Positions 1 to 64,000 of a DNA stretch of 64,000 bases are shown piece by piece. The stretch spans positions 3,067 through 67,066 of the forward strand of contig MFIU01000004.1 of NCBI GenBank assembly GCA_001778985.1. The letters run 5' to 3'. The position numbers and the translations under genes were made by a program. The notes beneath the pieces were generated by a model that saw only the letters and a program-made list of their open reading frames with translations, was not told the origin of the DNA and did not search any database. How positions within the stretch are numbered: the first letter of the stretch is position 1; every line of letters begins with the position of its first letter. The DNA is from Candidatus Giovannonibacteria bacterium RIFOXYD1_FULL_48_21 (GTDB taxonomy: Bacteria; Patescibacteriota; Minisyncoccia; JACPKW01; UBA11713).

Positions 1-312
1 CTTAAAAAAATCATGAACCCAAATATAAAAATGAATTTCGCCGCCATCCCCCACAATTTCCAAAGAAAACCAGGCCGTGATCCATCCGTTCCAGTAACGT
101 TCAATCAAATTACCTTTTCGGTAAGTGCCGTGAATGCCAGCGAAAATGCTTTCCATGGCCTGGGGACTTTTGGCAACATCCCTTGGGATTTTAATTTCAA
201 GAACAATGTAATTTCTTTTGAAAATAGCGAAAGCGCGGACATACCTAACCCATGTCTCCCAAAATAATAAAGCGAGTATAAACGGCACCCATAAAAACCA
301 GGTATCTCCCAA
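1..312 (-). CDS. hypothetical membrane-anchored protein, N-terminal part (gene runs off window start)
   Basis: Minus-strand open frame continuing past position 1. Translation ...LYWLGDTWFLWVPFILALLFWETWVRYVRAFAIFKRNYIVLEIKIPRDV... has one TM helix then a soluble domain. Possible TTG start near 312 with AGGGAGG-like RBS at 325-331. Preferred over the + ORF 13..267. Confidence 0.35.
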   Translation of the reverse strand, partial: MGDTWFLWVPFILALLFWETWVRYVRAFAIFKRNYIVLEIKIPRDVAKSPQAMESIFAGIHGTYRKGNLIERYWNGWITAWFSLEIVGDGGEIHFYIWVHDFFK

Positions 313-340
313 CCAATAAAGCACCTCCCTTACAACCGGA

Positions 341-1378
341 TCATTTAAGAGAATATTTACCATCAGCGAGCTTTTTGAAATATTGTTTGTTCTCCAAATT
401 GATGAATATCGTATTGGGCTTTACAAAACGCTGTTTCAAAACAGCTGTTATGACTTTTTCTTTGACCATTGGTCCGCCTTTTCCTAAAATATCGGAAATA
501 ACATCTTTAACAACTCCGGCGGTATAACCCCAATCTTTAAGCGCGTAGAGACCTCTCCCTACCAAAACAAATCTCCCGTCTTTTATAAGCTCGTTATGCA
601 CTGTCTGCGTATGCACCGGTTTACCGACAAGCTTACCGATCTGGTCAGCCACCGCGGAAAAATGCAAAGGCTTTCCATTACGGGTCAAAACCATGTGCGA
701 AAGATCTCTCACTCCGCGCGGTTTGATTTCCGGAAACTCCACCAAGCCCCATTGGTCAAAATAATTTTTAGAAATCATCTTTGAAAGCATCAGCCAATTA
801 GCAAGCACCCCTTGGTTTGCGGAGGCCAACTCTCCGGCATTTTTAGCGGAAGAAGAAATTATTTCAAAAAGCTGTGGTTCCGTCACCGGTTTGCCTATTG
901 CTCTAAGCTTATCCACCGCGCCTCGGAGCGCGTGCTTCGCGGTATCATGGGCCTCCTCGCCGTAAGTCCAGCGCTCATGGAGTTCGTCCGACTCGTGAAA
1001 TCTTTCAAAGGGGGCGTGTAAAGAAAGCAAAAAGTAAATATGATTTTCGTGTTTGGGATGAGGCGCCAAAGCTTTCAAGATTTTGTCTTCTTTTATCACC
1101 CTGCCCTCTTGTTCAAAATAATTTTCCAAAGACGCAAAAACTTCTTTAAGCTCGCCAAGCTGGGGAGATTTTCTGATGCGGCTGAAACCGTCCGCTTCTA
1201 TCTGGCGGACGCGTTCGCGGGTAATGCCGTATTTCTGGCCAATGGCTTCAAGGGTCATCCTTTTAGGGTTTTTGCCCAAACCAAAACGCTGCTCCAAAAT
1301 ATCTTTGGTCCTTTTGGGAATAGCTGTAAACAGCCTTTTAGTGGCCTCTTCCGGATGAACCGGCAACTGATAATTCAT
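341..1378 (-). CDS. sigma-70 region-4-like HTH domain protein with large C-terminal domain (CPR-type DNA-binding protein)
   Basis: N-terminal segment LEAIGQKYGITRERVRQIEADGFSRIRK matches the sigma-70 region 4 HTH signature. ATG at 1378 (MNYQLPV...) is more plausible than the TTG at 1420. It lies 13 nt downstream of a TTGACA-17-TAGTAT promoter. Confidence 0.55.
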   Translation of the reverse strand: MNYQLPVHPEEATKRLFTAIPKRTKDILEQRFGLGKNPKRMTLEAIGQKYGITRERVRQIEADGFSRIRKSPQLGELKEVFASLENYFEQEGRVIKEDKILKALAPHPKHENHIYFLLSLHAPFERFHESDELHERWTYGEEAHDTAKHALRGAVDKLRAIGKPVTEPQLFEIISSSAKNAGELASANQGVLANWLMLSKMISKNYFDQWGLVEFPEIKPRGVRDLSHMVLTRNGKPLHFSAVADQIGKLVGKPVHTQTVHNELIKDGRFVLVGRGLYALKDWGYTAGVVKDVISDILGKGGPMVKEKVITAVLKQRFVKPNTIFINLENKQYFKKLADGKYSLK

Positions 1379-1388
1379 AATTGTTATA

Positions 1389-1464
1389 ATTATACTAGCA
1401 AACCTCACAAAATCTGTCAAACCCCGTTAGAAATTATACAAAATGTAAATAGCGACAGGGGTTT
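1389..1464 (-). promoter_or_regulatory. promoter (-35 TTGACA at 1415-1420, -10 at 1389-1397) with abutting upstream CCCCGTTAGAAAT motif (1421-1435) and partial inverted partner (1454-1464)
   Basis: Minus strand reads ATTTCTAACGGGGTTTGACA-17 nt-TAGTAT, then ATG at 1378. Confidence 0.5.
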
Positions 1465-1769
1465 ATCAATTCCGTATAGTCATTTGCTTAATAATAACTC
1501 TACAATAATTTCTATATGGGGTCAAATTAAGCGTAGCAAGAAGGTGAAAAAGCTGTCAAGGTTTCTATAAAATTCTCTTTAGCCGCGCGCCAGTATATCT
1601 TTTTTGCTTAGGTTCATTCTTTTGCGATCGCTGAAGTATGAACCATTTTTGAATTTATAGTTTCAACGCTATAGCTGTCAGATTGCAAATTGGAAAACTA
1701 CCAAAAAAACCAGCTAAACAACTATCTCCAACCACTAGCCAGTGTAAAAGTTTTTATGAGAAGTGATGA

Positions 1770-2960
1770 TTAAGCCCCTAAAATGCCTTCGCTGAAGCGG
1801 TTTTCGGTGCCGATGAAAATGCCTTTTTTGCGCAAAGAAAAGCTCTCCAAAATTCCCAGCGCCCAAAAAAGGCTGATGAGGCTTGATCCGCCATAAGAGA
1901 GAAATGGCATCCCCAAGCCGGTTATCGGCAATACGCCCGAATTCATGCCGATATGAATCGCGGACTGAAAAAGCAGTAAAATCGCGAGCCCCGCCGCGTA
2001 AAGTTTTTCAAAATTTGATTCTCCGTAAATTCCAGCCCGCAGAACGCGCCAGATGATAATACTGAAAAAAAACAATAAAAATACGACGCCGAGAAAACCC
2101 CATTCTTCCGCGAAAGCCGCGAAAATAAAATCGGTTTCATGTTCCGGTAAAAATTCCAGCCGCGATTGGGTGCCAAAGCCTATGCCTTTTCCAAAAATTT
2201 CCCCCGAACCTATAGCGATAACCGACTGCTGGGCGTGATAACCCGCTCCACGGATGTCGCCTTGCGGATTTATAAAAGCGGTAATCCTTGTTTTTTGATA
2301 AGGCAATAAAAAAAAGTTCCAAGCGACAGTTGTTATCAATAAACCAGTAAAAAACAAAACAATGAGATGGCGCAGTTTTATTCCGCCAACTAAAGCCATG
2401 CCCAGCCAAATTGCTCCCAAAACAATTGCTGACCCCAAATCCGGCTGCAACATCACCAACGCCATCGGCACAGCCACATAAACGAACGAAATAAAGAGAT
2501 GCACGAATCTGGCAATCTCAACATGTCTTTTAGAAAAATATTTTGCCAAAATTAAAACCGAAACAGGTTTTAAGAGTTCCACCGGCTCAATGGTCACTCC
2601 GCCGATCTTGAGCCAGCTGGCGGCGCCTTTCACAGCATACCCTGTCAAAATCAAAAAAATAAGCGCGCCAACCAAAATAAAATATAAAATAAGCAAAAAA
2701 ATGCTGTTTGTTTTAAGGAAACTCCAATCGATAAAAATCGCGCTCATGAAAAATACCGCAGCCCCGGCCGATGCCCAAATAATTTGCCGGATAAAAAAAT
2801 AATCCTCGCCCAGACTCGGCCCGCTTAGCCCAAGCGAGGCGAGCGAGGCTGGCCCTCCTGCGCCGAATGATTTCATCGTGGCAAGCCCCAAAAGAACAAG
2901 CATCAGCGCCGCCAAAAGTAGAGTCCAATCAAGACTCCTCCACATGCGGCTGGGGTTCAT
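1770..2960 (-). CDS. ftsW: SEDS-family peptidoglycan polymerase FtsW/RodA
   Basis: Polytopic membrane protein with the C-terminal LPITGLGMPFLSYGGSSL motif diagnostic of FtsW/RodA/SpoVE. Start set to the internal ATG (MNPSRMW) abutting the upstream gene stop. Confidence 0.8.
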   Translation of the reverse strand: MNPSRMWRSLDWTLLLAALMLVLLGLATMKSFGAGGPASLASLGLSGPSLGEDYFFIRQIIWASAGAAVFFMSAIFIDWSFLKTNSIFLLILYFILVGALIFLILTGYAVKGAASWLKIGGVTIEPVELLKPVSVLILAKYFSKRHVEIARFVHLFISFVYVAVPMALVMLQPDLGSAIVLGAIWLGMALVGGIKLRHLIVLFFTGLLITTVAWNFFLLPYQKTRITAFINPQGDIRGAGYHAQQSVIAIGSGEIFGKGIGFGTQSRLEFLPEHETDFIFAAFAEEWGFLGVVFLLFFFSIIIWRVLRAGIYGESNFEKLYAAGLAILLLFQSAIHIGMNSGVLPITGLGMPFLSYGGSSLISLFWALGILESFSLRKKGIFIGTENRFSEGILGA

Positions 2961-3739
2961 GGTGTTTGTCTTAATAAAATATCCGCGCGCAAAACTCCGC
3001 TTATGGCCTGTGGCCATGTAAATACCATATTTTTCTCTTCGCCGATGTCTAAGCGATTTAGCAAAGTTTTGGATACCCCTAAAACCTCTCCTTCTTGGCT
3101 AAGAAGTATAGCTCCTATTTCAATATTTTTATAAATTTGGTTCTCTTGATTTTTAATTCTTACCCCCAGACGCGGCGAAGATGAATCTTGAAGCAAGATA
3201 TCTCTTTGTAAAATATCTATTTTTAATGGCCGCGCTTCTCCTGCTTCCCAAGCAACTTCGCGCATTTCCAACAAAACTCTTTTTGGTACGCGATTTTCCG
3301 CCAGAATATTTGGCTCAAAAATTAAAAATTTCTCTCCAGACCAAATAAAAGTGCTGTTCTCGCGTACAGCGATAAGCACGCCGTTTTCATCATAAAGCTT
3401 AAAAGCGTAGACGAATTTCCCAGTTTTTAAAAATTGATTGCTGTTTTCTAAAAGCGCAGCTGCATCATACACTCCCTGGCGCGTCTGGAAAAAACGCGTC
3501 CATAAAATCGTGAGGTCGTGAATTTGCTCGGAGCAGGAGGCGCAGCGTGCTTCGGCGCCTCCGCAATCAATTCCTTCTTCGTCTTGATTTTTGCGATTAT
3601 CAAAACAGGTTGGCTCCGGCCGGAAATAATAAATCAGCCCGCCGACAATCAAAAAAATCACAGCTGCGAAAAGCACGAAAACCCAGAGCTGCCTCCTAAG
3701 TCCCCAAGAAAAAATCGGCATAGAATAAGTATATAACAA
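2957..3739 (-). CDS. hypothetical N-terminally membrane-anchored protein with Cys cluster (CFDNRKNQDEEGIDCGG...CASC)
   Basis: Long ORF in operon position between ftsW and the amidase gene neighbourhood. One TM helix. No recognisable family. Confidence 0.5.
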   Translation of the reverse strand: MLYTYSMPIFSWGLRRQLWVFVLFAAVIFLIVGGLIYYFRPEPTCFDNRKNQDEEGIDCGGAEARCASCSEQIHDLTILWTRFFQTRQGVYDAAALLENSNQFLKTGKFVYAFKLYDENGVLIAVRENSTFIWSGEKFLIFEPNILAENRVPKRVLLEMREVAWEAGEARPLKIDILQRDILLQDSSSPRLGVRIKNQENQIYKNIEIGAILLSQEGEVLGVSKTLLNRLDIGEEKNMVFTWPQAISGVLRADILLRQTP

Positions 3740-3759
3740 ACCTGCTATAATAAAAAATA

Positions 3760-4674
3760 ATGCTTAAACACGCAAAACTAGTAATATTGGCAATTTTAAT
3801 ACTAATAGTTGCGTATTATTTTGATATCGCCCGCGTCGGCACGACCGCTTATTATTTGGCGGGAGTATTTTTTGGAAAAGAAGTGCGCGCCGAAGAGCTT
3901 CTGGAAAAATATAAAAATGGCGAGGTAAAAATTTTAATAGTCCCCGGGCACGATAAAAAAAATTATGGCGCACAATACCGAGGGGTAACCGAAGCAAGTT
4001 TAAACGCCGAGCTGGGAAATTATTTATTTGATTCTTTGCGAAACAACGGAAAATTTTCCGTTTTTATCACGAATAACAGCAGCGGAGAACGCAACGATTG
4101 GATTTTGGATTACGTAAAAAGCCAGAACACGGCAATCGCCGCGTTTAAAGAAAAAGTGAAAACTATTTTTAAAAACGCCGTCAAAATCGGAGCGGTAACA
4201 AAAGAAACAAAAGTTTTTCATAACCCGGCCGCGGACAACATTTCACAAATTCTTTACGGCATAAATAAATGGGCAAACGACAATGGCATGGATATCGTGC
4301 TCCACATACATTTTAACGACTATCCAGGCAGAACATACGATATGCCCGGCAAATACAAAGGGTTCGCGATATACGTGCCGGACAACCAATTCCCCAACGG
4401 AAAAGCAAGTATGGAGATCGCGGGGTTTATAAAAAACGAACTTGAGAAAATTGTCAAAGAAAGTAATTTCCCTGGAGAAAAAGATGTTCTTATAGAAGAC
4501 CAGCAGCTGATCGCAGTGGGCTCAAACGCTTCCCGGGAAGGCGTTTCATTATTAATAGAATACGGGTATATTTACGAATCTAAATTGTTAAATAAAGATT
4601 TGCGGCCGTTTGTGCTGCGCGAATTAGCCGAAGCAACACATAGGGGCCTCGCGAATTTTTTCAAAAAATATTAA
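3760..4674 (+). CDS. N-acetylmuramoyl-L-alanine amidase-like (Amidase_3-type) cell-wall hydrolase
   Basis: N-terminal anchor. ILIVPGHD...TEASLN...IVLHIHFND spacing resembles the Zn-ligand H/E/H pattern of Amidase_3. Assignment from motif recall only. Confidence 0.5.
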   Translation: MLKHAKLVILAILILIVAYYFDIARVGTTAYYLAGVFFGKEVRAEELLEKYKNGEVKILIVPGHDKKNYGAQYRGVTEASLNAELGNYLFDSLRNNGKFSVFITNNSSGERNDWILDYVKSQNTAIAAFKEKVKTIFKNAVKIGAVTKETKVFHNPAADNISQILYGINKWANDNGMDIVLHIHFNDYPGRTYDMPGKYKGFAIYVPDNQFPNGKASMEIAGFIKNELEKIVKESNFPGEKDVLIEDQQLIAVGSNASREGVSLLIEYGYIYESKLLNKDLRPFVLRELAEATHRGLANFFKKY

Positions 4675-4841
4675 ATCCTTTCAACCGGCGGCTAGCTCCC
4701 CCCGAGGAAGTATCACCCGCCTGCAACGCTATGTGTAGCATTGCGGGCAGGTCGCCACTACCGCGTTTTACCTGCCTCGCGTTGACGCGAGTCAAAGCGG
4801 GCTTCTCTGTCCCCGCACTAAAAATTTTAGACACTAAGTAT

Positions 4842-4968
4842 GGGCGGCTGCCTACTTTCCCCAAAAATGAGTATCATCGGCAGTACAGCGTTTTACTTCT
4901 CTGTTCGGAATGGCCCGCTTCGCCGAAGCGAGGCGAGGAAGAGGTAGTTCCACTGCCTCAAGCCACCC
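4842..4968 (-). rRNA. rrf: 5S rRNA
   Basis: Minus strand reads GGGUGGCUUGAGGCAGUGGAACUACC...CAUUCCGAACAGAGAAGUAAAACGCUGUACUGCCGAUGAUACUCAUUUUUGGGGAAAGUAGGCAGCCGCC. Loop C and the loop E-helix IV core match bacterial 5S. The ends pair (GGUGGCU/AGCCGCC). Contains an extra CGCUUCGGCGAAGCG hairpin. Confidence 0.8.
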
Positions 4969-5128
4969 AAACTTAATGTCCAAATTTTTAAAATTTCAGT
5001 GCGGGGCGGGTCGGAATGTTCCCGATTTGCCCACAAGTCCGCCAGCTGGCGGACGAGTGGCTGCAAATCGCAATCCCGCGAGTCATTCTGATGACTTTGC
5101 GGGAGGAAGACCTGCCTGCCGGCAGGCA

Positions 5129-5160
5129 GGCAGGGGTAGTTCCACGGCGCCAAGCCACCG
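5129..5160 (-). repeat. partial duplicate of the 5S rRNA 5' end in the 23S-5S spacer
   Basis: GGUGGCUUGGCGCCGUGGAACUACCCCUGCC matches GGUGGCUUGAGGCAGUGGAACUACCUCUUCC (about 24/31). It is followed by the palindrome CCTGCCTGCCGGCAGGCAGG. Confidence 0.6.
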
Positions 5161-5313
5161 AATGAAAAGATTTAATTTCGTAAGCACATTTTCTAACAAG
5201 ACGGCTCGATCTATTAGTACTCCTCGGCTGAAATCCTTGCGGATCTTACACCTGGAGCCTATCAACGTGGTAGTCTTCCACGGATCTGATAACGATTCCT
5301 AATCTTGGGGCGT

Positions 5314-5344
<31 letters not shown>

Positions 5345-6130
5345 ACTCAACGACATAGCTACCCTGCGGTGCTCCTGGCGGAACAGCAGGTAGACCAGAG
5401 GTCGCCTCCTTCCGGTCCTCTCGTACTAGGAAGAACCCCCCTCAAGAATCAACGAGTGCAGTAGATAGGAGACCAACCTGTCTCACGACGGTCTGAACCC
5501 AGCTCACGTACCTTTTTAATTGGCGAACAGCCAAACCCTTGGGAGCTTCTCCACCCCCAGGATAAGATGAGCCGACATCGAGGTGCCGAACTCCGCCGTC
5601 GATATGGACTCTTGGGCGGAACTAGCCTGTTATCCCCGGAGTAGCTTTTATCCGTTAATCTTCCACCGGTCCTACACCGAATGGTCGGTTCACTAGATTC
5701 TGCTTTCGCATCTGCTCGGCCTGACCGCCTCGCAGTTAAGCCGGCTTGTCCTCTTACAGGTCCAGCGCGATTTCCATCCGCGCTAAGCCGACCTTGATAA
5801 ACCCCTCCGTTACCTTTTAGGAGGGTTGCGCCCCACACAAACTGCCCACCAGACACTGTCCCCAAACGTTTTCTCCGTCGAGGTTAGAATATAAGTCCTT
5901 TAAGATGGGTATTTCACTGGTGACTCCGTCCCGCCCGAGAGCAGGACTTCAAAGTCTCCCCACTATGCTACGCATAAAAAATTCATACCCAATATCAAGT
6001 TGCAGTAAAGCTTCCGGGGTCTTTTCGTCTAACTGCACCTAACCGGCATCTTCACCGGTATTGTATTTTCACCGAGCGAATCCTCGAGACAGTCCCCCAG
6101 TCGTTACGCCTTTCGTGCGCGTCGGAACTC

Positions 6131-6861
6131 CATGTTAATCCACTATTTCTAATGGCACAGACTATATCTTCATCTCAACGTCTTGAGAATATCTTTTTGA
6201 CTATATTTTCTTTTGCCGCTTGGATTCATTTTGCAAGCAATCATGACTATCTTTTTTAATCCTGACACTCTTCGATGTTTCCCTTTCTTCATAAGGCGGC
6301 AAACTTGTCTGAATCGATAAAAATCTTTTATCTTTGGAGACAAGAGCGGATACTTCTCGAAATGTGGTATTACGCGGTCGATCAAATCGTTAAGACTTCT
6401 TACTTCATATTTAAGAGTCTTATCCGAAAGATCTCGTCGCATAAATCCGCACCCAAGAGTTTTCTGTATGAGATAAAGGACGTTGGCCCTTTCTTCATTC
6501 TGACTTATAGATAAACTTGGTTTGGTTTCCCATCCTACCAAGAATTTCTTTCGTCTTGAGAAAGATACACAAAAACTTCCTTCACCATCTACATATCCAG
6601 ATATATACTCGCGATAATTTCTCTTTTTGTTGAGAGCCGGCATGTTATAGATTCATTATACTACAAATCTATCTAGGTCGCCATTGATTAACGGCGACCT
6701 AAGTCGTTACGGGGTCAATCTCGACGCTATGGTCGGGACGACTTCCCACGGTATTATCCTGCCTTCATTGCTTGAGCCTTGTTACTCAAACTCCAGCGAG
6801 AACTTCACCGTTATAAGCCGGTGTTTCATTGCGGCATCGCTGCCGCATCGGGCAACTTCCT
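6131..6861 (-). mobile_element. group I intron in 23S rRNA at the E. coli ~1917 site (GUCGGGU | intron | GAGUUCCGAC)
   Basis: Exon sequence CCUUGUCGGGU...GAGUUCCGACGCGCACGAAAGGCG is contiguous with E. coli GUCGGGUAAGUUCCGACCUGCACGAAUGGCG once 731 nt are removed. The 5' exon ends in U and the insert ends in G. The insert carries a LAGLIDADG ORF on the rRNA strand. Confidence 0.75.
6170..6643 (-). CDS. LAGLIDADG homing endonuclease (single-motif, I-CreI-like)
   Basis: 157-aa ORF inside the 23S intron with YISGYVDGEGSF (the LAGLIDADG motif) near the N-terminus. Confidence 0.8.
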   Translation of the reverse strand: MPALNKKRNYREYISGYVDGEGSFCVSFSRRKKFLVGWETKPSLSISQNEERANVLYLIQKTLGCGFMRRDLSDKTLKYEVRSLNDLIDRVIPHFEKYPLLSPKIKDFYRFRQVCRLMKKGKHRRVSGLKKIVMIACKMNPSGKRKYSQKDILKTLR

Positions 6862-6878
6862 CACCCGACAAGGAATTG

Positions 6879-6914
<36 letters not shown>

Positions 6915-8440
6915 GACGAGGGCTTCGGACAGTCAGCCCCTCGACTCGGTGCTATGCACCTCGCTCGGGGTAAACCCTAGAAATCCAGGATTTATCCTGA
7001 GTGAGATACGCAGTATCGAATCGAAGGACCGCCATCGTTAACCTTCTCGCATTGGTCAGGCGTCACCCCCTATACATCCTCTTACGAGTTCGCAGGGAGC
7101 TGTGTTTTTGATAAACAGTCGCCAGGGGTACTTTCGCTGCGCCCCGCCTGCCATATATTTCTATACGTTGGCGGGGAGGCCTTATTCCGAAGTTACGGCC
7201 GCTTTTTTGCCGAGTTCCTTGAGGATCTCTCACTCGTTCGCCTGAGGCTACTCGCCTCACCCACCTGTGTCGGTTTTCGGTACGGTTTCCCTCTTCATAA
7301 TCTTAGAAGCTTTTCTAGGAAGGCTGCTTTGTTCCATTTCCTCCGCCGAGGCGGAAAATTTTTGCTCGACTAAGAGTTGCCAAAAGGCCGTCCCGAGATT
7401 TTCTACGGGACACTCCTCATCGCACAAACGCGAATCCAATAACACGCAGAACATACTAACCTTCGTCCCTTCATCGAAAAAGAAGGAAGTCACGGAATAT
7501 TAACCGTGTGTCCATTACCTGCGGCTTTCGCCATTGGCTTAGGACCGACTAACCCTTGGCTGACAATCATTGCCAAGGAAACCTTAGGTTTGCGGCGTGC
7601 CGGTTTTTCACCGGCATTGTGGTTACTTGTGCCAACATTCTCACTTCCCAGCGCTCCATCCCGGCTCACGCCGTGGACTTCACTGCACTAGGAACGCTCT
7701 CCTACCCCCCGCTTTACATTAATATTTCAAATGTTAGCGGAGCCTCACCTTCGGCACTCTCTTTAGTCCCGATTATCTGCGGCGCAAGGTCTCTTGACGA
7801 GTGAGCTGTTACGCACTCTTTGAAGGATGGCTGCTTCTAAGCCAACCTCCTCGCTGTCATTGAAACCTCACCGCCTCACTTACACTTAAGAGAGATTTTG
7901 GGGCCTTAGATTGAGATCTGGGCTGTTGCCCTCTCGACCGACGGAGCTTAGCCCCCGTAGTCTGACTGGCCGCCCAAAGCTACGCCATTCGGAGTTTGGT
8001 AGGTACGTCGAGATTTCTCCCTTTACGAACCTTCCAGTAGCTCTACCTGCGTAGTTGTAGCGGACGCTAGCCCAAAAGCTATTTCGGAGAGAACCAGCTA
8101 TTCCCAGGTTCGATTAGCTTTTCACTCCTACCCCCAACTCATCCGATAGCGTTGTACGACTAACCGGTGCGGACCTCCTCCCGCCTTTCGGCGGGATTCA
8201 TCCTGGCCAGGGGTAGCTCACCTGGCTTCGGGTCTATAGCAAACTGCAAACGCCCTATTAAGACTCGGTTTCCCTACGCCTCCTCCCGCTATAACGGAAT
8301 TAGACTAGCAGCGTACTATAACTCGTTGGCTCATTCTTCAATAGGCACCCCGTCACCCTGAACACGCTTGCGCGTGAACGGGCTCCGAGTCCTTGTAAGC
8401 ATATGGTTTCAGGTACTATTTCACCGCCCTCACCGGGCTG

Positions 8441-8479
<39 letters not shown>

Positions 8480-9237
8480 GTTTCGAAGTATTTAGCCTTA
8501 GGAGAGTAGTTCTCCCTGTTTCCTCCGAGCTTATCTTGTTCTCGAAGTACTCAAGAAAAAAGACAAGGAGCATAAAAGGTTTTTTAAGTACGGGGCTATT
8601 ACCCTCTTTGGCCGGCCTTTCCAGGGCCGTTCCCCTAAACAACTTCTATATTTCTAAACTCCCTTCCAGGAACATAGCTATACGCTCCGGAAAGTCTTTT
8701 TCTTACTACCCCCCGCCCACTAATCAAAAATAAATTCCTGAATAGTGAAGCGAGGTTTGGGCTTTTCCCCTTTCGCTCGCCGCTACTTAGGGAATGTCCC
8801 GCATTCCGCGGGATTGTTTTCTTTTCCTCTGGGTACTGAGATGTTTCACTTCCCCAGGTGCACGCAGTCCGAAGTTACTCGGAAAGCAATTCGACATTAC
8901 TCGAATTAGGTTACCCCATTCGGAAATCACCGGATCAAAGGTTGCTCGACACCTCCCCGATGCTTATCGCAGTCACGCCACGTCCTTCATCGTCTTCGAA
9001 ACCCTAGGCATCCACCATACGCTCTTATTTTCCGCTCCGATCTAAAAGCTCTCCAGCTTTAGATCAAAGTTATTTTTATACTTTATACATTGGTGCTCTT
9101 TAAATTTTTAAGGTTCTAACCTTATGAACTTATGAAAAAATCCGCCTAGAAGCGGACCTACATAGCGCAACTACGCGTGATTTTATCCGCTTCTATGTCT
9201 AAAGTTGATTAAATTAAGCCTCATAAGATTGTGCTTT

Positions 9238-9343
9238 CATTATAGTCCTGTCATTTGGCGCGTCAAGCCCCCGTTAGAAATCCGCCCTGTGAATAATTTC
9301 ACACGACGCCAGCCGCCCCAGGGCGGCTTATTTCTAACGGGGC
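9238..9343 (-). promoter_or_regulatory. rRNA operon promoter (-35 TTGACG 9261-9266, -10 TATAAT 9240-9245) with inverted pair of CCCCGTTAGAAAT motifs (9267-9289 and 9319-9343)
   Basis: Minus strand reads ATTTCTAACGGGGGC-TTGACG-16 nt-TATAAT about 190 nt upstream of the 23S 5' end. Half-sites CCCCGTTAGAAATCCGCCCTG and CAGGGCGGCTTATTTCTAACGGGG are long inverted repeats. Confidence 0.55.
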
Positions 9344-9363
9344 AAGCCCCTTGTGGAAAATGA

Positions 9364-9392
9364 AAACCGGCCGTTAAACGGCCGGTTTTCAA
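9364..9392 (-). terminator. intrinsic terminator hairpin (AAAACCGGCCGTTTAACGGCCGGTTTT)
   Basis: Perfect GC-rich stem followed by a T-run on the minus strand, immediately downstream of the 9413..10099 gene. Confidence 0.6.
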
Positions 9393-9412
9393 CTCTATCT
9401 AAGTAAGATTGA

Positions 9413-10099
9413 CTAGCGGTTTGAGATGTCCGAGCGCAGGCGATCGAGGTAGCGCGCCGCAGTTTCTTTCCCGCCTAACCCGAAAGCAAGTCCCAAGGCC
9501 AGGGCAAGCGCCGCGACCACGCCGGTGAAAAGCGTCTGAACCATCGGTCCCGCGATGCCAAGCTGGTATAGCGCCGCCAGGATCGCGAAGACCCAGATAG
9601 CCCATTTACTAACTCCGCCAAAGAAACCGGCCGAAGGAAGACTTGCCGCTTTCGCCGTTCCGGAAACCAACCTGCTAACCGCGTCCGCTATAAGTGCCGC
9701 CACCACCAAGATTAAAGCCGCCACGAAAACGTTCGGCAGATACAGCAACACCACTTCCTGCAGGAAAACGGTTACCTGAGAGAGGCCCAACACTTCTACC
9801 GTTGCCGCCAAGAAAACGATAATGAAGAACCATTTCACGAGTCCGCCGATGAAAGCGCCCGCGTCCAGGCGCATTCCGGCTCGCGATAACGGCTCTTCTA
9901 GGCCGATGGACTGGAGGGCTTTATCGACTTTCGCGGCGCGGATGATCTGGGCGATCACTTTGCCCAAGGCCATCGCTATCACCCAGCCGATTACAAAAAC
10001 AATAATAGCCACGATTAAACGCGGCACAAATCCGACCACTCCAGACCACAGATTTTGGAAAGATACCACTAAAACATCCCCCCAAGTTTGAACTAACAT
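9413..10099 (-). CDS. membrane protein with repeated conserved TM-helix units
   Basis: 228-aa hydrophobic ORF with repeated VxxxxxxxxxAAxILxxGW-type helices. No catalytic motifs. Confidence 0.5.
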   Translation of the reverse strand: MLVQTWGDVLVVSFQNLWSGVVGFVPRLIVAIIVFVIGWVIAMALGKVIAQIIRAAKVDKALQSIGLEEPLSRAGMRLDAGAFIGGLVKWFFIIVFLAATVEVLGLSQVTVFLQEVVLLYLPNVFVAALILVVAALIADAVSRLVSGTAKAASLPSAGFFGGVSKWAIWVFAILAALYQLGIAGPMVQTLFTGVVAALALALGLAFGLGGKETAARYLDRLRSDISNR

Positions 10100-10204
10100 A
10101 TATTATTTATTTTTTCCCCTATTTAGCCCTATAAAATTCCCTCGCGAGGAAATTTTGAGTCAAATTCGACCTTTGGGCTCAATTGGGTATATTATACCAC
10201 GACC

Positions 10205-11374
10205 TCACCCTACGTTCGAGAGGAGTGTGGATAAAATTTGGGCGCTTTTTCTAATCTTTCTTTGCATAGTTTTATAATCGACCTCGACCAATCCAAATCT
10301 TGGCCAGAAGCCCTTGTCCCATTCGAAGTTATCCAGCAAAGACCAGTAGAAATACCCCCGCACATCTACGCCTTCCCCGATTGCTTTTGCGACCCATTCC
10401 AAGTGTTCTTTGATGAATTTTTCTCTATGAATATCCCTTGCGTCCGCCACGCCGTTTTCAGTTATATAAATTGGTTTATTATATTTTTTTAATTCTTTCA
10501 AAACCTGATAAACCCCCTCCGGATAAATTTCCCAGCCCATGTCAGATACTTCTTTATTTTTATTTTGGTTAAACCTAAATCCATAAGTTTGATTATGGAA
10601 ATAATAGTTAAGACCAATAAAATCTTGGTAATCCTTAATTTTGTTCAAAAACCAATTATTCCAGAAATGATTTAAAGCTGGCGTAAGCCATCCCTCAAAA
10701 TAAGAATTATTTTTAGCAATGCCGATTTGTGCGCTGTTATTTATATCGCGAATAACTTTGTGCGCCACCTTATGCACTTTCACCAAATTTTTATAAACTT
10801 TTAAAAACTTCCAAAACGATTTTTTCTGCGGTGGCCATTCCCCGTGTAAATAACTATTCATTGTGTAAATCTCCGGCTCGTTTAAAGTAACCCAAAATTT
10901 TACCTCTGGAAAATTCTTTGCCATTTTTTCAGAAAATATTGCAAAGTATTTTGGAAATTCTTTTGAAGTTACTCCTCCTTTGTCTCGCATCCAAATTGGG
11001 ATCGTCCAATGCCAGAGAGTCACAAATGGTTCCAATCCTCTCTCACGGAGGGCTTTAATTACTTCCCGGTAGTGTTCGATTTCTTTTTCATTGAATTTAC
11101 CTCCTTCGGGTTCAATGCGCGACCATTCGATGGAAAAGCGGTGAGCATTGTGTCCCAAAGATTTAGCGATATCGAAATCTTCTCTGAAGCGGTTATAGTG
11201 ATCGCAGGCTTTGCCGGAAATATAATTTTCCGGCGGATACTTTCCCCCGCTTTCTTTTGAAAGTCTCTCGGCGTTAGTTTTTTCCCATTCTGACCAGTCG
11301 TTTTTATTATTCCCCTCAACTTGATGAGCCGAGGTTGCCGCTCCCCAGAGAAAATCTTTTGGAAAGTTAAACAT
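10205..11374 (-). CDS. glycoside hydrolase family 1 beta-glucosidase-like
   Basis: N-terminal FLWGAATSAHQVEG, the acid/base TLNEP and the nucleophile ITENG motifs of GH1. Confidence 0.8.
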   Translation of the reverse strand: MFNFPKDFLWGAATSAHQVEGNNKNDWSEWEKTNAERLSKESGGKYPPENYISGKACDHYNRFREDFDIAKSLGHNAHRFSIEWSRIEPEGGKFNEKEIEHYREVIKALRERGLEPFVTLWHWTIPIWMRDKGGVTSKEFPKYFAIFSEKMAKNFPEVKFWVTLNEPEIYTMNSYLHGEWPPQKKSFWKFLKVYKNLVKVHKVAHKVIRDINNSAQIGIAKNNSYFEGWLTPALNHFWNNWFLNKIKDYQDFIGLNYYFHNQTYGFRFNQNKNKEVSDMGWEIYPEGVYQVLKELKKYNKPIYITENGVADARDIHREKFIKEHLEWVAKAIGEGVDVRGYFYWSLLDNFEWDKGFWPRFGLVEVDYKTMQRKIRKSAQILSTLLSNVG

Positions 11375-12002
11375 AGGTTTTGATTTTTAATTCTTCTCTA
11401 AGTTTCTCAAAAAATCCTCTCTTCCCGAGCACGCCTCCGCCCAGAACAACAGCCTCGGGCTTATATTTTTTTATTAAAACCGAGAATTTCTCGCCCAGAA
11501 ACATTGCAAGCTTTTCATAATCTTTTCTGTCACGGATTTTCTGATATTCGCGTTCCCATTTTTCTGGATATTCGAAATTCTTGATTTTTTTCACCCTTCC
11601 TTTTTCTGCATAGGCGCGCCCAATCCCGGTGCCGATAGTAAACGTCAAAATTCTCTTAGCTCTTACTTTTTTAGCCCTTTCCCGCAAAAAGACGCGGGCG
11701 TCATTGTCCACGCGCAAAACTGCTTTTGGGAATATTTTCTGGAAATCAAAATTCTTAAGATAGAGAATATTGGGGCTGAAAACTACTCTGGTCCCAGAGA
11801 TAACTCCGGCAACGCCGATTTCGATTCTTTTTGCATCTGAAAATTTTTTAAGAAGAGAAACGAAAGATTTTCTATTTTTTGGAGTCCGAAATTCCTTCCG
11901 CCCCGTCCGGATTTTTGATCCGCCTATGTCTAGAGTTAAAACAATTTTTTCGCTTCGTTCCATATTTCGGGATGACCGTTTATTTTGAGCCAATACCACC
12001 AT
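11367..12002 (-). CDS. ROK/glucokinase-like sugar kinase (short)
   Basis: LDIGGSKIR phosphate-1 motif of ASKHA sugar kinases and a C-terminal AVVLGGGV motif. Start uncertain (12002 or 11963). Confidence 0.5.
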   Translation of the reverse strand: MVVLAQNKRSSRNMERSEKIVLTLDIGGSKIRTGRKEFRTPKNRKSFVSLLKKFSDAKRIEIGVAGVISGTRVVFSPNILYLKNFDFQKIFPKAVLRVDNDARVFLRERAKKVRAKRILTFTIGTGIGRAYAEKGRVKKIKNFEYPEKWEREYQKIRDRKDYEKLAMFLGEKFSVLIKKYKPEAVVLGGGVLGKRGFFEKLREELKIKTYV

Positions 12003-12952
12003 TCTACGCCCCAAAGATAAAATTCATCAAAACCGGTTCTCTTGGCGTATTCAATGTGCTCGCGGAAAGTTTCGATATTAAAATGAGAAAGCTGTTCCTC
12101 AATTGTAAAAAGCTCATATTCATAATTTTCATAGGGGCCCCAAGGCTCGGCTTGAAGTTCGGAAACTAACATCGGTTTATTGCCTACAAAAAATTCTATG
12201 AGGGCTCGTTTAACTCTGAAAAAAGCTGGCGGCAAGGGATAGGTGAAGTAGCCTAAATTCTCGTTCCAGACGGTGCGGTATATCGTGGTCCCGAAGATAT
12301 CGGCACGCTTGACGGCCTTTACCCAAAAGGAAAGCTCGCCGGAATCCGTGATAATTATAGGATGTTCTGGATCAATTTTTCTCACGAGCGAAATTTCTTT
12401 GTCCAAAAATTCCCCTCCTAAAAGCTGGCAATTTTCCCCGAAAGGCAAAAAAGGTTCATTCTCAACTTGCCAAGCGTAAAGCGCTGGATGTTCTCGGTAT
12501 TTTTTAACCACTACTTCTGAAAATTCCAAGAGCTCTTTTTTCTCATATCCCTCATCTTTTTTATCTAAAATCCATCCCGGCTGGTGGCACTCCGGCCAGC
12601 GCGGGAGCTTCCGCCCTATCGCTAAAATCACTTCCGCCCCGCGCTTTTCCGCCTCCTCGAGTTGCCAGTCTATCTCTTTGAAATCATAAGAATCGTCTAT
12701 TGCTTCGGTTTTGTTCCAATAAATCGGCAGGCGAATCCTTTTAACTTTAAGGTCGTCGAGAATGGCCAGGAAAACTTCGCGCTTATCCATTCCGTACTTG
12801 TCCGAAATCCAATCAATATAAGTTACACCGAAAGCTCTCGTTTCCTTGACGGGGATGGACAACAAGGCCCAGGAAATTACAAACAAGCCAACCACGAGAA
12901 TTAAAAGAAAAATTCCGAAAGAAGCCAAAAGAAATTTTTTAAACTTGAGCAT
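11936..12952 (-). CDS. membrane-anchored TIM-barrel glycoside hydrolase (GH5-like)
   Basis: N-terminal TM anchor. WQVENEP (NEP acid/base-type) and VSELQAEPWG (candidate nucleophile) spacing is typical of clan GH-A enzymes. Confidence 0.5.
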   Translation of the reverse strand: MLKFKKFLLASFGIFLLILVVGLFVISWALLSIPVKETRAFGVTYIDWISDKYGMDKREVFLAILDDLKVKRIRLPIYWNKTEAIDDSYDFKEIDWQLEEAEKRGAEVILAIGRKLPRWPECHQPGWILDKKDEGYEKKELLEFSEVVVKKYREHPALYAWQVENEPFLPFGENCQLLGGEFLDKEISLVRKIDPEHPIIITDSGELSFWVKAVKRADIFGTTIYRTVWNENLGYFTYPLPPAFFRVKRALIEFFVGNKPMLVSELQAEPWGPYENYEYELFTIEEQLSHFNIETFREHIEYAKRTGFDEFYLWGVEWWYWLKINGHPEIWNEAKKLF

Positions 12953-13856
12953 TGCCGAAAATGGTTAATAGATAAACGCCGAGAGAAACCAAAATCATTC
13001 CGAAAACTTTCTGCAAAACCGCTTTCCTTTGAAAATTCTCTTTAATAACTCCCGGCAGGAAAAAATATAACATTACGGCGAGTATAAACAGAAAGGCATA
13101 TTGCAATCCTTGAAGCGCGTTGACCAAGGTCGCGGGGCCGCGCGATAGCGCGAATGAAATAAAAAGCACGCCCAAGGCACCAAAAATTTTGTTTAAAAGC
13201 ACTCCCGCAGAAGCTTTGGGACGCTTCATAACTTTCAATGAGGAAAGAATAGACTTTCTCGTCGGGGCGAAAAACAAAAGAGAAAGCCCTCCCAAAAACA
13301 TTCCGACCCTTGTCCAGATTAAGACGTTAAAGAAATTTTCCCGCAGAAAGAGTGCCCTCATCAAAAAAGCAGAGAGCGCGAAGAGAATCGCGGCCGCCAG
13401 AGAATAAAGGATAAAAATTCTGTATCCGGTTTTTTCCTTTCTTTCAAAATCGAACGACAGAATAACACTTCCGGAGACTAAAAGCAGTGCCGCAAAAATT
13501 TCGTTTCGCCCGAAAACGGTTTTCAGGCCGTAACTTTCAAGTATAAAAAGAAGTAGAGGCGTTAAGCTTAGAATAATGGGTTGAACCCGTGAAGCATCCG
13601 CCAGCCGCAGGGCATGGAAAAAGAAAAAAAGAGCATACAGGAAGAATCCGCCCGAGAGAAAACTTAAAAAAGCTTCTCCAAAAGGGAGCAGGGAAAACCC
13701 GAACGGAGCAAAAATGAAAACCCCCAAACTTAAAATCCCCTGCCAGAAAGCGTAGCTGGCGGGCCTCGTCAGAATTTTTCTCAAAATGAGTTTATCACCG
13801 AGAACCGAAACTGCATTCAAAAAATATCCAAGCCCCGCAAAGAAAACCCATGACAT
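12939..13856 (-). CDS. polytopic membrane protein (DMT/EamA-like transporter fold suspected)
   Basis: About 10 predicted TM helices. No soluble domain. Weak family call. Confidence 0.4.
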   Translation of the reverse strand: MSWVFFAGLGYFLNAVSVLGDKLILRKILTRPASYAFWQGILSLGVFIFAPFGFSLLPFGEAFLSFLSGGFFLYALFFFFHALRLADASRVQPIILSLTPLLLFILESYGLKTVFGRNEIFAALLLVSGSVILSFDFERKEKTGYRIFILYSLAAAILFALSAFLMRALFLRENFFNVLIWTRVGMFLGGLSLLFFAPTRKSILSSLKVMKRPKASAGVLLNKIFGALGVLFISFALSRGPATLVNALQGLQYAFLFILAVMLYFFLPGVIKENFQRKAVLQKVFGMILVSLGVYLLTIFGNAQV

Positions 13857-13932
13857 GGTGGGCGCGCCCCGATTCGAACGGGGGACCTTTCCGATGTGAA
13901 CGGAACGCTCTAACCAGCTGAGCTACGCGCCC
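13855..13932 (-). tRNA. tRNA-Val (anticodon CAC)
   Basis: GGGCGCGUAGCUCAGCUGGUUAGAGCGUUCCGUUCACAUCGGAAAGGUCCCCCGUUCGAAUCGGGGCGCGCCCACCA folds as a cloverleaf. Anticodon loop UUCACAU. Confidence 0.85.
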
Positions 13933-14021
13933 CGTATAGAAAATTAAACAAACATTTTTATACGGCTGAAGTGTTTAATCTATAAAATAACAACCAAAAT
14001 CTCATAAAACAAGACGCAAAA

Positions 14022-14045
14022 ATTTTCTAACGGGGCGCGCCCTGA
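14022..14045 (-). promoter_or_regulatory. single CCCCGTTAGAAAAT half-motif about 90 nt upstream of tRNA-Val
   Basis: Minus strand reads CAGGGCGCGCCCCGTTAGAAAATTTTTGCGTC. Overlaps the stop of the 14027..14620 gene. Confidence 0.4.
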
Positions 14046-14620
14046 TTATTAATCAAAATGTCGTGCTCGGATTCGAGGATGTCCAAGATAAACCGGTCGT
14101 ACATGCCCTGACGGTATTTGAATTCTTTGGTGTCGAAAAGAGCGTAATTCAACTCTTTGCCGAGTTCGGCTTCAATCTTGCCCAAAATTTTTTCAACCTT
14201 GGAACGCTTGATATTGTCTCCCACCATCAAGATATCAATATGTCCAGGGGTCGCTCGATCTATGAAAACACCGGAGAGAAGAACCAAGCGCAATCCTTTG
14301 CCTAAGCGCTTGAAACGCCGAGCTATAATTTCTCTCGAGATCGAAGCCGCCTCCACGACGAGGGCGCGAAATTGTCTCGCGAAAGGAAAAAACGGATTCA
14401 AAACAAAACCGGGTTCACGTTTTTTCTCTATTTTCTTGATTCCCTTTTTGATAAACCCCGCGGAATTCAGAAATTTTAACTCGCGCCTGATCTTTGGCCG
14501 GCTCACGCGGAGCGATTTCGCGGCCTCCCGAAGCGTAAAAACCTGTTCTGGGTTTGCGAGAAAAAGCCGCATCGTCTTAACGCGCGCCTCTCCGCCCAAA
14601 AGCTTATTTAATGCCTCCAC
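14027..14620 (-). CDS. winged-HTH domain protein of unknown function
   Basis: N-terminal LREAAKSLRVSRPKIRRELKFLNSAGFI resembles an ArsR/MarR-like wHTH. C-terminal 110 aa uncharacterised. Directly upstream of rplJ-rplL. Confidence 0.45.
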   Translation of the reverse strand: MEALNKLLGGEARVKTMRLFLANPEQVFTLREAAKSLRVSRPKIRRELKFLNSAGFIKKGIKKIEKKREPGFVLNPFFPFARQFRALVVEAASISREIIARRFKRLGKGLRLVLLSGVFIDRATPGHIDILMVGDNIKRSKVEKILGKIEAELGKELNYALFDTKEFKYRQGMYDRFILDILESEHDILINNQGAPR

Positions 14621-14991
14621 TATTTCAATTCTACCACGGCGCCCGCGGCTTCAAGTTTTTTCTTCAATTCCTCTGCCGCGGCCTTATCAAGCCCCTCTTT
14701 CACCACCTTCGGAGCCGCGTCCGTGATGCCCTTGGCATCAGCCAAGCCCAAACCCAAAGCCTCGCGCAGAACTTTAATCACTTGAATCTTCTGCCCGCCG
14801 GCATTTTTCAATTCTACATTAAAAGTGGTCTTTTCTTCTTCCGCTCCGACGCCCTCCGGGGTCGGAGCCCCGACTGCAAACGTCGGGGCCGCCGAAACGC
14901 CGAACTTCTCCTCAATCTTTTTGACGAGGTCTGAAAGTTCAAGCGCCGTGAACTTGGAAACCTCCTCCACGATTTTGCCTAAATCGGCCAT
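14620..14991 (-). CDS. rplL: 50S ribosomal protein bL12 (L7/L12)
   Basis: MADLGKIVEEVSKFTALELSDLVKKIEEKFGV...Ala/Glu-rich hinge...KIQVIKVLREALGLGLADAKG. Confidence 0.9.
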   Translation of the reverse strand: MADLGKIVEEVSKFTALELSDLVKKIEEKFGVSAAPTFAVGAPTPEGVGAEEEKTTFNVELKNAGGQKIQVIKVLREALGLGLADAKGITDAAPKVVKEGLDKAAAEELKKKLEAAGAVVELK

Positions 14992-15011
14992 AAACTTTTT
15001 ACTTTTAATTC

Positions 15012-15524
15012 TTAACTTCTAATTTTCTTCTCGACCTCTTTAAATACGCGAGCTAAACTCGCCATTGGCTGTGACAATATAAACGCAAGCTGGGTGAGTA
15101 AAACTTCCCGCGGCGGAATCGCGGCTAGGCGCCCAATCACGTCGCCATCCACAAATTTTGATTCGTAAATTCCGCCGATGATTTTTAACCCCCGCCGGTC
15201 GGCAGACAAACCTCTAAATTCCGTTTTTATGAATTTTGAAATCAGCGCCGGTGGTTCGGTGGCTTCGCCGTATCCCGCCGCGATTCCTATCTCGCCTTCC
15301 AATTTAGGCGCGTCCGTCAGGCCCATGGCTCCAAGCGCGCGCTTCAAAAGCGTCTTCTTCGCGACTTTATACTTGACCTCTGATTTTCTAAACTCTCCCC
15401 GAAGTTTCCTTTCTTTCGCCACCGAAAGCCCGTGAAAGTTCACGAACACCAAAATACTCGCTTTCTCAAAAAGCTTTTTCAATTCCTGAACGATGGATTC
15501 TTTTTGTTTTTTAGTTGTAGACAT
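15012..15524 (-). CDS. rplJ: 50S ribosomal protein uL10
   Basis: MSTTKKQKESIVQELKKLFEKASILVFVNFHGLSVAKERKLR... is typical uL10. Start set to MSTTKK. The upstream 105-nt UTR (15552..15656) could be an L10 leader. Confidence 0.85.
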   Translation of the reverse strand: MSTTKKQKESIVQELKKLFEKASILVFVNFHGLSVAKERKLRGEFRKSEVKYKVAKKTLLKRALGAMGLTDAPKLEGEIGIAAGYGEATEPPALISKFIKTEFRGLSADRRGLKIIGGIYESKFVDGDVIGRLAAIPPREVLLTQLAFILSQPMASLARVFKEVEKKIRS

Positions 15525-15656
15525 AAGAAAATTGCAGCATAAAAGCCGCAATCACGCCTTGGCAGGACTTATAGTATTCGCGCCTGCGTTCTACGGCTTG
15601 ACCAAAGCATAGCAAGGTGCTATGCTCATGTCAAATTTAATCGAGGAGGAAGAGTT

Positions 15657-16007
15657 ATGGACGTTAAAAACTATCTGGTGCTTCTAGCAGCCATAGCGAT
15701 TAAAATTGACAAAAAAGAAAGGGTGGGCGAGCGCGCTCTGGATGACATACTGAAGTACCTGGCCGAGGAGCTTGAAGGGGATAATCCCTTCAGCGGCCCA
15801 CAAGATCTAAGAGCGACTGCTTTCGAAATGGTGGAGAAGGGAATATTAGATTTCGAGAAAGGTTTTTTATCCCTTTCCTATACGGGATATCGCATAATAC
15901 AGGATGGCAGGCTCCTCCGATTTCTCCGCAAAGAGGTCCCGCAAAAGGTTCGCGAAGGGATGGAAAAAAAGAATCCATTCCTGCGGGCCAAAGACTCACA
16001 ATCTTAG
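15657..16007 (+). CDS. hypothetical protein
   Basis: 116-aa ORF with RBS GAGGAGGAAG upstream. No family recognised. Confidence 0.4.
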   Translation: MDVKNYLVLLAAIAIKIDKKERVGERALDDILKYLAEELEGDNPFSGPQDLRATAFEMVEKGILDFEKGFLSLSYTGYRIIQDGRLLRFLRKEVPQKVREGMEKKNPFLRAKDSQS

Positions 16008-16091
16008 GGCCAATCGAATTCGAAAAAGGCGGGAGCTAACCACTCTCGCCTTTCGTTTTTTATAAAAAGATTTATCAAGGGGGATAGCTAA

Positions 16092-16113
16092 GTGATACGA
16101 TATATCGTATCAC
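16092..16113. promoter_or_regulatory. perfect 22-bp palindrome GTGATACGATATATCGTATCAC (copy 1, downstream of TrpR-like gene)
   Basis: Exact inverted repeat. The core GATACGATATATCGTATC is repeated at 16582..16599. Confidence 0.6.
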
Positions 16114-16143
16114 TTGTTTCTTCCCAATCCTGAATTCTTATGA

Positions 16144-16563
16144 TTATTTATTATCACCAAGTATTTTATAAACATTCGCCCATCTACCGCGCCCGCGCGG
16201 AGGCATCCCCGCCCGCAATAGAATCTCCAATTCATCCCAAAATTTCTTTCTTTCTTGTTTTTTTCTCGATAACTTAGAGACGAATTGAAAATCTTTTATT
16301 TTAGTTAATTTCCAAAATCGTGAAACTGTTGACGGACTTAACTTAAGAGTTCTAATAACTATTCGAAACGGAATTCCTTTTTTCAGCATCAGGATTGCGG
16401 CCATACGCTTGGCAAGCATAATCCGCTCCGTAGGCGTTAAAAGTTCGTTCAAAAAGCCCCTTATTTCTGAAGAATTTTTTAAACTAGCGATATTCTCAAT
16501 AAATTCATTACTCATTCGCTTGAAAATATCTTTTTTTACTCTTTTTCGTGATACGTGCGGCAT
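16144..16563 (-). CDS. TrpR-like YerC/YecD family DNA-binding protein
   Basis: LTPTERIMLAKRMAAILMLKKGIPFRIVIRTLKLSPSTVSRF matches the TrpR_YerC/YecD HTH architecture. Confidence 0.6.
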   Translation of the reverse strand: MPHVSRKRVKKDIFKRMSNEFIENIASLKNSSEIRGFLNELLTPTERIMLAKRMAAILMLKKGIPFRIVIRTLKLSPSTVSRFWKLTKIKDFQFVSKLSRKKQERKKFWDELEILLRAGMPPRGRGRWANVYKILGDNK

Positions 16564-16581
16564 AAAATAAAATAGTCAATC

Positions 16582-16601
16582 GATACGATATATCGTATCA
16601 C
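16582..16601. promoter_or_regulatory. palindrome CGATACGATATATCGTATCA (copy 2, in promoter region of TrpR-like gene)
   Basis: Same 18-bp palindromic core as 16092..16113, about 20 nt upstream of the start codon on the minus strand. Confidence 0.6.
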
Positions 16602-16633
16602 GTAACTTCTTGTGCTGTGCAATTGAAATTAAA

Positions 16634-17290
16634 TTATGAAACTAAAAACGCAGAGGCGATGACCGCCGCAGTTTCCGCCCGCAGGTTCAGCCGTCCGAGC
16701 GAAACGGCTTTAAAACCGCACTCTTTGGCTTCGCCAACCTCTTCTTCGGTCCAGCCCCCTTCGGGGCCCACGAAAAGCGCCGTCCTCGCTTCTTTCAACG
16801 ATTCCAAAATATGTTTTTTGGAATTCGGGTCGGTAATAATTCCAAAGAGGCGCTCTTTTTGCACGAACTCTAATGCTTTTTCAAAATCTATCGTCTCATG
16901 AATTTTAGGCAACACTGCGCGACCGGACTGCTCGGCGGCTTCTTTGATTATTTTCTCGGCTCGTTTCTGATTGAAATCTTTTTTAATCGAGCGCGCCGAA
17001 AGAACCGGAATGAATTCAAAGACGCCAACCTCGGTTCCTTTTTGAAAAATCCATTCCATCTTATCTTTCTTAAGAAGTGATTGGAATAAAAATATTTTAC
17101 GTTCGGGCTCGCGCCGGTTCAGAACTTTCTCGACTATCTTCGCCTCCTCTCCCGTAAATTCGGAGATAAAATCATATCCCGAGCCGTCAAAGAGAATGAT
17201 TTTCTCGCCTTGTTTCAGTTGAAGAACATTTTTCAGCTGATGCAAAATGTCGCGGCCTATCTCCAGTTTTTCCGAGAAAAAGCGATGCAT
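16634..17290 (-). CDS. rsmE: 16S rRNA (uracil1498-N3)-methyltransferase RsmE
   Basis: PUA-like N-terminus. C-terminal FVGPEGGWTEEE and LRAETAAV motifs of RsmE. Confidence 0.8.
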   Translation of the reverse strand: MHRFFSEKLEIGRDILHQLKNVLQLKQGEKIILFDGSGYDFISEFTGEEAKIVEKVLNRREPERKIFLFQSLLKKDKMEWIFQKGTEVGVFEFIPVLSARSIKKDFNQKRAEKIIKEAAEQSGRAVLPKIHETIDFEKALEFVQKERLFGIITDPNSKKHILESLKEARTALFVGPEGGWTEEEVGEAKECGFKAVSLGRLNLRAETAAVIASAFLVS

Positions 17291-17958
17291 TATTTTGAGT
17301 CGACAACAACAACAAATTCCCCTCTTTCGCGCTCGCCCTTGAAATGCGATATCGCCTCCGAGAGTTTCCCGCGAAAAACCTCTTCATGAATTTTGGTAAG
17401 CTCCCGGCCGACGTTTAAGTAGCGCTCTCCCGCCGCCTGATAGATTTCCGAGAGAGTTTTCAAAATCCGGTGCGGAGACTCGAAAAGAATTATAGGCGTT
17501 TTGCTTTTCGAAACCATCTCAAAAAATTTTCGGCGGCCTTTTTTTGCCGGCGGGAATCCTAGAAATAAAAATTTCGAAAGATTTATATCGCTGGCAGAAG
17601 CAATGGCGGAGAGGGCCGAGGCGCCCGGCACCGGGATTACCGTAAAACCTTTTGCGGACAAATCTTTCACCAGCTTCCGGCCTGGATCAGAAATCGCGGG
17701 CGTCCCGGCGTCCGTGACTAGGGCAATTTGCCTGAAATTTGAGAAATCCCTCGAGGAAACGTATCTAAAAATCGGTTTCCTGATATTATAATGGCTTAAA
17801 AGTTTTCTCGTGACCCGCGTATCCTCCGCCAAAATCACGTCAACTTCTTTCAAAATCTCCAGCGCCCGCAGAGTTATATCTTTCAAATTCCCAATGGGAG
17901 TGGCGACAATATAGAGATTTCTCATAAACGGGTTATACCATATAGAAAAGAACTCCAC
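17290..17958 (-). CDS. rsmI: 16S rRNA (cytidine1402-2'-O)-methyltransferase RsmI
   Basis: LYIVATPIGNLKDITLRALEILKEVDVILAEDTR is the tetrapyrrole-methylase-fold RsmI signature. The true start may be the internal MRNLY. Confidence 0.8.
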   Translation of the reverse strand: MEFFSIWYNPFMRNLYIVATPIGNLKDITLRALEILKEVDVILAEDTRVTRKLLSHYNIRKPIFRYVSSRDFSNFRQIALVTDAGTPAISDPGRKLVKDLSAKGFTVIPVPGASALSAIASASDINLSKFLFLGFPPAKKGRRKFFEMVSKSKTPIILFESPHRILKTLSEIYQAAGERYLNVGRELTKIHEEVFRGKLSEAISHFKGERERGEFVVVVDSK

Positions 17959-17961
17959 ACG

Positions 17962-18300
17962 TGGGCGGAGTTCTGGTTCTAATCGGGACGACTGATGGGG
18001 CTCTGCGCTCCATCAACCAAGTAATCAGGCGTCCAATCTTCCGGGAGCAAGCCCCCGATTTCAAGTTCGCCAAAAACACCTGGCAACAGCCGCTTTTGAG
18101 CTACCCATCAGTAATCACCGCGGAACGGGTTTCTTGGCCCGCTCCTCCCACGACCGAACTGCTTTTCGGAACGGACAAGCCGAAGCCTGTCGGGTATCCT
18201 ATTGCAGCCCAGCCGCAAGCTCAAAAATTCAAGATCACTTTGTTCAATATTTAATCTACCTCCAATTACAAACTCGCGCAAACCGATTTTCAAAAATTAA
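17962..18300. ncRNA. candidate structured non-coding RNA (identity unresolved)
   Basis: About 340-nt gap between rsmI and truB with visibly higher GC than its flanks and only implausible ORFs. The 5' end resembles a tmRNA head (GGGCGGAGUUCUGGUUCUAAUCGGGAC), but no matching 3' tRNA-like end was found. Confidence 0.35.
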
Positions 18301-18355
18301 CGCTAAAAAACCTTTATTTTAACGTGATTTTTCCAGAGGTTATAAACAATTTATT

Positions 18356-18421
18356 CACCCCGTTAGAAATTTTCGCAAAAAACGTCCAAAACGCCGCACC
18401 ACACCCATTTCTAGCGGGGTT
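18356..18421. promoter_or_regulatory. inverted pair of CCCCGTTAGAAAT motifs (CACCCCGTTAGAAAT ... ATTTCTAGCGGGGTTAAC)
   Basis: Half-sites at 18356-18370 and 18407-18424. The second overlaps the truB stop. Confidence 0.5.
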
Positions 18422-19088
18422 AACTTTTAAGAAATCCCACCCAATTTTTGGAAGTAAATTTTGACAGCTCTGCCGCGTCTTTGATGTGATAAGGCCCGAT
18501 TGAAACTCTCCTAAGGCCTATGACTATGGCGCCCGTGCCCAAAGAATCTCCTAGGTCGCGCACGATGGAACGGATATAAGTTCCGGAGGAACAAGCAATA
18601 TCAAGGGTCAAAAGCGGAAATTTGTACCAGACTGTTTCCAATTTTGAAATAGTGACCTGGCGAGCCTCCAACTCCACCCTCTTTCCTTCCCGCGCTTCCT
18701 CATAAGCTTTCCGGCCTCGGACTTTCACGGCCGAGAACTGCGGCGGGACCTGTTTAATTTTTCCGCGAAATTTTTCCAAAGCACCCTCAATATCCTCCCG
18801 GAGCGGAATCGCGAATTCTTTTTTTAAAGTTATCTCCCCCTCCACGTCATGGCTGTCGGATTCCAATCCCAGGCGCAACGTGGCGCGATATTCCTTGGAG
18901 AGTTTCATAAAGTCCTGCGATTTTTTCGTAAAACCGCCGACCAATAAAATCAAAAGGCCCTCGGCCAAAGGGTCGAGGGTGCCGGCGTGCCCAATTTCGC
19001 GGATTTTGGTCAAGAGCCTTAACTCTTCGACGACGTCGTGGGAGGTCGGTCCGGGTGGCTTATTGACGAGAAAAAATCCGTCCGCCAT
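18420..19088 (-). CDS. truB: tRNA pseudouridine(55) synthase TruB
   Basis: FFLVNKPPGPTSHDVV and GHAGTLDPLAEGLLILLVG catalytic-Asp motif. Confidence 0.85.
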   Translation of the reverse strand: MADGFFLVNKPPGPTSHDVVEELRLLTKIREIGHAGTLDPLAEGLLILLVGGFTKKSQDFMKLSKEYRATLRLGLESDSHDVEGEITLKKEFAIPLREDIEGALEKFRGKIKQVPPQFSAVKVRGRKAYEEAREGKRVELEARQVTISKLETVWYKFPLLTLDIACSSGTYIRSIVRDLGDSLGTGAIVIGLRRVSIGPYHIKDAAELSKFTSKNWVGFLKS

Positions 19089-19095
19089 AGGACGG

Positions 19096-19269
19096 TCAGG
19101 TGGGGAGATTAGCTTTCGGAGTCTTAAAACCTATGAAGGCGATTACCAAAGTCGTGGCCATGGCAATCAAAAGAATGTTTTCCACGGAAATGTCTTCGCG
19201 GGCCCAAATCGCAATGGCCGAACCGAGCCAAACTCCGATAATCGACATCGAAACCCAAGGATATTTCAT
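19096..19269 (-). CDS. small membrane protein (57 aa), paralog of 20823..20987
   Basis: Hand-translated as MKYPWVSMSIIGVWLGSAIAIWAREDISVENILLIAMATTLVIAFIGFKTPKANLPT. Two TM helices. Absent from the supplied ORF track (under 60 aa). Confidence 0.55.
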   Translation of the reverse strand: MKYPWVSMSIIGVWLGSAIAIWAREDISVENILLIAMATTLVIAFIGFKTPKANLPT

Positions 19270-19285
19270 AGTTCGATATTATTAA

Positions 19286-20818
19286 CTATTCGAATGTTTC
19301 CATTATAGCCGAGGTTCGCTCGGCGAGCAATTCCCGCTCCAGGCCTTTTTGCTCCAAATCGAAAGAACTGAAAATTTCGGCCCATTCAGGGTCAAACCCC
19401 GGTTCTAAATATGGCGGCTCTTCGTCCGGAAGTTCCTCCAGGCGCCGAAACTCCTCCGGATATTTTTCGAAGAATTCCTGGACCGCTAGCGGGATATTGA
19501 AAGTGGGGGCCAGCGCCAAAATCGAAACATCCAAGCTCAAAAACGTCCGGGCAAACAGAACGCCGGCCTCCGGCATTCTGATGCCGGAACGTTCGGCTAA
19601 TTGAAAAAGTTCCATGAACTTGTGCATGGGGCTTTTTTCATGAATGGGGCCCCCGTCTCTGGAAGCTCGGTGCCAGCGAGTCATAAGGTCGTCCAACTCT
19701 TCTTTAATTCTTTTCAAAAATATATTTTTCATGAACTGAATTCGAATCCAATACTGCGGGTAGGTCGTCTTAGCTTCGGACAATATTTCCAAAAGAGGGG
19801 TGCGCACCATCTCCAAAAAAGCTTTAACGCCCGCTTCCAAATCTTCTTTCGCGACGGCCTTAATGTATCTGGCAAATTTCTTGCGGTCGGAAATTTTTAT
19901 CTCGGCCGCGATCCCGGCGTCAACCAGCCCCAAGCCTCCGCCGTCCAGAACCAAAATATTGGCCGGGTGCGGGTCGGCATGGAAAAAACCCTCGAACAAA
20001 AAAGAGTAAAGCTCAAAGAAAATGGCCTCTCGAAAAAAGGAGCTGGCGTCCGGCGGAGGAGTGTTGGAGAGATAGAAAGATTTTAAAGTCTGGCCCTCTA
20101 TAAACTCCATAACCAATATTCTCCGGGTTGTATATTCCAAATGGGCTTTCGGGATTTTTATCCGCAGTTTGCCCCTCGCTACTTGCTCCCGAAGACGCGT
20201 CAGATTTTCCGCTTCTTTGAGATAGTCCATTTCCCGCTCGGTCAAGTGAATAAAATCGCGGACCACCTTCTGGGGGTCGACCGTTTTGACGATGCCGGTT
20301 TTGCCAATCACCCAGGCGAGGAAGGAAAAAAAGCGGGCATCCATAGAAAAATCTTCAGCCACAAACGGCCGCTGAACCTTGAGCGCGACCTTCCTGCCTT
20401 GACTCGCGTCAGGCGAGGCAGGCTCCCCCTCCGCCAGCCAGGCCGCGTGCACCTGTCCGAAAGAAGCGGCCGAAAGAGGTTTTCGTTCGAACTTCGAAAA
20501 AACTTCTTCCGGACGCTTGCCGTATTCTTTGATAAAAATTCCGTCCAAAAGCTGCGGCTCAATCGGAGAAACATCGTCTAAAAGCCCCAAAAGCTCCCGG
20601 CAGTATTCCTCCGGAAAATAGTCGGGGCGGACCGAAGCCAGCTGGCCGAACTTCAAAAAACTTCCGCCGAGCTCTTCCAGTATTCCCCGCAAATCTTTGG
20701 GGGAAATAAAAGGCTTGGCCCCGCCGAAAATTTTCTGCCGCAAAATCTTAAAAGCGTAATCGACAATAACTTCAAAGACTAAAAAATACCTGCCCGCTCT
20801 TTGCAGAAACCTAGACAT
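19286..20818 (-). CDS. UbiB/ABC1 (aarF-domain) atypical protein kinase
   Basis: ASFGQVHAAW, HADPHPANILV and VDAGI motifs of the ABC1/UbiB kinase family. Confidence 0.75.
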   Translation of the reverse strand: MSRFLQRAGRYFLVFEVIVDYAFKILRQKIFGGAKPFISPKDLRGILEELGGSFLKFGQLASVRPDYFPEEYCRELLGLLDDVSPIEPQLLDGIFIKEYGKRPEEVFSKFERKPLSAASFGQVHAAWLAEGEPASPDASQGRKVALKVQRPFVAEDFSMDARFFSFLAWVIGKTGIVKTVDPQKVVRDFIHLTEREMDYLKEAENLTRLREQVARGKLRIKIPKAHLEYTTRRILVMEFIEGQTLKSFYLSNTPPPDASSFFREAIFFELYSFLFEGFFHADPHPANILVLDGGGLGLVDAGIAAEIKISDRKKFARYIKAVAKEDLEAGVKAFLEMVRTPLLEILSEAKTTYPQYWIRIQFMKNIFLKRIKEELDDLMTRWHRASRDGGPIHEKSPMHKFMELFQLAERSGIRMPEAGVLFARTFLSLDVSILALAPTFNIPLAVQEFFEKYPEEFRRLEELPDEEPPYLEPGFDPEWAEIFSSFDLEQKGLERELLAERTSAIMETFE

Positions 20819-20822
20819 TTTA

Positions 20823-20987
20823 TCAGGAAATTCGCGGAGTTCGAAAACCCAAATAAGCCAAAACTACGGTCCCGAAAGCCGCGATAGACAGGACGTATTC
20901 CGGGTTCGACTTGGGTCTCGCCCCAATAATCCAGGCCGAGAGAATCCAAATCGCCACGATAGCGACAGAAGTCCAAGCGTACTTCAT
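20823..20987 (-). CDS. small membrane protein (54 aa), paralog of 19096..19269
   Basis: Hand-translated as MKYAWTSVAIVAIWILSAWIIGARPKSNPEYVLSIAAFGTVVLAYLGFRTPRIS. Shares the MKY-W...IW...GFxTP pattern with the other copy. Preferred over the out-of-frame track ORF 20779..20976. Confidence 0.55.
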   Translation of the reverse strand: MKYAWTSVAIVAIWILSAWIIGARPKSNPEYVLSIAAFGTVVLAYLGFRTPRIS

Positions 20988-21026
20988 GTTCTAATTATAT
21001 AGAAAATAGCTTTATTTGTCAAATTT

Positions 21027-21875
21027 CTATATCCGATGCCCGCCGAAGCGGGAACGGAGCGCGGAAAGAATTTTGCCGGCGTAGCTCGGTTTTTTAGCAG
21101 ATTCGATTCGAAATTTAAGCGCGCCTTCTATAATCTTCGCCGGGACGCCGAGCTCCTTCGCCGTCTTGACCGTCCATTCCCCTTCTCCGGTATGCCCAAC
21201 TTTGCCGGAAACTTTTTTTAAATCTTCTCCGTAAACTCGGAAAGCTTCTTTAAGCCACCTCGTGAGCCGCGATTCAATCACCGAGCCGTGATTATAAACT
21301 TCGGCAACGCGCCTCAAATCAAGGTGATATTTTGATTTTTTCAAGACAGCAAAACCTTCGGCAATCGCCTGCATCATGCCGTACTCGATGCCGTTATGGA
21401 CCATCTTCACGAAATGCCCGGCGCCCGCGCCTTCAAAAAACTCCAAAGCTCCCGGCTCGCGCGCGACGGCGAGAAAAAGTGGCCGCAAATACCGATAATC
21501 CTTTCTCCTCCCTCCAACCATAAGACAAGCCCCGTGCCTCGCCCCTCCTGGGCCTCCGGAAATCCCGACGTCCGCAAACCGAATTCCTTTCCGGGAAAGC
21601 CCACCAGCTCGTCGAACTGAATCTTTATAGAAAGAATTGCCGAAATCGGCGATGATGTCGCCTTTCTCTAAAAACTTCGAACTCTCGCGAATAATTTCAT
21701 CCACCGCCTGGGCAGGAACCGAAAGAATCAGAAGGCGCGGCCGAGAAATATCTTTTATTTTCGAAAAATTATATCCTTTATCCAATCCCAATACCTTCCA
21801 TCTTCGTTCTTTCAAACGAAGCGCCATATTTTTACCCATCTTCCCAAGACCAATGATGGCAACTTCTTTTTTCAT
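21027..21875 (-). CDS. gnd: 6-phosphogluconate dehydrogenase (decarboxylating), short form
   Basis: AIIGLGKMGKNMALRL Rossmann motif and HNGIEYGMMQAIAEGF. About 280 aa, as in YqeC-like short Gnd. Confidence 0.75.
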   Translation of the reverse strand: MKKEVAIIGLGKMGKNMALRLKERRWKVLGLDKGYNFSKIKDISRPRLLILSVPAQAVDEIIRESSKFLEKGDIIADFGNSFYKDSVRRAGGLSRKGIRFADVGISGGPGGARHGACLMVGGRRKDYRYLRPLFLAVAREPGALEFFEGAGAGHFVKMVHNGIEYGMMQAIAEGFAVLKKSKYHLDLRRVAEVYNHGSVIESRLTRWLKEAFRVYGEDLKKVSGKVGHTGEGEWTVKTAKELGVPAKIIEGALKFRIESAKKPSYAGKILSALRSRFGGHRI

Positions 21876-23026
21876 GGCATTTCCCCTGGATGATAAAATT
21901 TTAAAGGAACTTTATTTTTTTCCCAAGCTTTCAAAATCGGGTCAACAAAACGCCACATTTGAAAGACTTCCTCCCGCGACAGAAACCACGCGCGCTCTCC
22001 CCGAAAGGCCTCGGAGAGCAAAGTTTCGTACTCTTCCACATACTGATATTTCTTTTTATGAAGTTCTGTCGGGAAAATAAGCTTTTTGCCGTCGTGGAAG
22101 TTGATTTGAACTTCTTTCCGCGTTTCCGGCAGACACTTGCCGGATTCAAGCGAAACCCCGATTCCTTTCAGGGAAGCGGTGATTTTGAAATAGGTTTCCG
22201 TTCTGGAATTTCGCTTCACCTTTGGGATTTCCCTGTATCCTCGATACTGCGCCCGAAAGCTCGCGCGCGGCTTTAAAAATTCCAGAATCCGGGCGCGCTT
22301 TCTACGCCCGGACGAGAGCGCCGCGGCGAGCATCGCGAGGAGATGATTTTGCCCCACGTCGCGCAAGGCGCCCACCGAATCGTAAAATTCCCCGCGCCCT
22401 TGAGCTCCTGAAGTTTCCCAGAGGCGGATTTCAATAGAGGAAATGGGCTCGAAGGAAAGCCGGAAAGCGGCGAGTTTCCGAAGGCCGTCTTTGGCCAGAT
22501 AGTGGTCAATTCTGTAAATCTGCTCCTCTCGAAAACACTTTGCCAAAAGGCGGTCCAGCGACCTTGCGCTTTTTAAATCCAGGCCGAAGGGCTTTTCCAC
22601 GAGAAGCCGGTCGTTTTTTTTCACGAGATTCGTCTTCAAAAGCCAGTGAGAAATGGGTCGATAAAACCCTGGAGCAACCGCCAGATAAAAAAATGCTTCG
22701 GCTTTTTTATCTAAAACTCGTTTCAAGTCCTCGTAAGTGTAGCGCTCATCAAAAAATCCGCGCACAAAAGAGAAAAGTTTTAAAAAAGAAGAAAGTTTTT
22801 TGTCGCGAACAATGTCTTTATACTTCACGAGGGCGGCTTTCAGGTGCTTTTGAAATCCTTCTTCCGAAAGCTCCCGGCGCGAAACGCCGATTATCTTAAA
22901 GTCCTTCGGCAGTTTTTTCTCCTTATATAAATAGAAAAGCGAGGGCGCCAGTTTCCGCGCCATCAAATCCCCCGTCGCGCCAAAGACAACTAAGGTTATC
23001 TTTTTATTCAAAAACTGGTTCGCCAT
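21872..23026 (-). CDS. zwf: glucose-6-phosphate 1-dehydrogenase, short form
   Basis: LVVFGATGDLMARKLAPSLFYL NADP-binding motif and RIDHYLAK active-site motif. Confidence 0.8.
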   Translation of the reverse strand: MANQFLNKKITLVVFGATGDLMARKLAPSLFYLYKEKKLPKDFKIIGVSRRELSEEGFQKHLKAALVKYKDIVRDKKLSSFLKLFSFVRGFFDERYTYEDLKRVLDKKAEAFFYLAVAPGFYRPISHWLLKTNLVKKNDRLLVEKPFGLDLKSARSLDRLLAKCFREEQIYRIDHYLAKDGLRKLAAFRLSFEPISSIEIRLWETSGAQGRGEFYDSVGALRDVGQNHLLAMLAAALSSGRRKRARILEFLKPRASFRAQYRGYREIPKVKRNSRTETYFKITASLKGIGVSLESGKCLPETRKEVQINFHDGKKLIFPTELHKKKYQYVEEYETLLSEAFRGERAWFLSREEVFQMWRFVDPILKAWEKNKVPLKFYHPGEMP

Positions 23027-23657
23027 TTTCGAAACGCTTGGGTTGTTCTTTTAAGATTTTTTGGGAGAGCGCCGAATCGTAAACGTATTTTGAGCCGTTC
23101 CATGAAAAAGCTTGGGCCTCCCAGGACCAATTGCCCTCGCCGTCCTCCAAGCCGGAAACCTGCGCCAACGCTTTTTGGTCTTCGAGCACTTTAAAAACTT
23201 CGGCGTTCCGGACGGACGCGCCGTCCCAAAAAACAGCAGGATGCATAGAACCGTCCGCCGACACCAAATCCAAAAACTTCCACTTTCCTTCTGCAAACTC
23301 AAACACGCCGTAGGAAGTGGCATAAGCGCCAGAGTCATTCAGGTCCGCGACAATCTCTTCGATGCCATCCCCATTCAAATCAAGGCGTTCGGTAATCTCG
23401 GGCGCGGCCGTGCTTTGAATTTCAAGGTCTCGAGGAAGCGCTTTGACGAGAGCCGAAAGTTTTTCTGTCAGTTTCTCGCTTGAAACCTCTGGGCTGGCTT
23501 TTTCCTCCGGCGCCGCCACCTGCAAGGCCTTGTCCTGCAGAAGATAAACTTTAACCGGATCGTAATATTTAAAACCGAGCCAGGCGAAAACGCCTAAAAT
23601 TGCAATATAAAATATGAACCTAAGCCTGCTTCTAAATCTACTCTTGCGGCGCGCCAT
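23004..23657 (-). CDS. hypothetical secreted/membrane-anchored protein
   Basis: Start set to MARRKSRFRSRLRFIFYIAILGVF (signal anchor). No family. Confidence 0.45.
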   Translation of the reverse strand: MARRKSRFRSRLRFIFYIAILGVFAWLGFKYYDPVKVYLLQDKALQVAAPEEKASPEVSSEKLTEKLSALVKALPRDLEIQSTAAPEITERLDLNGDGIEEIVADLNDSGAYATSYGVFEFAEGKWKFLDLVSADGSMHPAVFWDGASVRNAEVFKVLEDQKALAQVSGLEDGEGNWSWEAQAFSWNGSKYVYDSALSQKILKEQPKRFENGEPVFE

Positions 23658-23669
23658 TTCTTCATTATA

Positions 23670-24266
23670 ATGGAAAATATGTTTCAGGTAGACAAGAAAT
23701 TTCCGCACTTCTCGCTGGAGACTTATAACCCCATAAGTGAGGAGGTGGAGCGAATCAAAAATGAAGATTTCAGAGGATCGTGGCTTGTGCTCTTTTTCTA
23801 TCCGGCCGATTTTACCTTCGTCTGCCCAACCGAGCTCGTAGACATGAACCGCCACATGGAAGACTTCAAAAAATACAAGGCGTGTGTAATCGGTGCCTCA
23901 ACCGATACGGTCCATACGCACCGCGCCTGGATCGAAATGGAAGAACTTTTGAAAGGGCTCAAGTATCCGCTTGCCTCGGACCACGGCGGTAAATTCTCCG
24001 CGGAACTTAGCATTCTCTATGAAGATTCCTTCAAATCGCAGCGCGCCGCCTTCATCATTGACCCTGACGGCATCCTGCGAGCAGCTGATATTGTCGCTGA
24101 CGACATCGGCCGGAACGCCTCGGAAATTTTGCGCAAACTCAAAGCTCTCGACTTCGTTCGCAAAAATCCCGGCAAAGTCTGCCCGGCCTCCTGGGACGAG
24201 GGCGAAGCGACCCTGTCCCCCTCCATCAAAAAAGCCGGAAAGGTTTATAGGGAATTAAGGAGATAA
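23670..24266 (+). CDS. 2-Cys peroxiredoxin (AhpC/Tsa family)
   Basis: FFYPADFTFVCPTEL peroxidatic-Cys motif and C-terminal VCPASW resolving Cys. Confidence 0.85.
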   Translation: MENMFQVDKKFPHFSLETYNPISEEVERIKNEDFRGSWLVLFFYPADFTFVCPTELVDMNRHMEDFKKYKACVIGASTDTVHTHRAWIEMEELLKGLKYPLASDHGGKFSAELSILYEDSFKSQRAAFIIDPDGILRAADIVADDIGRNASEILRKLKALDFVRKNPGKVCPASWDEGEATLSPSIKKAGKVYRELRR

Positions 24267-24286
24267 ACTAGAAGAGAACTTGAAAG

Positions 24287-24311
24287 GCCTGATGCGGTTC
24301 CGCATCAGGCC
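24287..24311. terminator. bidirectional intrinsic terminator (GGCCTGATGCGGTTCCGCATCAGGCC + T-run)
   Basis: Perfect hairpin between the convergent peroxiredoxin and purB genes. Confidence 0.65.
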
Positions 24312-24333
24312 TTTTGTTCGTTGCTAGTATCAG

Positions 24334-25650
24334 CTACTGGCTAAAGATATGCTCAATGCCTTTTTGGATATACGCATTGACATCAAAGCATTCTTCGATT
24401 TTTTCTGATGGCAGAATGTCAGTGACATATCTGCCATTCAAAGGCCGCAACGTCAGCAACGTTTTCAGATGCATCCGATCTTTCTCCGCTTCGAAAGAAA
24501 GTTGCTGGACATACTGGTATGCTTCTGAATACGGAATACCTGCATCCATTAGCGCGTTGCGAACACGCTGGCTAGCCCAAACGCCCTGAGAATTCTCCAG
24601 ATTCTCTAACATACAATGCGAAAAAACCACAAGCCCTTCAACAAGCTCTGTCATCTTACGCACCATATAGTCTAGAAGCGAGGTCGCGTCTGGAAATATA
24701 TGCCGTTCAACGCTTGATTGAGAGATATCGCGACACTCCGGCGTAGCGATATTTTCCATCGCTGCATGGGCATAGCCACGCAGAAGGCGCGCCATTCCCA
24801 TGAGACGCTCGGTCAAAATGGGATTTCTCTTATGGGCCATGGCCGAGGAACCACGCTGCTCCGGTGCCCTAGGTTCCCGCAACTCACACACATCGCTGCG
24901 CATCATCTCCCAGAAAGTCCGCGCTATTTGTTCGATAGTTCCTCCTGCAATGGCAATCGCCGAGAGAAGAGCCGCATGTCGATCCCGTTGAAGGATTTGT
25001 GTTTCTGCTTGAGCCGGACGCAACTCGAGAATTTCCAAGGCTTTCGCTTCTACTTTGGGATCGAGTTCTCCATAAACGCCAACTGCGCCAGAAATATTGC
25101 CCTGGTTTAGCTCGTCTCTGACAACGTTGTGAAGCCTCTCAATAGACCGCTTAATCCCAAATTCAAAAACCATCAGCAGATGGCCAAACGAGGTCGGTTC
25201 GGCATACTGCCCGTGTGTCCGGGCAATCATAATGGTATTGCGATGTTCTACAGCTTTGTCCCGTAAAGCAGAATGCAATCCGTGAAGTACAAAAATAATG
25301 GCATTGGTCGCACTGCGTAAGAGTAACACCATCGCTGGATCTTCGACGTTATACGAAGTGAGTTTCTTATGAAACTCATTCTTCCATTTACCGACACCGG
25401 CGGTTTCGAGCGATTCCTGCACGCTCTCAATAAATGCGATCATGTCGTGCCGATACAGATTGTCCAATTCATTTATCCGGGCCACGTTAATCCTGGCGTG
25501 ATATCGAATCGCCTCAAATCCCTCACGGGGTAATTCTCTCAGCTTGAACCGCGCTTCGAGCACAGCAAGTTCGACTTTGAGCCAAGTTTTATACCTGTTC
25601 TCTTCGCTCCAAAGCGTCTGCATTTCCCTATATGCATATCTTTTTAACAT
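24334..25650 (-). CDS. purB: adenylosuccinate lyase
   Basis: Fumarate-lyase signature GSSAMAHKRNP. Overall PurB-like length. Confidence 0.8.
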   Translation of the reverse strand: MLKRYAYREMQTLWSEENRYKTWLKVELAVLEARFKLRELPREGFEAIRYHARINVARINELDNLYRHDMIAFIESVQESLETAGVGKWKNEFHKKLTSYNVEDPAMVLLLRSATNAIIFVLHGLHSALRDKAVEHRNTIMIARTHGQYAEPTSFGHLLMVFEFGIKRSIERLHNVVRDELNQGNISGAVGVYGELDPKVEAKALEILELRPAQAETQILQRDRHAALLSAIAIAGGTIEQIARTFWEMMRSDVCELREPRAPEQRGSSAMAHKRNPILTERLMGMARLLRGYAHAAMENIATPECRDISQSSVERHIFPDATSLLDYMVRKMTELVEGLVVFSHCMLENLENSQGVWASQRVRNALMDAGIPYSEAYQYVQQLSFEAEKDRMHLKTLLTLRPLNGRYVTDILPSEKIEECFDVNAYIQKGIEHIFSQ

Positions 25651-25756
25651 AAAGACCCTCCCTTTCGCTTATTTACAAACTCACAGAAACGGTAGCAGAT
25701 TACAAAAATAAAGTAAATGCTGTAGAATTCCTGCTTCAGGCCCGCAAACAAAAAGA

Positions 25757-25782
25757 AAAGCCCCCTGATCAGGGGGCTTTTC
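25757..25782 (-). terminator. intrinsic terminator (AAAAGCCCCCTGATCAGGGGGCTTTT)
   Basis: Perfect hairpin plus a T-run downstream of the RRM gene. Confidence 0.65.
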
Positions 25783-25797
25783 TTTTTGTTAGTTCTA

Positions 25798-26145
25798 CTA
25801 GAACTCTTTTCGGCCGTAACCGCCGCGGGAGCCGAAGCCGCCGCCCCCGCCACGGCGGGGAAAACCGCCGCCTCGTGGACGTCCGGCTCCGCCTTCGCCC
25901 GCCGGCCGCGCCTCGTTCACAACGAGCGCTCTGCCGTCGAGCTCTTTTCCGTTCAGCGTCTCGATGGCTTTCTTAGCCTCTTCATCGGAGGCCATCTCCA
26001 CAAAACCGAAACCGCGCGAACGTCCGGTCATTTTATCCATAACCACTGACGCGGACTGAACCGTTCCGGCTTGCGCAAAATGCTCTCGCAGGCTTTCATC
26101 CGTAGTGCTGTAGGAAAGGCTCCCTACGTATAACTTCGTGGACAT
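25798..26145 (-). CDS. glycine-rich RNA-binding protein (RRM domain)
   Basis: RNP-2 LYVGSL and RNP-1 RGFGFVEM. RGG-rich tail. Confidence 0.85.
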   Translation of the reverse strand: MSTKLYVGSLSYSTTDESLREHFAQAGTVQSASVVMDKMTGRSRGFGFVEMASDEEAKKAIETLNGKELDGRALVVNEARPAGEGGAGRPRGGGFPRRGGGGGFGSRGGYGRKEF

Positions 26146-26261
26146 TTTTATTTGCTAATTCAATAAACCTTTGTAGGCAGACCTAATCCTACAAAACATC
26201 TTTAGCCTAGCAGAAAGAGCGCCTCTTGGCAAGAAGCGCTCCCTCAAAATCAACTAGACAA

Positions 26262-26699
26262 CTAGACAATGAACTCTCCTAAGACTATTTCCTCCCCATT
26301 CCCAAGAAGCCAGACCAGCCATCGCGCATCTTTTTGTCCCAGCCGCACAAAAGGACTGACCGGCGTCAGACTGAGATGGATAAGGTTTTTGTCTGAAAGG
26401 CCGTTCCGAAGCAGCATCCGCCATTCTCCGCCCCGCAGGGTTAGACGATAGTCATAAGCGTATCTCCTGCCTTTGAGCTGCAGATTAATAAAAATACCCT
26501 CTCCTATCCTCCAAACCAGCAGATAAATGCGGCTATCCTCTTCGTAGAGGGCCACCGCAGTCCTGTCTTTCAATCGCTCTGAGGCCGCGAGATAAGCGTC
26601 TAGCGAGTGATGATAATCAGAAAATCCAGAGGGCTTTGAATAACCGAACAAGAAGAGAACCAAGACCAAAAACAGGATATAAATTTTTAAATTTTTCAT
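26262..26699 (-). CDS. hypothetical secreted protein
   Basis: Signal peptide MKNLKIYILFLVLVLFLFG. No family. Confidence 0.45.
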   Translation of the reverse strand: MKNLKIYILFLVLVLFLFGYSKPSGFSDYHHSLDAYLAASERLKDRTAVALYEEDSRIYLLVWRIGEGIFINLQLKGRRYAYDYRLTLRGGEWRMLLRNGLSDKNLIHLSLTPVSPFVRLGQKDARWLVWLLGNGEEIVLGEFIV

Positions 26700-26736
26700 C
26701 CCTTTCCCTCCTTTTTATCGATTATTCCACAGAGCG

Positions 26737-27420
26737 CTAAAAAGGTCTAGGGCATTCGCCTTTTTGCCTAATCTCAACTTTCGCTCGTCTGGCGTGGCAA
26801 TCATTGGAATAAGTCTTGCCGTCTTGGCCGCAGACCGGGTCATATATCTGGGTGCAGACGATTTCTTCATTCCGAAGTTTCCCGGCCCGCTCCAGAGTTC
26901 TTTCAAGTGTTTCGCCTAATCTTTCTTTTGCCTCCCGCGAAATATCCCGGAGTTCCTCTTGGTCTTCGAACTTTTCCAAAAGCTCCTCAAACAATCTTTC
27001 GTGTTTTTCGGTGCGCTCTTCCAGCCTTTCCAAAAGTCTTTCGACTTGCGGATTTTCTGAAATATCCCCCAAGGCCTCGAGGCGCGCTTTAAGACGCTCT
27101 TGCGATTTTTTATAATTTTCAATCGCCCTCTTGATGGCCTCGATATTGTCGGGATTTTCTTCTTCAACTTTCTTGGCCTCCGCCGCTTTCTCGTTGGAAA
27201 TTTCGAGCTCGAGTTCGGCTTTCTTGACGCGGTCGAAAGTAAACAAAAGCTTCAAACCCCGGCGCCATTCTTTCAAGAAATAAAAGGGGCTCGTGGGAAG
27301 GGTGCCTGGGTCCTCTATACCCAAATCAACCGTGATAGTTATCTCATCCTCGGGATGGGCCAGAACCGCTCCCGCCAGAAAAAAACTTACAAATAAAGGC
27401 AAAATAAGAAATTTTTTCAT
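26737..27420 (-). CDS. secreted coiled-coil protein with C-terminal Kazal-type protease-inhibitor domain
   Basis: Signal peptide. SPFYFLKEW motif region and Glu/Arg/Leu coiled coil. C-terminal CTQIYDPVCGQDGKTYSNDCHARRAKVEIRQKGEC fits the Kazal C-x-PVCG-x-DG-x-TY-x-N-x-C pattern. Confidence 0.6.
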   Translation of the reverse strand: MKKFLILPLFVSFFLAGAVLAHPEDEITITVDLGIEDPGTLPTSPFYFLKEWRRGLKLLFTFDRVKKAELELEISNEKAAEAKKVEEENPDNIEAIKRAIENYKKSQERLKARLEALGDISENPQVERLLERLEERTEKHERLFEELLEKFEDQEELRDISREAKERLGETLERTLERAGKLRNEEIVCTQIYDPVCGQDGKTYSNDCHARRAKVEIRQKGECPRPF

Positions 27421-27427
27421 GTTATTT

Positions 27428-27988
27428 TTATTTTACCACCTTCATCCAAAATCGCCATGGTTTTTTGGACCAGATGGGGCCGGCGTAATCAATGCCGATT
27501 CTGGACGAACAAAAAAATTTTTTCGGCTTTATTCCGTCCTCTATCCAAAGCCTGGTCTTCTTTGACAAAGGCTTGTTGTTAAGAGACTTGTCGATATTCA
27601 AAAATCGCGCGACTCTCCCGGGGCCGTTTACGTGTTCTTTGCCGAAGAAAATTCCGCGAATCAAAACGGCGGCTGGGAAATCTTTCTCGCCAGTCACTAT
27701 ATTCAAGCAGTAATACATTCCATATATCAAATAAACATAAATGACGCCAGCCTCTCCAAACATAACTTCTGTTCGCTTCGTCCGCCCGCGGGAAGCGTGC
27801 GAGGCTTTGTCATTCGGGCCGTGGTAAGCTTCAACTTCCGATATTATACCTTCTATTTTTTTGCCGTTTATTTTTCGGACAATTTTCTTTCCCAAGAGCT
27901 CTTTGGCAACCCTCAAAGTATCCCGCGCGAAAAATTCTTTTCCGAGACTTTTCATAAAACCAATAATATACAGAAAGGCCAGGAGCAT
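27428..27988 (-). CDS. mpg: DNA-3-methyladenine glycosylase (AAG/Mpg family)
   Basis: FFARDTLRVAKELLGK...ISEVEAYHGPNDKASHA...GVIYVYLIYGMYYCLNIV matches the Mpg family core. Confidence 0.75.
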   Translation of the reverse strand: MLLAFLYIIGFMKSLGKEFFARDTLRVAKELLGKKIVRKINGKKIEGIISEVEAYHGPNDKASHASRGRTKRTEVMFGEAGVIYVYLIYGMYYCLNIVTGEKDFPAAVLIRGIFFGKEHVNGPGRVARFLNIDKSLNNKPLSKKTRLWIEDGIKPKKFFCSSRIGIDYAGPIWSKKPWRFWMKVVK

Positions 27989-28015
27989 AAACCCCCGGCC
28001 TTCTTCTTCGCGAAC

Positions 28016-28477
28016 TTAGGCAGCTTTCTTTTTCAACCGTTCAAGAGCGCCGATTCTATGGGCCCTAAATCTCAGCCTCAAAAACTCTGCGATTCTCTGA
28101 CCGTTGACCTCGACAAAAGCATTTACTGATCCCCTCTTCCCTTTGAGATCTAATATCTCCACCAAAAAAACTACGTCGTCACCGGCGATTGCGGAATGTT
28201 TGAAATCGAATGAGTCCCCGCCTTCTAGCATCGGAAGGCGCCCATCAAACATCCCCAAAGCTTTGACCAGCACTGCCGCTGCTTGGGCTGACGCCTCAAG
28301 AAGCCGCGCTCCCGGAAGGGTGTCAAAATGCCCCTCACATTCCGTAGCCGGAATTTCCCAGGTCGCGGAAATGTTTTTTTCAGAATGCCACGCCCCCGAG
28401 AACGGAATTCGCTCTTTGTCCCCAAAAAATTGTGAAAGAATTTCCCTAATATCCCCTCCTAACAAATAATTTTTCAT
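28016..28477 (-). CDS. FabZ/FabA-like hotdog-fold dehydratase
   Basis: GHFDTLPGARLLEASAQ resembles the FabZ HFPGxPxxPGxLxxEAxAQ active-site region. Confidence 0.5.
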   Translation of the reverse strand: MKNYLLGGDIREILSQFFGDKERIPFSGAWHSEKNISATWEIPATECEGHFDTLPGARLLEASAQAAAVLVKALGMFDGRLPMLEGGDSFDFKHSAIAGDDVVFLVEILDLKGKRGSVNAFVEVNGQRIAEFLRLRFRAHRIGALERLKKKAA

Positions 28478-28542
28478 ATCAGACCTCCTTTAAAGATTTT
28501 TCAATCTAATCTTACACCAAGTGAAATTTTATTTCAACATGG

Positions 28543-30075
28543 CTATCTAAATCTGACGGGAATTCTAATCTCGTCCGCGTTCTCCGGAAGGCCTGAAGGA
28601 TTGTCTTTTTCCAGAACCAAAAATCCAGTGTCGGTTTCCGGCGCGGGAAATTTCAATCCCAATTTAAACGGCACAAAATTTTCCGTCATCCACTCTCCAT
28701 CAGCTTGAGCCGGACCCCGCGCCAGAAGTTTGCCGTTGGCGTCGTAGAGCGAAACTGGGAAGGAAGCCTCGAAAAACCAAAATCCTCTGGCCTCGCCGCT
28801 AATCAGCAAGGGGCTTGTCACTATTTCGTTCGGCTTGGGACTTTGAACCTGAATCAAGTCAGATTTATTGCCACCATAAATTACTTTATAAATCACTCCG
28901 GCTTTGTCGTCCGAGATATAAATTATTCCTCCGGGCTGAATTAAAATATCCACCGGGCGGCCCAAAGCGCCCTGGGAAGTTAACCAACCGCTGATAAAAT
29001 CTTCTTCGCCAAGATAATTTCCTTTTTCGTCCAGCTTGTAGCGAACAATTTTATAGCCAGTCGGAACGCTCCTGTTCCAAGAACCATGGTAAGCCACTAA
29101 AAGATTGTGCCAATAATCTTCCGGCCAGCCTTCTTCCGGAAAAAAGGCCAGGCCCAAAGGCGCGGAGTGCGCCGGGATATCGATATGACTCGGCGTTTCA
29201 AACGGCTCCTCGCAGGGATTCCTGATATACGTCTTCTTGTCGAAATTCGTATCGTGAATATTTTTGCCGTAGCAAATCGGCCAGCCGTAATTCTTGCCCT
29301 CTTCTATTATATTAATCTCGTCCGGCGGCAAATCGTCGCCCAATAAATCCCGGCCCATCTCCGTGGCCCAGATTTTTCCGCTCACGGGATGAATCGCCAT
29401 AAAAACCGCATTTCGAAGTCCTCGGGCAAAGATGTTAAGTCCTTTTTCATCCTGGACCAAAATTTTTGCCCGTCGCCAATCCCTCTCCTCACAAACGTTG
29501 CAGGACGAGCCAACCGAAATTAAAAGCCGCCTGTCCTCCGGATAGGGCATAAACAAAAGCGTTCGGGTAAAATGATTTCCGTCGTCCGGCAGATCTGCGA
29601 TTTTCTCGGGTTTTAAAGCTTTGAGATTTTCAGCGTCATAATCATAAGATATGACCTGGTGAGATTCCGCAATAAAAAGTTTACAGCCCTCGGCCAGGCC
29701 CACGCATTTCAAAGACATTCCATGGGGCCGATTCAAGCCGGAGATTACGGTTACATTTTCGTCCGCTTTTCCGTCGCCGTTTTTGTCGGGCAGAGCAACT
29801 ATCTTTCCTTGCGAAGGAATGCTCACCAAAATATTTCCAGAGCTATCGTAAGTCATCACGCGAGGAGCCAGCAAATCTTTGGCAAAAATAGAAATCGAAA
29901 ATCCGGGCGGCAGTTTCAGGGGGAAGTCAGTATTATTTATGCTTTCGGATATATCTCCTGGAGAAGGTTTTATCGCCGGGCCGGCTCCCCGCAAATTCTT
30001 CCAAGCCCAAAATCCAGCCCAGCCCAAACCAGCCAAAATTAAAATCACTAAAATTGTTATGAAGATGTGCTTCAT
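28543..30075 (-). CDS. soluble PQQ-type glucose/sorbosone dehydrogenase-like beta-propeller protein
   Basis: N-terminal anchor. LLAPRVMTYDSSGNILVSIPSQGKIVAL...GLNRPHGMSL are SGDH-family blades. About 130-aa C-terminal extension. Confidence 0.6.
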   Translation of the reverse strand: MKHIFITILVILILAGLGWAGFWAWKNLRGAGPAIKPSPGDISESINNTDFPLKLPPGFSISIFAKDLLAPRVMTYDSSGNILVSIPSQGKIVALPDKNGDGKADENVTVISGLNRPHGMSLKCVGLAEGCKLFIAESHQVISYDYDAENLKALKPEKIADLPDDGNHFTRTLLFMPYPEDRRLLISVGSSCNVCEERDWRRAKILVQDEKGLNIFARGLRNAVFMAIHPVSGKIWATEMGRDLLGDDLPPDEINIIEEGKNYGWPICYGKNIHDTNFDKKTYIRNPCEEPFETPSHIDIPAHSAPLGLAFFPEEGWPEDYWHNLLVAYHGSWNRSVPTGYKIVRYKLDEKGNYLGEEDFISGWLTSQGALGRPVDILIQPGGIIYISDDKAGVIYKVIYGGNKSDLIQVQSPKPNEIVTSPLLISGEARGFWFFEASFPVSLYDANGKLLARGPAQADGEWMTENFVPFKLGLKFPAPETDTGFLVLEKDNPSGLPENADEIRIPVRFR

Positions 30076-31127
30076 TGCTCCAGTTTTTCTATTCTAACAC
30101 CTACGAGGCGAAAAAGCTTATTTTTAGGGTTCTCGCGCCTGTCCAGAAAAGGCAGGAAGAGCCGAAGAACCTCTGATTTTAGAATTTTGAAGTCAGAGGC
30201 GGGCTTTTGGAAAGTGCGCGAACGGGTTTTGGTTTCAAAATCGTGAAAGCGGACTTTCAAAACAATGGTCCGAAAAGTTTTCTGCTTCGATATATCGAAG
30301 CGCTGCCGCGCCTCGCGGCATAATTCGCCCAGCGTTTCCAAAAGGAGGACGGAGCTTCTGGTGTCATTTTCGAAAGTTTCCTCCTCGCCGATGGATTTTG
30401 CCTCCCGCTCGATCACCAGAGGGGTATCATCATGAAGAATTCTTTCGTATAAATCAGAGGGGAGGTCCTTCACAATTTTAATTCCTTTTTCTAAAAACTT
30501 CGCCTCGGTCTTGGGGCCAATGCCCGGGACTTTGCGAATCGGCAAAAATTTCAGAAAATTTTCAGCTCCCTCGCCCGTAACCACCGTGAGCCCGTCCGGC
30601 TTTTTAAAATCCGAGGCGATTTTGGCGATAAGTTTATTCGGCCCGATGCCGATGGAACAGGTAAGTTTTTCTTTCTCCAAAATTTCGTCTTTGATTTTTT
30701 TCGCGATTTTTTTTGCCTCCTTCCAAAGTTCGAAGTCCGACTTCGGGGGCTTCAGAAGTCGGACTTCTGATAGGCCCTGGACATCGGATGTCAAAATAAA
30801 GTAGGCCTCGTCCACGCCCGCCGTCTCCACCACTTGTGAGAATTTCCGCAAAATCTTCATTATTCTATCCGAAACTTCGGTATATTTTTTGAAATTACCC
30901 GCTAGAAAAATACAGCGGGGGCAAAGCTTGAACGCTTTGGAAATCGGCATGGCGGAATGAACGCCGTATTCGCGCGCTTTATAGTTGGCGGTTGAAACCA
31001 CGCCCCGGCCCTCGCCGCCTTTCGGGTCCGCGCCCACGACAATGGGCTTTCCGTGAAGCCACTCCCGGTCCCGCTCCTCCACCGCCGCGAAAAACGCGTC
31101 CATGTCTAAATGGCCCACGATTCGCAT
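30072..31127 (-). CDS. dinB: DNA polymerase IV (Y-family)
   Basis: MRIVGHLDMDAFFAAVEERD (compare E. coli DinB MRKIIHVDMDCFFAAVE). Little-finger domain present. Confidence 0.85.
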   Translation of the reverse strand: MRIVGHLDMDAFFAAVEERDREWLHGKPIVVGADPKGGEGRGVVSTANYKAREYGVHSAMPISKAFKLCPRCIFLAGNFKKYTEVSDRIMKILRKFSQVVETAGVDEAYFILTSDVQGLSEVRLLKPPKSDFELWKEAKKIAKKIKDEILEKEKLTCSIGIGPNKLIAKIASDFKKPDGLTVVTGEGAENFLKFLPIRKVPGIGPKTEAKFLEKGIKIVKDLPSDLYERILHDDTPLVIEREAKSIGEEETFENDTRSSVLLLETLGELCREARQRFDISKQKTFRTIVLKVRFHDFETKTRSRTFQKPASDFKILKSEVLRLFLPFLDRRENPKNKLFRLVGVRIEKLEQ

Positions 31128-31141
31128 GAGAAAATTATACG

Positions 31142-33694
31142 CTATGTCAGCTTCCGGTTATAGAACCATTTAATCAGTTCCACCAGGCCTATCTTGAAAA
31201 TCCCGAGGACAAAAATCGCGACAAGATGCTGGGGAGCCAGGGGCGTGGTTTTTAGGACCAAATTCAGCGCCGGCAAGTAAATGGCGAGACCCATCATCAA
31301 AAATCCTAAGGCTACGGCCGCCAAAAGATAGCGGTTCGACCAGAGCTCGGTTTTAAAAATCGGGCGGTCTAAAGATTTTAGTGAAAAAACATACATTAAA
31401 GAATCCGTTCCCAGGGCCGCGAAAATAAAAGTCCTCACGTACTCGAGCGGCAGTTTCGAAAATTCCAGAAAAAGCCAGAAGACGGCCAGAAGAACCAGGT
31501 CGGTGATTGCGCCGTAAGCAAAAGCTAAAGCCCGGCCTTTTTTGTCCAAAATCGGCTCCGCGCGCTTAATGGGTTTCCGCTTCATAATATTTTTATCCGC
31601 GCCTTCAAAGGCCAAAGCGAAGTTCGGCAGGCCGTCTTCAACCAGATTTGTCCATAAAATCTGCGCCGCAGTCAACGGCAAAGGAATGCGCAAAATCAAA
31701 GCTCCCAAGATTAAAATAATTTCAGTGAAACTTCCGGAGAGCAAAAAAATCGTAACCTTGCGGATATTGTCAAAAGCGGCGCGGCCGAAACGAATGGCGC
31801 TCACAATAGTGGCGAGGCTGTTTTCAACCAAAACCAAGTCCGCCGCCTCTTTAGTTACGTCCGTGCCGGAATTTAAGGCAATGCCGATATCCGCGAATTT
31901 CAGGGCCGGCGCGTCGTTAATGCCGTCACCGGTCACGGCCACCGCTTCTCCCCGCTCTTTCCACGCTTTCGCAATCCGCATTTTATGTTTGGGGTCCACG
32001 CGCGCGAAAATTTCAATGGCGCCGACTTTTTTCCGAAGCTCCTCGTCTGAAATTTTATCAAGCTCCGTTCCCTCCAAGACATTCTCGGCGGCGGTCCTAA
32101 AGCCCAGTTCCTCTCCGACCGTAACCGCGGTCAAGCGGTGGTCGCCGGTAAACATGATGGTCCTGACCCCGGCCCCCCTGACTTCGGCGATGGCGGCCTT
32201 AACTTCCTTGCGGATCGGGTCGCGAATCACGGCGAGCCCCAGAAAAGTCAGATTCTTCACCAGCCGCTGGAGTTCGACCTCGCCTTTCCCCGAAACCGCC
32301 TCCGGCGCCAGCGGCAAATCCTCTTCCGCGGCGGCGATTACTCTAAATCCTCTTTTCGCGAGCTCCTCGAATTCCCGCCGCATTTCCTCTTTTTCCGGAA
32401 AATCGCGGGAGAGCGACAAAACAATTTCCGGCGCGCCGGAAACAAAAACTCTGCCGGTGTGAAACGAAGCCAAAAATTTTCTCGAAGAATCAAACGGCAA
32501 AAAATTTATCCGCGGAAGCGTTTCCAGAATTTTTTTTAAATCGAATCCTTTATCCAAAAAGGCCTCGAGCTTGGCCTGGTCCGTGGCTTCGCCTTTCACT
32601 ACCCCTCTCTCTACCAGCGCTTCGTTCGCCAGGGCGAGGGCCAGCAAAGTTCTGTCAGAGGCGGCTTTCGAAATTATTTTCTCGACTTTCATCCGGCCTT
32701 CGGTCAAAGTTCCGGTTTTATCCGCCAAAAGCACCGAGACCGAACCCAGAGTTTCGGCCGCGAGAAGTTTTTTGACCAAACCGTTATTCTGGAAAATATT
32801 TTTGCTGGAAATCGCGAGAATCACGGCGATGGCCGCCGGCAGGCCCTCCGGAATCGCGGCCACGGCCACGGCCACGGCGGTTACGAAAATCTGATAAAAT
32901 TCAAACTCTTCCCAAACGCCAACGCCCACGATTATCAAAGCGGCCAGAAGCACGATGACGCTCAAAAAATTACCGAGGCGGGCGATTCTTTCCTGAAGCG
33001 GCGTCTGGTCCTCATGGGACTTTTGAGTGAGCTCGGCGATCTCTCCGATCTGGGTAGATTTTCCGGTAGCCGTGACCACGGCTTCGCCCTCTCCTTTCTC
33101 CGCGGAAGTTCCCGCGAAAAGCATATTTTTACGCTCCGCGGTCGGAACTTCGGCCGAAATTTTTTCTATATTTTTTTTAACGGGGGAAGATTCTCCGGTC
33201 AGAAGGGCTTCGTCCGTAAAAAGTTCTTTGACTGAAAAAAGGCGGGCGTCCGCCGGAATTTTCATTCCGTTTTTAATCAAAATCACGTCCCCCGGCACAA
33301 GCTCGCTGGAATCCAGCTCCCGAACCTCTCCTCCTCTTCTGACCCGGGCCGTAACTCTGACTCGGGCGGAGAGTTTTTCCAAAATCTGACTCGAAGAATA
33401 TTCCTGATAAAAACCGATGCCGACGTTAACCGCCACCGCCGTAAGAATAATGGCCGTATCAAAAAACTCTTTTATCCAAAAAGAAAGCGCTCCCGCGATT
33501 AAAAGAATGTAGACGAGCGGACTTTTGAACTGCGAAACTAGAAAGCCAAGAAGCCTAAACCCTTTTTCGCGGAGAAGCTCGTTCGGTCCGTATTTCTTAA
33601 GCCGCTTTCGCGCCTCTTCGTCCGAAAGCCCTTCCGGCGAAGTCGCGAACGATTTTAAAACCTCCGCCCCCGAAAATTGGTAGAAGCCAGCCAT
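31142..33694 (-). CDS. cation-transporting P-type ATPase (P2/P3-like)
   Basis: Phosphorylation motif DKTGTLT, hinge TGDGINDAPAL and MFTGD. Ten TM helices. Confidence 0.85.
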   Translation of the reverse strand: MAGFYQFSGAEVLKSFATSPEGLSDEEARKRLKKYGPNELLREKGFRLLGFLVSQFKSPLVYILLIAGALSFWIKEFFDTAIILTAVAVNVGIGFYQEYSSSQILEKLSARVRVTARVRRGGEVRELDSSELVPGDVILIKNGMKIPADARLFSVKELFTDEALLTGESSPVKKNIEKISAEVPTAERKNMLFAGTSAEKGEGEAVVTATGKSTQIGEIAELTQKSHEDQTPLQERIARLGNFLSVIVLLAALIIVGVGVWEEFEFYQIFVTAVAVAVAAIPEGLPAAIAVILAISSKNIFQNNGLVKKLLAAETLGSVSVLLADKTGTLTEGRMKVEKIISKAASDRTLLALALANEALVERGVVKGEATDQAKLEAFLDKGFDLKKILETLPRINFLPFDSSRKFLASFHTGRVFVSGAPEIVLSLSRDFPEKEEMRREFEELAKRGFRVIAAAEEDLPLAPEAVSGKGEVELQRLVKNLTFLGLAVIRDPIRKEVKAAIAEVRGAGVRTIMFTGDHRLTAVTVGEELGFRTAAENVLEGTELDKISDEELRKKVGAIEIFARVDPKHKMRIAKAWKERGEAVAVTGDGINDAPALKFADIGIALNSGTDVTKEAADLVLVENSLATIVSAIRFGRAAFDNIRKVTIFLLSGSFTEIILILGALILRIPLPLTAAQILWTNLVEDGLPNFALAFEGADKNIMKRKPIKRAEPILDKKGRALAFAYGAITDLVLLAVFWLFLEFSKLPLEYVRTFIFAALGTDSLMYVFSLKSLDRPIFKTELWSNRYLLAAVALGFLMMGLAIYLPALNLVLKTTPLAPQHLVAIFVLGIFKIGLVELIKWFYNRKLT

Positions 33695-33700
33695 GCCATA

Positions 33701-34297
33701 TTACAAAATTAACGAGGCCACCAAAAAGTAAACAAGCAAAGCCAGAATGTCCTGCACGATGGTGGTAAAAGGTCCCGCCCCCACGGCCGGATCTTTGCCG
33801 AAACTCCTCAAAAGAAGAGGCACGAAAGTCGCAATGAGTACGGCAAATATTGAACTTATAATCATGGAAACTCCAACGATGGCGGCGACAGAAACATCAT
33901 CAAAAACCAAAACCGCATAGAAATAAAGAAGGACACTCAAGACCGCGCCCATGAAAAAACCTATTATAGTTTCTTTAAAAAGATATTTTTTTAAATTGAT
34001 TTTTTCAATCGCGAGCGCCCGAATAAACAAGGTTTCAGTCTGCGTGCCGACCGCGTCTGACATATACACAATAACGGGGATGAAGAAAGCCAGAGCTAGC
34101 TTTTGTTCCAGCGCCCCTTCAAAAAATCGCACAATCAAGGTGGCGATGATTCCGCCCAAAAGCCCCACCAAAAGCCAGGGCAGCCTAAGTTTCAACAAGC
34201 GCGAGATGCTGAACTTCACGATGTCCGTAATCGGCTCTTTGGCGAGGTGCCCCAGCGCTTTATGGTGATGAATCTGTGGTCTTTCTTCGAACATCAA
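33701..34297 (-). CDS. MgtE-family divalent-cation transporter, membrane domain only
   Basis: 198-aa all-TM protein with FTTIVQDILALLVYF-type MgtE C-terminal helices. Lacks the N-terminal CBS domains. Confidence 0.5.
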   Translation of the reverse strand: MMFEERPQIHHHKALGHLAKEPITDIVKFSISRLLKLRLPWLLVGLLGGIIATLIVRFFEGALEQKLALAFFIPVIVYMSDAVGTQTETLFIRALAIEKINLKKYLFKETIIGFFMGAVLSVLLYFYAVLVFDDVSVAAIVGVSMIISSIFAVLIATFVPLLLRSFGKDPAVGAGPFTTIVQDILALLVYFLVASLIL

Positions 34298-34300
34298 TTA

Positions 34301-34486
34301 TTAGCAAAACTCGCAGACTTTGTCGGCTTTTTCTTTATGCTCCCCTTTGGAAGCGTCCCCGCAGCACTCTTTACAGCAAAAAGCGCTTCCCTCCAGCACA
34401 AAAGCTCCTTCGGACTTCTTTTTCTTTTTGCCGCATTTCGCGCAAGTGTAAATTTCCGGTTCTAACGTTTGGTGATTTGTTTCCAT
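34301..34486 (-). CDS. Cys-rich miniprotein (9 Cys in 62 aa), putative metal binding
   Basis: METNHQTLEPEIYTCAKCGKKKKKSEGAFVLEGSAFCCKECCGDASKGEHKEKADKVCEFC, adjacent to the cation ATPase/MgtE genes. Confidence 0.45.
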   Translation of the reverse strand: METNHQTLEPEIYTCAKCGKKKKKSEGAFVLEGSAFCCKECCGDASKGEHKEKADKVCEFC

Positions 34487-34608
34487 AGAAAAATTATTAG
34501 CAAAACTCCGGCCACCACCCAGACGATGGCTCCGAGGCCCAAAAACCATCCCCAGAAGCCGAAGTCGCTCATCATCCCATACCCGCCAAAACCTCCATAA
34601 CCCATCAT
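34462..34608 (-). CDS. Gly-rich single-TM miniprotein
   Basis: MMGYGGFGGYGMMSDFGFWGWFLGLGAIVWVVAGVLLIIFLWKQITKR. Start uncertain. Overlaps the previous ORF by about 25 nt. Confidence 0.3.
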   Translation of the reverse strand: MMGYGGFGGYGMMSDFGFWGWFLGLGAIVWVVAGVLLIIFLWKQITKR

Positions 34609-34736
34609 AATATTATTTAAATTAATATTTAATAAAGACCTTATACAAATAATAACACCACTTGAGAAAAAACGCATTCCTCTTTATAGTAAGTTATTGC
34701 ATTCCCCGGTAGCTCAGCGGTAGAGCGACTCCCTGT

Positions 34737-35291
34737 GGAGAAAGTTCATTAAGTCTAGTGGTATACTTCAGTGAGTATGCCAGACAAAAGAACTTATGCC
34801 GATCGTGCAAAGTACTTAAGCAAGTACGTATCAAAACGCCGAAAGAAGCTGAAACAGATGGTTGTAGCATATAAGGGTGGTAAGTGCGTGCTTTGCGGGT
34901 ATAGCAAGTACGAAGGCGCATTTGATCTTCATCATATTGATGAGTCAAAAAAAGAATTCGGCTTATCGACAAGAGGCCTGACAAGATCTTGGGAAAAGAC
35001 AAAACGAGAAGCCGATAAGTGCGTTTTAGTATGTGCTAATTGTCATCGCGAATTGCACGGTGGTATTACGCAGCTTTCCGCCGCAAGGCGGATTGAAAAA
35101 CGAGGTGAATTGCTGGAAACCTAAATCCTTTTGGACAAGGCAATCAGCAGCCAAGTCCCGCCATCGGCGGGAAAGGTTCAGAGACTATCTCGAAAGAGAG
35201 TAGTCCGACACAAAGTCGGACGAAGCGCCTCGCCCCTGCAAAATCAGGGTGATGATATAGTCCACCCCCATAAGAAATTTTGGGACAAGTG
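34737..35291 (+). mobile_element. group I intron with HNH homing endonuclease ORF
   Basis: Core segment CAGCAGCCAAGTCC...GTTCAGAGACTATCTCGAAAGAGAGTAGTCCGACACAAAGTCGGACG matches group I P6/P7/P3/P8 consensus (compare Tetrahymena GUUCACAGACUAAAUGUCGGUCGG). Confidence 0.75.
34777..35124 (+). CDS. HNH homing endonuclease (intron-encoded)
   Basis: CVLCGYSKYEGAFDLHHID...CANCHRELH, an HNH motif with flanking Zn-binding Cys pairs. Confidence 0.75.
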   Translation: MPDKRTYADRAKYLSKYVSKRRKKLKQMVVAYKGGKCVLCGYSKYEGAFDLHHIDESKKEFGLSTRGLTRSWEKTKREADKCVLVCANCHRELHGGITQLSAARRIEKRGELLET

Positions 35292-35350
35292 TAAGGAGTG
35301 GGTCGCAGGTTCGAATCCTGCCCGGGGAGCCAAGAAACTAGATACGAACT

Positions 35351-35560
35351 ATGTCAAAGCAAGAAGCGACAATCGGCGAGAATATAAAGAAATACCGAAA
35401 CAAGCTCGGCATTTCTCAAGATGTCCTCTCAAAAAGGGCAAACCTTGCTTTTCATACCATCGCCAAGATTGAAGCGGGAGCGACGCCGAACCCGACCATT
35501 GAAACTGTTAAGAAAATCACGGATGCGCTCGGCGTATCGCTTGATGATTTAATGAAATAA
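35351..35560 (+). CDS. XRE-family HTH regulator (candidate RM controller protein)
   Basis: IGENIKKYRNKLGISQDVLSKRANLAFHTIAKIEAG is a Cro/C1-type HTH. The stop is translationally coupled to the next gene. Confidence 0.7.
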   Translation: MSKQEATIGENIKKYRNKLGISQDVLSKRANLAFHTIAKIEAGATPNPTIETVKKITDALGVSLDDLMK

Positions 35561-35561
35561 T

Positions 35562-35894
35562 ATGTCCGAGAGCCAAAAGAAAACAATCAAAGATTTACCA
35601 GAGGACGAGCGGCCGCGCGAGAAATTATTAAAATACGGCGCTGATAAATTGAGCAACACGGAACTTCTCGCCATACTCTTGCGGACTGGCACAAAGGGGA
35701 AATCAGCGATTGATATGGCGGAGGAAATTTTGAAAAGCGCCGGCGGCACATTTAAAGGTTTGGCCGGAAAAGACACAGAAGATATTACCAAAATGCTGGG
35801 CCTAAAAAATGCTAAAGTTGCTACGGTCGCCGCTGCTTTAGAAATTTCGCGTCGTGTTTCCAAGCAGATATTAAAAGATAAAGGAATTATCTAA
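35562..35894 (+). CDS. RadC-like (UPF0758) N-terminal HhH domain only, no JAB/MPN domain
   Basis: DLPEDERPREKLLKYGADKLSNTELLAILLRTGTKGKSAIDMAEEIL matches the RadC N-terminal signature. The ORF ends at 110 aa. Confidence 0.55.
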   Translation: MSESQKKTIKDLPEDERPREKLLKYGADKLSNTELLAILLRTGTKGKSAIDMAEEILKSAGGTFKGLAGKDTEDITKMLGLKNAKVATVAAALEISRRVSKQILKDKGII

Positions 35895-35895
35895 T

Positions 35896-37890
35896 ATGCC
35901 AAAACTACCTGATCCATTTTCTACAAAACCGACCAAAGAGCAGATTCAGACAACGCGCGAGATTTTGGACGCTATTTTTAAAGACCCCCAAGTCAAATAC
36001 GGCTTGCGGGAGTTTTCGAAACTAAAAATAGAGGAAGCTATCACGATTTTTGAAAAAGAAAAAGACAAATTTTATATCCACTGCCTCAAACGCGATAAAG
36101 ATATTGCGGTTTATGACAAAAGCAAAAATACCGGCAAGCCGGAAGAAATTATCCGTCAGCTTTGGCTTGTCAGATTGATTAGAGATTATCGCTACCCCCC
36201 CGATAGAATTGATGTTGAGGTTGACGTACATTTCGGCACAGAAGTCCACAGAAAAGCCGCCGATATAATGATTTACCAGGACGATAAGGAAACGCCCTAC
36301 ATTGTTTTTGAATTAAAGAAGCCGAAAGTTGAAGACGGGATAGATCAGTTAAAAAGCTATCTAAACTCCAAAGGTTCGCCGATTGGTGTTTGGTCCAACG
36401 GAAACGAGCGGGTTATTCTTTATCGTCCCTATCCGAAAAAATTTGAAAACAACTTGCGGGCAATCCCTCGCGTTGACCAGACAATTGAGGATGTTCTGGA
36501 AGAACGGCTTACCTTGGAAAAATTGACCTCCGACTATGATTTGAGCGAGCGCATTAAAATTTTGGAGGAACTGGTGCTTGCTAATGCCGGAGTTGATGTC
36601 TTCCAGGAAGTTTTCAAACTCATTTACGCAAAACTTTATGATGAAAAAGAAGCGCGCTCGCGCCCGGACAAAGAGGTTTATTTCCGAATGTCCAAGGACC
36701 CGAAATTTACTTTTGACATTGTTAATCGGCTATTCAAGGAATCTGTTTTGGAGTGGCCGGGAATTTTTACTCCTCACGATGAACTTCAATTATCACCCGA
36801 ACATCTTGCCGTTTGCGTTTCAGAGTTGGAAGACATAAAACTCCTTGATTCAAGCTTGGAAATTATTGACACCGCTTTTGAATATCTTTTGCCGGAAGTG
36901 GCGAAAGGCAAAAAAGGACAATACTTTACGCCTCGCCATGTGATTGATATGGCGGTAAAAATGCTCAATCCGCGCGATAAAGAATACATTGTTGACCCAG
37001 CGGCAGGGTCGGGCGGCTTTCTTATCCACGCTATGCAGTGGGTTTGGAGCCATGACTTGAAAGAAACGCCGCACGAAAAGCAGGTTGACTATGCCCGCCG
37101 GTATCTTTTCGGCATTGATTTTGACGATAAGCCGGTAAAAATCTCCCGCGCCTTGATGCTTATTGCCGGAGACGGCCGCTCGCATATTTTCAAACTTAAT
37201 TCTCTTAATCCGAAAGAATGGCAAGGTTCTGACTCTGAAAAAGAAAATGCGAGAGCAGAACTTCGCAAACTACTTCTTAAAACCGGTGATTACGAAGCAG
37301 ACCGAAACAACGAGGAAAATTTCCGCAGTTTTGCTTTTGATGTTTTACTTACCAATCCGCCGTTTGCCGGAAAAATCAAAGAGCAAATGCTATTGCGAGA
37401 GTATGAACTAGCCAAAAACAAAAAAGGTAAAATTCCTAAACAAGTCGGCCGCGATCTTCTTTTCATTGAGCGGGCGCTTCAACTAATAAAGCCCGGCGGG
37501 CGTTTAGCAATCGTCCTCCCCCAAGGCAAGCTAAACAACACGAATACCGAATACATCCGCCAGTGGTTGTTAGGTAGGGCGCGAGTTTTAGCGGTTGTCG
37601 GATTGCATGGTAACACCTTCAAACCGCATACCGGCACTAAAACCTCTCTATTATTTTTGCAGAAATGGGGCGGCGAAGCCGGAAGGCCAGAAGACGATTA
37701 CCCAATTTTTATGGCAACTTCCAAAAACTCTGGAAAAGATAATTCCGGAGAATATGTCTATAAAAAAGATGCGAAAGGAAATTTTGTTTTGGACGAACGC
37801 GGCCGCCGAATTTTACATCACGACTTGGATGAAGTTGCCGAGACATTCGTCAAATTCGCCAAAGAACAAAAATTTAGTTTTTGGAAATAA
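35896..37890 (+). CDS. restriction-modification protein: HsdR_N-like PD-(D/E)xK nuclease domain fused to gamma-class N6-adenine DNA methyltransferase (HsdM / type IIB A-subunit-like)
   Basis: N-terminal ADIMIYQDDKETPYIVFELKKPKVEDGIDQLKSY (D...ELK pattern of HsdR_N). MTase motif I VDPAAGSGGFL and motif IV LLTNPPF. Confidence 0.75.
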   Translation: MPKLPDPFSTKPTKEQIQTTREILDAIFKDPQVKYGLREFSKLKIEEAITIFEKEKDKFYIHCLKRDKDIAVYDKSKNTGKPEEIIRQLWLVRLIRDYRYPPDRIDVEVDVHFGTEVHRKAADIMIYQDDKETPYIVFELKKPKVEDGIDQLKSYLNSKGSPIGVWSNGNERVILYRPYPKKFENNLRAIPRVDQTIEDVLEERLTLEKLTSDYDLSERIKILEELVLANAGVDVFQEVFKLIYAKLYDEKEARSRPDKEVYFRMSKDPKFTFDIVNRLFKESVLEWPGIFTPHDELQLSPEHLAVCVSELEDIKLLDSSLEIIDTAFEYLLPEVAKGKKGQYFTPRHVIDMAVKMLNPRDKEYIVDPAAGSGGFLIHAMQWVWSHDLKETPHEKQVDYARRYLFGIDFDDKPVKISRALMLIAGDGRSHIFKLNSLNPKEWQGSDSEKENARAELRKLLLKTGDYEADRNNEENFRSFAFDVLLTNPPFAGKIKEQMLLREYELAKNKKGKIPKQVGRDLLFIERALQLIKPGGRLAIVLPQGKLNNTNTEYIRQWLLGRARVLAVVGLHGNTFKPHTGTKTSLLFLQKWGGEAGRPEDDYPIFMATSKNSGKDNSGEYVYKKDAKGNFVLDERGRRILHHDLDEVAETFVKFAKEQKFSFWK

Positions 37891-37899
37891 ATTACTCTT

Positions 37900-38871
37900 A
37901 TGAATACTGAAGAATATAAAAAAATAGATTGGAACAAACTACTTCGTAAGGACTTGGGCGAGTATAGTTTGGAAGTGGCGAAGCCAAATCTCGACAGAAT
38001 AAAGTCGATATTTGACGAGATTTTGAATTATCCAAACCTCGATCAGCTATCTGATAATTTTAAAAATCAGATTCAATCACAACTTAATTCCTTGGTGCAA
38101 TTTGCGAATCAGATTGTAAATAACTTTCAAAATACGAGTGAGCGTCAAACTTGGATCAATAATATAAAAAATAAGGAGTTCGAAGTTTATCAAAATCTCT
38201 CAAATATCTATGGGTATATAAAGGATTTTGATCCGGCAAGAGATGAACGGCTGAAAGATGTTATTAAAAAGTCAGAGGAACGTATAAAAAAGTTAAATGA
38301 GGATTTAAGTAAAACAGAAGCTCTTTTGCAGCAGGCGCAGAAAAAGGCAGTTCAAAGCGAAGTAATGGAATATGGAAACTTCTTTGGAAATGAGGCGGTA
38401 AAAAACGAGAGAACGGCAAAAATAAACCGATGGCTAATGTTCGGAAGTGTTGCTTTAACTGCTGTGCTCTCTGTTATCTTTCTACAAAACATCAAATTTG
38501 TTTCATCAGAAGAAATGACATTTTTTGAAAATGTCCTACAAACTATAAATGCACAAAACATACTTATAAAGTTTGTTTTGCTCTCGCTGGGCGGTTTCTT
38601 GATTGCTCATTTTTCAAAAGTACATTCAACGGAGAAAAACTTGTATAACCTCAATATCCAGCGACAAAATGCGCTTAATTCTCATAAACAAATTCTTGAT
38701 TCAGTAGTTGCTACTGAAAGTGAAAATGAGAAAGAAGTTAGAAACGCGATTTTACTTGAACTTACTAAAGCAATTTTTGCTAACCATGAGACCGGTTACT
38801 TGAAGGGTTCTAAAGATAATCCTGGGCCAGCAAGCCAGATAGTAGAGATAACAAAGACTTTACCGAAGTAA
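37900..38871 (+). CDS. hypothetical coiled-coil protein with two TM helices, embedded between the M and S genes
   Basis: 323 aa. About 170-aa Asn/Gln/Lys-rich coiled-coil N-domain, helices WLMFGSVALTAVLSVIFL and ILIKFVLLSLGGFLIAHF, and a 90-aa C-tail. No family. Confidence 0.5.
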   Translation: MNTEEYKKIDWNKLLRKDLGEYSLEVAKPNLDRIKSIFDEILNYPNLDQLSDNFKNQIQSQLNSLVQFANQIVNNFQNTSERQTWINNIKNKEFEVYQNLSNIYGYIKDFDPARDERLKDVIKKSEERIKKLNEDLSKTEALLQQAQKKAVQSEVMEYGNFFGNEAVKNERTAKINRWLMFGSVALTAVLSVIFLQNIKFVSSEEMTFFENVLQTINAQNILIKFVLLSLGGFLIAHFSKVHSTEKNLYNLNIQRQNALNSHKQILDSVVATESENEKEVRNAILLELTKAIFANHETGYLKGSKDNPGPASQIVEITKTLPK

Positions 38872-38873
38872 TC

Positions 38874-40238
38874 ATGCAGTATTCAATAATCCAAAAATCA
38901 CGACTTGAAGGTGGCCTACGGCTAGACGCGGAATTTTACCATCCGGAAAAATTAGAGGCGATGGAAAAGTTATCTAAATTCGGCATTAGCACTATTGCCG
39001 AGAATTTTCGGAACGTAAAAGAAACTTTTAACCCCCTCCGACATAAGTTAGCTACCACCCCCGCTCGCGTTTTTGATTTGTCTGATGTGAGTTCTTTTCT
39101 ACTGGAAGCAGGAGCAAAAGTAGAAAAAGCCGATGAAGTCGGCTCTACAAAAAAGATTATTCGCCAAAATGATGTTTTGATTTCTCGCTTGAGGCCTTAT
39201 CTCAAGGAAGTTTCTTTTGTGGGGTTTAATGAGGTTCAAAAACTGGCTTCAACCGAGTTTGTGGTTTTACGAAAAAAGAAGGATTCAAAGTTTCCTCCGC
39301 AAGCCCTTTTTGCATTTTTAACAACAGACGAAGTTCAAAATATTTTATTCTGGAGTCAAGGAGGAACAGAACATCCTCGCTTTTCCGAAAATCTTTTGAT
39401 GGGCTTAAAATTGCCGAAAACTTCGGAAAAGATGGCAGAAAGTATCGTAGATGATGTTAACGGCACTTACAAAAATTATCTGATATCACAAAATCTTTAC
39501 TCTCAAGCCGAGGATTTGCTGTTGGAAGAATTAGGATTGAAAGATAAAGATTTTGAGATTAAGGACGATTTGGCTTATATCGTCAATCTTTCTGAAATAA
39601 AATCCAACCATCGCGCTGACGCCGAATACTTCCAGCCGAAGTACGAAAACATTATGTCTCTAATTCGCGCGAATGGTGGAACAATGCTTGGCGATTTAGC
39701 AACGATGAAAAAAGGCATTGAGCCGGGGAGTGAGGTATATCAAGATGAGGGCAAACTATTTATTCGTGTAAGCAGCTTGTCTAAAAATGGGCTTGAAGAC
39801 AAAGACCAAAAGTATTTAAGCGATGAATTGTATCAGAAGTTAAAGAAAAATTACGAGCCGAAAGTTGGCGAGATTTTACTAACCAAAGACGCAACGCCAG
39901 GCACCGCTTATGTAGTGAAAGAGCCGATTGAGGGGATTGTTTCGAGCGGCATTTTACGCTTGAAGTTAAAGAATGAAAAGGTGGAAAATGAATATCTGGC
40001 ATTGTGTCTTAATTCCGTAATCGGACAAACTCAAGCGGAGCGCGATGGTGGGGGTTCTATCATTACACACTGGAGACCGGAACAAATCAAAAATGTTTTA
40101 ATTCCGATTTTACCCAAACCCACCCAGCAGAAAATCGCCGACTTAGTCCAAAAATCCCACGAAGCCCGCTCAAAAGCAAAACAACTTTTAGAACAAGCCA
40201 AATATAAAGTTGAACAATTGATTGAATCTAAAAAATAA
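38874..40238 (+). CDS. hsdS: type I-like specificity subunit HsdS (two target-recognition domains)
   Basis: Internal duplication with conserved LDAEFYHPEKLEAMEKL and ADAEYFQPKYENIMSLI spacer motifs typical of HsdS. Confidence 0.75.
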   Translation: MQYSIIQKSRLEGGLRLDAEFYHPEKLEAMEKLSKFGISTIAENFRNVKETFNPLRHKLATTPARVFDLSDVSSFLLEAGAKVEKADEVGSTKKIIRQNDVLISRLRPYLKEVSFVGFNEVQKLASTEFVVLRKKKDSKFPPQALFAFLTTDEVQNILFWSQGGTEHPRFSENLLMGLKLPKTSEKMAESIVDDVNGTYKNYLISQNLYSQAEDLLLEELGLKDKDFEIKDDLAYIVNLSEIKSNHRADAEYFQPKYENIMSLIRANGGTMLGDLATMKKGIEPGSEVYQDEGKLFIRVSSLSKNGLEDKDQKYLSDELYQKLKKNYEPKVGEILLTKDATPGTAYVVKEPIEGIVSSGILRLKLKNEKVENEYLALCLNSVIGQTQAERDGGGSIITHWRPEQIKNVLIPILPKPTQQKIADLVQKSHEARSKAKQLLEQAKYKVEQLIESKK

Positions 40239-40258
40239 TAATGTTAATTTTATAAATT

Positions 40259-41179
40259 ATGGCCAACTTATATTGGAAAAAGGATAAAAAAATATTTGCT
40301 GCCACAGAAACTCCATTTAAAACAGAAGAGGAGCTTGAGCATTATCTTTTAGATACGCGAGGAATTCTTAGCGATATTTATATTTTAAATAGACAAGTGA
40401 GGGCGAGGGCGGTTTCTGGTATAGAAATTCCGGACATGGTTGGAGTGGATAGCGAAGGAACGATTGTGATTATTGAGAACAAAAATATTCCCGTTGATGA
40501 AAAAATTATTTCGCAAGTGCTTAATTATGCACTTTGGGCAGAAGCAAATCCAGATTCAATAAAGAATCTTTGGCTTGAAGCCGAACAAGAGGGCACAGAG
40601 CCCGAGTGGGACAACCTACAAATTCGCATTATTATTGTCGCGCCTGAAATAAAACAACACTTGGCAAAATTTATATCGAAAATAGGATACCCGATCGATT
40701 TATTAGAAATCAAAAAATTCAACATAGGTAAAGACGAATTTATAGTTCTTAATAAGATTGAGGCCAATGTTTTTACTGCAAAGCCGGTTCATGGAAAAAG
40801 GAGCTATGATATCGCTTACTACGCAAAAGGGCATAATAAAGAGAGTGTTAAAAAATTTGAACAAGTTGTAAATCGCGTTGAGAGTTTTATTCACAAAAAT
40901 GGATGGAAATTGGAAAAGAAATTTAATCAAGGATATATAGGTTTCAAATACGGCTTCCCATTGGTTTTTGGTATCCAATGGCTTGGAAGTAGGTCATTTG
41001 GTTTCTTTTTCAAAATGCCTAAATCAAAAATGAAGAAAATCATTGTCCCTGGCCTTGAGTTTAGAGGATATATTGATAGGTGGAGTCAAGTTGAATACAA
41101 AATTAACTCGCCCGATTTTGATATTAAAAAATTAACTCCCTTATTTTTGGCTTCCTACAAATACATAAGGGGGGGGTAA
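40259..41179 (+). CDS. PD-(D/E)xK nuclease-fold protein with uncharacterised C-terminal domain
   Basis: IPDMVGVDSEGTIVIIENKNIPVDEKIISQVLNYALW fits the D-x(n)-E-x-K restriction-endonuclease-like core. About 170-aa C-terminal domain unknown. Confidence 0.5.
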   Translation: MANLYWKKDKKIFAATETPFKTEEELEHYLLDTRGILSDIYILNRQVRARAVSGIEIPDMVGVDSEGTIVIIENKNIPVDEKIISQVLNYALWAEANPDSIKNLWLEAEQEGTEPEWDNLQIRIIIVAPEIKQHLAKFISKIGYPIDLLEIKKFNIGKDEFIVLNKIEANVFTAKPVHGKRSYDIAYYAKGHNKESVKKFEQVVNRVESFIHKNGWKLEKKFNQGYIGFKYGFPLVFGIQWLGSRSFGFFFKMPKSKMKKIIVPGLEFRGYIDRWSQVEYKINSPDFDIKKLTPLFLASYKYIRGG

Positions 41180-41234
41180 AAATTTGTGGCGCACCAGCTA
41201 ACGCTGGCACAAATTCCGTCGGCGCAAAAAGCGA

Positions 41235-41277
41235 GGGCGCGGCGGAAGGGGGGTGTGGGGGGAATTCCGCCGCGCCC
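41235..41277. repeat. perfect 13-bp GC-rich inverted repeat (GGGCGCGGCGGAA / TTCCGCCGCGCCC) with G-rich loop GGGGGGTGTGGGGGGAA
   Basis: Read directly from the sequence, just downstream of the island's last gene. Confidence 0.6.
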
Positions 41278-41501
41278 GAGCCGGAAGCGAAGCGTCAGAA
41301 ATCAGTGTCAGGATTTTCGCGAAAAAAAGTTCGGATTTCGTTCAGGGTGTGGAGCCAGTAGCAAACTTAAGTCATTTTCAGAAAAATTTTTGCGTGCGAC
41401 GCAAAGCGTCGCCCATTGTTTTGCGGGGATTTCTTCAACTTTTTTATTTCGTAAAGTCAGGTTCGAGCCGAATATTTTTTGGAGAACTATAAATAATTTT
41501 T

Positions 41502-41615
41502 ATGGACGAAGAAAAAGAACGGCAAAAAGAAATAAGAGAAAAGCTGGAAAGCGAGGGGCTTGATCCTGACGAGTTTGACGAGGACGAGCAAGAACAACTC
41601 GCCGATTTACTTTAA
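41502..41615 (+). CDS. acidic miniprotein (37 aa)
   Basis: MDEEKERQKEIREKLESEGLDPDEFDEDEQEQLADLL. TATAAAT-like -10 upstream. Stop lies 6 nt before the Zn-ribbon ORF. Confidence 0.35.
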   Translation: MDEEKERQKEIREKLESEGLDPDEFDEDEQEQLADLL

Positions 41616-41621
41616 TCATAT

Positions 41622-41795
41622 ATGGTCAAATTCACACAAAAAGACGACAAAGAACTATATCAATGTGAGGAGTGCGGTTTTCACTATGAATACCGCGAGT
41701 GGGCGGAAAAATGCGAAGCGTGGTGCCGGGAACATAAGAATTGCAATATTGAGATTACTGCTCATGCATTTGAATTATTCTATTTGGGTTATTAA
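41622..41795 (+). CDS. Zn-ribbon miniprotein (57 aa), paralog of 50103..50270
   Basis: MVKFTQKDDKELYQCEECGFHYEYREWAEKCEAWCREHKNCNIEITAHAFELFYLGY. Cys4-5 ribbon. About 65 percent identical to the second copy. Not in the ORF track. Confidence 0.55.
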   Translation: MVKFTQKDDKELYQCEECGFHYEYREWAEKCEAWCREHKNCNIEITAHAFELFYLGY

Positions 41796-41820
41796 TTAAA
41801 AAGAGCTAAAATATAAACAT

Positions 41821-42582
41821 ATGTTTGAACTCAAAAATAAAGTTGCGTTGGTCACCGGCGGGAGGCGCGGCATGGGGAGAACTCATGCTTTGGCTTTGGC
41901 CGGTCAGGGAGCAAAAGTTATTGTTACCGACATTGATGCCAAAGAATGTCTGCCGGTGGTTGAGGAAATAAAATCAAAAGGCGGCGATGCAGCCTGCTTC
42001 AAGATGGATGTTTCAAACGCAGAGGAGGTTAATCAAGTTTTTGACGAGGCCATTAAACAATTCGGTCGCTTGGATATTTTGGTAAATAACGCCGGCATTT
42101 ATTTCTCAAAGCCGGCCTCAGAACTTACTGAAGCGGACTGGGACAAGATGATTGATATTAACCTTAAGGGGCAGTTTCTGTGTGCCCAACGAGCCGCAAA
42201 AGAGATGACAAAGAACAAGTGGGGTCGGATTATTAACATTGCATCGGTTGCCTCCGGGCAGGTTGGTGTCGGCATTGCCGGCGGCGCGCACTATACCGCC
42301 TCAAAAGGAGGAATTATTGGGATGTCGGAAACTCTGGCGGTCGAGTGGGCCCCGCTCGGAATTAATGTAAATGTCGTAGCTCCCGGCGCGATTGATACTC
42401 CGATGGTGCAGGCGGCACAACTGCCAAAGGAAGCAATGGACGCCATGCTCTCCAGAGTTCCATTAAAAAGAATCGGCAGGCCGGAAGAAGTTTCTGCAAT
42501 GGTTGTCTTTCTCGCTTCAGAGGAAGCAAGTTATGTCACTGGTGCCACATTTTATGTGGACGGTGGCTGGTTGGCCGTATAA
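41821..42582 (+). CDS. SDR-family oxidoreductase (FabG-like)
   Basis: VALVTGGRRGMGRTHALAL glycine motif, NNAG, YTASKGG catalytic Tyr/Lys. Confidence 0.8.
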   Translation: MFELKNKVALVTGGRRGMGRTHALALAGQGAKVIVTDIDAKECLPVVEEIKSKGGDAACFKMDVSNAEEVNQVFDEAIKQFGRLDILVNNAGIYFSKPASELTEADWDKMIDINLKGQFLCAQRAAKEMTKNKWGRIINIASVASGQVGVGIAGGAHYTASKGGIIGMSETLAVEWAPLGINVNVVAPGAIDTPMVQAAQLPKEAMDAMLSRVPLKRIGRPEEVSAMVVFLASEEASYVTGATFYVDGGWLAV

Positions 42583-42610
42583 AAACCGAGACATAAATCC
42601 TACCAGCAAT

Positions 42611-42667
42611 TCACCCCGTTAGAGGCAGAGGCACGCTGCGAGCCCTCGCGGCCTCTAACGGGGTTCA
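42611..42667. promoter_or_regulatory. inverted pair of the CCCCGTTAGA motif family (TCACCCCGTTAGAGGC ... GCCTCTAACGGGGTTCA)
   Basis: Long hairpin-capable palindrome 28 nt after the SDR stop and about 190 nt upstream of mscS. A TTGACT follows 25 nt downstream. Confidence 0.45.
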
Positions 42668-42859
42668 CTATCTTAACCTACCAATAGTTGACTATCTTGA
42701 ATGGGGAAATCGAGCCTTTTATTTCCCAAATTGCGGTTCGAAATGCGTGAAGCGCGCGGAACCAGTATAAAACTTCTCTCATTTTCAGAAAAACAGGGAA
42801 AGTATTATATTTGGCTCCCGAATTAAAACCTTCTCAAACTTATGTTAAAATAAATAAGT

Positions 42860-43717
42860 ATGTTCGTGCTTCAAAAATTTGTTCAAAATATAACACCTTG
42901 GTTTCTTGATCATGGCGTAAAAATTGTCGCAATCATTATTGTTGCTTATCTTATCCGTAAATTTGCCGGAATTTTTATTGAAAGAATCATAAGAAAGATT
43001 ATTATTTCCGATCATTTTTTGACTAAAGAAGCGGAAAAAAAACGAGAAGATACTCTTATCCGAATTTTCACCGTCTCACTTGGAATACTTATTTGGCTCT
43101 TGGCCCTTTTGATGATTCTTCAGGAAACGGGTATCGCCATAGGCCCGCTTCTTGCGGCTGCAGGAATTGCTGGTCTTGCTTTCGGCTTTGGGGGACAGTA
43201 TCTCATTCGCGATCTTATCAGCGGCCTTTTTATCATTTTGGAAAATCAGTACCGTCTTGGAGATGTGGCGTGTTTTGACGGAACTTGCGGATTGGTTGAA
43301 GACATCAGCATGCGAATGACAACCTTGCGAGATCTTGACGGAATTGTGCATCATGTTCCCCACGGAGAAATTAAAAGGGTCTCCAATCTTTCAAAATATT
43401 ACGCCAGAGTTAATCTTAATATCGGGATTGCGTATAACTCTGATTTAGAAAAAGTAATTGGCGTGGTAAACCGAGTTGGAAAAGAGCTCGCCGAAGATGT
43501 GCAATGGAAAGAATTTATAACAAAGCCTCCACAGTTTTTGCGCGTTGATGATTTCGCGGACTCGGCGATTATAATTAAAATCCTCGGGGAGACAAAGCCC
43601 ATCAAACAATGGGATGTTGCCGGAGAACTCCGCAAACGGCTCAAAATCGCATTTGACAAAGAGAATATAGAAATTCCATTTCCTCAAAGGGTTATACATT
43701 CCGCGAATAAATCTTAG
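42860..43717 (+). CDS. mscS: small-conductance mechanosensitive channel (MscS family)
   Basis: Three TM helices then GGQYLIRDLISGLFIILENQYRLGDV (pore-helix / beta-domain junction). Confidence 0.75.
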   Translation: MFVLQKFVQNITPWFLDHGVKIVAIIIVAYLIRKFAGIFIERIIRKIIISDHFLTKEAEKKREDTLIRIFTVSLGILIWLLALLMILQETGIAIGPLLAAAGIAGLAFGFGGQYLIRDLISGLFIILENQYRLGDVACFDGTCGLVEDISMRMTTLRDLDGIVHHVPHGEIKRVSNLSKYYARVNLNIGIAYNSDLEKVIGVVNRVGKELAEDVQWKEFITKPPQFLRVDDFADSAIIIKILGETKPIKQWDVAGELRKRLKIAFDKENIEIPFPQRVIHSANKS

Positions 43718-44988
43718 TGGATATGCCCCGAACATATCTTGAAAAAGTCATTTTTTCAAAACAAGTACGCCGGGCGGACTTTTTAAGATTTATGCCGGAG
43801 GGGCAAAAAAGGGAATTATTGAAGCAGGCCTCTTATCTTCAGGGGAAAAGAGTAGTGCATATCAATGCCGTCGCCGATGGCGGAGGTGTCGCGGAAATAC
43901 TCGCAAGCCTCATTCTATACCTGCGCTCTTTGGGTGTTGAAAGCGACTGGTATTTTATCAATCCCGACGTCGGCAAAAGATTTTTTGAGACAACCAATAA
44001 GATTCATAACGCCCTGCAAGGCGCACCGGTAAAAATCAGCGGCCGGGAATGGGATGAATATAAAGAGATAAGCAGACGTATCGCCGAGGAACTGGAAAAA
44101 ATTGATTGCGACATCTTGGCTATAAACGATTCCCAGCTTCTTTTGGCAGGGTATCTCGCGCATCTTACTAAACATAAAATATATTTCAGCCATATTGATA
44201 CCTCCTCGGTTTTTAAACCGGTTTGGAAGAAGCTTCTCCCCGCCATTAAATTTTATCATCGAATTGTTTTCAGCAATCGTGATTTTGTAAACGGCAGTCT
44301 GCCCGGCCGCAAAGTAAAAATTTTCACGCCAGCGATTGACCCGCTGGCTCCCAAACAAAAGATTGTTTCCCAAAAAGAAGCCCGTTTATATTTAAAAAAA
44401 TACGGCGGCGTCCCAGCGCATTGCCCTCTCATCGCGCAGATATCGCGTTTTGATATTTGGAAAAACCCAATGGGAGTTATTCAGGCTTTTCGCATAGTCC
44501 AAAATACGTATCCCAATGCGCAGCTGATTTTGGTCGGCTTTAATACCGCCAATGATAATCCCGCGGCGAAGACGGTTTATAAAGATATTGCGGCAGTTGC
44601 CGGCAAATCCCGCGAAATTTCTTTGTTTTTTGACCCCAAAGGTAAAAATGTTTTGGAGTTTACCGTTATGACGCAAAATGGGGCTGATATCATCGTTCAA
44701 AATTCCATCAAGGAGGGATTTGGCTTAGTGGTAACGGAGGCAATGTGGAAACGACAAACGGTAATTGGCGGCCCGGCTTTAGGGATAAGAAAACAAATTA
44801 GCAACGGCAAAAACGGCTTTATTGTAAAATCTCCAGAGGAAATGGCTCAAAAAATCATTTTTCTTCTATCCCATCCGGCGAAAAGAAGGTTGGTGGGAAA
44901 CTCGGCGAGAAAAACCGTTTTTGGGAGTTTTTTATTCCCACGGTTGGTTTTAGATCATCTTAAACTGTATCGGTCTTGTTTAAAATAA
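43717..44988 (+). CDS. GT4-family glycosyltransferase (TreT-like)
   Basis: HINAVADGGGVAEILASL resembles the TreT N-terminal signature. C-terminal GT-B Rossmann fold with E-x7-E-like region. Confidence 0.55.
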   Translation: MDMPRTYLEKVIFSKQVRRADFLRFMPEGQKRELLKQASYLQGKRVVHINAVADGGGVAEILASLILYLRSLGVESDWYFINPDVGKRFFETTNKIHNALQGAPVKISGREWDEYKEISRRIAEELEKIDCDILAINDSQLLLAGYLAHLTKHKIYFSHIDTSSVFKPVWKKLLPAIKFYHRIVFSNRDFVNGSLPGRKVKIFTPAIDPLAPKQKIVSQKEARLYLKKYGGVPAHCPLIAQISRFDIWKNPMGVIQAFRIVQNTYPNAQLILVGFNTANDNPAAKTVYKDIAAVAGKSREISLFFDPKGKNVLEFTVMTQNGADIIVQNSIKEGFGLVVTEAMWKRQTVIGGPALGIRKQISNGKNGFIVKSPEEMAQKIIFLLSHPAKRRLVGNSARKTVFGSFLFPRLVLDHLKLYRSCLK

Positions 44989-45023
44989 AATCAGATGATA
45001 CTCTCTAAGATGAGTAGACTCGG

Positions 45024-46562
45024 ATGATTTTTCCACAAAAAAAATCCAGACTGAAAATTCTTTTTGTATCGACCGAAGAAACCACTTTTGCCAAAGTGGG
45101 CGGATTGGGCGAGGTGATGTTTTCCCTGCCGCGGGCTTTAAACGAGCTTGGGCATGACGCCAGGGTGATGCTTCCCCGCTACGGCACGATTGACCCTTAC
45201 CTCCATAACCTAAAACTAGAGTACGAAGGCCTGCAGGTTCCCACGGCTCCGGAAAACGGCGGGAAGCGGCTAGTTTGCAACGTGCTCCGTTTTGACCCCA
45301 CTTCAGAGACCAGAAGTCCGGTAACGACATATTTTTTGGAAAACCGGGAATACTATGAACTGCGCTCCAACGCCTACGGCTACAAGGACGACCCCGTGCG
45401 CTTCGCGCTTTTGTCGCGCGGGGCTTTGGAGTTTCTGGCGGACGGGGCAGACTGGCTTCCGGATGTAATCGTGGCCACGGACTGGATGACGGGTTTTATT
45501 CCCAATCTTCTCGCCACGGATTATGCTGAATATAAACGCCTAAAAAATATCGCAACAGTCTTCTCCATCCATAACCTCGAATCCCAGGGACCTTTAAGAC
45601 ACCATCGCTTCATCCCCGAGATGGAGCGGGACGACGGCTATGGTTCCCTGCCGGATTTTTTCTCGGAGCGTATGGAGAATATAAACGCCATGCGCCGCGG
45701 CATTCGCTATGCGGATGTGATTAACACCGTCTCCCTGAAGTACGCCGAAGAGATTTGCACCCCGGAGTTCGGAGAGGGTCTGGACGGGCTTTTGAGGGAG
45801 AGGCGGGAAAGGCTTTTTGGAATTTTGAACGGTCTTGACTACGAAACCAACGATCCGGCCCGGGACCCTCTGCTCGCCAAAAATTTTAATTCCAAAAATC
45901 TGGAGGCCAGAAAAGAAAACAAGGCCGCGCTTCAAAAGCGCTTCGGGCTTGAGTCGGATAAAAACAGGTTTGTGGCCGCAATCGCCTCGCGCCTGACAAG
46001 ACAGAAGGGATTTGAACTTTTATTCAAGGTTGCGGATACCTTTTTGAAAACCAGCCTCGCCCAGCTTATCGTCGTGGGCGAGGGCGACCCGGAGATTATG
46101 ACCGCTTTCAAGGAGCTTGAGAAAAAATGGCCCGGCCAGGTCAGGACCCACCTCCAGTTTGATGATGAACTTCCGCGTCTGATTTTCGCCGGAGCGGATG
46201 CGATTCTCGTCCCTTCTTATTTCGAGCCCTCGGGCCTTATCCAGATGGAAGCCATGCGCTACGGCGCCGTGCCCGTGGCGCGCCAGACCGGCGGACTCGC
46301 GGACACCGTCGAGGATTTCTCGCCGGAAGAAAAACGCGGCACCGGTTTTCTTTTTGAAGAGTATGAACCCTCCTCACTCCTGGTGGCGCTCGTCCGGACC
46401 TGGGAGAACTGGCGGCAAAAAGAGGCCTGGAAGAAAATCCAGAAGAGGGCGATGGAGAAAGATTTCTCGTGGCTGGCTTCAGCCCGGGAATACGAAAAGC
46501 TCTTCCGGCTCGCCCTTAAACTCCGCGCCAAAAACGGCGCTCCGAAAACGGACTTAGAATAA
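45024..46562 (+). CDS. glgA: glycogen synthase (GT5)
   Basis: N-terminal KVGGLGEV motif. Length and C-terminal motifs as in GlgA. Confidence 0.85.
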   Translation: MIFPQKKSRLKILFVSTEETTFAKVGGLGEVMFSLPRALNELGHDARVMLPRYGTIDPYLHNLKLEYEGLQVPTAPENGGKRLVCNVLRFDPTSETRSPVTTYFLENREYYELRSNAYGYKDDPVRFALLSRGALEFLADGADWLPDVIVATDWMTGFIPNLLATDYAEYKRLKNIATVFSIHNLESQGPLRHHRFIPEMERDDGYGSLPDFFSERMENINAMRRGIRYADVINTVSLKYAEEICTPEFGEGLDGLLRERRERLFGILNGLDYETNDPARDPLLAKNFNSKNLEARKENKAALQKRFGLESDKNRFVAAIASRLTRQKGFELLFKVADTFLKTSLAQLIVVGEGDPEIMTAFKELEKKWPGQVRTHLQFDDELPRLIFAGADAILVPSYFEPSGLIQMEAMRYGAVPVARQTGGLADTVEDFSPEEKRGTGFLFEEYEPSSLLVALVRTWENWRQKEAWKKIQKRAMEKDFSWLASAREYEKLFRLALKLRAKNGAPKTDLE

Positions 46563-46647
46563 CGATAAAAATAGCAAAAAAAAGAAAGAGGTAAACCCGT
46601 CTCACATCCAAAGGCCCGGTCAAGGTTCAACACCTGCCAGGCCTTTT

Positions 46648-47673
46648 TTAACGCTTTATCAGAAGCCTCGTTAAATCCGAGATAATTTTTGATACGCGGT
46701 CCACAAACCCTTGAAGTTCCACCCGCAGTCCTGTGACTAAGCGTGGGTTCACCGTAAATTCTTCTCCGGAATCCGTGCGCAGGACAAACGAGCCGTCCGC
46801 GTTGACTTGAATTATTGTTCCAGAAACAATCTCGCGTTGGGACGGCTTGGATAAGTCGCGCAGAATCAGCGCTTCAATCACTTGAGTATCTTCATCATAA
46901 AGCCCATAAATGTTGACGCGGTCTCCTGGGGCAATTTGGCTAAAACCGATTAGATTTTTGTTGCGGTCAAGAAGATTCGTGCCGCTTTTCACTTCAATGA
47001 CATATTTTCTGTAAAGATTGGCGGGAAAACGCGTCTCGTCCACTCCCGTGGCTTTGAGCGGCATAGGGCAGGCCATAGAGCGAGCGGGAGAATTGCCTTC
47101 CGAACCATAGTCATAACAGGGGTGGGAGAAATTCTGAACGGCCGTGATGGTCGCCGGCGTAGTCGAAGAAGAAATGCTCACAATATCGAGATTATTCAAC
47201 TGAATGAATTGGCGTTCTTTGGGTTTCGAGAGATTTCGCAAAATCAAGGCCTCGACTGTGTTTGTGTCCGCGTCGTAAAAGCCGTAGATGTTGAGCCGGT
47301 CATTCACGCCAAAATCGGCAAAAGCCCCGCGCGAGCGGTCGCGCAGAAGAAAGATAGTCTGGGAGCCGGTTTTAATTGTATATACAATTTGGGGGGCAAT
47401 AGATTGGCCTAAAGGCACTGGGCAAGGGAAAGAAGCTCCGCGGCTTTGCTCGAGGGTTTCAAATTTTAGACAGGGGTTTGGAACATCGTAGTTCGTGACA
47501 GCCCGAAGTTCGCCTGCCGAGACAATTTCGGTTATTCGGAGATTATTGAACTGAACAATTTCGTCAGATTGATTGCCCGCGGTTCCTGGAGTAACGGTTC
47601 CCGTTCCGGTCTGGGCTACCGCCGTCCCGGCAAGGATTAAAAACAAACTCATCGGCAGAACTAACTTTTTCAT
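46648..47673 (-). CDS. secreted protein with three ~100-aa tandem repeats (paired-Cys modules)
   Basis: Signal peptide. Repeats share NNLxI...PCxxxG...CPxPL...IYGxYDxDTxxIEALILRxLSKP. Confidence 0.5.
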   Translation of the reverse strand: MKKLVLPMSLFLILAGTAVAQTGTGTVTPGTAGNQSDEIVQFNNLRITEIVSAGELRAVTNYDVPNPCLKFETLEQSRGASFPCPVPLGQSIAPQIVYTIKTGSQTIFLLRDRSRGAFADFGVNDRLNIYGFYDADTNTVEALILRNLSKPKERQFIQLNNLDIVSISSSTTPATITAVQNFSHPCYDYGSEGNSPARSMACPMPLKATGVDETRFPANLYRKYVIEVKSGTNLLDRNKNLIGFSQIAPGDRVNIYGLYDEDTQVIEALILRDLSKPSQREIVSGTIIQVNADGSFVLRTDSGEEFTVNPRLVTGLRVELQGFVDRVSKIISDLTRLLIKR

Positions 47674-47777
47674 ATCTTCATATTAGCACTAATAACGTAA
47701 ATACCCCAGCTTGGAAATATGGTACTATTTTGGCATGTCTGAAAAGCAAAAGGGAAGCATAAGAAATATAACGAATT

Positions 47778-48320
47778 ATGAAAATTGAAGACGTAAAAAC
47801 GGCAATCAAGGTAGGCGATTTTGTACTAAGAAAAGATAATCGGAATAAGATAGATATTAAATATTCACCCGACCTTGATAAAGAAGTTCTTATTGACGAC
47901 TCAGCGAGAATATATTTGATCGTTCAAGACGGGATCATAAAGAAAATAGGTGGCTCTATTCAAAAGGGAGGCATTAAAGGAACTGTAAGTTTTTATATTG
48001 GCGCTATGACGGGGAGTCCTGGCAGGCCCAGGTTTATTTTACATTTACTCATTGAAAAAGCTCTTAAAAGCAAATCAAAAATGGAATTACATATGATTAC
48101 TTCCCCAAAAACTATGGCTAGGGTGAGTGGTTTATTTAGAACTAAGAAAATGAAAATTGCTAGTTTTAAGGAGATGGAAGATTTATGTAAGTCCGATTAC
48201 TATTCCAGAGAAAAGAAATATCCAGATTGGAACTTTCAAGAGAACCATAAACCATATCCCCCAGAATTAGAAAGGAAGTTCATGGCATATCATAGGAGGC
48301 GTTTAGGCAGAAAAAACTAA
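47778..48320 (+). CDS. hypothetical protein
   Basis: 180-aa ORF, by eye AT-rich. Confidence 0.4.
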   Translation: MKIEDVKTAIKVGDFVLRKDNRNKIDIKYSPDLDKEVLIDDSARIYLIVQDGIIKKIGGSIQKGGIKGTVSFYIGAMTGSPGRPRFILHLLIEKALKSKSKMELHMITSPKTMARVSGLFRTKKMKIASFKEMEDLCKSDYYSREKKYPDWNFQENHKPYPPELERKFMAYHRRRLGRKN

Positions 48321-49852
48321 TTTCTGGGCGGACAAAAAATTATTATCTCGTGAGATTCTTTTACATGGTTGCCGTTGCCGTTTTTTCGGTTTAATCCGAT
48401 TCTTGTTTCTCCTTGTCCCATAGTATATTGCCAACTAGGGAAGAATTGCTGAAATTCTTTGTAGTATTCTCTTATTGTGGGACAGTTGTTATAAGAAAGA
48501 ACAAAACCTCCTTTGTGGTTTTTTAATAAATCTCTCAAAGCCTCGTGCGGAAACCCATTATGATGGACTGGTATATTCCTCATTGGATAAATTCCTTTAA
48601 ACATTTTTGAATCTTTTCCGATATAGTAAGGGGGGTCGCAGTAAAGAAAATCATTTGGGTGATTTTTAATTACCTCCTGAAAATCTACACACTCTACTTT
48701 CAGATTATTCGGGTCAAAATCCCGAATATTTTCTATCATTCTTTTGTATCTTTTGTCGTTTAGGTAAATCTTAGACGACCAACCCATAAAGCCGGGGCCG
48801 TAGGATAAGTTAAAATTATAAACAAAATAAACTGCCAAAGTTAGCGGATCTAATTTTGTTTTTTTCTTCCAAACATCATTTAAAATCAAACGTATTTTTT
48901 CAAAGGTTGTTTTATTTGGCTTTAATTCTTTCAGTTTTTTGTAAAGAAGGTCTGATTTTTCTATTTGGAATTTCCAATAATTACAGAGAATATCGAAGAT
49001 ATCGTAGCCGATAACTTCTAGGCCCAGCTCCTTGCTCATGGCTATTTCAATAGAGCCGCCCCCAAAAAATGGAGAGACAATCCTGGTTATGTTACCGGGC
49101 AATAATTCAACTACATGTCCGACCGCTAAACTTTTCCCTCCCGCATATCTTATTGGAGAAAGAACAACTCTTTTATATTTATTTTGACTATTTGAATTTT
49201 TGCTTCTTATACGATCTAAAAAGACTTTCTTTTTGTAGGCGAGCGTGTTGTCTTTGGCACCATTTTCTAGGTTTCTTATAATTCTAACTACAACACCCCT
49301 TATTTCTACTTCCTTGCGATAAATTGGCAACATCGCCTGGTTCGCTGGCTGTAATTTAATACGGCCTTTCTCTCTATAAATCTTCTTGAGCGTTACTTCA
49401 TTGTCATCAATAATTGCGACAATAGTCTGTCCGTCATCAGCAGTTTTTTGTTTACGAATTACAACAACATCACCATCAAAAATTCCATCACCAATCATAC
49501 TATCCCCTGCAACTTTTAGGGCGTAATGTTCACCATGCTTACCTATAAAATCTCCAGGAATAGAAATTTTTTCTGGTATCTCAATCGCCTCAATGGGGTG
49601 CCCGGCGGCGATGGTGCCCAAAAGAGGAATCTTGATTAATTTTTCTGCGGATGAAATTTCAATGCTCCGGCGCTGGTTTTTCCGTTTATTTAGATATCCC
49701 TTTTCTCTTAGCGCCTCGATATGCTGGTGGATGTTAGAAACAGAGGAAAGGCGCAGGCGCTTTCGTATGTCCTCAAGCGAGGGCGCAAAGCCGCGCTTTT
49801 TGGTGTAGGAGGTTACAAAATCCAAGACCTGCTTCTGCCGAGGAGTTAGCAT
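48317..49852 (-). CDS. LexA repressor (HTH + S24 autopeptidase) fused to Dam-class (D12) N6-adenine DNA methyltransferase
   Basis: Residues 1-205 hold a LexA-type HTH, the AG cleavage site (TIAAGHP), VAGDSMIGDGIFDGD (catalytic Ser), TLKK (catalytic Lys) and VVRIIRN. After a 35-aa linker come PIRYAGGKS, SPFFGGGS (motif I) and LYCDPPYY (motif IV), as in Dam. Single uninterrupted 511-codon frame. Confidence 0.7.
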   Translation of the reverse strand: MLTPRQKQVLDFVTSYTKKRGFAPSLEDIRKRLRLSSVSNIHQHIEALREKGYLNKRKNQRRSIEISSAEKLIKIPLLGTIAAGHPIEAIEIPEKISIPGDFIGKHGEHYALKVAGDSMIGDGIFDGDVVVIRKQKTADDGQTIVAIIDDNEVTLKKIYREKGRIKLQPANQAMLPIYRKEVEIRGVVVRIIRNLENGAKDNTLAYKKKVFLDRIRSKNSNSQNKYKRVVLSPIRYAGGKSLAVGHVVELLPGNITRIVSPFFGGGSIEIAMSKELGLEVIGYDIFDILCNYWKFQIEKSDLLYKKLKELKPNKTTFEKIRLILNDVWKKKTKLDPLTLAVYFVYNFNLSYGPGFMGWSSKIYLNDKRYKRMIENIRDFDPNNLKVECVDFQEVIKNHPNDFLYCDPPYYIGKDSKMFKGIYPMRNIPVHHNGFPHEALRDLLKNHKGGFVLSYNNCPTIREYYKEFQQFFPSWQYTMGQGETRIGLNRKNGNGNHVKESHEIIIFCPPRN

Positions 49853-50102
49853 ATATTTATTTTAACGATATCTGGCATCTCTTGCTTGTGGATAACTTTC
49901 GGTTTTCTTTCGGTATATAAGTAGTAAAATTAAACTGCCAACAAAAAAATTAGGAAAGTAGTTCTACAAGCTCACTATAAATAAATTTATGAACTCATGA
50001 AAAATTATTCAAAAACTGGCGGGAGGAAAGGAATTCCAGGGTACCGCACCCCGGTGCATTTTCGCTCGCGGAAGAATTTGAAAAATGTAAAAATGAAAAC
50101 AT

Positions 50103-50270
50103 ATGGTGAAAGAAATCGCAAAAGACGATAAAGAACTCTACCAGTGCGAAGAGTGCGGTCTGCATTACGCCAAGAAAGAAACCGCGGAAAAATGCGAGGC
50201 CTGGTGCCGGGAGCACAAAAGCTGCAACTTGGAGATAATCAAGGAAGCCGTCAAAACAGAAAATTTTTGA
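50103..50270 (+). CDS. Zn-ribbon miniprotein (55 aa), paralog of 41622..41795
   Basis: MVKEIAKDDKELYQCEECGLHYAKKETAEKCEAWCREHKSCNLEIIKEAVKTENF. Confidence 0.55.
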   Translation: MVKEIAKDDKELYQCEECGLHYAKKETAEKCEAWCREHKSCNLEIIKEAVKTENF

Positions 50271-50395
50271 TATAGTTTAACTCTATTGATAAATAAATTT
50301 TTATATGCTATGCTATATTAACAAAGAGCAATGATTCGAAATAGTCGAGTTTCTAGATTTTGCTTCATTTGTTTAATCATTAATTAGCCGATTAT

Positions 50396-50593
50396 ATGAA
50401 AGGTGTCATCAAAAAGATCACTGACAAGGGCTTCGGCTTCATCACGGCGGAGGGCCTGGAAAAAGATTTATTTTTCCATGGCAACTCTCTGGTAGATGTG
50501 AAGCTGGAGGAACTGCACGAAGGCGATGCGGTTACCTTTGAAACAGAAGATACTCCAAAAGGACCAAGCGCGAAAAACGTACAACGCGCTTAG
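50396..50593 (+). CDS. cspA: cold-shock protein (CspA family)
   Basis: GVIKKITDKGFGFITAE (RNP1-like KGFGFI) and HGNSL. 65 aa. Confidence 0.9.
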   Translation: MKGVIKKITDKGFGFITAEGLEKDLFFHGNSLVDVKLEELHEGDAVTFETEDTPKGPSAKNVQRA

Positions 50594-50602
50594 TATCTTC
50601 CT

Positions 50603-50635
50603 AAAAAACGCCCCGCGGCCGCGGGGCGTTTTTTA
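50603..50635 (+). terminator. intrinsic terminator (AAAAAACGCCCCGCGGCCGCGGGGCGTTTTTT)
   Basis: Perfect GC hairpin flanked by A and T runs, just after the cspA stop. Confidence 0.7.
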
Positions 50636-50670
50636 TTTCCCGCTGGCTATTTAAGCGTAACCATGATAGT

Positions 50671-51081
50671 ATGCAAACAATGAAATTACTGGAAAAAGTA
50701 AAGAGCGAACTGGACGAGAAATTCCAAAAAGTTTCAAAGACGCCCGCGGGCTTCGATTTTTTTGTGGCCATCCACGATTTCATCGAATATATAGAATCGA
50801 ATTCGTCTCTTTCTCATAATCTTTCCTACCCCGCAAAATCCAATCAAGAACTGAAAATCCCCGCTAAATACGGTCATTTAAAACAGATTTATCAGGGACT
50901 GGAGGACGCCGATACGGAATCAAATGTTGATTTGGGACACGCGCGGTATATGGTACTGGTGGAGTTGAACCAAATTCGGAACAAAGATTTTTCAGAAAGC
51001 AATTCGTTTTGGAAAAGGCGGGAATTGTTCAGGAAATTGACGGGCGAGATCTATGAGAGATTAAACGCGAATTCAGTATAA
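50671..51081 (+). CDS. hypothetical protein
   Basis: 136-aa ORF. No family. Confidence 0.4.
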   Translation: MQTMKLLEKVKSELDEKFQKVSKTPAGFDFFVAIHDFIEYIESNSSLSHNLSYPAKSNQELKIPAKYGHLKQIYQGLEDADTESNVDLGHARYMVLVELNQIRNKDFSESNSFWKRRELFRKLTGEIYERLNANSV

Positions 51082-51097
51082 AATCTCTGGACGATAT

Positions 51098-51541
51098 ATG
51101 TTTCGCATCACTAGCCAGGTTTTTGAACATAATAAATTTATTCCTCCAAAATACACTTGCGACGGGGAGAATATAAGCCCGCCGCTTGAAATTTCCGGCG
51201 TTCCCGAAAGCGCGAAGAGTTTAGTTTTGATAATGGATGACCCGGACGCGACCCGCGGCGTCTGGGCGCACTGGCTTTTGTGGAATATTTCTCCAGACAC
51301 AAAAGAAATTCCTGAAAATTCGGTGCCACCCGGCACTACGGAAGGTGTAACTAGCTTCGGGCGTTCGGGTTACGGCGGCCCCTGTCCTCCTTCCGGCACG
51401 CATCGATATTTTTTCAAGCTCTACGCCCTCGACCAAGCCATTTCTCTCCCCTCCTCCGCTGACAAGAAAAAACTCGAAGAGGCCATGGAGGAGCATATCC
51501 TCGCTTCCTCTGAACTCATCGGTCTTTACAGCCGCAAATAG
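51098..51541 (+). CDS. YbhB/YbcL-type phosphatidylethanolamine-binding protein (PEBP)
   Basis: IMDDPDATRGVWAHW and GYGGPCPPSGTHRYFFKLYALD. Confidence 0.8.
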   Translation: MFRITSQVFEHNKFIPPKYTCDGENISPPLEISGVPESAKSLVLIMDDPDATRGVWAHWLLWNISPDTKEIPENSVPPGTTEGVTSFGRSGYGGPCPPSGTHRYFFKLYALDQAISLPSSADKKKLEEAMEEHILASSELIGLYSRK

Positions 51542-51549
51542 CGCCAGGG

Positions 51550-52773
51550 CTAACTTTCCGGCAGACAGATTTCGCAGGACTCGCAGAGCGTTTTTCCGCT
51601 CCGGAAAGCCAAGATGGCTTTTTTAAAAGGCAGAATCGAAAGGAAATACCTGAAATCGGCAAACCTCCGGAAAAACCACCCAACTCGCCCGTAAAGCGTA
51701 ATCCGGCCCAGCGAGGCCAAAGCCCAGCCAGAACCTATCGGTATAAAATTATAGGGCTTTTGAGGCCGGCAGCGAATCAGCGGCAGGCCCTCCAAATCCC
51801 TAAGAATATTCTTGGCAACACTTTGGCCGTCGTGAATCGCGGTCTGCGCCATCCCGGAGTACGGAGTGGACGCGCCGTCGCCGAGCGCGAAAATATTTTT
51901 GAAGTTTTTCGCCTGGAGATATTCATCCACCAAAATCCGTCCCTTGGAATCAAAGGCGAGGCCGAAAATTTTCTGATACAAAGAGTTCGGCTTGATGCCC
52001 GCGGTCCAAATCACGGTTTCGGTCTTCATGCTAAGCCCCCGAACTTTAATCTCTTCGAGTTTTTGAGCCTCCATGGGGCGGCCGGTGAAAATATTTACGC
52101 CGAGCTGCCGCAGATGCCTCGCGGCTTTCTCTGAAATTTTCGGCGCGAGTGCCGGAAGAATCCTTGGCGCGGCTTCAATGAGGTCAATCGTTATCAGCTC
52201 CTCCCCCACCCCGTGCTCTCTGGCGAGTTTTCGCGAATACTTGGAGAGTTCTCCGGCCAGCTCCACTCCGGAGGCCCCGCCTCCGACAACGACGAAATGC
52301 AGAAGGCAGACTTTTTCATCCGGATTTTTTTCCTTGGAACAATCTTCAAAAAGCTTATGCAAATGCCGCTTTAAGCGCAAAGCCTCGGTAATGGATTTGA
52401 AACCGAAGGAAAATTCCTCGAGCCCGGAGATATTGAAATAAGCCGTCTCGGAGCCGAGCGCGAGAATCAAATAATCAAAAGCGTAATTCGCGCCCCAGGC
52501 GCCTCTGGCCGTTTTTTGCGCAAGGTTTATATCCTGAAGAGTGTCAACAATAAATTCAACTTCTCTTCCCTCGAGAATTTCCCGAATCGGGATGCAGACT
52601 TCGAGCGGAGATTTCCCGGTGACCACGCGGTAGAGGGCGGGGCGATATTCAAAGTGCGGCTTAGCGGAAACTAAAACAATCTTGAGTTCTCTCGTTTTAT
52701 TTTTCTCAAGCGTAAGCGCGGCCGCAATCCCTCCGAACCCCGCACCCGCGATTAAAACCCGCTTTTGCGCCAT
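51550..52773 (-). CDS. FAD/NAD(P)-binding oxidoreductase, NDH-2 / pyridine-nucleotide-disulfide oxidoreductase-like
   Basis: Two dinucleotide-binding motifs, VLIAGAGFGGIAAAL and VVVGGGASGVELAGEL. Confidence 0.65.
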   Translation of the reverse strand: MAQKRVLIAGAGFGGIAAALTLEKNKTRELKIVLVSAKPHFEYRPALYRVVTGKSPLEVCIPIREILEGREVEFIVDTLQDINLAQKTARGAWGANYAFDYLILALGSETAYFNISGLEEFSFGFKSITEALRLKRHLHKLFEDCSKEKNPDEKVCLLHFVVVGGGASGVELAGELSKYSRKLAREHGVGEELITIDLIEAAPRILPALAPKISEKAARHLRQLGVNIFTGRPMEAQKLEEIKVRGLSMKTETVIWTAGIKPNSLYQKIFGLAFDSKGRILVDEYLQAKNFKNIFALGDGASTPYSGMAQTAIHDGQSVAKNILRDLEGLPLIRCRPQKPYNFIPIGSGWALASLGRITLYGRVGWFFRRFADFRYFLSILPFKKAILAFRSGKTLCESCEICLPES

Positions 52774-52818
52774 TCCTTTATTTTATCAGAGATGTTAAAA
52801 TCAAAATACAGCATTAAC

Positions 52819-53181
52819 ATGAAAAAAATTTTAGTTTCGGCGCTTTTGGTCGGAGCCGGGGCCATTGGCTGGTGGATATATTACGACGCGAGCCAGCCCG
52901 GCAAGTATGACGCGTTTGCCAAATGCCTTGAAGAAAAAGAAGTATTATTTTACGGCACTTTTTGGTGCCCGCACTGCCGGAATCAGAAAGCAATGTTCGG
53001 AAAATCAGACAAATACCTTCCTTATATAGAATGTTCGACCGCGGACGGAAAAGGCCAGCTTCCGATATGCAACGAACAGAATATTTCCGGATATCCAACC
53101 TGGGAATTTGCCGACGGCTCCAGGGAAACAGGCGAGCTTTCGCTCGCGCATCTGGCCCAGAAAACCGGCTGTCCCCTATAA
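52819..53181 (+). CDS. membrane-anchored thioredoxin-fold protein (WCPHC)
   Basis: TM anchor then FYGTFWCPHCRNQKAMF. The C-terminus KTGCPL parallels the Trx domain of the adjacent VKOR. Confidence 0.6.
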   Translation: MKKILVSALLVGAGAIGWWIYYDASQPGKYDAFAKCLEEKEVLFYGTFWCPHCRNQKAMFGKSDKYLPYIECSTADGKGQLPICNEQNISGYPTWEFADGSRETGELSLAHLAQKTGCPL

Positions 53182-53189
53182 TATAATTT

Positions 53190-53978
53190 ATGGCGCGAAC
53201 ACTTATAATCATTCTGTCTCTGGCTGGGCTCGGCATAATGGCCTATCTCACCTATATCCATTACGCCAACCAGCAATCGTTTTGCGACCTTAGCCAGGAA
53301 GTTTCCTGCGACGTGGTGACCACCAGCATCTATTCCGAAATCTTCGGCATTCCGGTGTCGGTTCTGGGTCTTTTCTATTTCGCGGGAATTTTGGCTCTCG
53401 TGATTTTCAGCCGCCGGAAAGAAATTTTTCAGGCGGTATTTTTGGTCACGCTTTTCGCGCTGATTCCGTCGCTCTATCTTTCGCTCGTCGAACTTTTACT
53501 CATAAAATCAATTTGCATTCTCTGCGAAACTTCAAAAGTGCTGATGCTCGGAATTCTCATCATCTCTTTCGTGGTGGCGCGCCGTTTCGTAAAAATTAAT
53601 CTGCGTTTCGTTGCGCCGGTCATTATCGCGGGCTTGGTGGCCTCCGGCATTACTTATTTCGCGCAGGTAGGAAACACGGCGCGGGAAGATTATTCGGAGC
53701 TCGTGGCCTGTTTAAACGAAAAAGGCGTGGTTTATTATAAGTCGGTTCGCTGTTCTACCTGCCGAAGACAGGAACAGCTTCTGGGCGCGGCCTACACCAA
53801 ACTTAACTCAGTGGAATGCCACCCGGAAGGAGAAAATCCCCAAGTCGAGCTTTGCTTTGAAAAAAAGATAAATAAAACACCGACTTTTCTTCTGGAAAAA
53901 GACGGCCAAGAAATTAAAAGGCTCGAAGGGCTTCAGCAAGTTGAAGAGCTCGCGAAATTTGCCGGATGCCCGTTATAA
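53190..53978 (+). CDS. bacterial VKOR (vitamin K epoxide reductase) fused to C-terminal Trx-like domain
   Basis: CDLSQEVSCD loop Cys pair, CILCETS TM CxxC, and a C-terminal domain with CSTCRRQ. Confidence 0.65.
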   Translation: MARTLIIILSLAGLGIMAYLTYIHYANQQSFCDLSQEVSCDVVTTSIYSEIFGIPVSVLGLFYFAGILALVIFSRRKEIFQAVFLVTLFALIPSLYLSLVELLLIKSICILCETSKVLMLGILIISFVVARRFVKINLRFVAPVIIAGLVASGITYFAQVGNTAREDYSELVACLNEKGVVYYKSVRCSTCRRQEQLLGAAYTKLNSVECHPEGENPQVELCFEKKINKTPTFLLEKDGQEIKRLEGLQQVEELAKFAGCPL

Positions 53979-54700
53979 AAATGCTTGGCCAGGAAATAAC
54001 ATTAGGAATAGTTATCGCGGCCGCGCTGGTGGATTCCATCAACCCCTGCGTTTTAGGCGTTTTGATATTCCTTATCGCGTTTATGACGCGGGTTTTCAAA
54101 AGTCCCAACAAAATGCTTTTGGGAGGACTTTTGTATTCGGCGGTCGTGTACGCGACTTATCTGGCTTTGGGTTTCGGCATCCTCAAAGCCGCGCTCTCCA
54201 TCGGCCTTGCCACCTCGATTTATTGGGCGGCGGCCTTGATTGCCATCGGCGCCGGGCTTTTTGAAATTAAAGATTATTTCTGGTACGGCCGGGGCTTTTC
54301 TTTGCAAATGGTGCCGGGCGCGGCCGAAAGAATCCGCAGATATACCGCCCGAATCGAGGGCCTAGAAAGCCTGCATCCCTTTTTTCTTTATTTGACCACG
54401 GCGGCCCTCGGTATTTTTGTCGTCTTGGTGGAACTCCCCTGCACCGGCGCGCCCTATCTCGTAATCCTGGGGCTTTTGGCCAAGGGAGAGTATTCGGCGG
54501 CCGTCCCTCTTTTGCTTTTGTATAACTTTGTATTCGTGCTACCGCTTCTGGCGGTTATCGCTCTGGCTTATTTCGGGACCTCGTCCGAGCGGCTTGAGGC
54601 TTGGCGTAAAAAACACCGCGGGCTCATGCGACTCGGCATTGGAATTTTCCTGATAGCGCTTGGATTCTATATGATTTATTCTTTAAATCCGGTATTATAG
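53966..54700 (+). CDS. ccdA: cytochrome c-type biogenesis / thiol-disulfide transporter CcdA (DsbD family)
   Basis: Conserved Cys in VDSINPCVLGVL and VELPCTGAPYL on six TM helices. Confidence 0.75.
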   Translation: MPVIKMLGQEITLGIVIAAALVDSINPCVLGVLIFLIAFMTRVFKSPNKMLLGGLLYSAVVYATYLALGFGILKAALSIGLATSIYWAAALIAIGAGLFEIKDYFWYGRGFSLQMVPGAAERIRRYTARIEGLESLHPFFLYLTTAALGIFVVLVELPCTGAPYLVILGLLAKGEYSAAVPLLLLYNFVFVLPLLAVIALAYFGTSSERLEAWRKKHRGLMRLGIGIFLIALGFYMIYSLNPVL

Positions 54701-54704
54701 ATAT

Positions 54705-55079
54705 ATGACTGCCGCAAAATGGATATTGAGAATCGCGGTGGCCGGCGAATTTATCGGCCACAGCGTGTTCGCGCTTCAGGGCAAAAAGGAATGGGTGGGG
54801 TGGTTTGCCAACTTCGGCGTAAGCGACCCTGGCTTGGCAGGCCAGCTTTTGTTCCTAGTTGGGCTCGTTGACCTCGCGGTGGCGCTGATTGTTTTGGTAA
54901 GGCCAATCCGAGCGGTACTGCTTTGGGCGACTTTCTGGGGATTTTGGACCGCGCTTCTGCGGCCGCTCGTGGGTATGCCAATCTGGGATTTCATAGAACG
55001 CTGGGCTAACTGGGGCGCACCCCTGGCTTTGCTCTTCCTCTCCGGCTGGCCGAAAAATTGGAGGGAGTGGCTTAAATAG
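54705..55079 (+). CDS. small polytopic membrane protein (DoxX-like suspected)
   Basis: 124 aa, 3-4 TM helices. Confidence 0.35.
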   Translation: MTAAKWILRIAVAGEFIGHSVFALQGKKEWVGWFANFGVSDPGLAGQLLFLVGLVDLAVALIVLVRPIRAVLLWATFWGFWTALLRPLVGMPIWDFIERWANWGAPLALLFLSGWPKNWREWLK

Positions 55080-55244
55080 TGGATAGAAAATATTTTTCGG
55101 CAATACTGCTTTTAATAACTCTGACGATAATCGTGGTCACGCTCGGGACCGGGATTTTTTACTATCAGAAATTTCTGGAAGAAAAACGGGCGCTCACTCC
55201 TCCGGCGCCCGCGCCCGTCTCCCCTTTTCCCGAAGTTCCGTAAT

Positions 55245-55667
55245 TTATTTGTCCCAGCACCACTGGCTTCGCTTCCAGGGAGAAGTGCCGTATTTGCGGT
55301 AAAGATAGAGCGCCATGGCCTCGTTGCCGGTTTCGGCATAAATATCGTAACCGAGCTCCTCGGCTTTCTCCTCCCAGAAAAGAGAATTTATCTGATAGCG
55401 GCCGATGTCGTAGCGGTTATATTTTCCGAGAAGCACCTTGCCGTTTTGGCCAAAGTGCAGGTCCCCTGATTCGCATTCGGCGATTTTTCGCATAATCTCC
55501 GGAACGCCGAAATTTCCCAACGGAGAAAGGGCTCCGGAAATAATCGCGGCGTTTTCGCCCAGATAAGTGTCGGGCTCATAGCTTGGTCCGGCTTCATGCC
55601 CGATTTCCGGCAAAGCCAGAGCCAAACTCATTAAAATCAAGTAAATATAAGGCATATTGGGCAACAT
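55245..55667 (-). CDS. secreted lysozyme-like / transglycosylase-like domain protein
   Basis: Signal peptide then IAECESGDLHFGQNGKVLLGKYNRYDIGRYQIN, reminiscent of Rpf/transglycosylase-like CESGG...Q(I/F)N modules. Start uncertain. Confidence 0.4.
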   Translation of the reverse strand: MLPNMPYIYLILMSLALALPEIGHEAGPSYEPDTYLGENAAIISGALSPLGNFGVPEIMRKIAECESGDLHFGQNGKVLLGKYNRYDIGRYQINSLFWEEKAEELGYDIYAETGNEAMALYLYRKYGTSPWKRSQWCWDK

Positions 55668-55743
55668 AAAATCCCGCATATCACGGGACTTTACATTGGC
55701 GTATATAGTAGCAAATGGTGTAGAATAAGTCAATAACAACAAC

Positions 55744-56964
55744 ATGATGTCAAGTTCAAATGAAAATTCAAGCGCCGGTTTCTATGGCCTGGGCATTGCT
55801 CCGACCCTTTTAGAAATCCTGGCGCGCCATCGTTTTAAAACTCCAACCCCGATTCAGACGCAGGCAATTCCGCTCGCGATTCAAGGCAAAGACCTCGTGG
55901 GCATCGCGCAGACCGGAACCGGAAAAACGCTCGCTTTCGGAATCCCGATAATTCAGCGCCTGGCGCAGATAAAAGGACAGGGACTCGTAATTCTGCCCAC
56001 GCGGGAGTTAGCGCTCCAAGTGGAAGAAGTCTTCCATCGCGTGGGCCGCGGTCTCGGACTGCGGACCGCGGTTCTAATCGGGGGGCTTTCTTTTAAACCG
56101 CAACTGCAGGCCCTCTCTCAAAAACCGCACGTCATCGTCGCGACTCCCGGCAGACTCATCGACCACTTGCGGCAAAAAAATCTCCGCTTGGACGCGGTTC
56201 GGATTGTGGTGCTGGACGAGGCGGACCGCATGCTGGATATGGGATTTATGCCGCAGATTCAAAAAATTCTGCAAGCCCTGCCAAAGGACCGCCAGACCAT
56301 GCTTTTCTCCGCGACCATGCCGCCGGAAATAATGAAACTCGCCTCCTCCCACATGAAACTCCCGATTCGGGTGGAGATTGCTCCCGCGGGAACGACGGTG
56401 GAACAAGTGACCCAGGAGCTTTTCGTGGTCAAAAAAGAGCAGAAATTGGTGCTCCTTGAAAAACTGCTTGAAGCCTATCAGGGCCCGGCGCTGGTTTTCG
56501 CCAGAACAAAATACGGAGCCGAGAAAGTGATGCGCTACATCCGAAATCTTGGAATAAAAGCGGCCGACATCCATTCCAACCGCTCGCTTCCCCAGCGCCG
56601 CGAAGCGCTGGCGGGATTCAAATCGGGAAAATACCGGGTGCTGGTGGCGACCGACATCGCTTCCCGCGGCCTCGATGTCATAGGCATCGAATTGGTTTTG
56701 AATTTTGACCTGCCCTCGACTTCTGAAGATTACGTCCATAGAATCGGACGCACCGCCCGGGCCGGAGCCAAAGGACACGCGATTACTTTCGCGATGCCGG
56801 ACGAGGGCCGAGAAATCCGCGCGATTGAAAACTTAACCAAAAAAGTTCTGCCGATATCAAAACTTCCGGAATCTCTCGCCCGAACCGGTTCCGAATTCAT
56901 AAAACCGGCCGCGCGCCCGTATTATCGGCCTTATCGCCATCCGCGCCGCCGCGGATACAGATAA
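55744..56964 (+). CDS. DEAD-box ATP-dependent RNA helicase
   Basis: Q-motif TPTPIQ, Walker A AQTGTGKT, DEAD (VLDEADRM), SAT, and HRIGRTARAG. Basic C-tail. Confidence 0.9.
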   Translation: MMSSSNENSSAGFYGLGIAPTLLEILARHRFKTPTPIQTQAIPLAIQGKDLVGIAQTGTGKTLAFGIPIIQRLAQIKGQGLVILPTRELALQVEEVFHRVGRGLGLRTAVLIGGLSFKPQLQALSQKPHVIVATPGRLIDHLRQKNLRLDAVRIVVLDEADRMLDMGFMPQIQKILQALPKDRQTMLFSATMPPEIMKLASSHMKLPIRVEIAPAGTTVEQVTQELFVVKKEQKLVLLEKLLEAYQGPALVFARTKYGAEKVMRYIRNLGIKAADIHSNRSLPQRREALAGFKSGKYRVLVATDIASRGLDVIGIELVLNFDLPSTSEDYVHRIGRTARAGAKGHAITFAMPDEGREIRAIENLTKKVLPISKLPESLARTGSEFIKPAARPYYRPYRHPRRRGYR

Positions 56965-56965
56965 T

Positions 56966-57676
56966 ATGCCGAAGTTGATTTTCGATATCGAAACCGTGGG
57001 CGAAGATTTTGATTCGCTGGACAAAATCTCGAAGGAGGCTTTGACGCGCTGGATTAAAAGGGAAGCTGGCTCTGAAGAAAATTACGAAAATATGCTGGAG
57101 GATTTGAAGGCCGGACTCGGCTTCTCGCCCTTGACCGGTGAGATCGTGGCCATCGGCGTCTTGGATTACGAGAAATCAAAAGGGGTAGTTACGTTCCAGG
57201 CTCCTGACGAGAAAATCGAAGAGTTCGAAGAGGACGGCGTTCGCTTCAAACAGCTTAACGAGAAAGAAATGCTCGAGAATTTCTGGCAGGGCGCGAAAAA
57301 TTACAGCGAATTCATAACTTTCAACGGCCGGGGGTTTGACGTTCCATTTCTGATGGTTCGTTCCGCCATTCACGGAATTCGTCCCACCAAAGATTTAATG
57401 TCGAATCGCTATCTCTCGAGCCAGCGCGATTTCGCGAAGCATATTGACCTGCAGGACCAGCTGACTTTCTACGGAGCCATGCGGCGAAAAGGAGGATTGC
57501 ATCTCTGGGCCAGGGCTTTTGGAATAAAAAGTCCCAAAGCCGAAGGGATTAAAGGCGAAGACGTGGGCCGGCTTTTCAAAGAGAAAAAATATCTGGACAT
57601 CGCCCGCTACAACGTCGGCGACCTCTGGGCTACGGCCGAACTTTATACCTATTGGAAGAATTATTTGGCTTTCTAA
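56966..57676 (+). CDS. DnaQ-like 3'-5' exonuclease (RNase H-like fold)
   Basis: Exo I LIFDIETVGE and Exo II-like FNGRGFDVPFL motifs. Confidence 0.6.
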   Translation: MPKLIFDIETVGEDFDSLDKISKEALTRWIKREAGSEENYENMLEDLKAGLGFSPLTGEIVAIGVLDYEKSKGVVTFQAPDEKIEEFEEDGVRFKQLNEKEMLENFWQGAKNYSEFITFNGRGFDVPFLMVRSAIHGIRPTKDLMSNRYLSSQRDFAKHIDLQDQLTFYGAMRRKGGLHLWARAFGIKSPKAEGIKGEDVGRLFKEKKYLDIARYNVGDLWATAELYTYWKNYLAF

Positions 57677-57694
57677 CATGGGGGCCCGGACGCT

Positions 57695-58153
57695 CTATAG
57701 CGCCGGGCCCTTCACCTCGTGCATGCCTTTCCAATCGCAGAAATAGACATGCGTTTCGGCTTCGTAATCGTTTTTCCTCAAAAAGTTTTGGAGTATTTCG
57801 CGAGCCTTAAGCAATTCTCCTTGAAAGAAAAGCGTCTCCTCTTCCTCGGTTTCGAATTTTTTGCCGTACTTGCCGCAGCCCGCGTGAACCCCGAGATTAA
57901 CCCGATGGCAATGGTGAAGTTTCAGAAGGTCTAAAATATCCTCGAGAGTTGACTGGCGCTCGCCCTCGTTCGCCGGCGAGGAGAGTTTTTTTGCTCCGCC
58001 GGCCACGAAGACGCGGTCGGGATTTTGGTAACCCTCGTGTTCAAAAAATAGAGGGTAGAGCTTATTGGCGAAGCGGCAATCGGAACAGAAAACATTGACT
58101 GCCTCCGAGATATAATGCGCCGGAGAAATTTCGAGCGGAACAATAGTTTCCAT
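57695..58153 (-). CDS. hypothetical protein with beta-carbonic-anhydrase-like Cys/His motifs
   Basis: VFCSDCR and LHHCHRVNLGVHAGCG resemble CxDxR / HxxC Zn-site motifs. Weak. Confidence 0.3.
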   Translation of the reverse strand: METIVPLEISPAHYISEAVNVFCSDCRFANKLYPLFFEHEGYQNPDRVFVAGGAKKLSSPANEGERQSTLEDILDLLKLHHCHRVNLGVHAGCGKYGKKFETEEEETLFFQGELLKAREILQNFLRKNDYEAETHVYFCDWKGMHEVKGPAL

Positions 58154-58225
58154 TGTATAATCTTACCTCCTTGGAACAAAATTTTAAAACAATTGTAGCA
58201 GAAAGAAAAAACTTTTCAAGCGAGA

Positions 58226-59353
58226 TTAATACTCTTCAAGTTTCTTGGCTTTCTCGTGGTCGCGGATTTTCATCAGAGCTTTGGCTTCAATCTGGCGGAT
58301 ACGCTCTCGGGTCACCCCAAACTCCCGGCCGACCTCTTCGAGGGTATGAGAAATTCCGTCGTCCAAGCCAAAGCGCAGGCGTAAAATCTTCTGCTCCCGC
58401 GGCGCCAAATCCTGCAAGATTTCCCGGAACTGGTCTTTGAGCAGCTTTCGCGACGCCTCCTGCGCCGGAGATAAAATTTTTTCATCTTCAATAAAATCCC
58501 CCAAAAGCGAATCCTCATCATCCTCGCCCACGGGCTGTTCCAGAGAAACCGTCTCCTGCGAGATTTTCTGAATGTGCCGGATTTTGCCCACCTCCAAATT
58601 CATCTCGGCCGCTATCTCTTCAGCCAAAGGGTCCCGTCCCAAATCCTGCGTCAAACGCCTCACCACCTGCTGGTATTTTGAAATCGTCTCAATCATGTGC
58701 ACCGGAATCCTGATGGTTCGAGCCTGGTCCGCGAGGGCTCTCGTTATGGCCTGGCGAATCCACCAGGTGGCGTAGGTTGAAAACTTAAAGCCCCGGCGCC
58801 AGTCAAATTTCTCGACCGCCCTAAAGAGCCCCAAATTCCCCTCCTGAATCAAATCTAGAAGCGTTAAATTCGGAGAGCGGCCCACGTATTTCTTGGCGAT
58901 GGAGACGACCAGGCGCAGGTTGGCTTTGGCAAGTTTATTCTTGGCCTCGGCGTCCCCTTTCTCGATTCGCTTCGCGAACTCTTTTTCATCGTCAGCGGAA
59001 ATCAGCGGAATCTTGCCAATCTCCCGCAGATACATCTGCACCGAATCCGCACTGAATTCGCCCAAACCCTCCTCCAGTTTCGGCTCCTTGCTCTTCCCTT
59101 TCAAGGTCAGCTTCTCGCCTTCCAGAACATTCACGCCGGTTTCCTCCAGCCGGCGGTACAAATCGTCGAGAAAAATGATATTGTCTTCAATATTTGGAAA
59201 AGAATTCAAAATCTCCGCGTAGGTTATGAACCCGCGGCTTCGACCTTTCTCAATCAAGCCCTCGACCTTAATCTCTGAAAATTCCTTTTCTTTCTTTTTG
59301 GCCGCCTTAGTCCGCCGGCCTGATTTTAATTTTTTGCTCTTAATTCTTGCCAT
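58226..59353 (-). CDS. rpoD: RNA polymerase primary sigma factor (short N-terminus)
   Basis: Region 2 [31 protein letters not shown], region 4 [24 protein letters not shown]. Confidence 0.9.
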
Positions 59354-61092
59354 AAATGGTTCAATTTTACAGAGGCGTTTTGAAATTCCTTCAGGCGCTG
59401 GGCCAGAAGACTTTGCTCGCCGGCCAGCTCCAGTTTCCGAATCTCTCCTGATAAAATCTCGAGCTTGGCGCGAACTGCCTCGCGCTCCAGCTCCGACAGA
59501 AGATTTTTGAATTCAGAAGGAATATCCGCCATCTCCCCGTATAACAGCTCCGCCTCCAAAGCCAGTTTCGAAAATCTGGCCTGGTAATCTTTTCCGGCCG
59601 GAGCCGCTTTCCCAAAAAATCCCTCCAGAAACGGCCGGTTCTCGGCCGAGAAAAACTCTTTCGCCTCTTCGTCCAAATTTTCCAAAAATTCATTCGGCTT
59701 CCAAGCCAGCATTCCCAAGACCCGTTCTTCCAATAAATGCCGGCGGGTCTTTTGGCCGAAATCCGCGAGCCCGCCTGCGCGGGCAGGCTTGACCTCGGCC
59801 GTGACCCCGGTTTCTTCTTTTCTGAAACCTCTGGAAATTTTTTTCAATTCCTCCCACAGAGGCTCTTCTTTCAGTTCCAAAATTTTCGAAACCTCCTGAA
59901 CCCAATGGGCCTTCTCAATTTCGTCGTTCAACCGCGCCAAATACGGCAGAATCAAATTTTTAGCCTCGCTCCGAAGCTTTCGCATATCGCCGGAAAACTT
60001 CTTTTGAAGGTTCTCCAGAAAGAAGGCGATGACTGGCTTAGCCCCGGACAAGACCTTTCGCCAAAGTTCAGGATCGCGCCCAATAGTTTCAGCAGGATCT
60101 TTGCCTTCCGGAACTTCAATTATATTGACGTCAAAACCTTCCCCAAGCGCAAATTCCAGGGCGCGCCTGGCCGCGATTTCTCCGGCTGGGTCGGCGTCGA
60201 AAGCCAAAAGCAGTTTCGAGGCCAGCCGTTTTATCAAAGCCAGATGCCCTCTCCCCAAGGCCGTGCCGGAAGTGGCTACCACGTTTGTAATACCGGCTTG
60301 ATGCGACATTATAGCATCCATTTGCCCCTCCACCAGCACGCAAACGTTTTGTTTTCTAACCTCGTCCCGAGCCCTGTCCCAGAGATATAAAATACGGGAT
60401 TTGTCATAAAGAATAGTGTTGGGAGTATTAATGTATTTGCCTTCGTTGGTTTCCTTTTCAAAAATTCTTCCGGAAAAACCAATCACCCGTCCGGAAGGGT
60501 CAAAAATCGGAAACATGATGCGGCTTCGGAAGCGGTCGTAGAAAGAAGCTTTTTCGGAACGGATGGCAAGTCCCGCCCGCTCCGCCTCTTCCCTTTGGAA
60601 GTCTTTGGCCTTCAAATGATTCAAAACATTCTCCCAGCCGTCCGGCGCGAAGCCCAAGCGAAAAGATTGGACCGTGTCTTCGCGAAGGCCGCGATTTTTT
60701 AAATAATCCAGGGCTTCCTTATTTTTTGAAAGTTCTGACTGATAATAGCGGGTTGCTTCTTCCAAAAGAGTCAGACTGCGCTTTCGCTGGGTTAGAAGGC
60801 GCGGGTCTTCCTTCCTCAAGACCACTCCGGCGCGGGAAGCCAGGAGCTCCAGCGCTTCCGGAAACTCCACCCCTTCAATCTGGGAGACGAAACGAAAAAT
60901 ATCTCCGCCGGCGTCACAGCCGAAACAATGCCAGATTTCCCGCGCGGGCGAAACGTAAAAAGAAGGCGTCTTTTCGCTGTGGAAGGGACAAAGCGCCTTG
61001 AAATTGGCTCCGGCCTTGGATAGACGCAGATAGGAACCGACCAAGTCCACAACGTTGACCCGTTTTTTGATTTCTTCGACCGGCGAAGCCAT
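59326..61092 (-). CDS. dnaG: DNA primase
   Basis: Zn-ribbon [11 protein letters not shown]...[26 protein letters not shown]. Classic dnaG-rpoD arrangement with 28-nt overlap. Confidence 0.9.
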
Positions 61093-61154
61093 AATTACAA
61101 TAATATAATGAAACGAATTTTTATCGCAATCAACTTTTCAAATATATCACTATG

Positions 61155-62942
61155 CTACCGGCGCGCCTTCTCGCGTTCGGTTTTACTAAGATGCGACTTG
61201 CGCAGACGCACGTTTTTGGGAGTGATTTCGAGATACTCATCTTCGGCCATCAACTCAAGCCCGCGCTCAACGGTAAGCTCAAACGGCGGCACCAAATCAA
61301 TCGCCTCATCCGACCCCTTGGACCGCATGTTGGTCAACTGCTTGCCTTTGGTGGGGTTCACGGCCATTTCTACGCCTTTGGAAGTGTTGCCGATGACCAT
61401 TCCTTCATATACTTCAACATTGGGACCTATGTACAGCGTGCCGCGCTTCTGCAGCCCCCATAGCGCGTACCCCAGCGCCTTGCCGTTCGCCATAGACACC
61501 ATAGAGCCGACGGCGCGCTTTTGTATTTCTCCGGCGTAGGGTTTGAAACCGATAACGCGCGAAGTAAAAATCCCCTCGCCTTTTGTGTCGATGATAAATT
61601 GGCCGCGGTATCCCAAAATGCCGCGAGTGGGCCCTTCAAAAATCAACCGCATAAGCTCGTCGCGCTGGAATAAATTTTTTAAGACAAAAGCGCGCGAACC
61701 CAGGCGTTCGATAATAACTCCTTGGTATTCCCGCGGTATATCGATAATGACTTCTTCAAACGGCTCGGAGACCTCGCCATCATTTTCCTTACGGAAAATG
61801 ACTTGCGGCTGGGACACTTGGAGTTCGTAGCCCGCGCGTCTCATATTTTCGAGCAAAATCGCGATATGAAGCTCTCCGCGGCCATATACCCGGGAACTGT
61901 CGCTTGAGGAAAAATCAACGCGCAGACCGACGTTTACTTCAAGTTCCCGAGTCAGGTAGTCGCGTAGCTCGCGCGAAGTGACGTGCTTTCCTTCGCGCCC
62001 TCCAAACGGCGAATTATTCACCAAAAACGTAAGGGCGATGGTTGGCTCGTCCACGGCAATCGCGGGAAGCGCCTCGGTCTCGGCATCCGTGGTCACGGTT
62101 TCACCAATATCAATATCGGGAAGCCCGGCCACCAGCACGATATCACCAGCTTCGGCCCGGGCCACTTCTTTCTTCTTCAAACCTTCAAACGCGAAAACTT
62201 TTGTCAGCCTGCCGGAGCGAGTCTCCCCATCCGGCTTTTTCACGAATATGCTTTCTCCCGCGGAAATCACGCCTTCATATATCCGCCCCACGGCCAAACG
62301 TCCTAAGAAATTATCGTACCCAAGGTTAAACGGCTGGAAGCGCAAGGGTTTTCGCGTAAGCTCCGGGGAAGACGCGCACGGCACATACTCGAGAATCGTA
62401 TCCAAAAGGGGTGATAGGTCTCGCGATTCGTCCGCGAGAGCGCGCTTGGCAACGCCGAGGCGGCCGTTCGCGTACACCACCGGAAAATCTATCTGCTCCT
62501 CGCTCGCGCCAAGCTCAAAAAATAGTTCCAGCACCTGCTCCTTGCAGCGCGCGGGGTCCGCCGCGGATTTATCAATCTTATTGATAACCACGATGGGCCG
62601 CAAACCAAGCTCAAGCGATTTTTTGAGGACAAAACGGGTTTGAGGCATGGGGCCTTCCTGCGCGTCCACCACCAAAAGCACCGAATCGATGGAACGCAAC
62701 ACGCGCTCAACTTCGGAACCGAAATCCGCGTGGCCGGGAGTGTCCACCAGGTTTATTTTCGTACCGCGATACGCGATAGCGGCATTTTTTGAGTAAATGG
62801 TAATGCCGCGCTCTTGTTCAAGCGCGTTTGAATCCATGGTCACGCCCTCTTTGAAAACGCCCGCCTGCAGCAAGAGCGCGTCGGTGAGCGTCGTTTTCCC
62901 GTGGTCAACGTGCGCGATAATAGCGATATTTCGTATCTCCAT
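61155..62942 (-). CDS. typA: translational GTPase TypA/BipA
   Basis: [27 protein letters not shown]. About 600 aa with the EF-G-like domain order of BipA. Confidence 0.85.
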
Positions 62943-63014
62943 AAAAAAATCCCCGGCGTTGCGAGGCGTTTATTTATAATATAGAAAAAAGGAATCCGCG
63001 TCAATAAAGAAGGT

Positions 63015-63041
63015 CTGCAGCCGCTTGACAACTGCAGACCT
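63015..63041. terminator. hairpin GGTCTGCAG-N9-CTGCAGACC at the 3' end of the nucleotidyltransferase gene
   Basis: Perfect 9-bp stem overlapping the stop codon. No strong T-run. Confidence 0.35.
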
Positions 63042-63867
63042 AGACGAGACGAAGAGCGTTGAGTCTCACGAACTCCAGCGTATCCCACGCCAAGTCCTTT
63101 ATCTCCTCAATGGCTCGGGAGTATCGGCCCTCGTTGGGATGCTGAAGCTGCGCGAGAAGCTCCGTCGTGTACTCACTATCGGCGGCGGTGATTTTTGCGA
63201 ATAGATCGCGCTCTTGCGCGTTAGCGATGTCAGGATAGTGGCGCATCACTGTTCGCTTTGAATCGTCAGCCGTTTCCACCTTTTGCCACCAGAGAATCCT
63301 TCGCGCAACATGCACTGGAGCTTCGAGCACTTTCTGGAGAAATCGGTGGAGTTCGGTGATTTCCATTGTGGGAAGCGCGCTCAATCCTTTCTCCAGTCTC
63401 CGCAACTTGTTGCGAAGATAACCGCGGACATCCTCAATGCCGTTTGCGTCGTCGAAAACTAAAAGCGGCAACGGATTCTCCTTGATTAGACCCCCATTTT
63501 CCGCTGCGTATCGCAAGTGGGCAGCAAATGACAGCCCGATGTGATGAAGCGGGGTTCCCGCGATGTGCAAGTCGAGTGGAATCATTTCGGCAGGCACATG
63601 ACGATCGGCGGCGGCTTGATTGATTCCACGAAGTGCATCAAAGACCTCGCGTCGTTTCGCCGGATCGTACACAACCACGCAGTCGATATCGCTACGCTGG
63701 TTGTAACTGTTCCAGAGAATCGAGCCGCAGAGAATTCCGCCGACAACACCGTCAGCAGCTTCCAAGTCTTGCCTAATCTTGTTGACAATAGTCGTGAAGT
63801 CCAATAGTTGAGGAATTTTTTTCTCTCCGACTTCATTCCAAGAGAACACTTTACCCACGATTATCAC
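63040..63867 (-). CDS. nucleotidyltransferase-fold protein (Pol-beta superfamily, ANT/KNTase-like) with helical C-domain
   Basis: GGILCGSILWNSYNQRSDIDCVVVYD is a G-S-x9-13-D-x-D minimal NTase motif. By eye GC-rich relative to neighbours. Confidence 0.55.
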   Translation of the reverse strand: MIIVGKVFSWNEVGEKKIPQLLDFTTIVNKIRQDLEAADGVVGGILCGSILWNSYNQRSDIDCVVVYDPAKRREVFDALRGINQAAADRHVPAEMIPLDLHIAGTPLHHIGLSFAAHLRYAAENGGLIKENPLPLLVFDDANGIEDVRGYLRNKLRRLEKGLSALPTMEITELHRFLQKVLEAPVHVARRILWWQKVETADDSKRTVMRHYPDIANAQERDLFAKITAADSEYTTELLAQLQHPNEGRYSRAIEEIKDLAWDTLEFVRLNALRLV

Positions 63868-64000
63868 CTCCTTTCAGGTTGTTAGGGTGCAAAAGTTTCT
63901 CCAATGACATTACAAGAAAAATCATTAAACGTCAAACAAAAAATCCTTATGAAAAAATTTCTTTTGCCCCTGCGCTACCGCCTGTGCTTTTTGCCGTGGC

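Follow-up and report, generated by a model that had tools for sequence, protein, structure and literature searches.

REP sequences carry a GTAG head, are species-specific and extragenic, and have no target duplication; HUH elements (IS200/IS605, REP) are not known to leave one. Correia elements of Neisseria have 26-bp repeats and duplicate TA; their promoter hexamers are internal or lie at the element junction. IS1380 duplicates 4-5 bp of its target, and piggyBac is known for seamless excision. IS1380 is the prokaryotic outgroup of piggyBac, the inverted repeats of which begin with CCC (PMC10813416). Correia elements and other promoter-associated MITEs lie immediately upstream of genes and are linked to sigma-70-type promoters, and Rickettsia palindromic elements (RPE) have spread through a reduced genome with no transposase known (PMC10969869). 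No description of the hairpin family reported here was found in the open literature searched.

The window, the whole stretch of DNA that was analysed, comprised 64,000 nt on one strand from Candidatus Giovannonibacteria bacterium RIFOXYD1_FULL_48_21 (Patescibacteria; GCA_001778985.1 MFIU01000004.1:3067-67066). Its recurrent motif, CCCCGTTAGAAAT, occurred with at most one mismatch at 1422-1434(+), 9269-9281(+), 9330-9342(-), 14023-14035(-), 18358-18370(+) and 18407-18419(-), and an AGGC variant pair was found at 42614-42626 and 42651-42663. With up to two mismatches there were 10 matches in the window (shuffle mean 2.63, maximum 6), a count reached by none of 100 shuffles; the motif is genuine, at a frequency well beyond chance. 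A first-pass annotation of the same DNA had located the motif correctly to within 1 nt and recognised three sites as inverted pairs. Those three stand, but all five sites are paired, as two partner arms with small changes had been overlooked (1508-1521, ATTTCTATATGGGG; 13930-13943, TTTTCTATACGGGG, minus strand). Also unnoticed was a short direct repeat flanking every pair (TCAAA, CAAGC, CGCG, TTCA/TTAA and TTCA). Each of the five sites holds a complete hairpin element, 50-106 nt long, with 13-bp terminal inverted repeats and a 4-5-bp direct target duplication, and in all five the arms were paired in the DNA fold. The elements (E1 to E5) and their neighbours are as follows:

1422-1521 (1417-1526 with flanks), no strand: E1, a 100-nt hairpin element (sequence read, DNA fold, motif search); arms at 1422-1434 (CCCCGTTAGAAAT) and 1508-1521 (ATTTCTATATGGGG, degenerate) pair in the DNA fold; 5-bp direct repeat TCAAA at 1417-1421 and 1522-1526
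1420 to 1392, minus strand: sigma-70-like promoter TTGACA-17-TAGTAT of a Sigma70_r4/HARE-HTH gene
4839-4970, minus strand: 5S
5195-9039, minus strand: 23S
9266 to 9239, minus strand: promoter TTGACG-16-TATAAT of the 23S-5S operon
9269-9342 (9264-9347 with flanks), no strand: E2, a 74-nt hairpin element (motif search, inverted repeat I5); arms at 9269-9281 and 9330-9342, with two small hairpins in the interior; DNA fold of -25 kcal/mol (z = -6.6); direct repeat CAAGC at 9264-9268 and 9343-9347
9361-9391: canonical terminator (inverted repeat I9), separate from E2 and already lying after the gene upstream of E2
13856-13932, minus strand: tRNA-Val, with E3 in its 5' acceptor arm
13930-14035 (13926-14039 with flanks): E3, a 106-nt element (fold z = -5.3); arms on the minus strand CCCCGTTAGAAAA (14035 to 14023) and TTTTCTATACGGGG (13943 to 13930); CGCG at 13926-13929 and 14036-14039
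18358-18419 (18354-18423 with flanks): E4, a 62-nt element exactly at the truB TAA stop codon; arms at 18358-18370 and 18407-18419 with one C/T mismatch; flanks TTCA and TTAA, not identical
42614-42663 (42610-42667 with flanks): E5, a 50-nt element (inverted repeat I13); arms CCCCGTTAGAGGC and GCCTCTAACGGGG; TTCA at 42610-42613 and 42664-42667

The motif had been described as always intergenic, which is not strictly so: the E3 arm at 14023-14035 ends the upstream CDS (14027-14620), to which its GTTAG gives Pro-Arg-stop (the final two codons plus the stop), and the partner arm starts tRNA-Val, the terminal GGG of E3 now being bases 1-3 of the tRNA. E5 lies between an SDR gene and mscS (gene families by Pfam scan) and has near-identical copies (88-97%) in the otherwise unrelated genomes L095, L055 and L026.

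An exact-match scan of one genome per species yielded at least 119 hairpins, 42 of them in Patescibacteria, 38 in Planctomycetota, 11 in Omnitrophota and the rest in others, with some cross-phylum assignments drawn from metagenome bins where contamination is possible. One hairpin was situated on a 1.7-Mb Nitrospirota contig; none was in a record named Pseudomonadota or Actinomycetota, and three bear older delta-proteobacterial names. Copies of one 50-nt subfamily were 97% identical in genomes whose fetched stretches otherwise had next to no nucleotide similarity (one further 57-nt match). The arm comprises CCCCGTTAGA and three bases that vary between copies yet stay complementary, 13 bp in total. 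Complementarity was found in 121/131, 115/131 and 95/131 elements at positions 11, 12 and 13, where 28 different 3-mers occur, and was at chance at position 14 (31/131). Elements end in CCCC...GGGG and across the sets examined measure 29-147 nt; the loop between the arms varies from 3 to >100 nt and can have nearly any sequence. Nearly all interiors are unrelated, even within one genome (110 of 134 are singletons), which differs from the near-identical bursts of ordinary MITE families.

Directly outside the arms, identical 4-mers flank 63 of 134 elements (mean 9, maximum 18 over 2000 permutations), and six further elements have 5-bp repeats; the 53% without a perfect 4-bp repeat have perfect arms, which were a search requirement. 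Palindromic flanking 4-mers account for only 5 of the 134 elements, and minimal elements of 29-32 nt still have target duplications. The duplicated target is YNNR, mostly T-W-W-A, within a weak GTNNAC preference (symmetrised, g-T/C-N-N-A/G-c), and the flanking bases, never T at position -1 and never A at +1, add an extra R:Y pair. Integron attC sites were considered and rejected: the core order is reversed (GTTAGA ... TCTAAC versus RYYYAAC ... GTTRRRY), the flanks are unique housekeeping genes and the target is duplicated.

Relative L123, whose TruB is 93% identical, is without precisely the element and one repeat copy at the two positions that can be compared, E3 and E4. Its empty site for E4 reads ...AAAAGTTAA|TAAATTG..., whereas the minus strand of the window reads ...AAAAGTTAA, 62 nt, then TGAATAAATTG (alignment A1); for E3 the empty site reads ...CAGGGCGCG|TAGCTCAGC... 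(alignment A2). The single repeat copy left at these sites is TTAA at the truB stop codon and CGCG in the tRNA-Val acceptor arm. No copies were found in 61 kb of relatives with TruB 75-79% identical, and the five copies in the 64-kb window compare with five in 0.906 Mb of 80 related loci, an unbiased sample in which the element is rare. The five window copies are insertions in this lineage, and two of them, E3 and E4, postdate the split from the relative with 93% identical TruB. The elements combine several features of a MITE, namely small size without coding capacity for a transposase, terminal inverted repeats, a fixed-length target duplication and presence/absence polymorphism (L123 without E3 and E4, more distant relatives without copies). 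We consider it highly probable that the motif forms the terminal inverted repeats in a family of miniature, non-autonomous, MITE-like mobile hairpins, which is most likely served in trans by a DDE-type enzyme.

Coding sequence contains 28 of 136 copies (21%), and wherever an open frame runs across an element and extends at least 150 nt on each side, the element is in frame (28 of 28), with element plus duplication usually a multiple of three. Element lengths of 3n+2 are favoured (77/134, p = 9e-9); at such lengths the stop-containing frames of both arms coincide, so that two of three frames are open. Host genes include dnaE, uvrA, infB, secA, asd and prmC. The peptide read through from the element is PVR...SNG(V), seen as PVR...SNG inserts of 17-25 residues in DnaE, UvrA, SecA, IF-2 and Asd, and aligning Asd that carries the element with PDB 2yv3 gave a clean 18-residue gap. 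In-frame palindromic insertion was earlier described as a Rickettsia peculiarity; here, in-frame tolerance of such elements emerges as a general result across several uncultured phyla.

The first-pass annotation had instead inferred a regulator site or UP-element, and the two promoters that it saw abutting the motif are both upheld, and they rank in the top four sigma-70-like matches of the first 20 kb. TTGACA-17-TAGTAT scored 10/12 with an extended TG in the promoter scan, and TTGACG-16-TATAAT scored 11/12, the top promoter match in 1-20 kb. Across genomes, a promoter-like match with its -35 box starting 0-2 nt from the element end occurred on 14 of 262 outward flanks, where 0.8 were expected. 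Both the two strong promoters and this enrichment suit an operator or UP-like module of a global regulator, with hairpin pairs as dimer sites. In the promoter at 1392-1420, TTGA, the first four -35 bases, lies inside the duplicated target of E1 (TCAAA/TTTGA), and the TTG of the 23S-5S -35 box belongs to that of E2 (GCTTG). The -35 hexamers are duplicated target DNA and flank, not element DNA, and therefore the promoters are not derived from the motif. The apparent fusion of motif and -35 box reflects the use of TTGA/CTTG, part of TTGAC-type hexamers, as an insertion target: after insertion into a pre-existing hexamer, the duplication leaves an intact hexamer adjoining the element end. An operator is further opposed by the target duplications, rarity in relatives, arm spacing of 3 to >100 nt, recurrence of the same sequence in unrelated phyla, and copies that lie downstream of genes, at a stop codon, within a tRNA gene or, in frame, within core genes (dnaE, uvrA, secA, asd). 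It is also opposed by the emptiness in L123, where promoter-proximal and downstream sequence is otherwise conserved, of two sites, E3 and E4, both of them non-promoter sites (E1 and E2 are not comparable there). A regulatory origin of the motif is accordingly very improbable, and each copy is the end of a mobile element, so that the motif is found only inside such a family, the distribution that the annotation itself had set against its inference.

A REP-like structural repeat that also terminates upstream genes had been offered as a second possibility. These are indeed structural palindromic repeats, but they have target duplications and lack the REP hallmarks; E3, E4 and E5 are without a hairpin-plus-T-run in the terminator scan and are therefore not intrinsic terminators. 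More broadly, the hairpins might be functional RNA structures kept by selection, such as terminators, mRNA-stabilising 3' hairpins, processing sites or small ncRNAs, given that the stems are stable, copies follow truB and the SDR gene, some interiors have GC hairpins and then T-rich arm sequence (e.g., 9311-9328), and in a few interior subfamilies conservation is accompanied by compensatory changes. No U-tract follows E4 (followed by TTAACTTTTA) or E5 (followed by TTCACTATCT), however, the symmetric arms give the same stem from either strand, and many copies in coding sequence are read through. Rfam 15 gave no overlapping match for any of the elements, whether at the gathering threshold or with E relaxed to 5. 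Together with the empty sites and target duplications, this leaves selection for an RNA as a most unlikely origin of the hairpins, though individual copies may have been exapted for a secondary RNA role.

On the mobile-element reading, the unit consists of two 13-bp arms around a nearly free loop, inserted by a 4-bp, occasionally 5-bp, staggered cut that duplicates the target. Insertions persist wherever the host survives them: in intergenic DNA, at stop codons, in coding sequence, or at a tRNA end rebuilt by the element's own G's. Because of the 4-5-bp duplication and the CCCC ends, we infer that the elements are most likely moved by a trans-acting DDE-type transposase that needs the arms alone and may belong to the IS1380/piggyBac lineage. 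They probably move by cut-and-paste, and seamless excision would account both for the clean empty sites and for interiors that are diverse and low in copy number. The window, 10 kb past its right end and the short stretch available past its left end yielded no transposase, and there was none among the genes recurring near the 119 elements. Long-range arm pairs in ~2 Mb of fetched DNA (loci, not whole genomes) gave no autonomous parent insertion sequence with the same ends, and when all fetched loci were searched by tblastn for the ISEcp1 transposase, the sole hit was spurious, inside a P-type ATPase gene.

How the ends are read is a separate matter. Binding of double-stranded ends agrees less well with the covariation at arm positions 11-13 and the indifference to loop length than does recognition of a folded hairpin or cruciform. 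The hairpin could accordingly be read as folded ssDNA or an extruded cruciform and moved by a structure-specific enzyme (HUH/RAYT-like or a junction-type nuclease) in place of a duplex-binding DDE transposase. The stem fixed at 13 bp with compensatory variation, the added R:Y pair (-1 never T, +1 never A), mobility at any loop length from 3 to >100 nt, unconstrained interiors and the paired arms in all five window folds would agree with this. The fixed 4-bp duplication and palindromic target preference are, in contrast, typical of staggered DDE-type cuts, the GTAG head is absent, and a Y1-transposase gene was in none of the Pfam scans, so we regard such an enzyme as unlikely, with the DDE-type transposase preferred. 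A broader proposal would join the two: an undescribed class of ultra-small mobile hairpins with a 29-nt minimal unit, in which just the base of the 13-bp stem would be read, as a folded hairpin or cruciform, by an enzyme horizontally shared among Patescibacteria, Planctomycetota, Omnitrophota and others. That enzyme would cut and paste seamlessly and might be a prokaryotic piggyBac relative, and across phyla the hairpins would supply rewired promoters and peptides inserted into essential proteins. We offer this tentatively, as rather unlikely.

Recognising these elements removes a false regulatory lead, as an apparent "regulon" in motif scans of these genomes consists of transposon ends. It also explains odd features in metagenome-assembled genomes, including PVR...SNG inserts, extended C-termini and rebuilt tRNA 5' ends. 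A 10-bp end conserved across phyla, with free interiors and a 29-nt unit, poses a testable question on the enzyme and on hairpin reading.

Compared by description only, RPE resemble these elements as small palindromic repeats that are often in frame in unrelated core genes and add a short peptide. RPE, however, are ~100-150 bp long, form ten sequence families and are confined to Rickettsia, whereas here the 13-bp arm alone defines a family of 29-110 nt elements present in several phyla, with a clear 4-bp target duplication. Correia elements (CREE/NEMIS) and other promoter-associated MITEs share terminal inverted repeats and target duplication; in contrast to Correia elements, the present family has 13-bp repeats and a 4-5-bp duplication, and its adjoining -35/-10 hexamers belong to the target DNA. 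REP/REPIN with RAYT are likewise short palindromes, often paired hairpins with a variable spacer, intergenic and mobilised by an enzyme in trans, but the present elements have no GTAG head, have a 4-bp duplication, lie in coding sequence in 21% of cases and carry a cross-phylum arm. The duplication here has the length known from piggyBac/IS1380 (4, sometimes 5 bp), and its sequence, T-N-N-A or C-N-N-G, corresponds in part: piggyBac uses TTAA, with variants TAAA and TCAA reported, and among the present targets TTAA is uncommon. Like the piggyBac repeats, the arms start with CCC. The 13-bp end of piggyBac, CCCTAGAAAGATA, is to be compared with CCCCGTTAGAAAT here, and the ISEcp1 left end is CCTAGATTCTACG (starting CCTAGA); this likeness covers few bases and may be coincidental, and these families are not known for arm covariation. 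If the enzyme is of IS1380/piggyBac type, the elements would be prokaryotic counterparts of seamless-excision transposons.

The 13-mer CCCCGTTAGAAAT or its complement occurred in the window in six copies that were exact or carried one mismatch, and at up to two mismatches there were 10 matches, whereas shuffled sequence gave 2.6 on average and 6 at most. The first-pass annotation, which had flagged the motif from the sequence alone as a possible regulator site, UP-element-like module or REP-like repeat, had thus picked out a real and non-random signal, and on re-reading the sequence its motif coordinates were right to within one base. The three inverted pairs that it reported were also real, though their number was too low: in the sequence around each copy, five of five sites were paired, including one formed by the variant CCCCGTTAGAGGC (42614-42663). 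Partner arms at site 1 (ATTTCTATATGGGG, 1508-1521) and at the tRNA-Val site (TTTTCTATACGGGG, 13943 to 13930, minus strand) each had a small mid-arm change. A short direct repeat stood on both sides of every pair, and DNA folding paired the arms in all five elements, each of which consists of two 13-bp arms and a loop:

1422-1521: hairpin element E1, 100 nt, flanking repeat TCAAA
9269-9342: hairpin element E2, 74 nt, flanking repeat CAAGC
13930-14035: hairpin element E3, 106 nt, flanking repeat CGCG
18358-18419: hairpin element E4, 62 nt, flanking repeat TTCA / TTAA
42614-42663: hairpin element E5, 50 nt, flanking repeat TTCA

The window also held an unlinked 23S-5S operon and small genes. Its closest named TruB relatives were Patescibacteria ("Candidatus Giovannonibacteria"), and many groundwater metagenomes contained its species; ENA ERZ27254752 and JGI 3300009285 are among the metagenomes in which this species occurs.

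A contig of a close relative (L123; TruB 93% identical) spanned two of the five element positions, E4 and E3, and both were empty. Downstream of truB, the L123 allele read ...AAAAGTTAA directly followed by TAAATTGTTTATAAC, and the window allele read ...AAAAGTTAA, then the inserted CCCCGCTAGAAAT...ATTTCTAACGGGG TGAA, then TAAATTG.... The non-coding DNA to either side aligned cleanly (mean column identity 85% across the whole stretch, with the insertion counted), and what the window allele had in addition was exactly the hairpin and another copy of TTAA that now reads TGAA; E4 was placed on the truB stop codon, which was kept. At the E3 locus, L123 read ...AATCAGGGCGCG directly followed by TAGCTCAGC..., and the stop codon TAG of the upstream CDS fell within the 5' end of tRNA-Val, the two overlapping (L123 13950-14013). 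In the window (13926-14039), the 106-nt E3 and a duplicated CGCG were inserted within the tRNA-Val acceptor arm, placing 91 nt between the CDS and the tRNA, unlike the overlapping arrangement in L123. Bases 1-3 of tRNA-Val were now the terminal GGG of E3, and its GTTAG gave the upstream CDS an extra Pro-Arg-stop. Gain or loss of the hairpin was precise. No copy was found in 61 kb of relatives with TruB 75-79% identical, and a metagenome scan around 11936-12952 returned only relatives of at most 64% identity and no further empty sites.

Two other features of these loci were recorded. Between truB and a TP_methylase gene, a non-coding stretch of about 300 nt (17950-18300, minus strand), ended by a strong intrinsic terminator (17974-17949), aligned closely with L123 throughout (mean column identity 85% for the full alignment, counting the insertion); it had no Rfam match even at E = 5 and is therefore a candidate unknown ncRNA. 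Two relatives lacking hairpin elements (TruB 75% identical) encoded a reverse transcriptase (RVT_1, 404 residues; L126 3206-4420, L127 1356-2570), probably of a group II intron or retron.

We scanned one genome per species (596 Gb) for the exact pattern CCCCGTTAGA-N28-58-TCTAACGGGG, which yielded at least 119 matching stretches, compared with a few tens that we estimate for such a palindromic pattern by chance. Several genomes held multiple matches, and matches on long contigs (for example a Nitrospirota contig of 1.7 Mb, CAVVUN010000015.1, and Planctomycetaceae contigs of 130-160 kb) argue against binning error. A 495-kb Kerfeldbacteria contig (JAZDNT010000003.1) also carries elements. Viral contigs yielded just five matches, giving no sign of a phage vector.

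Taxa among the matches listed, tallied from record titles; no record was named Pseudomonadota (beyond three delta-proteobacterial names) or Actinomycetota
Patescibacteria: 42
Planctomycetota: 38
Omnitrophota: 11
Bacteroidota / Ignavibacteriota: 4
Desulfobacterota (includes the three delta-proteobacterial names): 4
Nitrospirota / Nitrospinota: 4
Cloacimonadota: 3
Clostridia, Stahlbacteria, Ratteibacteria, Methanosarcinales: 1 each
Unclassified: 9

Density was uneven. The metagenome scan described above doubled as an unbiased sample of density: its 80 loci of related Parcubacteria (0.906 Mb), fetched via protein and not via the motif, contained only five elements, in four loci, compared with five in the 64-kb window. 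Such patchy, lineage-specific occurrence is typical of a mobile element. The 50-nt E5 subfamily was 97% identical between the window and a contig of another genome (L095), and these two stretches shared almost no further nucleotide similarity (one other 57-nt match).

Across the family, the four bases outside both arms were identical in 63 of 134 elements (mean 9 and maximum 18 in 2000 permutations), six more had a 5-bp flanking repeat, and the flanking 4-mers were palindromic in just five of 134. The reconstructed insertion target was g-[T/C]-N-N-[A/G]-c, with TTTA/TAAA, TCAA/TTGA and TGAA/TTCA the most frequent 4-mers. Insertion of the 13-bp-armed hairpin thus duplicates a fixed length of 4 bp (rarely 5 bp) of a target that is weakly palindromic. 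Interiors were mostly unrelated (110 of 134 were singletons, with few small subfamilies), nested or tandem elements were common, and minimal elements of 29-32 nt (13 + 3-6 + 13) still had duplications, so the hairpin needs only its arms. Complementarity between arms held at positions 11, 12 and 13 (121, 115 and 95 of 131, respectively) and fell to chance at position 14 (31 of 131); as 28 distinct 3-mers occupied positions 11-13 with complementarity kept, these positions covary. This covariation, the irrelevance of loop length and the R:Y pair added by the flanking bases count against a simple model of duplex-end binding and would suit an enzyme that reads the base of a folded hairpin or cruciform, an alternative that we consider improbable because known hairpin-reading HUH transposases leave no target duplication. 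An IS608-type guide, pairing the duplicated 4-mer with arm positions 11-13, was rejected, E2 and E4 both having AAT arms and different targets.

Some elements of other genomes had unusual arrangements. In a Patescibacteria genome (L003), an identical 90-nt composite of one element nested in another flanked clpB in direct orientation (4187-4276 and 6963-7052); we rejected it as a transposon, the 868-residue ORF between the repeats being ClpB and not a transposase. At L149 12249-12351, an element arm with a 1-nt insertion (CCCCGCTTAGAAAT) overlapped the start of a type IV pilin-like gene and on the opposite strand encoded the leader ...KISKRG/FTLIELL.

The promoters that the first-pass annotation saw beside the motif were correctly identified: the 23S-5S operon is preceded by TTGACG-16-TATAAT and the Sigma70_r4/HARE-HTH gene by TTGACA-17-TAGTAT, each promoter abuts a copy, and both ranked in the top four sigma-70-like matches of the first 20 kb. 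This association is real family-wide. A sigma-70-like match of at least 9/12 whose -35 box began at a distance of 0-2 nt from the end of the element occurred at 14 of 262 outward flanks, compared with 0.8 expected at random positions, and at a match of at least 10/12 the count was 10 against 0.16 expected. In every such flank the first bases of the -35 box were the duplicated target (TTGA; CTTG/TTTG in the window) and the remainder was flank, so the reconstructed pre-insertion sequence already has the full hexamer. The promoter is therefore not element-borne, and the association reflects where elements land or survive. Since insertions did not favor TTGA/TCAA over other T-N-N-A targets (11 of 63), the enrichment probably stems from the abundance of TTGAC in intergenic DNA and tolerance of insertions just upstream of the -35 box. 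The motif is a transposon end, and its earlier reading as a regulatory site did not hold.

Elements also lay within genes. Across the family, element length was 3n+2 in 77 of 134 (p = 9e-9), which makes the combined length of element and 4-bp duplication divisible by three, and all 28 (of 136) that lay inside one open frame reaching at least 150 nt on both sides were in frame. Host genes served core functions: DNA polymerase III alpha, UvrA, IF-2, SecA, aspartate-semialdehyde dehydrogenase (Asd), PrmC, Sua5/TsaC, a class II aminoacyl-tRNA synthetase and an AIR-synthase-like protein. Alignment of Asd with PDB 2yv3 showed a single clean 18-residue gap precisely at the element. The elements were read as xPVR[N/S/D]...[I/T]SNG[V/A] in 24 of the 28 and as xPLE...LTGR in four. 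At 3n+2 the stop-containing arm frames (CCC CGT TAG / TC TAA CGG) coincide, so two of three frames stay open, a direct consequence of the sequence.

Short duplications of fixed length, made at targets with a symmetric preference, are the hallmark of DDE-type transposases, which make staggered cuts, and such an enzyme, acting in trans, would probably move these elements. Movement would probably be cut-and-paste with seamless excision, which would also explain diverse, low-copy interiors instead of bursts. The 4-5-bp duplication, CCCC ends and clean empty sites recall the IS1380/piggyBac lineage, in which the 13-bp end of piggyBac is CCCTAGAAAGATA and the end of ISEcp1 is CCTAGATTCTACG. According to PMC10813416, piggyBac duplicates the 4-bp target TTAA and its ends are CCC, with IS1380 as the prokaryotic outgroup. 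The window, its surroundings and the neighborhoods of 119 other elements yielded no transposase, tblastn with the ISEcp1 transposase (IS1380) gave a single, spurious match, and all-against-all clustering of 676 ORFs near the 119 elements gave housekeeping families only.

Other insertions and islands were present in the window. The 23S rRNA gene (5195-9039, minus strand) was 3845 nt long compared with a 2925-position model, with a weak group I intron match (6139-6268) and an ORF (6170-6643) whose 157-residue counterpart on a same-species contig (L215) was LAGLIDADG_1, which makes the insert a group I intron that carries a homing endonuclease. A second group I intron (35052-35284, plus strand; Rfam 83.5 bits), with an HNH-like ORF (...CVLVCANCHRELH) just upstream, directly preceded a tRNA 3' half (...GGGTCGCAGGTTCGAATCCTGCCCGGGGAGCCA), and the region 34940-35350 is a tRNA gene split by this intron and missed by ARAGORN. 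Near 35 kb, GC skew changed sign and gene strand switched. A low-GC island (35900-42000; 37-43% compared with about 48%) encoded proteins resembling type I restriction-modification systems (N6_Mtase with HSDR_N_2, Methylase_S), along with others that matched no Pfam family. Fusions of LexA DNA-binding, Peptidase_S24 and DNA methyltransferase domains, an unusual architecture, were encoded at 48317-49852 (minus strand; D12 class) and just past the right end of the window (L214 8169-9623; N6_N4_Mtase). Perfect palindromes with A/T runs alongside (25747-25790, 22+22 nt; 50602-50635, 17+17 nt) drew weak, spurious Rfam leader matches and look like bidirectional terminators.

By its defining features (small size, inverted ends, target duplication and presence/absence polymorphism) the family is a MITE (miniature inverted-repeat transposable element) family; no parent element was found, arm pairs 160-8000 nt apart with matching duplications in about 2 Mb of fetched DNA being only coincidences of separate small elements. 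REP/RAYT, operator and intrinsic terminator were each rejected on the features that define the class, an integron attC because the core sites stand in the opposite order here and the flanking sequence is duplicated, and an Rfam family because the elements had no match at the gathering threshold or at E up to 5. The motif was absent from the open-access literature searched, where 10-mers in full text were primer coincidences only and one candidate was an engineered oligonucleotide with an inserted CCC bulge; the same literature held nothing relevant on MITEs in Patescibacteria. The family spans phyla and consists of ultra-small hairpin MITEs whose interiors are free and whose frame tolerance is built in; it is relevant to mobile-DNA and candidate-phyla genomics through the question of its enzyme, the conservation of its ends across phyla and its frequent in-frame insertions in essential genes. 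In coding regions, the behavior of these hairpin elements parallels that of Rickettsia palindromic elements as described in PMC10969869, and at promoters they are superficially Correia-like.

Follow-up and report, generated by a model that had tools for sequence, protein, structure and literature searches.

A functional tRNA-Asn(GUU) gene with a mobile, self-splicing IA-type group I intron between positions 35 and 36, the intron itself carrying an HNH gene, very probably lies in the 64-kb window (the whole stretch of DNA that was analysed; all coordinates below are on its + strand), with splicing judged by homology. The arrangement is already known: tRNA-Asn introns of the IA type at 35/36, some with HNH genes, were published for Patescibacteria in 2025-2026.

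Results

Reconstruction of the split tRNA-Asn gene

Exon 1 (34703..34736, 34 nt, 3' end CTGT) holds the 5' strand of the acceptor stem, the D arm, the 5' strand of the anticodon stem and C32 U33 G34 U35, and exon 2 (35292..35332, 41 nt, 5' end TAAGG) holds U36 A37 A38, the 3' strand of the anticodon stem, the variable loop, the T arm, the 3' strand of the acceptor stem, G73 and an encoded CCA. When spliced, the two exons form a 75-nt cloverleaf with U1-A72 and G73, which ARAGORN calls tRNA-Asn(gtt). Intron-less tRNA-Asn genes were found on four metagenome contigs (L178, L182, L185 and L191) in a scan whose pattern was the Asn junction, not the Thr junction discussed below. Exon 1 matches the 5' part of all four genes with 100% identity; for exon 2 the identity is 100% in L178 and L185, the two that match at 100% over both exons, and L182 and L191 match at 98% over 59 nt. 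The split tRNA-Asn(GUU) with the loop CUGUUAA, as the first-pass annotation had rebuilt it from two exons, is confirmed by the ARAGORN call, the 75-nt product and the identical intron-less genes. The U1-A72 pair and G73 fit a bacterial tRNA-Asn, which would be charged with asparagine either directly or by aspartate and then amidation.

A promoter-like site (TTGAGA, 17 nt, TATAGT; 34662..34690) ends 12 nt 5' of the tRNA. With 10 of 12 consensus matches it is the sole such site within 34550..35450, and it probably drives transcription of the tRNA gene. Searches of the 64-kb window revealed neither a second tRNA-Asn nor partial tRNA repeats that could mark an attachment site for the downstream block.

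Splice junction and P1

The Rfam match, the junction, P1 and the fold together define an IA-like group I intron of 555 nt (34737..35291) at tRNA position 35/36. The 5' strand of P1 (34733..34737) consists of exon residues C32 U33 G34 U35 and the first intron base, G+1. It pairs with the internal guide sequence C-GCAG (35069..35073), the 3' strand of P1, which lies inside the ORF at codons for Thr-Gln. U35 (34736), directly before the 5' splice site, stands opposite G35070 in a U·G wobble. The pair next to the wobble, made by intron position +1 and the base before GCAG, is G:C in 47 of 68 introns, A:U in 10, C:G in 3, U:G in 2 and U:A in 1, and is unpaired in 5; it covaries and is formed in 63 of the 68. 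GCAG itself is unchanged in 68 of the 69 introns examined, with CUUYC and then P2 after it. At the other end, the terminal guanosine (omega G, 35291) is the last intron base, with the 3' splice site directly after it, and of 89 junction solutions in related loci, 87 have a G before TAA.

P1 of the window has only 5 base pairs, and the C at position 31 cannot lengthen the helix (C-C mismatch). Two further pairings were rejected. Extension of P1 to tRNA position 31 is without covariation, the base 3' of GCAG staying C irrespective of a G, C or A at position 31. A weak P10 of 3 bp between UUA (35066..35068) and U36 A37 A38 was not taken as evidence because homologues do not conserve it and the ORF-less introns lack it.

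The U before the intron and the G at its end needed further evidence, because a second junction obeys the same rule. Its host would be tRNA-Thr(UGU), with the intron at 33/34 after a 2-nt shift (CCCT/GTGGA...ACAAG/TGTAAGG, slashes marking the splice sites), and the spliced RNA would read CCCTTGTAAGG. ARAGORN with intron detection gives exactly this call, Thr(UGU) 33/34, for the window, as it does for roughly half of the related loci. In such a junction, however, U33 faces the A of GCAG as a Watson-Crick pair, whereas the wobble mark sits at U35 opposite G, and the intron would end in A or C in many homologues (e.g. L013, L018, L024, L057 and L069). U1-A72 with G73, as found here, is the bacterial Asn pattern, and the Thr pattern differs. 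The product of the Asn junction is moreover 100% identical to native intron-less tRNA-Asn genes. The same ARAGORN mis-call has been documented in a study that also sequenced the 35/36 junction of RNA spliced in vitro (PMC13011429). These observations leave the tRNA-Thr(UGU) reading with next to no probability, and we regard it as refuted for practical purposes. The position between nucleotides 35 and 36, which had been proposed from the letters along with a 5' exon ending in U (U35, 34736) and a last intron base G (G35291), is upheld by the wobble at U35, the P1 covariation and the intron-less genes.

Ribozyme core and subgroup

The Rfam covariance model RF00028 matches 35052..35284 along its full length (positions 1-253 of 253), with E 9e-20 and a score of 83.5 bits as compared with a gathering score of 50. 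The group I core recognised earlier is thereby established, and the sequences then quoted for it correspond to J6/7-P7 and P7.1/P7.2. In an alignment of 44 homologues, 94.2% of the cells are paired in the fold, as compared with 35-46% in slid controls. Compensatory change is extensive, with 37 of 56 pairs changing on both sides, and the observed values were reached by 0 of 500 shuffles; the covarying helices are P2, P3, P4-P5, P6a, P7.1, P7.2, P8 and P9.

The P2 hairpin (UCCGCC GCAA GGCGGA, 35077..35092) has changes on both sides in 6 of 6 pairs and 97% of its cells paired. The 5' strand of P3 (35101..35107) is placed by the Rfam match and compensatory changes, and its 3' strand (35226..35232) by the Rfam match and the alignment. 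Compensatory changes in P4-P5 support P4 (35111..35116 with 35144..35149) and P5/P5a (35119..35141), the latter containing the stop codon of the ORF; those in P6a support P6/P6a (35151..35176). P7, the guanosine-binding helix, pairs its 5' strand GAGACUA (35181..35187) with 35258..35263. It is 100% paired and invariant in 44 of 44 sequences, and because of this invariance covariation speaks neither for nor against it. P8 (35233..35251), the 3' strand of P7 (35258..35263) and P9 (35267..35284) follow from the Rfam match and the alignment.

Between P7 and the 3' strand of P3 lie two extra hairpins, P7.1 (35188..35199) and P7.2 (35203..35221), in which 3 of 4 and 4 of 4 pairs, respectively, change on both sides; the RF00028 alignment treats this stretch as an insertion. 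On account of these hairpins the intron appears IA-like. In a published survey, 25 of 28 introns at 35/36 were assigned to IA (PMC13011429).

Comparison with a tested tRNA-Asn intron

[quoted passage not shown] One literature search on group I introns and tRNA-Asn yielded papers on organelle genomes only. One of them, from GCA_016700035.1, self-splices in vitro, precisely at 35/36 (PMC13011429). The window ribozyme is 72% identical to that intron, which matches the family profile with E 3e-32. Host tRNA, anticodon, site, phylum, IA-type core, the P1 strands CUGU/GCAG and the ARAGORN mis-call as Thr(UGU) 33/34 are common to the introns of that study and the window. By homology with the tested intron, the window copy would be expected to splice. 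The tested intron is ORF-less with a 5-nt L1, whereas the window intron has a 331-nt L1 with an ORF.

That size difference bears on whether the gene is alive at all. In a dead gene, the intron would have decayed or ceased to splice, and the cell would use another tRNA-Asn or do without. P1 is short in the window copy, and the 331-nt L1 and the overlap of the ORF with the core could hinder folding, but the window copy, as the reference row of the 44-sequence alignment, retains every invariant core position of that alignment, and the exons are perfect. Splicing of this copy would follow from homology. On every one of 23 contigs that were read in other assemblies, the locus is conserved together with its intron, ORF and neighbouring genes; the protein is listed in 61 index blocks. 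The copy-number search covers the 64-kb window alone, which holds no other tRNA-Asn, and in complete Patescibacteria genomes the intron-bearing tRNA gene is usually the sole copy (PMC13011429). Taken together, we consider a dead gene very improbable and retain a functional gene with a splicing intron.

Position of the ORF in the P1 loop

The loop of P1, L1 (34738..35068, 331 nt), holds most of the ORF together with the ORF's own putative expression signals. In the ORF-less introns L011, L023, L012, L021, L041 and L077, this loop measures 5-8 nt between CUGU and GCAG. The last ~18 codons of the window ORF cross the guide sequence, P2, P3 and P4, and the stop lies in P5. Because the 3' end of the ORF overlaps the ribozyme, a given RNA molecule cannot be translated and folded as a ribozyme there at the same time. 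The ORF had been placed near the P1 side, which is right and can now be stated more exactly: it sits within the P1 loop, and its overlap with the ribozyme extends from the guide sequence as far as P5.

An extended -10-like motif, TGgTATACT (34759..34767), ends 9 nt before the ORF start, and no Shine-Dalgarno sequence was found upstream of the window ORF. Across related loci, TA[TC]A[ACT]T ends 4-13 nt (mode 9) before the ATG in 49 of 70, 32 of these 49 with TG, while an SD-like motif occurs in 1 of 70. The -10-like motif also precedes free-standing copies of the ORF. These features suggest that the ORF has its own promoter, from which a leaderless or nearly leaderless mRNA would be made.

Evidence for an HNH-type protein

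The intact HNH homing-endonuclease-type ORF (34777..35124) starts with ATG, encodes 115 aa (MPDKRTY...) and stops at TAA 35122..35124; a mechanical ORF begins at GTG 34771 and gives a 117-aa reading. It encodes the motif CxxC...HH...CANCHRExH, and residues C39, C42, H54, H55, C88, N90, C91, H92 and H96 (117-aa numbering) are invariant in 23 sequences. This set fits the HNH His...Asn...His arrangement and two CxxC zinc-binding pairs. The HNH-type ORF named in the first-pass annotation is borne out by this invariant motif, at 115 aa from the ATG. Conservation at codon positions 1/2/3 is 0.78/0.86/0.52 over codons 1-97, which indicates purifying selection on the ORF.

The window protein scores 16.9 bits against Pfam HNH (PF01844), below the cutoff of 21.4, whereas 18 of 23 members of the ORF family match PF01844 at E <= 0.1, the best at 3.3e-05. 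A profile search also hit McrA (E 0.0076) and, with E 0.0013, a group II intron maturase, in which the aligned part is the C-terminal CxxC...HH...NCH stretch. An AlphaFold model of the protein, examined for the beta-beta-alpha metal-finger fold, has a pLDDT of 80.4. Its best Foldseek matches are mostly HNH nucleases (Cap5, the Cas9 HNH domain, Gme HNH, McrA and T4 endonuclease VII), with a best E of 0.046; none of the solved structures matched at E <= 0.001. The HNH assignment is thus supported by the motif, the family-level matches and the fold matches, with the single-protein Pfam score below cutoff. A hypothetical protein from Candidatus Giovannonibacteria RIFCSPHIGHO2_01_FULL, a lineage within the Patescibacteria, has the same sequence (100% identity). 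The window itself comes from a groundwater Patescibacteria genome.

Distribution in genomes and viral contigs

Among public genomes, at least 562 at species level carry a relative of the ORF, and scripted examination of 80 related genome loci placed the ORF inside a split tRNA-Asn in at least 62. Other Patescibacteria carry it as a free-standing ORF, beside a tRNA-Asn with an ORF-less intron (L011, L012, L021, L023, L041 and L077) or beside an intron-less tRNA-Asn (L016 and L053). An Asn(GUU) host with an HNH ORF had been called uncommon at first reading. This is fair against the classical list of hosts, Leu(UAA), fMet, Ile(CAU) and Arg(CCU), but the HNH form is common at the count just given, and the list, although classical, is out of date now that tRNA-Asn 35/36 IA introns are published (PMC13011429; bioRxiv 10.1101/2025.07.03.662931).

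The nearest relatives outside the Patescibacteria are in viral contigs and phages. On viral contigs, free-standing relatives lie in tRNA arrays, and a tRNA-Asn directly adjoins in 62 of the 80 closest relatives. The ribozyme is present at one of the 80 viral loci (L081), the others being free-standing ORFs. In cultured phages, Aeromonas phage LAh_6 has a free-standing relative directly beside tRNA-Asn; in Bacteroides phage DAC15 and Yersinia phage fHe-Yen9-04 the relative lies in or beside tRNA genes and tRNA-Asn is not adjacent. As two of the three cultured-phage records are without an adjoining tRNA-Asn, the tRNA-Asn link is strong only for the closest relatives. A literature search on free-standing HNH genes in phage tRNA clusters found nothing specific to tRNA-Asn.

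Discussion

The proposed sequence of events begins with transcription of the tRNA gene from its own promoter. C32-U35 and the first intron base would pair with the guide C-GCAG 333 nt downstream to form P1, in which the U35·G wobble would mark the 5' splice site, and the core P3-P9, including P7.1/P7.2, would fold. Free guanosine would attack after U35, the terminal G (35291) would then take its place, and exon ligation would yield a tRNA-Asn with an intact CUGUUAA loop and encoded CCA. The nuclease would most probably cleave tRNA-Asn genes that have no intron, close to the insertion site, and repair from an intron-bearing copy would spread the intron and the nuclease gene together (homing). 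The existence of intron-less alleles with identical exons and the tight linkage of the family to tRNA-Asn in bacteria and viral contigs would lend homing indirect support.

The intron might splice while its HNH protein is no longer a homing nuclease, being inactive or having another role such as aiding ribozyme folding. Many intron nucleases decay after fixation, and this intron seems fixed in its population, which would leave no empty sites for homing; yet intron-less alleles with identical exons are present in related organisms. One relative, L003, has TGA at a conserved Trp codon, but the catalytic and zinc-binding residues are invariant in 23 diverse members and the codon-position conservation indicates purifying selection. 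The free-standing relatives by tRNA-Asn, on viral contigs and in Patescibacteria, also point to an active mobile lineage. Loss of the homing function is accordingly judged unlikely, and a homing nuclease is preferred.

The survey of Nakagawa and colleagues covers 95 complete genomes, and its main text does not name Giovannonibacteria, whereas the window is from a Candidatus Giovannonibacteria draft genome. Four introns of that study carry HNH (PF01844) genes, and nuclease-bearing tRNA introns were few, 12 of 333 (PMC13011429), a count in complete genomes that contrasts with the at least 562 species-level genomes with ORF relatives here. The placement of the ORF, its overlap with the core, the -10-like motif and the free-standing relatives, all described here for the window family, are not part of that paper. 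As one more example of a published class, the window alone opens no new question. The addition is modest: the published count from complete genomes greatly understates how widespread the nuclease-bearing form is, and the free-standing relatives in tRNA arrays of viral contigs offer a testable natural series for the union of a nuclease with a group I intron.

The classical introns, in cyanobacterial tRNA-Leu(UAA) and tRNA-fMet, Azoarcus tRNA-Ile(CAU) and Agrobacterium tRNA-Arg(CCU), resemble the window intron in their anticodon-loop P1, U·G pair and terminal G. They are of the IC3 type, ~200-250 nt long, mostly ORF-less, and located at 33/34, 34/35 or 36/37 (in part PMC13011429). The window intron, in contrast, is IA-like with P7.1/P7.2, lies at 35/36 and has its ORF in L1. 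Phage IA introns (e.g. that of I-HmuI in Bacillus phage SPO1 and that of I-TevIII in phage RB3 nrdB) share the IA core, P7.1/P7.2 and an HNH-family nuclease with it. Their hosts are protein-coding genes, with the ORFs carried in loops of P6, P8 or P9 elements, whereas the window intron has a tRNA host and an ORF in L1 that reads through into P5. A profile search detected no sequence similarity of the ORF to a solved I-HmuI structure.

T4 SegB is a free-standing homing nuclease in a phage tRNA gene cluster; the ORF relatives in viral tRNA arrays are likewise free-standing, but they are HNH and SegB is GIY-YIG. Bonocora and Shub reportedly proposed a pathway in which a free-standing nuclease targets an intron insertion site. 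The gene arrangements found here match the stage series that it predicts, and the match is one of arrangements alone. Public data appear to hold every stage from free-standing nuclease to intron passenger. The nuclease would first stand free beside an uninterrupted tRNA-Asn, as in viral contigs, L016 and L053; then beside a tRNA-Asn already split, where the nuclease presumably cuts, by an ORF-less intron, as in L011, L012, L021, L023, L041 and L077; and finally within the P1 loop, its 3' end fused to the ribozyme, as in the window. On arrival it may have been a self-contained cassette, equipped with a promoter of its own and a leaderless start, and the intron may shield the host's single tRNA-Asn gene from phage-borne relatives of the nuclease. 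The joint reading, in which these stages, the cassette and the shielding belong to one HNH lineage specialised on tRNA-Asn and moving between phage tRNA arrays and Patescibacteria chromosomes, is tentative, and we give it somewhat less than an even chance.

For annotation, standard tRNA finders miss such a gene or call it tRNA-Thr. ARAGORN in default mode reports only a tRNA-Val in the window, so that the split tRNA-Asn is missed. The genome would then seem to be without tRNA-Asn, which distorts completeness estimates for Patescibacteria.

A tRNA-Asn gene interrupted between nucleotides 35 and 36

Direct reading of the region 34703..35332 on the forward strand gave two exons, 34703..34736 and 35292..35332, separated by a 555-nt intron (34737..35291) that is preceded by U and ends in G, in agreement with the first-pass annotation. 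The joined exons are 75 nt long (TCCCCGGTAGCTCAGCGGTAGAGCGACTCCCTGT+TAAGGAGTGGGTCGCAGGTTCGAATCCTGCCCGGGGAGCCA) and were folded by ARAGORN into tRNA-Asn(gtt); the acceptor stem has 7 bp and begins with U1-A72, and G73 and an encoded CCA are present. This bears out the proposed tRNA-Asn(GUU). In default mode, ARAGORN reported tRNA-Val(CAC) as the sole tRNA in the whole 64 kb; the split tRNA-Asn is therefore invisible to ordinary annotation. The suggested check for further tRNA-Asn copies, run with ARAGORN, saw no second one within the 64-kb window. An Rfam scan also placed 23S and 5S rRNA genes in the window, which is therefore chromosomal DNA. The intron ORF encodes a protein with 100% identity to a hypothetical protein from one genome of Candidatus Giovannonibacteria, a lineage within the Patescibacteria group.

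With intron detection switched on, ARAGORN found the split tRNA but called it tRNA-Thr(UGU), with the intron moved by two bases in the 5' direction, to 33/34 (CCCT/GTGGA...ACAAG/TGTAAGG). The rule of U before the intron and G at its end is indecisive alone, because the Thr junction obeys it too. Four lines of evidence favour tRNA-Asn and the 35/36 junction. ORF-less relatives display P1 clearly, as in L011 (CUGU/CGAAG/GCAG), where U35 lies opposite the G of GCAG and U33 opposite A; a U-G wobble pair in P1 marks group I 5' splice sites. Across 68 introns, the pair beside the splice site (intron base 1 with the base preceding GCAG) is G:C in 47, A:U in 10, C:G in 3, U:G in 2, U:A in 1 and unpaired in 5, and this covariation fixes the register of the P1 helix. 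The shifted junction would leave introns ending in A or C in many homologues (L013, L018, L024, L057, L069 and others), whereas the Asn junction gives an intron-final G in 87 of 89 solutions across related loci. Metagenome contigs scanned for the Asn-type junction yielded 27 uninterrupted tRNA-Asn genes, four of which (on contigs L178, L182, L185 and L191) match both window exons at 98-100%. The claimed insertion between nucleotides 35 and 36 thus stands. The two-base mis-call by ARAGORN and tFind has already been documented, and the 35/36 junction has been confirmed by sequencing of the in vitro splicing product (PMC13011429).

The group I ribozyme

The group I core noted at first reading was recovered when the whole window was scanned against Rfam, with a full-length RF00028 match at 35052..35284 (83.5 bits against a gathering score of 50, E 9e-20). 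The guide sequence C-GCAG (35069..35073, forward strand) sits 333 nt into the intron, so that L1, the P1 loop (34738..35068, forward strand), measures 331 nt, compared with 5-8 nt in ORF-less relatives. L1 is where the ORF was inserted.

For a test of the fold, 44 ribozyme sequences, each running from GCAG through the terminal G, were aligned with MAFFT, without fitting to structure, and scored against a hand-drawn structure. Standard pairs formed in 94.2% of cells in the drawn structure and in 35-46% when the 3' partners were slid by 1-3 columns, a control in which the structure, being drawn on the window row, is somewhat favoured. Pairs changed on both sides numbered 37 of 56, against 13-21 of 56 in the slid controls, and none of 500 shuffles equalled the observed values on any of the five measures. 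Compensatory changes were found in P2, P3, P4-P5, P6a, P7.1, P7.2, P8 and P9, and P7 was invariant in this alignment. The hairpins P7.1 and P7.2 (35188..35199 and 35203..35221, forward strand), which follow the P7 5' strand and precede the P3 3' strand, both covary. Such elements are typical of subgroup IA, and judged by them the intron would be of the IA type.

Six loci (L025, L026, L041, L044, L047 and L079) carry a more compact core (GGGATAACGGTGAA...GTAGAGACTAGATACC) that lacks P7.1/P7.2 and was not detected by RF00028 at the gathering score; they keep the tRNA-Asn 35/36 site, the GCAG-P2 module and the HNH family. A third core variant, in L012 and L021, is detected by RF00028. With several ribozyme cores at one site beside one HNH family, a single nuclease family has therefore been combined with several cores.

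The HNH reading frame

The ORF (34777..35124, forward strand) starts at a conserved ATG (34777, MPDKRTY...), GTG 34771 being merely the first start codon after a stop. C39, C42, H54, H55, C88, N90, C91, H92 and H96 are invariant in 23 diverse relatives, and CxxC...HH...CxNCH...H is the pattern of zinc-bound HNH nucleases. PF01844 is matched by 18 of the 23, and the window protein alone scored 16.9 in Pfam, under the cutoff of 21.4; the HNH assignment draws on the motif together with the family hits and the fold comparison. Against solved structures, the family profile matched a group II intron maturase (over the C-terminal CxxC...HH...NCH stretch) and McrA. The AlphaFold model (pLDDT 80.4) gave mostly HNH nucleases as top Foldseek matches, none significant (best E 0.046).

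In codons 1-97 of 68 ORFs, the majority-base frequencies at positions 1, 2 and 3 are 0.78, 0.86 and 0.52, a pattern that indicates that the protein is under selection. From codon 98 onwards, conservation at the third position matches that at the other two (0.75/0.70/0.68). There the ORF traverses the guide sequence (Thr-Gln = ACG CAG), P2, J2/3, P3 and P4, with its stop in P5 (35122..35124). Owing to this overlap with P1-P5, an RNA molecule on which a ribosome completes the ORF cannot at the same time have P1-P5 folded. The C-terminal tail (residues 105-117) looks like a by-product of ORF fusion with the ribozyme, because its pLDDT is below 50 and because free-standing relatives stop soon past the last catalytic His and have no counterpart of the window's ribozyme-overlapping tail.

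No Shine-Dalgarno motif precedes the ATG in the window copy, and one was seen in 1 of 70 loci. A conserved -10-like motif, TGgTATACT (34759..34767, forward strand), ends 9 nt before the ATG; a -10-like hexamer lies 4-13 nt upstream of the ATG in 49 of the 70 loci, 32 of them with the TG extension. From these motifs we infer that the ORF may be transcribed from a promoter of its own into an mRNA that is leaderless or nearly so. In the genome locus L003, a TGA within the ORF (about 1501..1848) replaces a Trp codon (R-S-W-E) invariant in all other members, which marks a copy in decay or else a recoded stop.

Proposed splicing and homing

Structure and homology suggest the following splicing steps. 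Transcription would begin at a promoter-like site (34662..34690), the anticodon loop would pair with the distant guide sequence to form P1, and the IA-type core would fold. Guanosine would then attack 3' of U35, the terminal G35291 would dock, and exon ligation would restore the CUGUUAA loop. The tRNA-Asn intron of GCA_016700035.1 hits the family profile at E 3e-32, and the window's ribozyme part is 72% identical to it; in vitro that intron undergoes precise splicing at 35/36, and a terminal G-to-C change blocks the reaction (PMC13011429). The mechanism for the window copy thus seems well founded by homology. The HNH protein may act in homing, cutting uninterrupted tRNA-Asn genes and copying itself and the intron into them. 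This role is proposed because empty alleles with identical exons occur in related organisms and because the ORF family is tied to tRNA-Asn genes wherever present.

Distribution in bacterial genomes and viral contigs

About 984 protein-cluster relatives of the ORF share 60-80% identity with it, and in a scan of one genome per species at least 562 genomes encode a relative. These genomes come from many lineages of Patescibacteria and include three with the label Omnitrophota. The latter (L049, L050 and L065, one on a 312-kb contig) show the same intron-plus-HNH arrangement in tRNA-Asn; a published survey placed HNH-bearing IA introns at 35/36 only in Patescibacteria (PMC13011429). Among 80 loci sampled from the genomes with a relative, a strict script located the ORF inside a split tRNA-Asn in 62, with introns of 499-712 nt; ARAGORN added four, and several others are cut by contig ends. 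The window's locus, ORF and neighbours alike, recurs on 23 of 23 contigs read from other assemblies.

A free-standing HNH gene (about 1501..1820 of each locus) lies 70-110 nt from tRNA-Asn in L011, L012, L016, L021, L023, L041, L053, L056 and L077, where the tRNA has a short ORF-less group I intron of 192-257 nt or none. The ORF follows the intron-bearing tRNA by about 110 nt in L011 and L023 (introns of 257 or 223 nt), precedes it in L012, L021, L041 and L077, and stands beside an uninterrupted tRNA-Asn in L016 and L053.

At least 561 viral-contig stretches encode relatives at about 50-60% identity. In the 80 loci fetched from IMG/VR (L081..L160), the closest among the matches listed, a ribozyme or intron was found in L081 only. 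In 62 of the 80 the ORF is free-standing, part of a tRNA array and no more than 250 nt from a tRNA-Asn(GTT), usually 10-30 nt upstream of it. Asn accounts for 75 of the 518 tRNAs in these loci but for 63 of the 105 immediate neighbours of the ORF. Among cultured phages, 414 records hold a relative, and three were inspected: in Aeromonas phage LAh_6 (L199) the ORF directly follows a tRNA-Asn left unannotated in the record, Bacteroides phage DAC15 has it surrounded by tRNA genes without adjoining Asn, and Yersinia phage fHe-Yen9-04 has it next to a single tRNA-Ser. We put forward only tentatively that a tRNA-Asn-specific nuclease lineage shuttles between the tRNA arrays of phages and the introns of Patescibacteria, every intermediate arrangement having been preserved.

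Relation to known tRNA introns

Classical tRNA introns (Leu, fMet, Ile, Arg) are of the IC3 type and lie at 33/34, 34/35 or 36/37, and compared with them an element at 35/36 in tRNA-Asn is unusual. The description of the case as uncommon is fair in that respect, but the exact class has been published (PMC13011429). Nakagawa et al. (bioRxiv July 2025; mSystems January 2026) reported subgroup IA introns at 35/36 of tRNA-Asn(GUU) in Patescibacteria, with in vitro splicing, four of them with HNH (PF01844) genes (PMC13011429). The tRNA, site, subgroup, phylum and Thr mis-call are those of the window, a further member, from a draft genome, of an already known class. The first-pass observation is thus confirmed and its interpretation supported. 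The main text of PMC13011429 does not place the ORF in L1, describe how the 3' part of the ORF overlaps the core or report the -10-like motif, and mentions no free-standing copies or link to viral-contig tRNA arrays. Its conclusion on the rarity of nuclease-bearing tRNA introns was drawn from complete genomes only, and the authors themselves expect more in draft genomes (PMC13011429). The value of the window case lies chiefly in annotation and as a clean example.

Neighbouring features

Immediately 3' of the tRNA-Asn lies a restriction-modification-like block (35351..41179, forward strand). It comprises, all on that strand, an Xre-type HTH (35351..35560), a RadC N-terminal domain protein (35562..35894), an HsdM-like N6 methylase with an HsdR_N domain (35896..37890) and an HsdS-like specificity protein (38874..40238), and it also holds two unknown ORFs. 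In the related metagenome contig L185, which has an identical intron-less tRNA-Asn, about 20 nt separate that gene from downstream sequence with 95% identity to window 41375..41484. The block of about 6 kb therefore looks like an insertion beside the tRNA-Asn gene; a tRNA repeat flanking 35351..41179 was looked for and not found.

The 23S rRNA gene (5195..9039, reverse strand) is 3845 nt long against a 2925-nt model. It contains, on the rRNA strand, a 157-aa ORF (6170..6643) with a LAGLIDADG_1 match of 88 bits, and a sub-threshold group I match at 6139..6268 (23.6 bits, E 0.005). The insert probably represents an rRNA intron that encodes a LAGLIDADG nuclease, a kind known for the Patescibacteria phylum. 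At a point for which the model allots 6 nt, the 5S rRNA gene (4839..4970, reverse strand; 44.9 bits, gathering score 38) carries a 30-nt insertion and so reaches 132 nt.

Follow-up and report, generated by a model that had tools for sequence, protein, structure and literature searches.

We found that a 64,000-nt stretch of DNA (the window) from a tiny groundwater bacterium of the CPR carries a six-gene operon that we read, with a probability of about 0.6, as a helicase-less, type IIB-like restriction-modification (R-M) frame with embedded, swappable defence cargo. The frame pairs a nuclease-methyltransferase (M, the 'RM' subunit) with a specificity subunit (S), and the membrane protein gene between them (P4) is the cargo. 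Guilt-by-embedding in R-M operons is a known phenomenon, and new here are a carrier that is nearly always occupied and a candidate membrane effector. The tightly coupled plus-strand operon of the original prediction is confirmed: the coordinates match, the six co-directional ORFs are separated by spacers of 1, 1, 9, 2 and 20 nt, and the domain calls for all six genes were upheld by profile searches (Pfam, PADLOC). Its interpretation is partly supported. The features of the locus, all on the + strand, are as follows.

34662..34690, +: the region's best sigma-70-like promoter match, TTGAGA-17-TATAGT, 10/12 matches, just 5' of the tRNA-Asn gene
34703..34736, +: tRNA-Asn(GTT) 5' exon, read from the sequence
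34737..35291, +: group I intron in the tRNA-Asn anticodon loop (Rfam RF00028, 83.5 bits, E 1e-21, over 35052-35284)
34771-35124, +: HNH homing-endonuclease-like ORF of 117 aa inside the intron (PHROG HNH endonuclease families, 3e-28)
35292..35332, +: tRNA-Asn 3' exon with CCA encoded, read from the sequence
35351..35560, +: XRE-family HTH protein, 69 aa (Pfam HTH_3, 9e-15; PADLOC Control_protein, 1e-9)
35562..35894, +: stand-alone RadC N-terminal protein (RadC_N), 110 aa (Pfam UPF0758_N, 1.8e-28)
35896..37890, +: M, a PD-(D/E)xK nuclease fused to a gamma-class N6-adenine MTase, 664 aa (Pfam; PADLOC)
37900..38871, +: P4, a helical coiled-coil protein of 323 aa with two predicted TM helices, cargo of the M-S slot
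38874..40238, +: S, an HsdS-type specificity subunit of 454 aa with two target-recognition domains (TRDs; Pfam Methylase_S, 6e-13)
40259..41179, +: PDC-S18 family protein, 306 aa, with an N-terminal NucS/Shedu-like PD-(D/E)xK nuclease and a YdhG/YjbR-like C-terminal domain
41396..41412, +: best intrinsic-terminator-like hairpin 3' of the last gene, 7-bp stem with 6 GC pairs and a T-rich tail

The BcgI-like type IIB architecture originally proposed for M and S stood up: as in BsaXI and BcgI, a nuclease is fused to a gamma-class N6A MTase, a two-TRD S is encoded separately and there is no ATP-dependent motor. HsdR was sought across the window and none was found. A single SF2 protein, a 406-aa DEAD-box protein, is encoded in the window, at 55744-56964; the longest ORF of the window encodes an 850 aa P-type ATPase. 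In M, HSDR_N_2 spans residues 82-191 and N6_Mtase residues 322-661, the latter with an NPPF motif (Pfam, alignment). The top PDB match and closest solved relative of M was RM.BsaXI (E 1e-33), in an alignment that covers the MTase part only, the nuclease domain of M not aligning by sequence. In the M alignment (A2), E83/E84, D123, E139, K141 and NPPF were invariant, as were D367, A369, G371, S372, G374 and F375 of the DPAxGSGGF motif, with P368 and G373 conserved at ≥90%. The nuclease catalytic residues, which remained invariant in homologues down to 50% identity, match the E-D-ExK quartet for which absolute conservation among type IIB enzymes is reported (PMC11997821). M matched PADLOC MTase_I PDLC03034 with 639 bits over its full length. 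Counting against the IIB-like reading, REBASE-derived PADLOC models name the M family 'Type I MTase'. The locus also departs from type IIB systems in that a cargo gene interrupts the RM and S genes, that it comes with dedicated regulators, either XRE/RadC_N or LexA-like, and that M has 664 aa compared with 916 aa for BsaXI, so that it probably lacks the 'paddle'. The locus is one of a very large family found chiefly around CPR/Patescibacteria, and M has at least 7839 homologous clusters. S aligned full-length to NCBIfam MAD5 and PADLOC Specificity_I, and across related loci its ends are conserved and its TRDs divergent. An (RM)2S complex would methylate a bipartite site and cut unmodified DNA without ATP-driven translocation.

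Upstream of M, the XRE protein resembles an R-M control (C) protein in its profile matches, and its gene also lies 5' of RadC_N in three other loci (L026, L031, L056); in most related loci M is preceded by a repressor of the C-protein-like or LexA-like kind. RadC_N has UPF0758_N as its sole domain and lacks the JAB domain, and no RadC C-terminal remnant was found anywhere in the window. Proteins of 104-114 aa sharing its C-terminus were found in 15 metagenome loci, with pairwise dN/dS of 0.03-0.12 (13 comparisons with estimable dS), and RadC_N is a conserved partner immediately 5' of the methyltransferase within this sub-lineage; one locus (L064) has a full-length RadC in its place.

The space between M and S behaves as a slot for exchangeable genes. 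In a survey of 80 loci, which covers the closest relatives only and may include related lineages, 50 of the 53 metagenome loci having both M and S (94%) had an insert of 250-2270 bp between them. These inserts contain one to three tightly coupled genes, most junctions lying within ~30 nt, and the 62 mechanically called cargo ORFs fall into ~48 unrelated families; in annotated loci the slot encodes, for example, proteins of 73 and 348 aa (L021), 193 aa (L022) or 285 aa (L023). In over half of the slot genes no domain can be recognised, and the recognisable genes are overwhelmingly defence-type, with NYN, trypsin-like protease, DUF3800, Schlafen/AlbA_2, OLD-type AAA_15/21, KAP NTPase and DUF4145 domains and PADLOC matches to PD-T7-1, PD-T7-4, PD-T7-5, PDC-M04A, PDC-S45, Old and AriA. 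Near-identical frames hold different cargo: the window shares 84-89% DNA identity with L021, L025 and L026 up to position 37892, where identity is lost, to return at 38873-38880; the swap runs exactly from the M stop to the S start, with conserved flanks in the junction alignment. Cassettes may be exchanged by homologous recombination within the conserved coding ends, 3' in M and 5' in S, and a position between M and S would keep cargo co-expressed, co-transferred and shielded from deletion. The suggestion that the six genes form one distinct module is not supported as a fixed system, given that nearly every related locus has its own slot content; the operon is modular and not one six-part machine.

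The extra genes had been described as accessories outside canonical R-M systems, which agrees with their defence-type character, and as part of no canonical system known to its author, which overlooks two precedents: the embedding of defence genes in operons of Type I R-M, BREX, DISARM and Hma systems has been published (bioRxiv 10.1101/2024.01.29.577857), and among named families M and S come closest to MAD2 and MAD5 of MADS (mad1-8). Like the rlo genes, PrrC in EcoprrI, TgvAB in a V. cholerae type I R-M system and the HEC/PDC candidates, the cargo here is nested tightly and on the same strand inside an R-M operon and is diverse, including known defence systems. Unlike in those published cases, the cargo is carried by a helicase-less nuclease-MTase/S frame, found mainly in CPR, rather than by type I, BREX, DISARM or Hma; slot occupancy is 94% in our sample compared with the 62.7% reported for Hma; cargo is swapped at exact boundaries; and P4 is not in PADLOC v2. 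The trailing nuclease is itself a published stand-alone PADLOC candidate, PDC-S18. It is found together with RadC_N, M and S in L021 and L025, and DNA homology between the window and L021 stops at 41223.

P4 matched no family in Pfam, PHROG, NCBIfam or PADLOC (v2), and a fold search returned generic coiled coils only. Its hydrophobic helices lie at residues ~177-198 and ~220-240, its AF2 model (pLDDT 77) is helical throughout, and both ends are predicted to be cytoplasmic, with a large N-terminal helical domain and a highly conserved C-terminal segment bearing a distinctive motif. The co-occurrence of P4 homologues with R-M genes, on which the original prediction partly turned, was borne out inside three R-M operon types: in the window, L006 and L008 P4 separates M from S; in the type III systems of L003 and L015 it sits between Mod and Res, and in L020 it lies 3' of a type III-type MTase and a Res fragment; in L001 and L017 its neighbours are a PLD-SNF2 helicase and an Eco57I-type MTase. 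The type III and PLD-SNF2/Eco57I-type operons belong to other phyla. Six of ~15 distinct P4 loci had no recognised R-M neighbour, four of these six lying outside the Pfam scan, and P4 was not found on viral contigs or plasmids. P4 resembles the two-TM Abi effectors AbiZ and SLATT in its two TM helices, cytoplasmic soluble parts and defence-island context. Within its superfamily of 123 members, matches were few and weak: four distant members matched AbiZ (best 6.7e-6), one matched SLATT_1 (2e-5) and some matched DUF6161. However, the window P4 itself matched neither the Abi nor the SLATT models, and its large N-terminal helical domain and C-terminal motif set it apart. We consider P4 a new candidate membrane effector, which would act as an independent second line of defence of the abortive-infection type, with PDC-S18 as a putative third layer targeting DNA.

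Other roles for P4 can be envisaged. The R-M complex might keep P4 inactive until a phage anti-restriction protein releases it to permeabilise the membrane, in the manner of PrrC, an effector embedded almost exclusively in type I loci. Embedding in three mechanistically different R-M types and an N-terminal domain that could serve as a protein-interaction module speak for such a guardian, which we nevertheless judge unlikely, as P4 would need to recognise very different enzymes, occurs in several loci without an R-M neighbour and resembles neither PrrC nor RloC in sequence or fold. The demand that P4 bind unrelated enzymes also counts against the idea that it is not an effector at all, but a tether or scaffold that stations restriction complexes where DNA enters the cell, be it by phage injection or through a competence pilus. 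CPR bacteria rely on DNA uptake, and P4 has two TM helices, large domains that are both cytoplasmic and an association with several R-M types; even so, the great majority of frames carry other cargo and do not need P4, and this role appears highly improbable.

The frame itself also admits other readings. The six genes could be one integrated, novel MADS-like multi-component system in which P4, RadC_N and PDC-S18 are obligatory partners of M and S. As in MADS, an upstream regulator is present and further genes separate the MTase gene from the S gene, two in MADS, where they are needed for defence; the 94% occupancy could likewise mean that the frame requires a middle gene, as with mad3/mad4, and the joint recurrence of RadC_N, M, S and PDC-S18 fits such a system. 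We regard it as somewhat less probable than a guardian P4: frames with 84-89% DNA identity carry unrelated genes in place of P4, the 80 related loci lack P4 and PDC-S18 save for a partial PDC-S18 in L025, and many of the genes in the slot represent defence systems with a known stand-alone function. M and S score well below the curated cut-offs (313 vs 720 for MAD2; 122 vs 400 for MAD5), P4 and PDC-S18 match no MADS model, and MAD6-8, mandatory in the authors' model, were detected in none of the seven scanned proteins. Slightly more doubtful still is an epigenetic methylation module with an inactive nuclease domain, the slot genes being unrelated hitch-hikers without a defence role. M+S pairs are able to methylate alone, the frame has neither a motor nor a separate restriction subunit, and over half of the slot genes lack a recognisable domain. 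Against this, the nuclease residues are invariant down to 50% identity, a repressor 5' of M in most loci is expected for a toxic enzyme, and the recognisable cargo is overwhelmingly of the defence type. The type IIB-like frame with swappable cargo is the reading we retain.

The tRNA-Asn gene was correctly placed directly upstream of the operon, the XRE start codon lying 19 nt 3' of its CCA end, and the gene (34703-35332) proved to be split in its anticodon loop by the HNH-carrying group I intron. ARAGORN called no tRNA-Asn on the unspliced sequence, and joining 34736 to 35292 yielded a 75-nt tRNA-Asn(GTT). The view of this adjacency as a classic island-integration signature is weak, with no integrase and no att repeat or second copy of the tRNA-Asn 3' end found in the window. 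The reported AT-richness holds only in part: the island has a GC of 0.396 vs 0.467 for the window, a drop due to P4 (0.345), S (0.398) and PDC-S18 (0.354); the XRE, RadC_N and M genes have 0.43-0.44, and further low-GC patches lie at 10-11 kb and 48-49 kb. No promoter site comparable to that at 34662..34690 was found between the tRNA and XRE genes, and it is possible that this site drives both tRNA and operon, the whole unit being transcribed from the promoter of the intron-containing tRNA gene; the match is suggestive only, since sigma-70-like sites in the region do not exceed their number in shuffled sequences. The hairpin at 41396..41412 likely marks the end of the transcription unit. The operon unit was also found in other genomic contexts, twice near tRNA-Gln.

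The six tightly spaced plus-strand genes of the original prediction are present, with spacers of 1, 1, 9, 2 and 20 nt, and the domain calls made from the sequence were all borne out by profile searches. The best-supported reading is that the operon represents a type IIB-like, helicase-less restriction-modification (R-M) frame with embedded defence cargo, in which P4, a two-TM coiled-coil protein, would be a new and uncharacterised cargo protein and PDC-S18, encoded by the last gene, an adjacent, previously catalogued nuclease. The features of the region are as follows.

34703-35332 (+): split tRNA-Asn(GTT) gene with an intron of ~555 nt in the anticodon loop; missed by ARAGORN
34771-35124: HNH endonuclease-like ORF inside the intron, 117 aa (PHROG HNH endonuclease, 3e-28)
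35351-35560 (+): XRE HTH protein (HTH_3, 9e-15), also matched by PADLOC R-M "control protein" models
35562-35894 (+): RadC_N, the RadC N-terminal UPF0758_N domain without a JAB domain
35896-37890 (+): M, nuclease-methyltransferase fusion (HSDR_N_2, residues 82-191; N6_Mtase, 322-661)
37900-38871 (+): P4, without a family in Pfam, NCBIfam, PHROGs or PADLOC
38874-40238 (+): S, HsdS-type subunit (Methylase_S), aligned over its full length to the Specificity_I and MAD5 models
40259-41179 (+): no Pfam family; full-length PADLOC candidate PDC-S18
41396-41412: best terminator-like hairpin

M and S form the frame. A REBASE-derived PADLOC model covered the whole of M (639 bits), and the top PDB match of M was RM.BsaXI (E 1e-33), the RM subunit of a type IIB enzyme, the aligned part comprising only residues 234-592, in the methyltransferase region. 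In an alignment of M homologues reaching 50% identity, E83/E84, D123, E139, K141 and the motif IV NPPF were invariant, as were D367, A369, G371, S372, G374 and F375 of motif I (DPAxGSGGF), with P368 and G373 conserved at ≥90%; in type IIB enzymes, an E-D-ExK quartet is absolutely conserved, according to the BsaXI structure paper (PMC11997821). The proposed BcgI-like type IIB architecture is recognisable in its parts: one polypeptide combines an N-terminal PD-(D/E)xK nuclease with an N6-adenine methyltransferase, a separate S subunit has the organisation TRD1-CR1-TRD2-CR2, and there is no ATP-dependent translocase subunit. M homologues were abundant, with at least 7839 clusters at E < 1e-30, the majority of which came from metagenome bins of Patescibacteria/CPR and DPANN type, and S had conserved ends and divergent TRDs across related loci.

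The operon differs from type I R-M systems in that no HsdR with an SF2 motor and nuclease is encoded in the window. This absence had been noted from the sequence and held in our ORF survey and profile searches, which found neither HsdR nor Res in the 64 kb; the longest ORF encodes a P-type ATPase (850 aa), and SF2 proteins are represented solely by a DEAD-box protein of 406 aa (55744-56964), 14.5 kb from the operon. Among annotated relatives, L006, L008 and L021-L023 likewise showed no HsdR (L numbers denote loci of relatives carrying M or P4 homologues), and M scored 38 bits against the TIGR00497 hsdM model, for which the cut-off is 243. The nearest named families belong to MADS, namely MAD2 for M (312.6 bits, cut-off 720) and MAD5 for S (122.3 bits, cut-off 400). 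Given that both scores are below their cut-offs and that none of the seven proteins scanned (the six operon proteins and the HNH ORF) matched mad6-8, which are mandatory in the detection model of the MADS authors, we rejected membership and regard the operon as a relative of MADS.

The gap between the M stop and the S start is here called the slot. Annotated contigs with close M homologues hold a 193-aa protein (L022), a 285-aa protein (L023) or 73-aa and 348-aa proteins (L021) at this position, L021 encoding in order RadC_N, M, these two proteins, S and a protein of 306 aa that shares 97% identity with PDC-S18. We also examined 80 loci from metagenomes (M identity 55-94%) by means of HMMs and our own ORF calls; these loci were the closest relatives from one scan and were not phylogenetically de-replicated. 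In this sample, M and S were adjacent in 3 of the 53 loci containing both genes, while the remaining 50 had 250-2270 bp between them, holding one to three mechanically called plus-strand ORFs. These 62 cargo ORFs fell into ~48 families without detectable mutual similarity, and the gaps from M to cargo and from cargo to S were mostly within ~30 nt. Cargo matched the Pfam families NYN, trypsin-like protease, DUF3800, Schlafen/AlbA_2, OLD-type AAA_15/AAA_21, KAP NTPase and DUF4145, as well as PD-T7-1, PD-T7-4, PD-T7-5, PDC-M04A, PDC-S45, Old, AriA and LmuA in PADLOC. A recurrent slot family of 169-198 aa without a Pfam match (L022 9979-10560, L031 4018-4614, L065 8971-9480) has an R-x4-H motif (…IRCGLIHGE…), read by eye, that recalls HEPN RNases.

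The boundaries of the exchanged segment are exact. The window shares 84-89% DNA identity with L021, L025 and L026 up to position 37892, two bases beyond the M stop; nothing aligns across the P4 stretch, and identity returns at 38873-38880, at the S start. In the junction alignment, the conserved 3' coding end of M and 5' coding end of S abut unrelated cargo. P4 is thus a cassette in a swappable slot.

P4 itself is nested on the same strand within a defence system, at 9 and 2 nt from its neighbours, and counts neither as a mobility nor as a housekeeping gene, as expected of an embedded gene. Co-occurrence of P4 homologues with M and S, proposed as a check, was found in L006 (Ca. Azambacteria) and L008, which hold P4 between the two genes as the window does. 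Other P4 homologues are located inside type III systems, with Mod and Res on either side (L003, Minisyncoccota; L015, Bdellovibrionales), after a type III-type methyltransferase and a Res fragment (L020, Alphaproteobacteria), adjoining a pair formed by a PLD-SNF2 helicase and an Eco57I-type methyltransferase (L001, Ekhidna; L017, Bdellovibrionales), or beside methyltransferase fragments (L002); at six other loci, two of which were covered by the Pfam scan, there was no recognised R-M neighbour. PDB sequence searches with the P4 neighbours in L019 and L013 found nothing, and one distant member (L106) is located near an integrase, an uninformative context. P4 was not found in IMG/VR viral contigs or PLSDB plasmids. 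A word-indexed search returned 53 clusters, all of 320-334 aa except one of 296 aa, and an exhaustive profile search 2684 cluster representatives at E < 1e-3 (1383 at E < 1e-10), which carry no annotation.

The AlphaFold model of P4 (pLDDT 77) is all-helical and comprises an N-terminal bundle, a very long helix leading into TM1, the TM2 helix and a C-terminal segment that is conserved; from hydropathy and charge bias, both termini are predicted to face the cytoplasm. Among 123 superfamily members, a few distant ones gave weak matches to AbiZ (4, best 6.7e-6), SLATT_1 (1), DUF6161 (8) and DUF2207_C (11), while P4 of the window did not match the AbiZ or SLATT models; we take a kinship with two-TM abortive-infection effectors as a lead rather than a demonstration. 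Weak Pfam matches to ArdA and ATP-synt_B were dismissed as noise. A guardian of the PrrC/RloC kind would combine an ABC-ATPase with an anticodon nuclease, from which P4 differs in being all-helical with TM helices and in having no ATPase motifs or matches. In three loci a second gene is found beside P4 (L003 7134-7988, 284 aa; L015 10972-11715, 247 aa; L010 5979-6824, 281 aa), and the three proteins are not similar to one another; the L010 copies have in-frame stops under table 11, which suggests an alternative genetic code or a pseudogene. About 9 kb 3' of the P4 operon in L008, a bAvd accessory-protein gene (20017-20975) is located beside a reverse-transcriptase gene, likely as part of a diversity-generating retroelement.

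The last gene, originally placed outside the canonical type I and IIB systems, matches the PADLOC candidate PDC-S18 (PDLC04944) at E 1.8e-105 over residues 1-305 and profile positions 1-306 of 307. PADLOC arrived at its PDC families through their embedding in type I R-M, BREX and DISARM systems. PDC-S18 follows S in L021 and L025 in addition to the window, and in no other locus. It was not found in IMG/VR viral contigs or PLSDB plasmids, and a literature search for "PDC-S18" returned no paper.

In related loci, the position upstream of M is taken by a LexA-like S24 repressor or by RadC_N, at times together with an XRE gene; in the 80 loci, the HMMs matched 53 ORFs of the LexA-like kind and 15 of RadC_N. 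The lone RadC_N could be what is left of a RadC gene truncated by insertion and now decaying. We rejected this explanation because RadC_N is under strong purifying selection, with dN/dS of 0.03-0.12 in the 13 pairwise comparisons for which dS could be estimated. Versions of 104-114 aa with a shared C-terminus are encoded in 15 loci, the proteins of the window, L026-L041 and L056 all ending in …SKQILK(D/E)KGI(I/L), and no displaced C-terminal (JAB) fragment turned up when one was sought. RadC_N is a real gene and not a remnant. In L064, full-length RadC (234 aa, with an HNHPSG motif) takes its position. Full-length RadC also precedes the P4-carrying type III operon in L003 and L004. The LexA-like gene (~205-240 aa) is directly 5' of M in most of the related metagenome loci (L042-L103; for example, L023 7370-8017 and L006 7401-8042) and often overlaps the M start, which suggests that self-cleavage or DNA damage controls these R-M operons.

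The embedding of defence genes has been described before, exemplified by PrrC in EcoprrI, the rlo genes and TgvAB in a Vibrio cholerae type I system (PMC11411939), and the "guilt-by-embedding" survey reported embedded genes in 62.7% of Hma systems (bioRxiv 10.1101/2024.01.29.577857). New here are the carrier, a nuclease-methyltransferase/S frame of CPR bacteria, the near-universal occupation of one precise slot, the exact cassette boundaries, and the occurrence of P4 in R-M systems of three types and several phyla. With so many slots filled, a bolder reading can be entertained, in which the frame would act as a socket: M2S would sense unmodified sites as non-self and license the slot protein as effector, be it a membrane pore, RNase, protease or OLD nuclease, giving an R-M system with an interchangeable "R" function. 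If true, this would account for the ~94% slot filling and for the need of MADS for mad3 and mad4, but we consider it improbable. If the frame does carry embedded defence cargo, this abundant CPR/DPANN R-M family would amount to a natural inventory of defence genes, and the middle gene between M and S, across thousands of loci, would offer a simple route to new anti-phage proteins of unculturable lineages. P4 would be a concrete new candidate, moved into three kinds of restriction operon in at least six phyla. The exact swap boundaries would also provide a tractable model of how and why defence genes nest in other systems, a question left open by the "guilt-by-embedding" authors.

The proposal of an AT-rich island integrated at a tRNA gene stood in part. 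GC content is 0.396 in the island and 0.467 in the window, a drop that comes from P4 (0.345), S (0.398) and PDC-S18 (0.354). ARAGORN, run on the window, reported no tRNA near the operon, a blank resolved by an Rfam match to a group I intron (35052-35284, 83.5 bits) and manual exon joining: tRNA halves are readable on either side of the intron, and the join 34736|35292 yields a 75-nt tRNA-Asn(GTT). Shifting the junction by two bases would yield Thr(TGT) instead; this alternative was rejected because U1, the discriminator G73 and the sequence as a whole, which we take to resemble bacterial tRNA-Asn, favour Asn. To our knowledge, group I introns in tRNA-Asn have not been described. The operon starts 19 nt from the CCA end and so adjoins the tRNA 3' end as proposed, and the same unit is known from other contexts, with different flanks in L021 and near tRNA-Gln in L027 and L031. 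Against integration, there is no integrase within ±10 kb of the operon, and repeat searches found the tRNA 3' end only once and no suitable att-type direct repeats. Since the best promoter-like site of the region is upstream of tRNA-Asn and the hairpin at 41396-41412 is the best terminator-like one, operon and tRNA may be co-transcribed.

In L027 and L031, a tRNA-Gln(CTG) is a few hundred nt 5' of the XRE/RadC_N-M unit, and in L031 a c-di-GMP-II riboswitch is located on the opposite strand just before it (L027 39-114; L031 868-941 and 534-616). In the window, a 58-nt direct repeat of 76% identity (41329-41386 and 42736-42793) flanks a small zinc-ribbon gene and an SDR gene 3' of the operon, and a low-GC patch (0.34, 48-49 kb) coincides with a gene (48317-49852, minus strand) for a 511-aa protein combining LexA DNA-binding, Peptidase_S24 and Dam-type (MethyltransfD12) domains.
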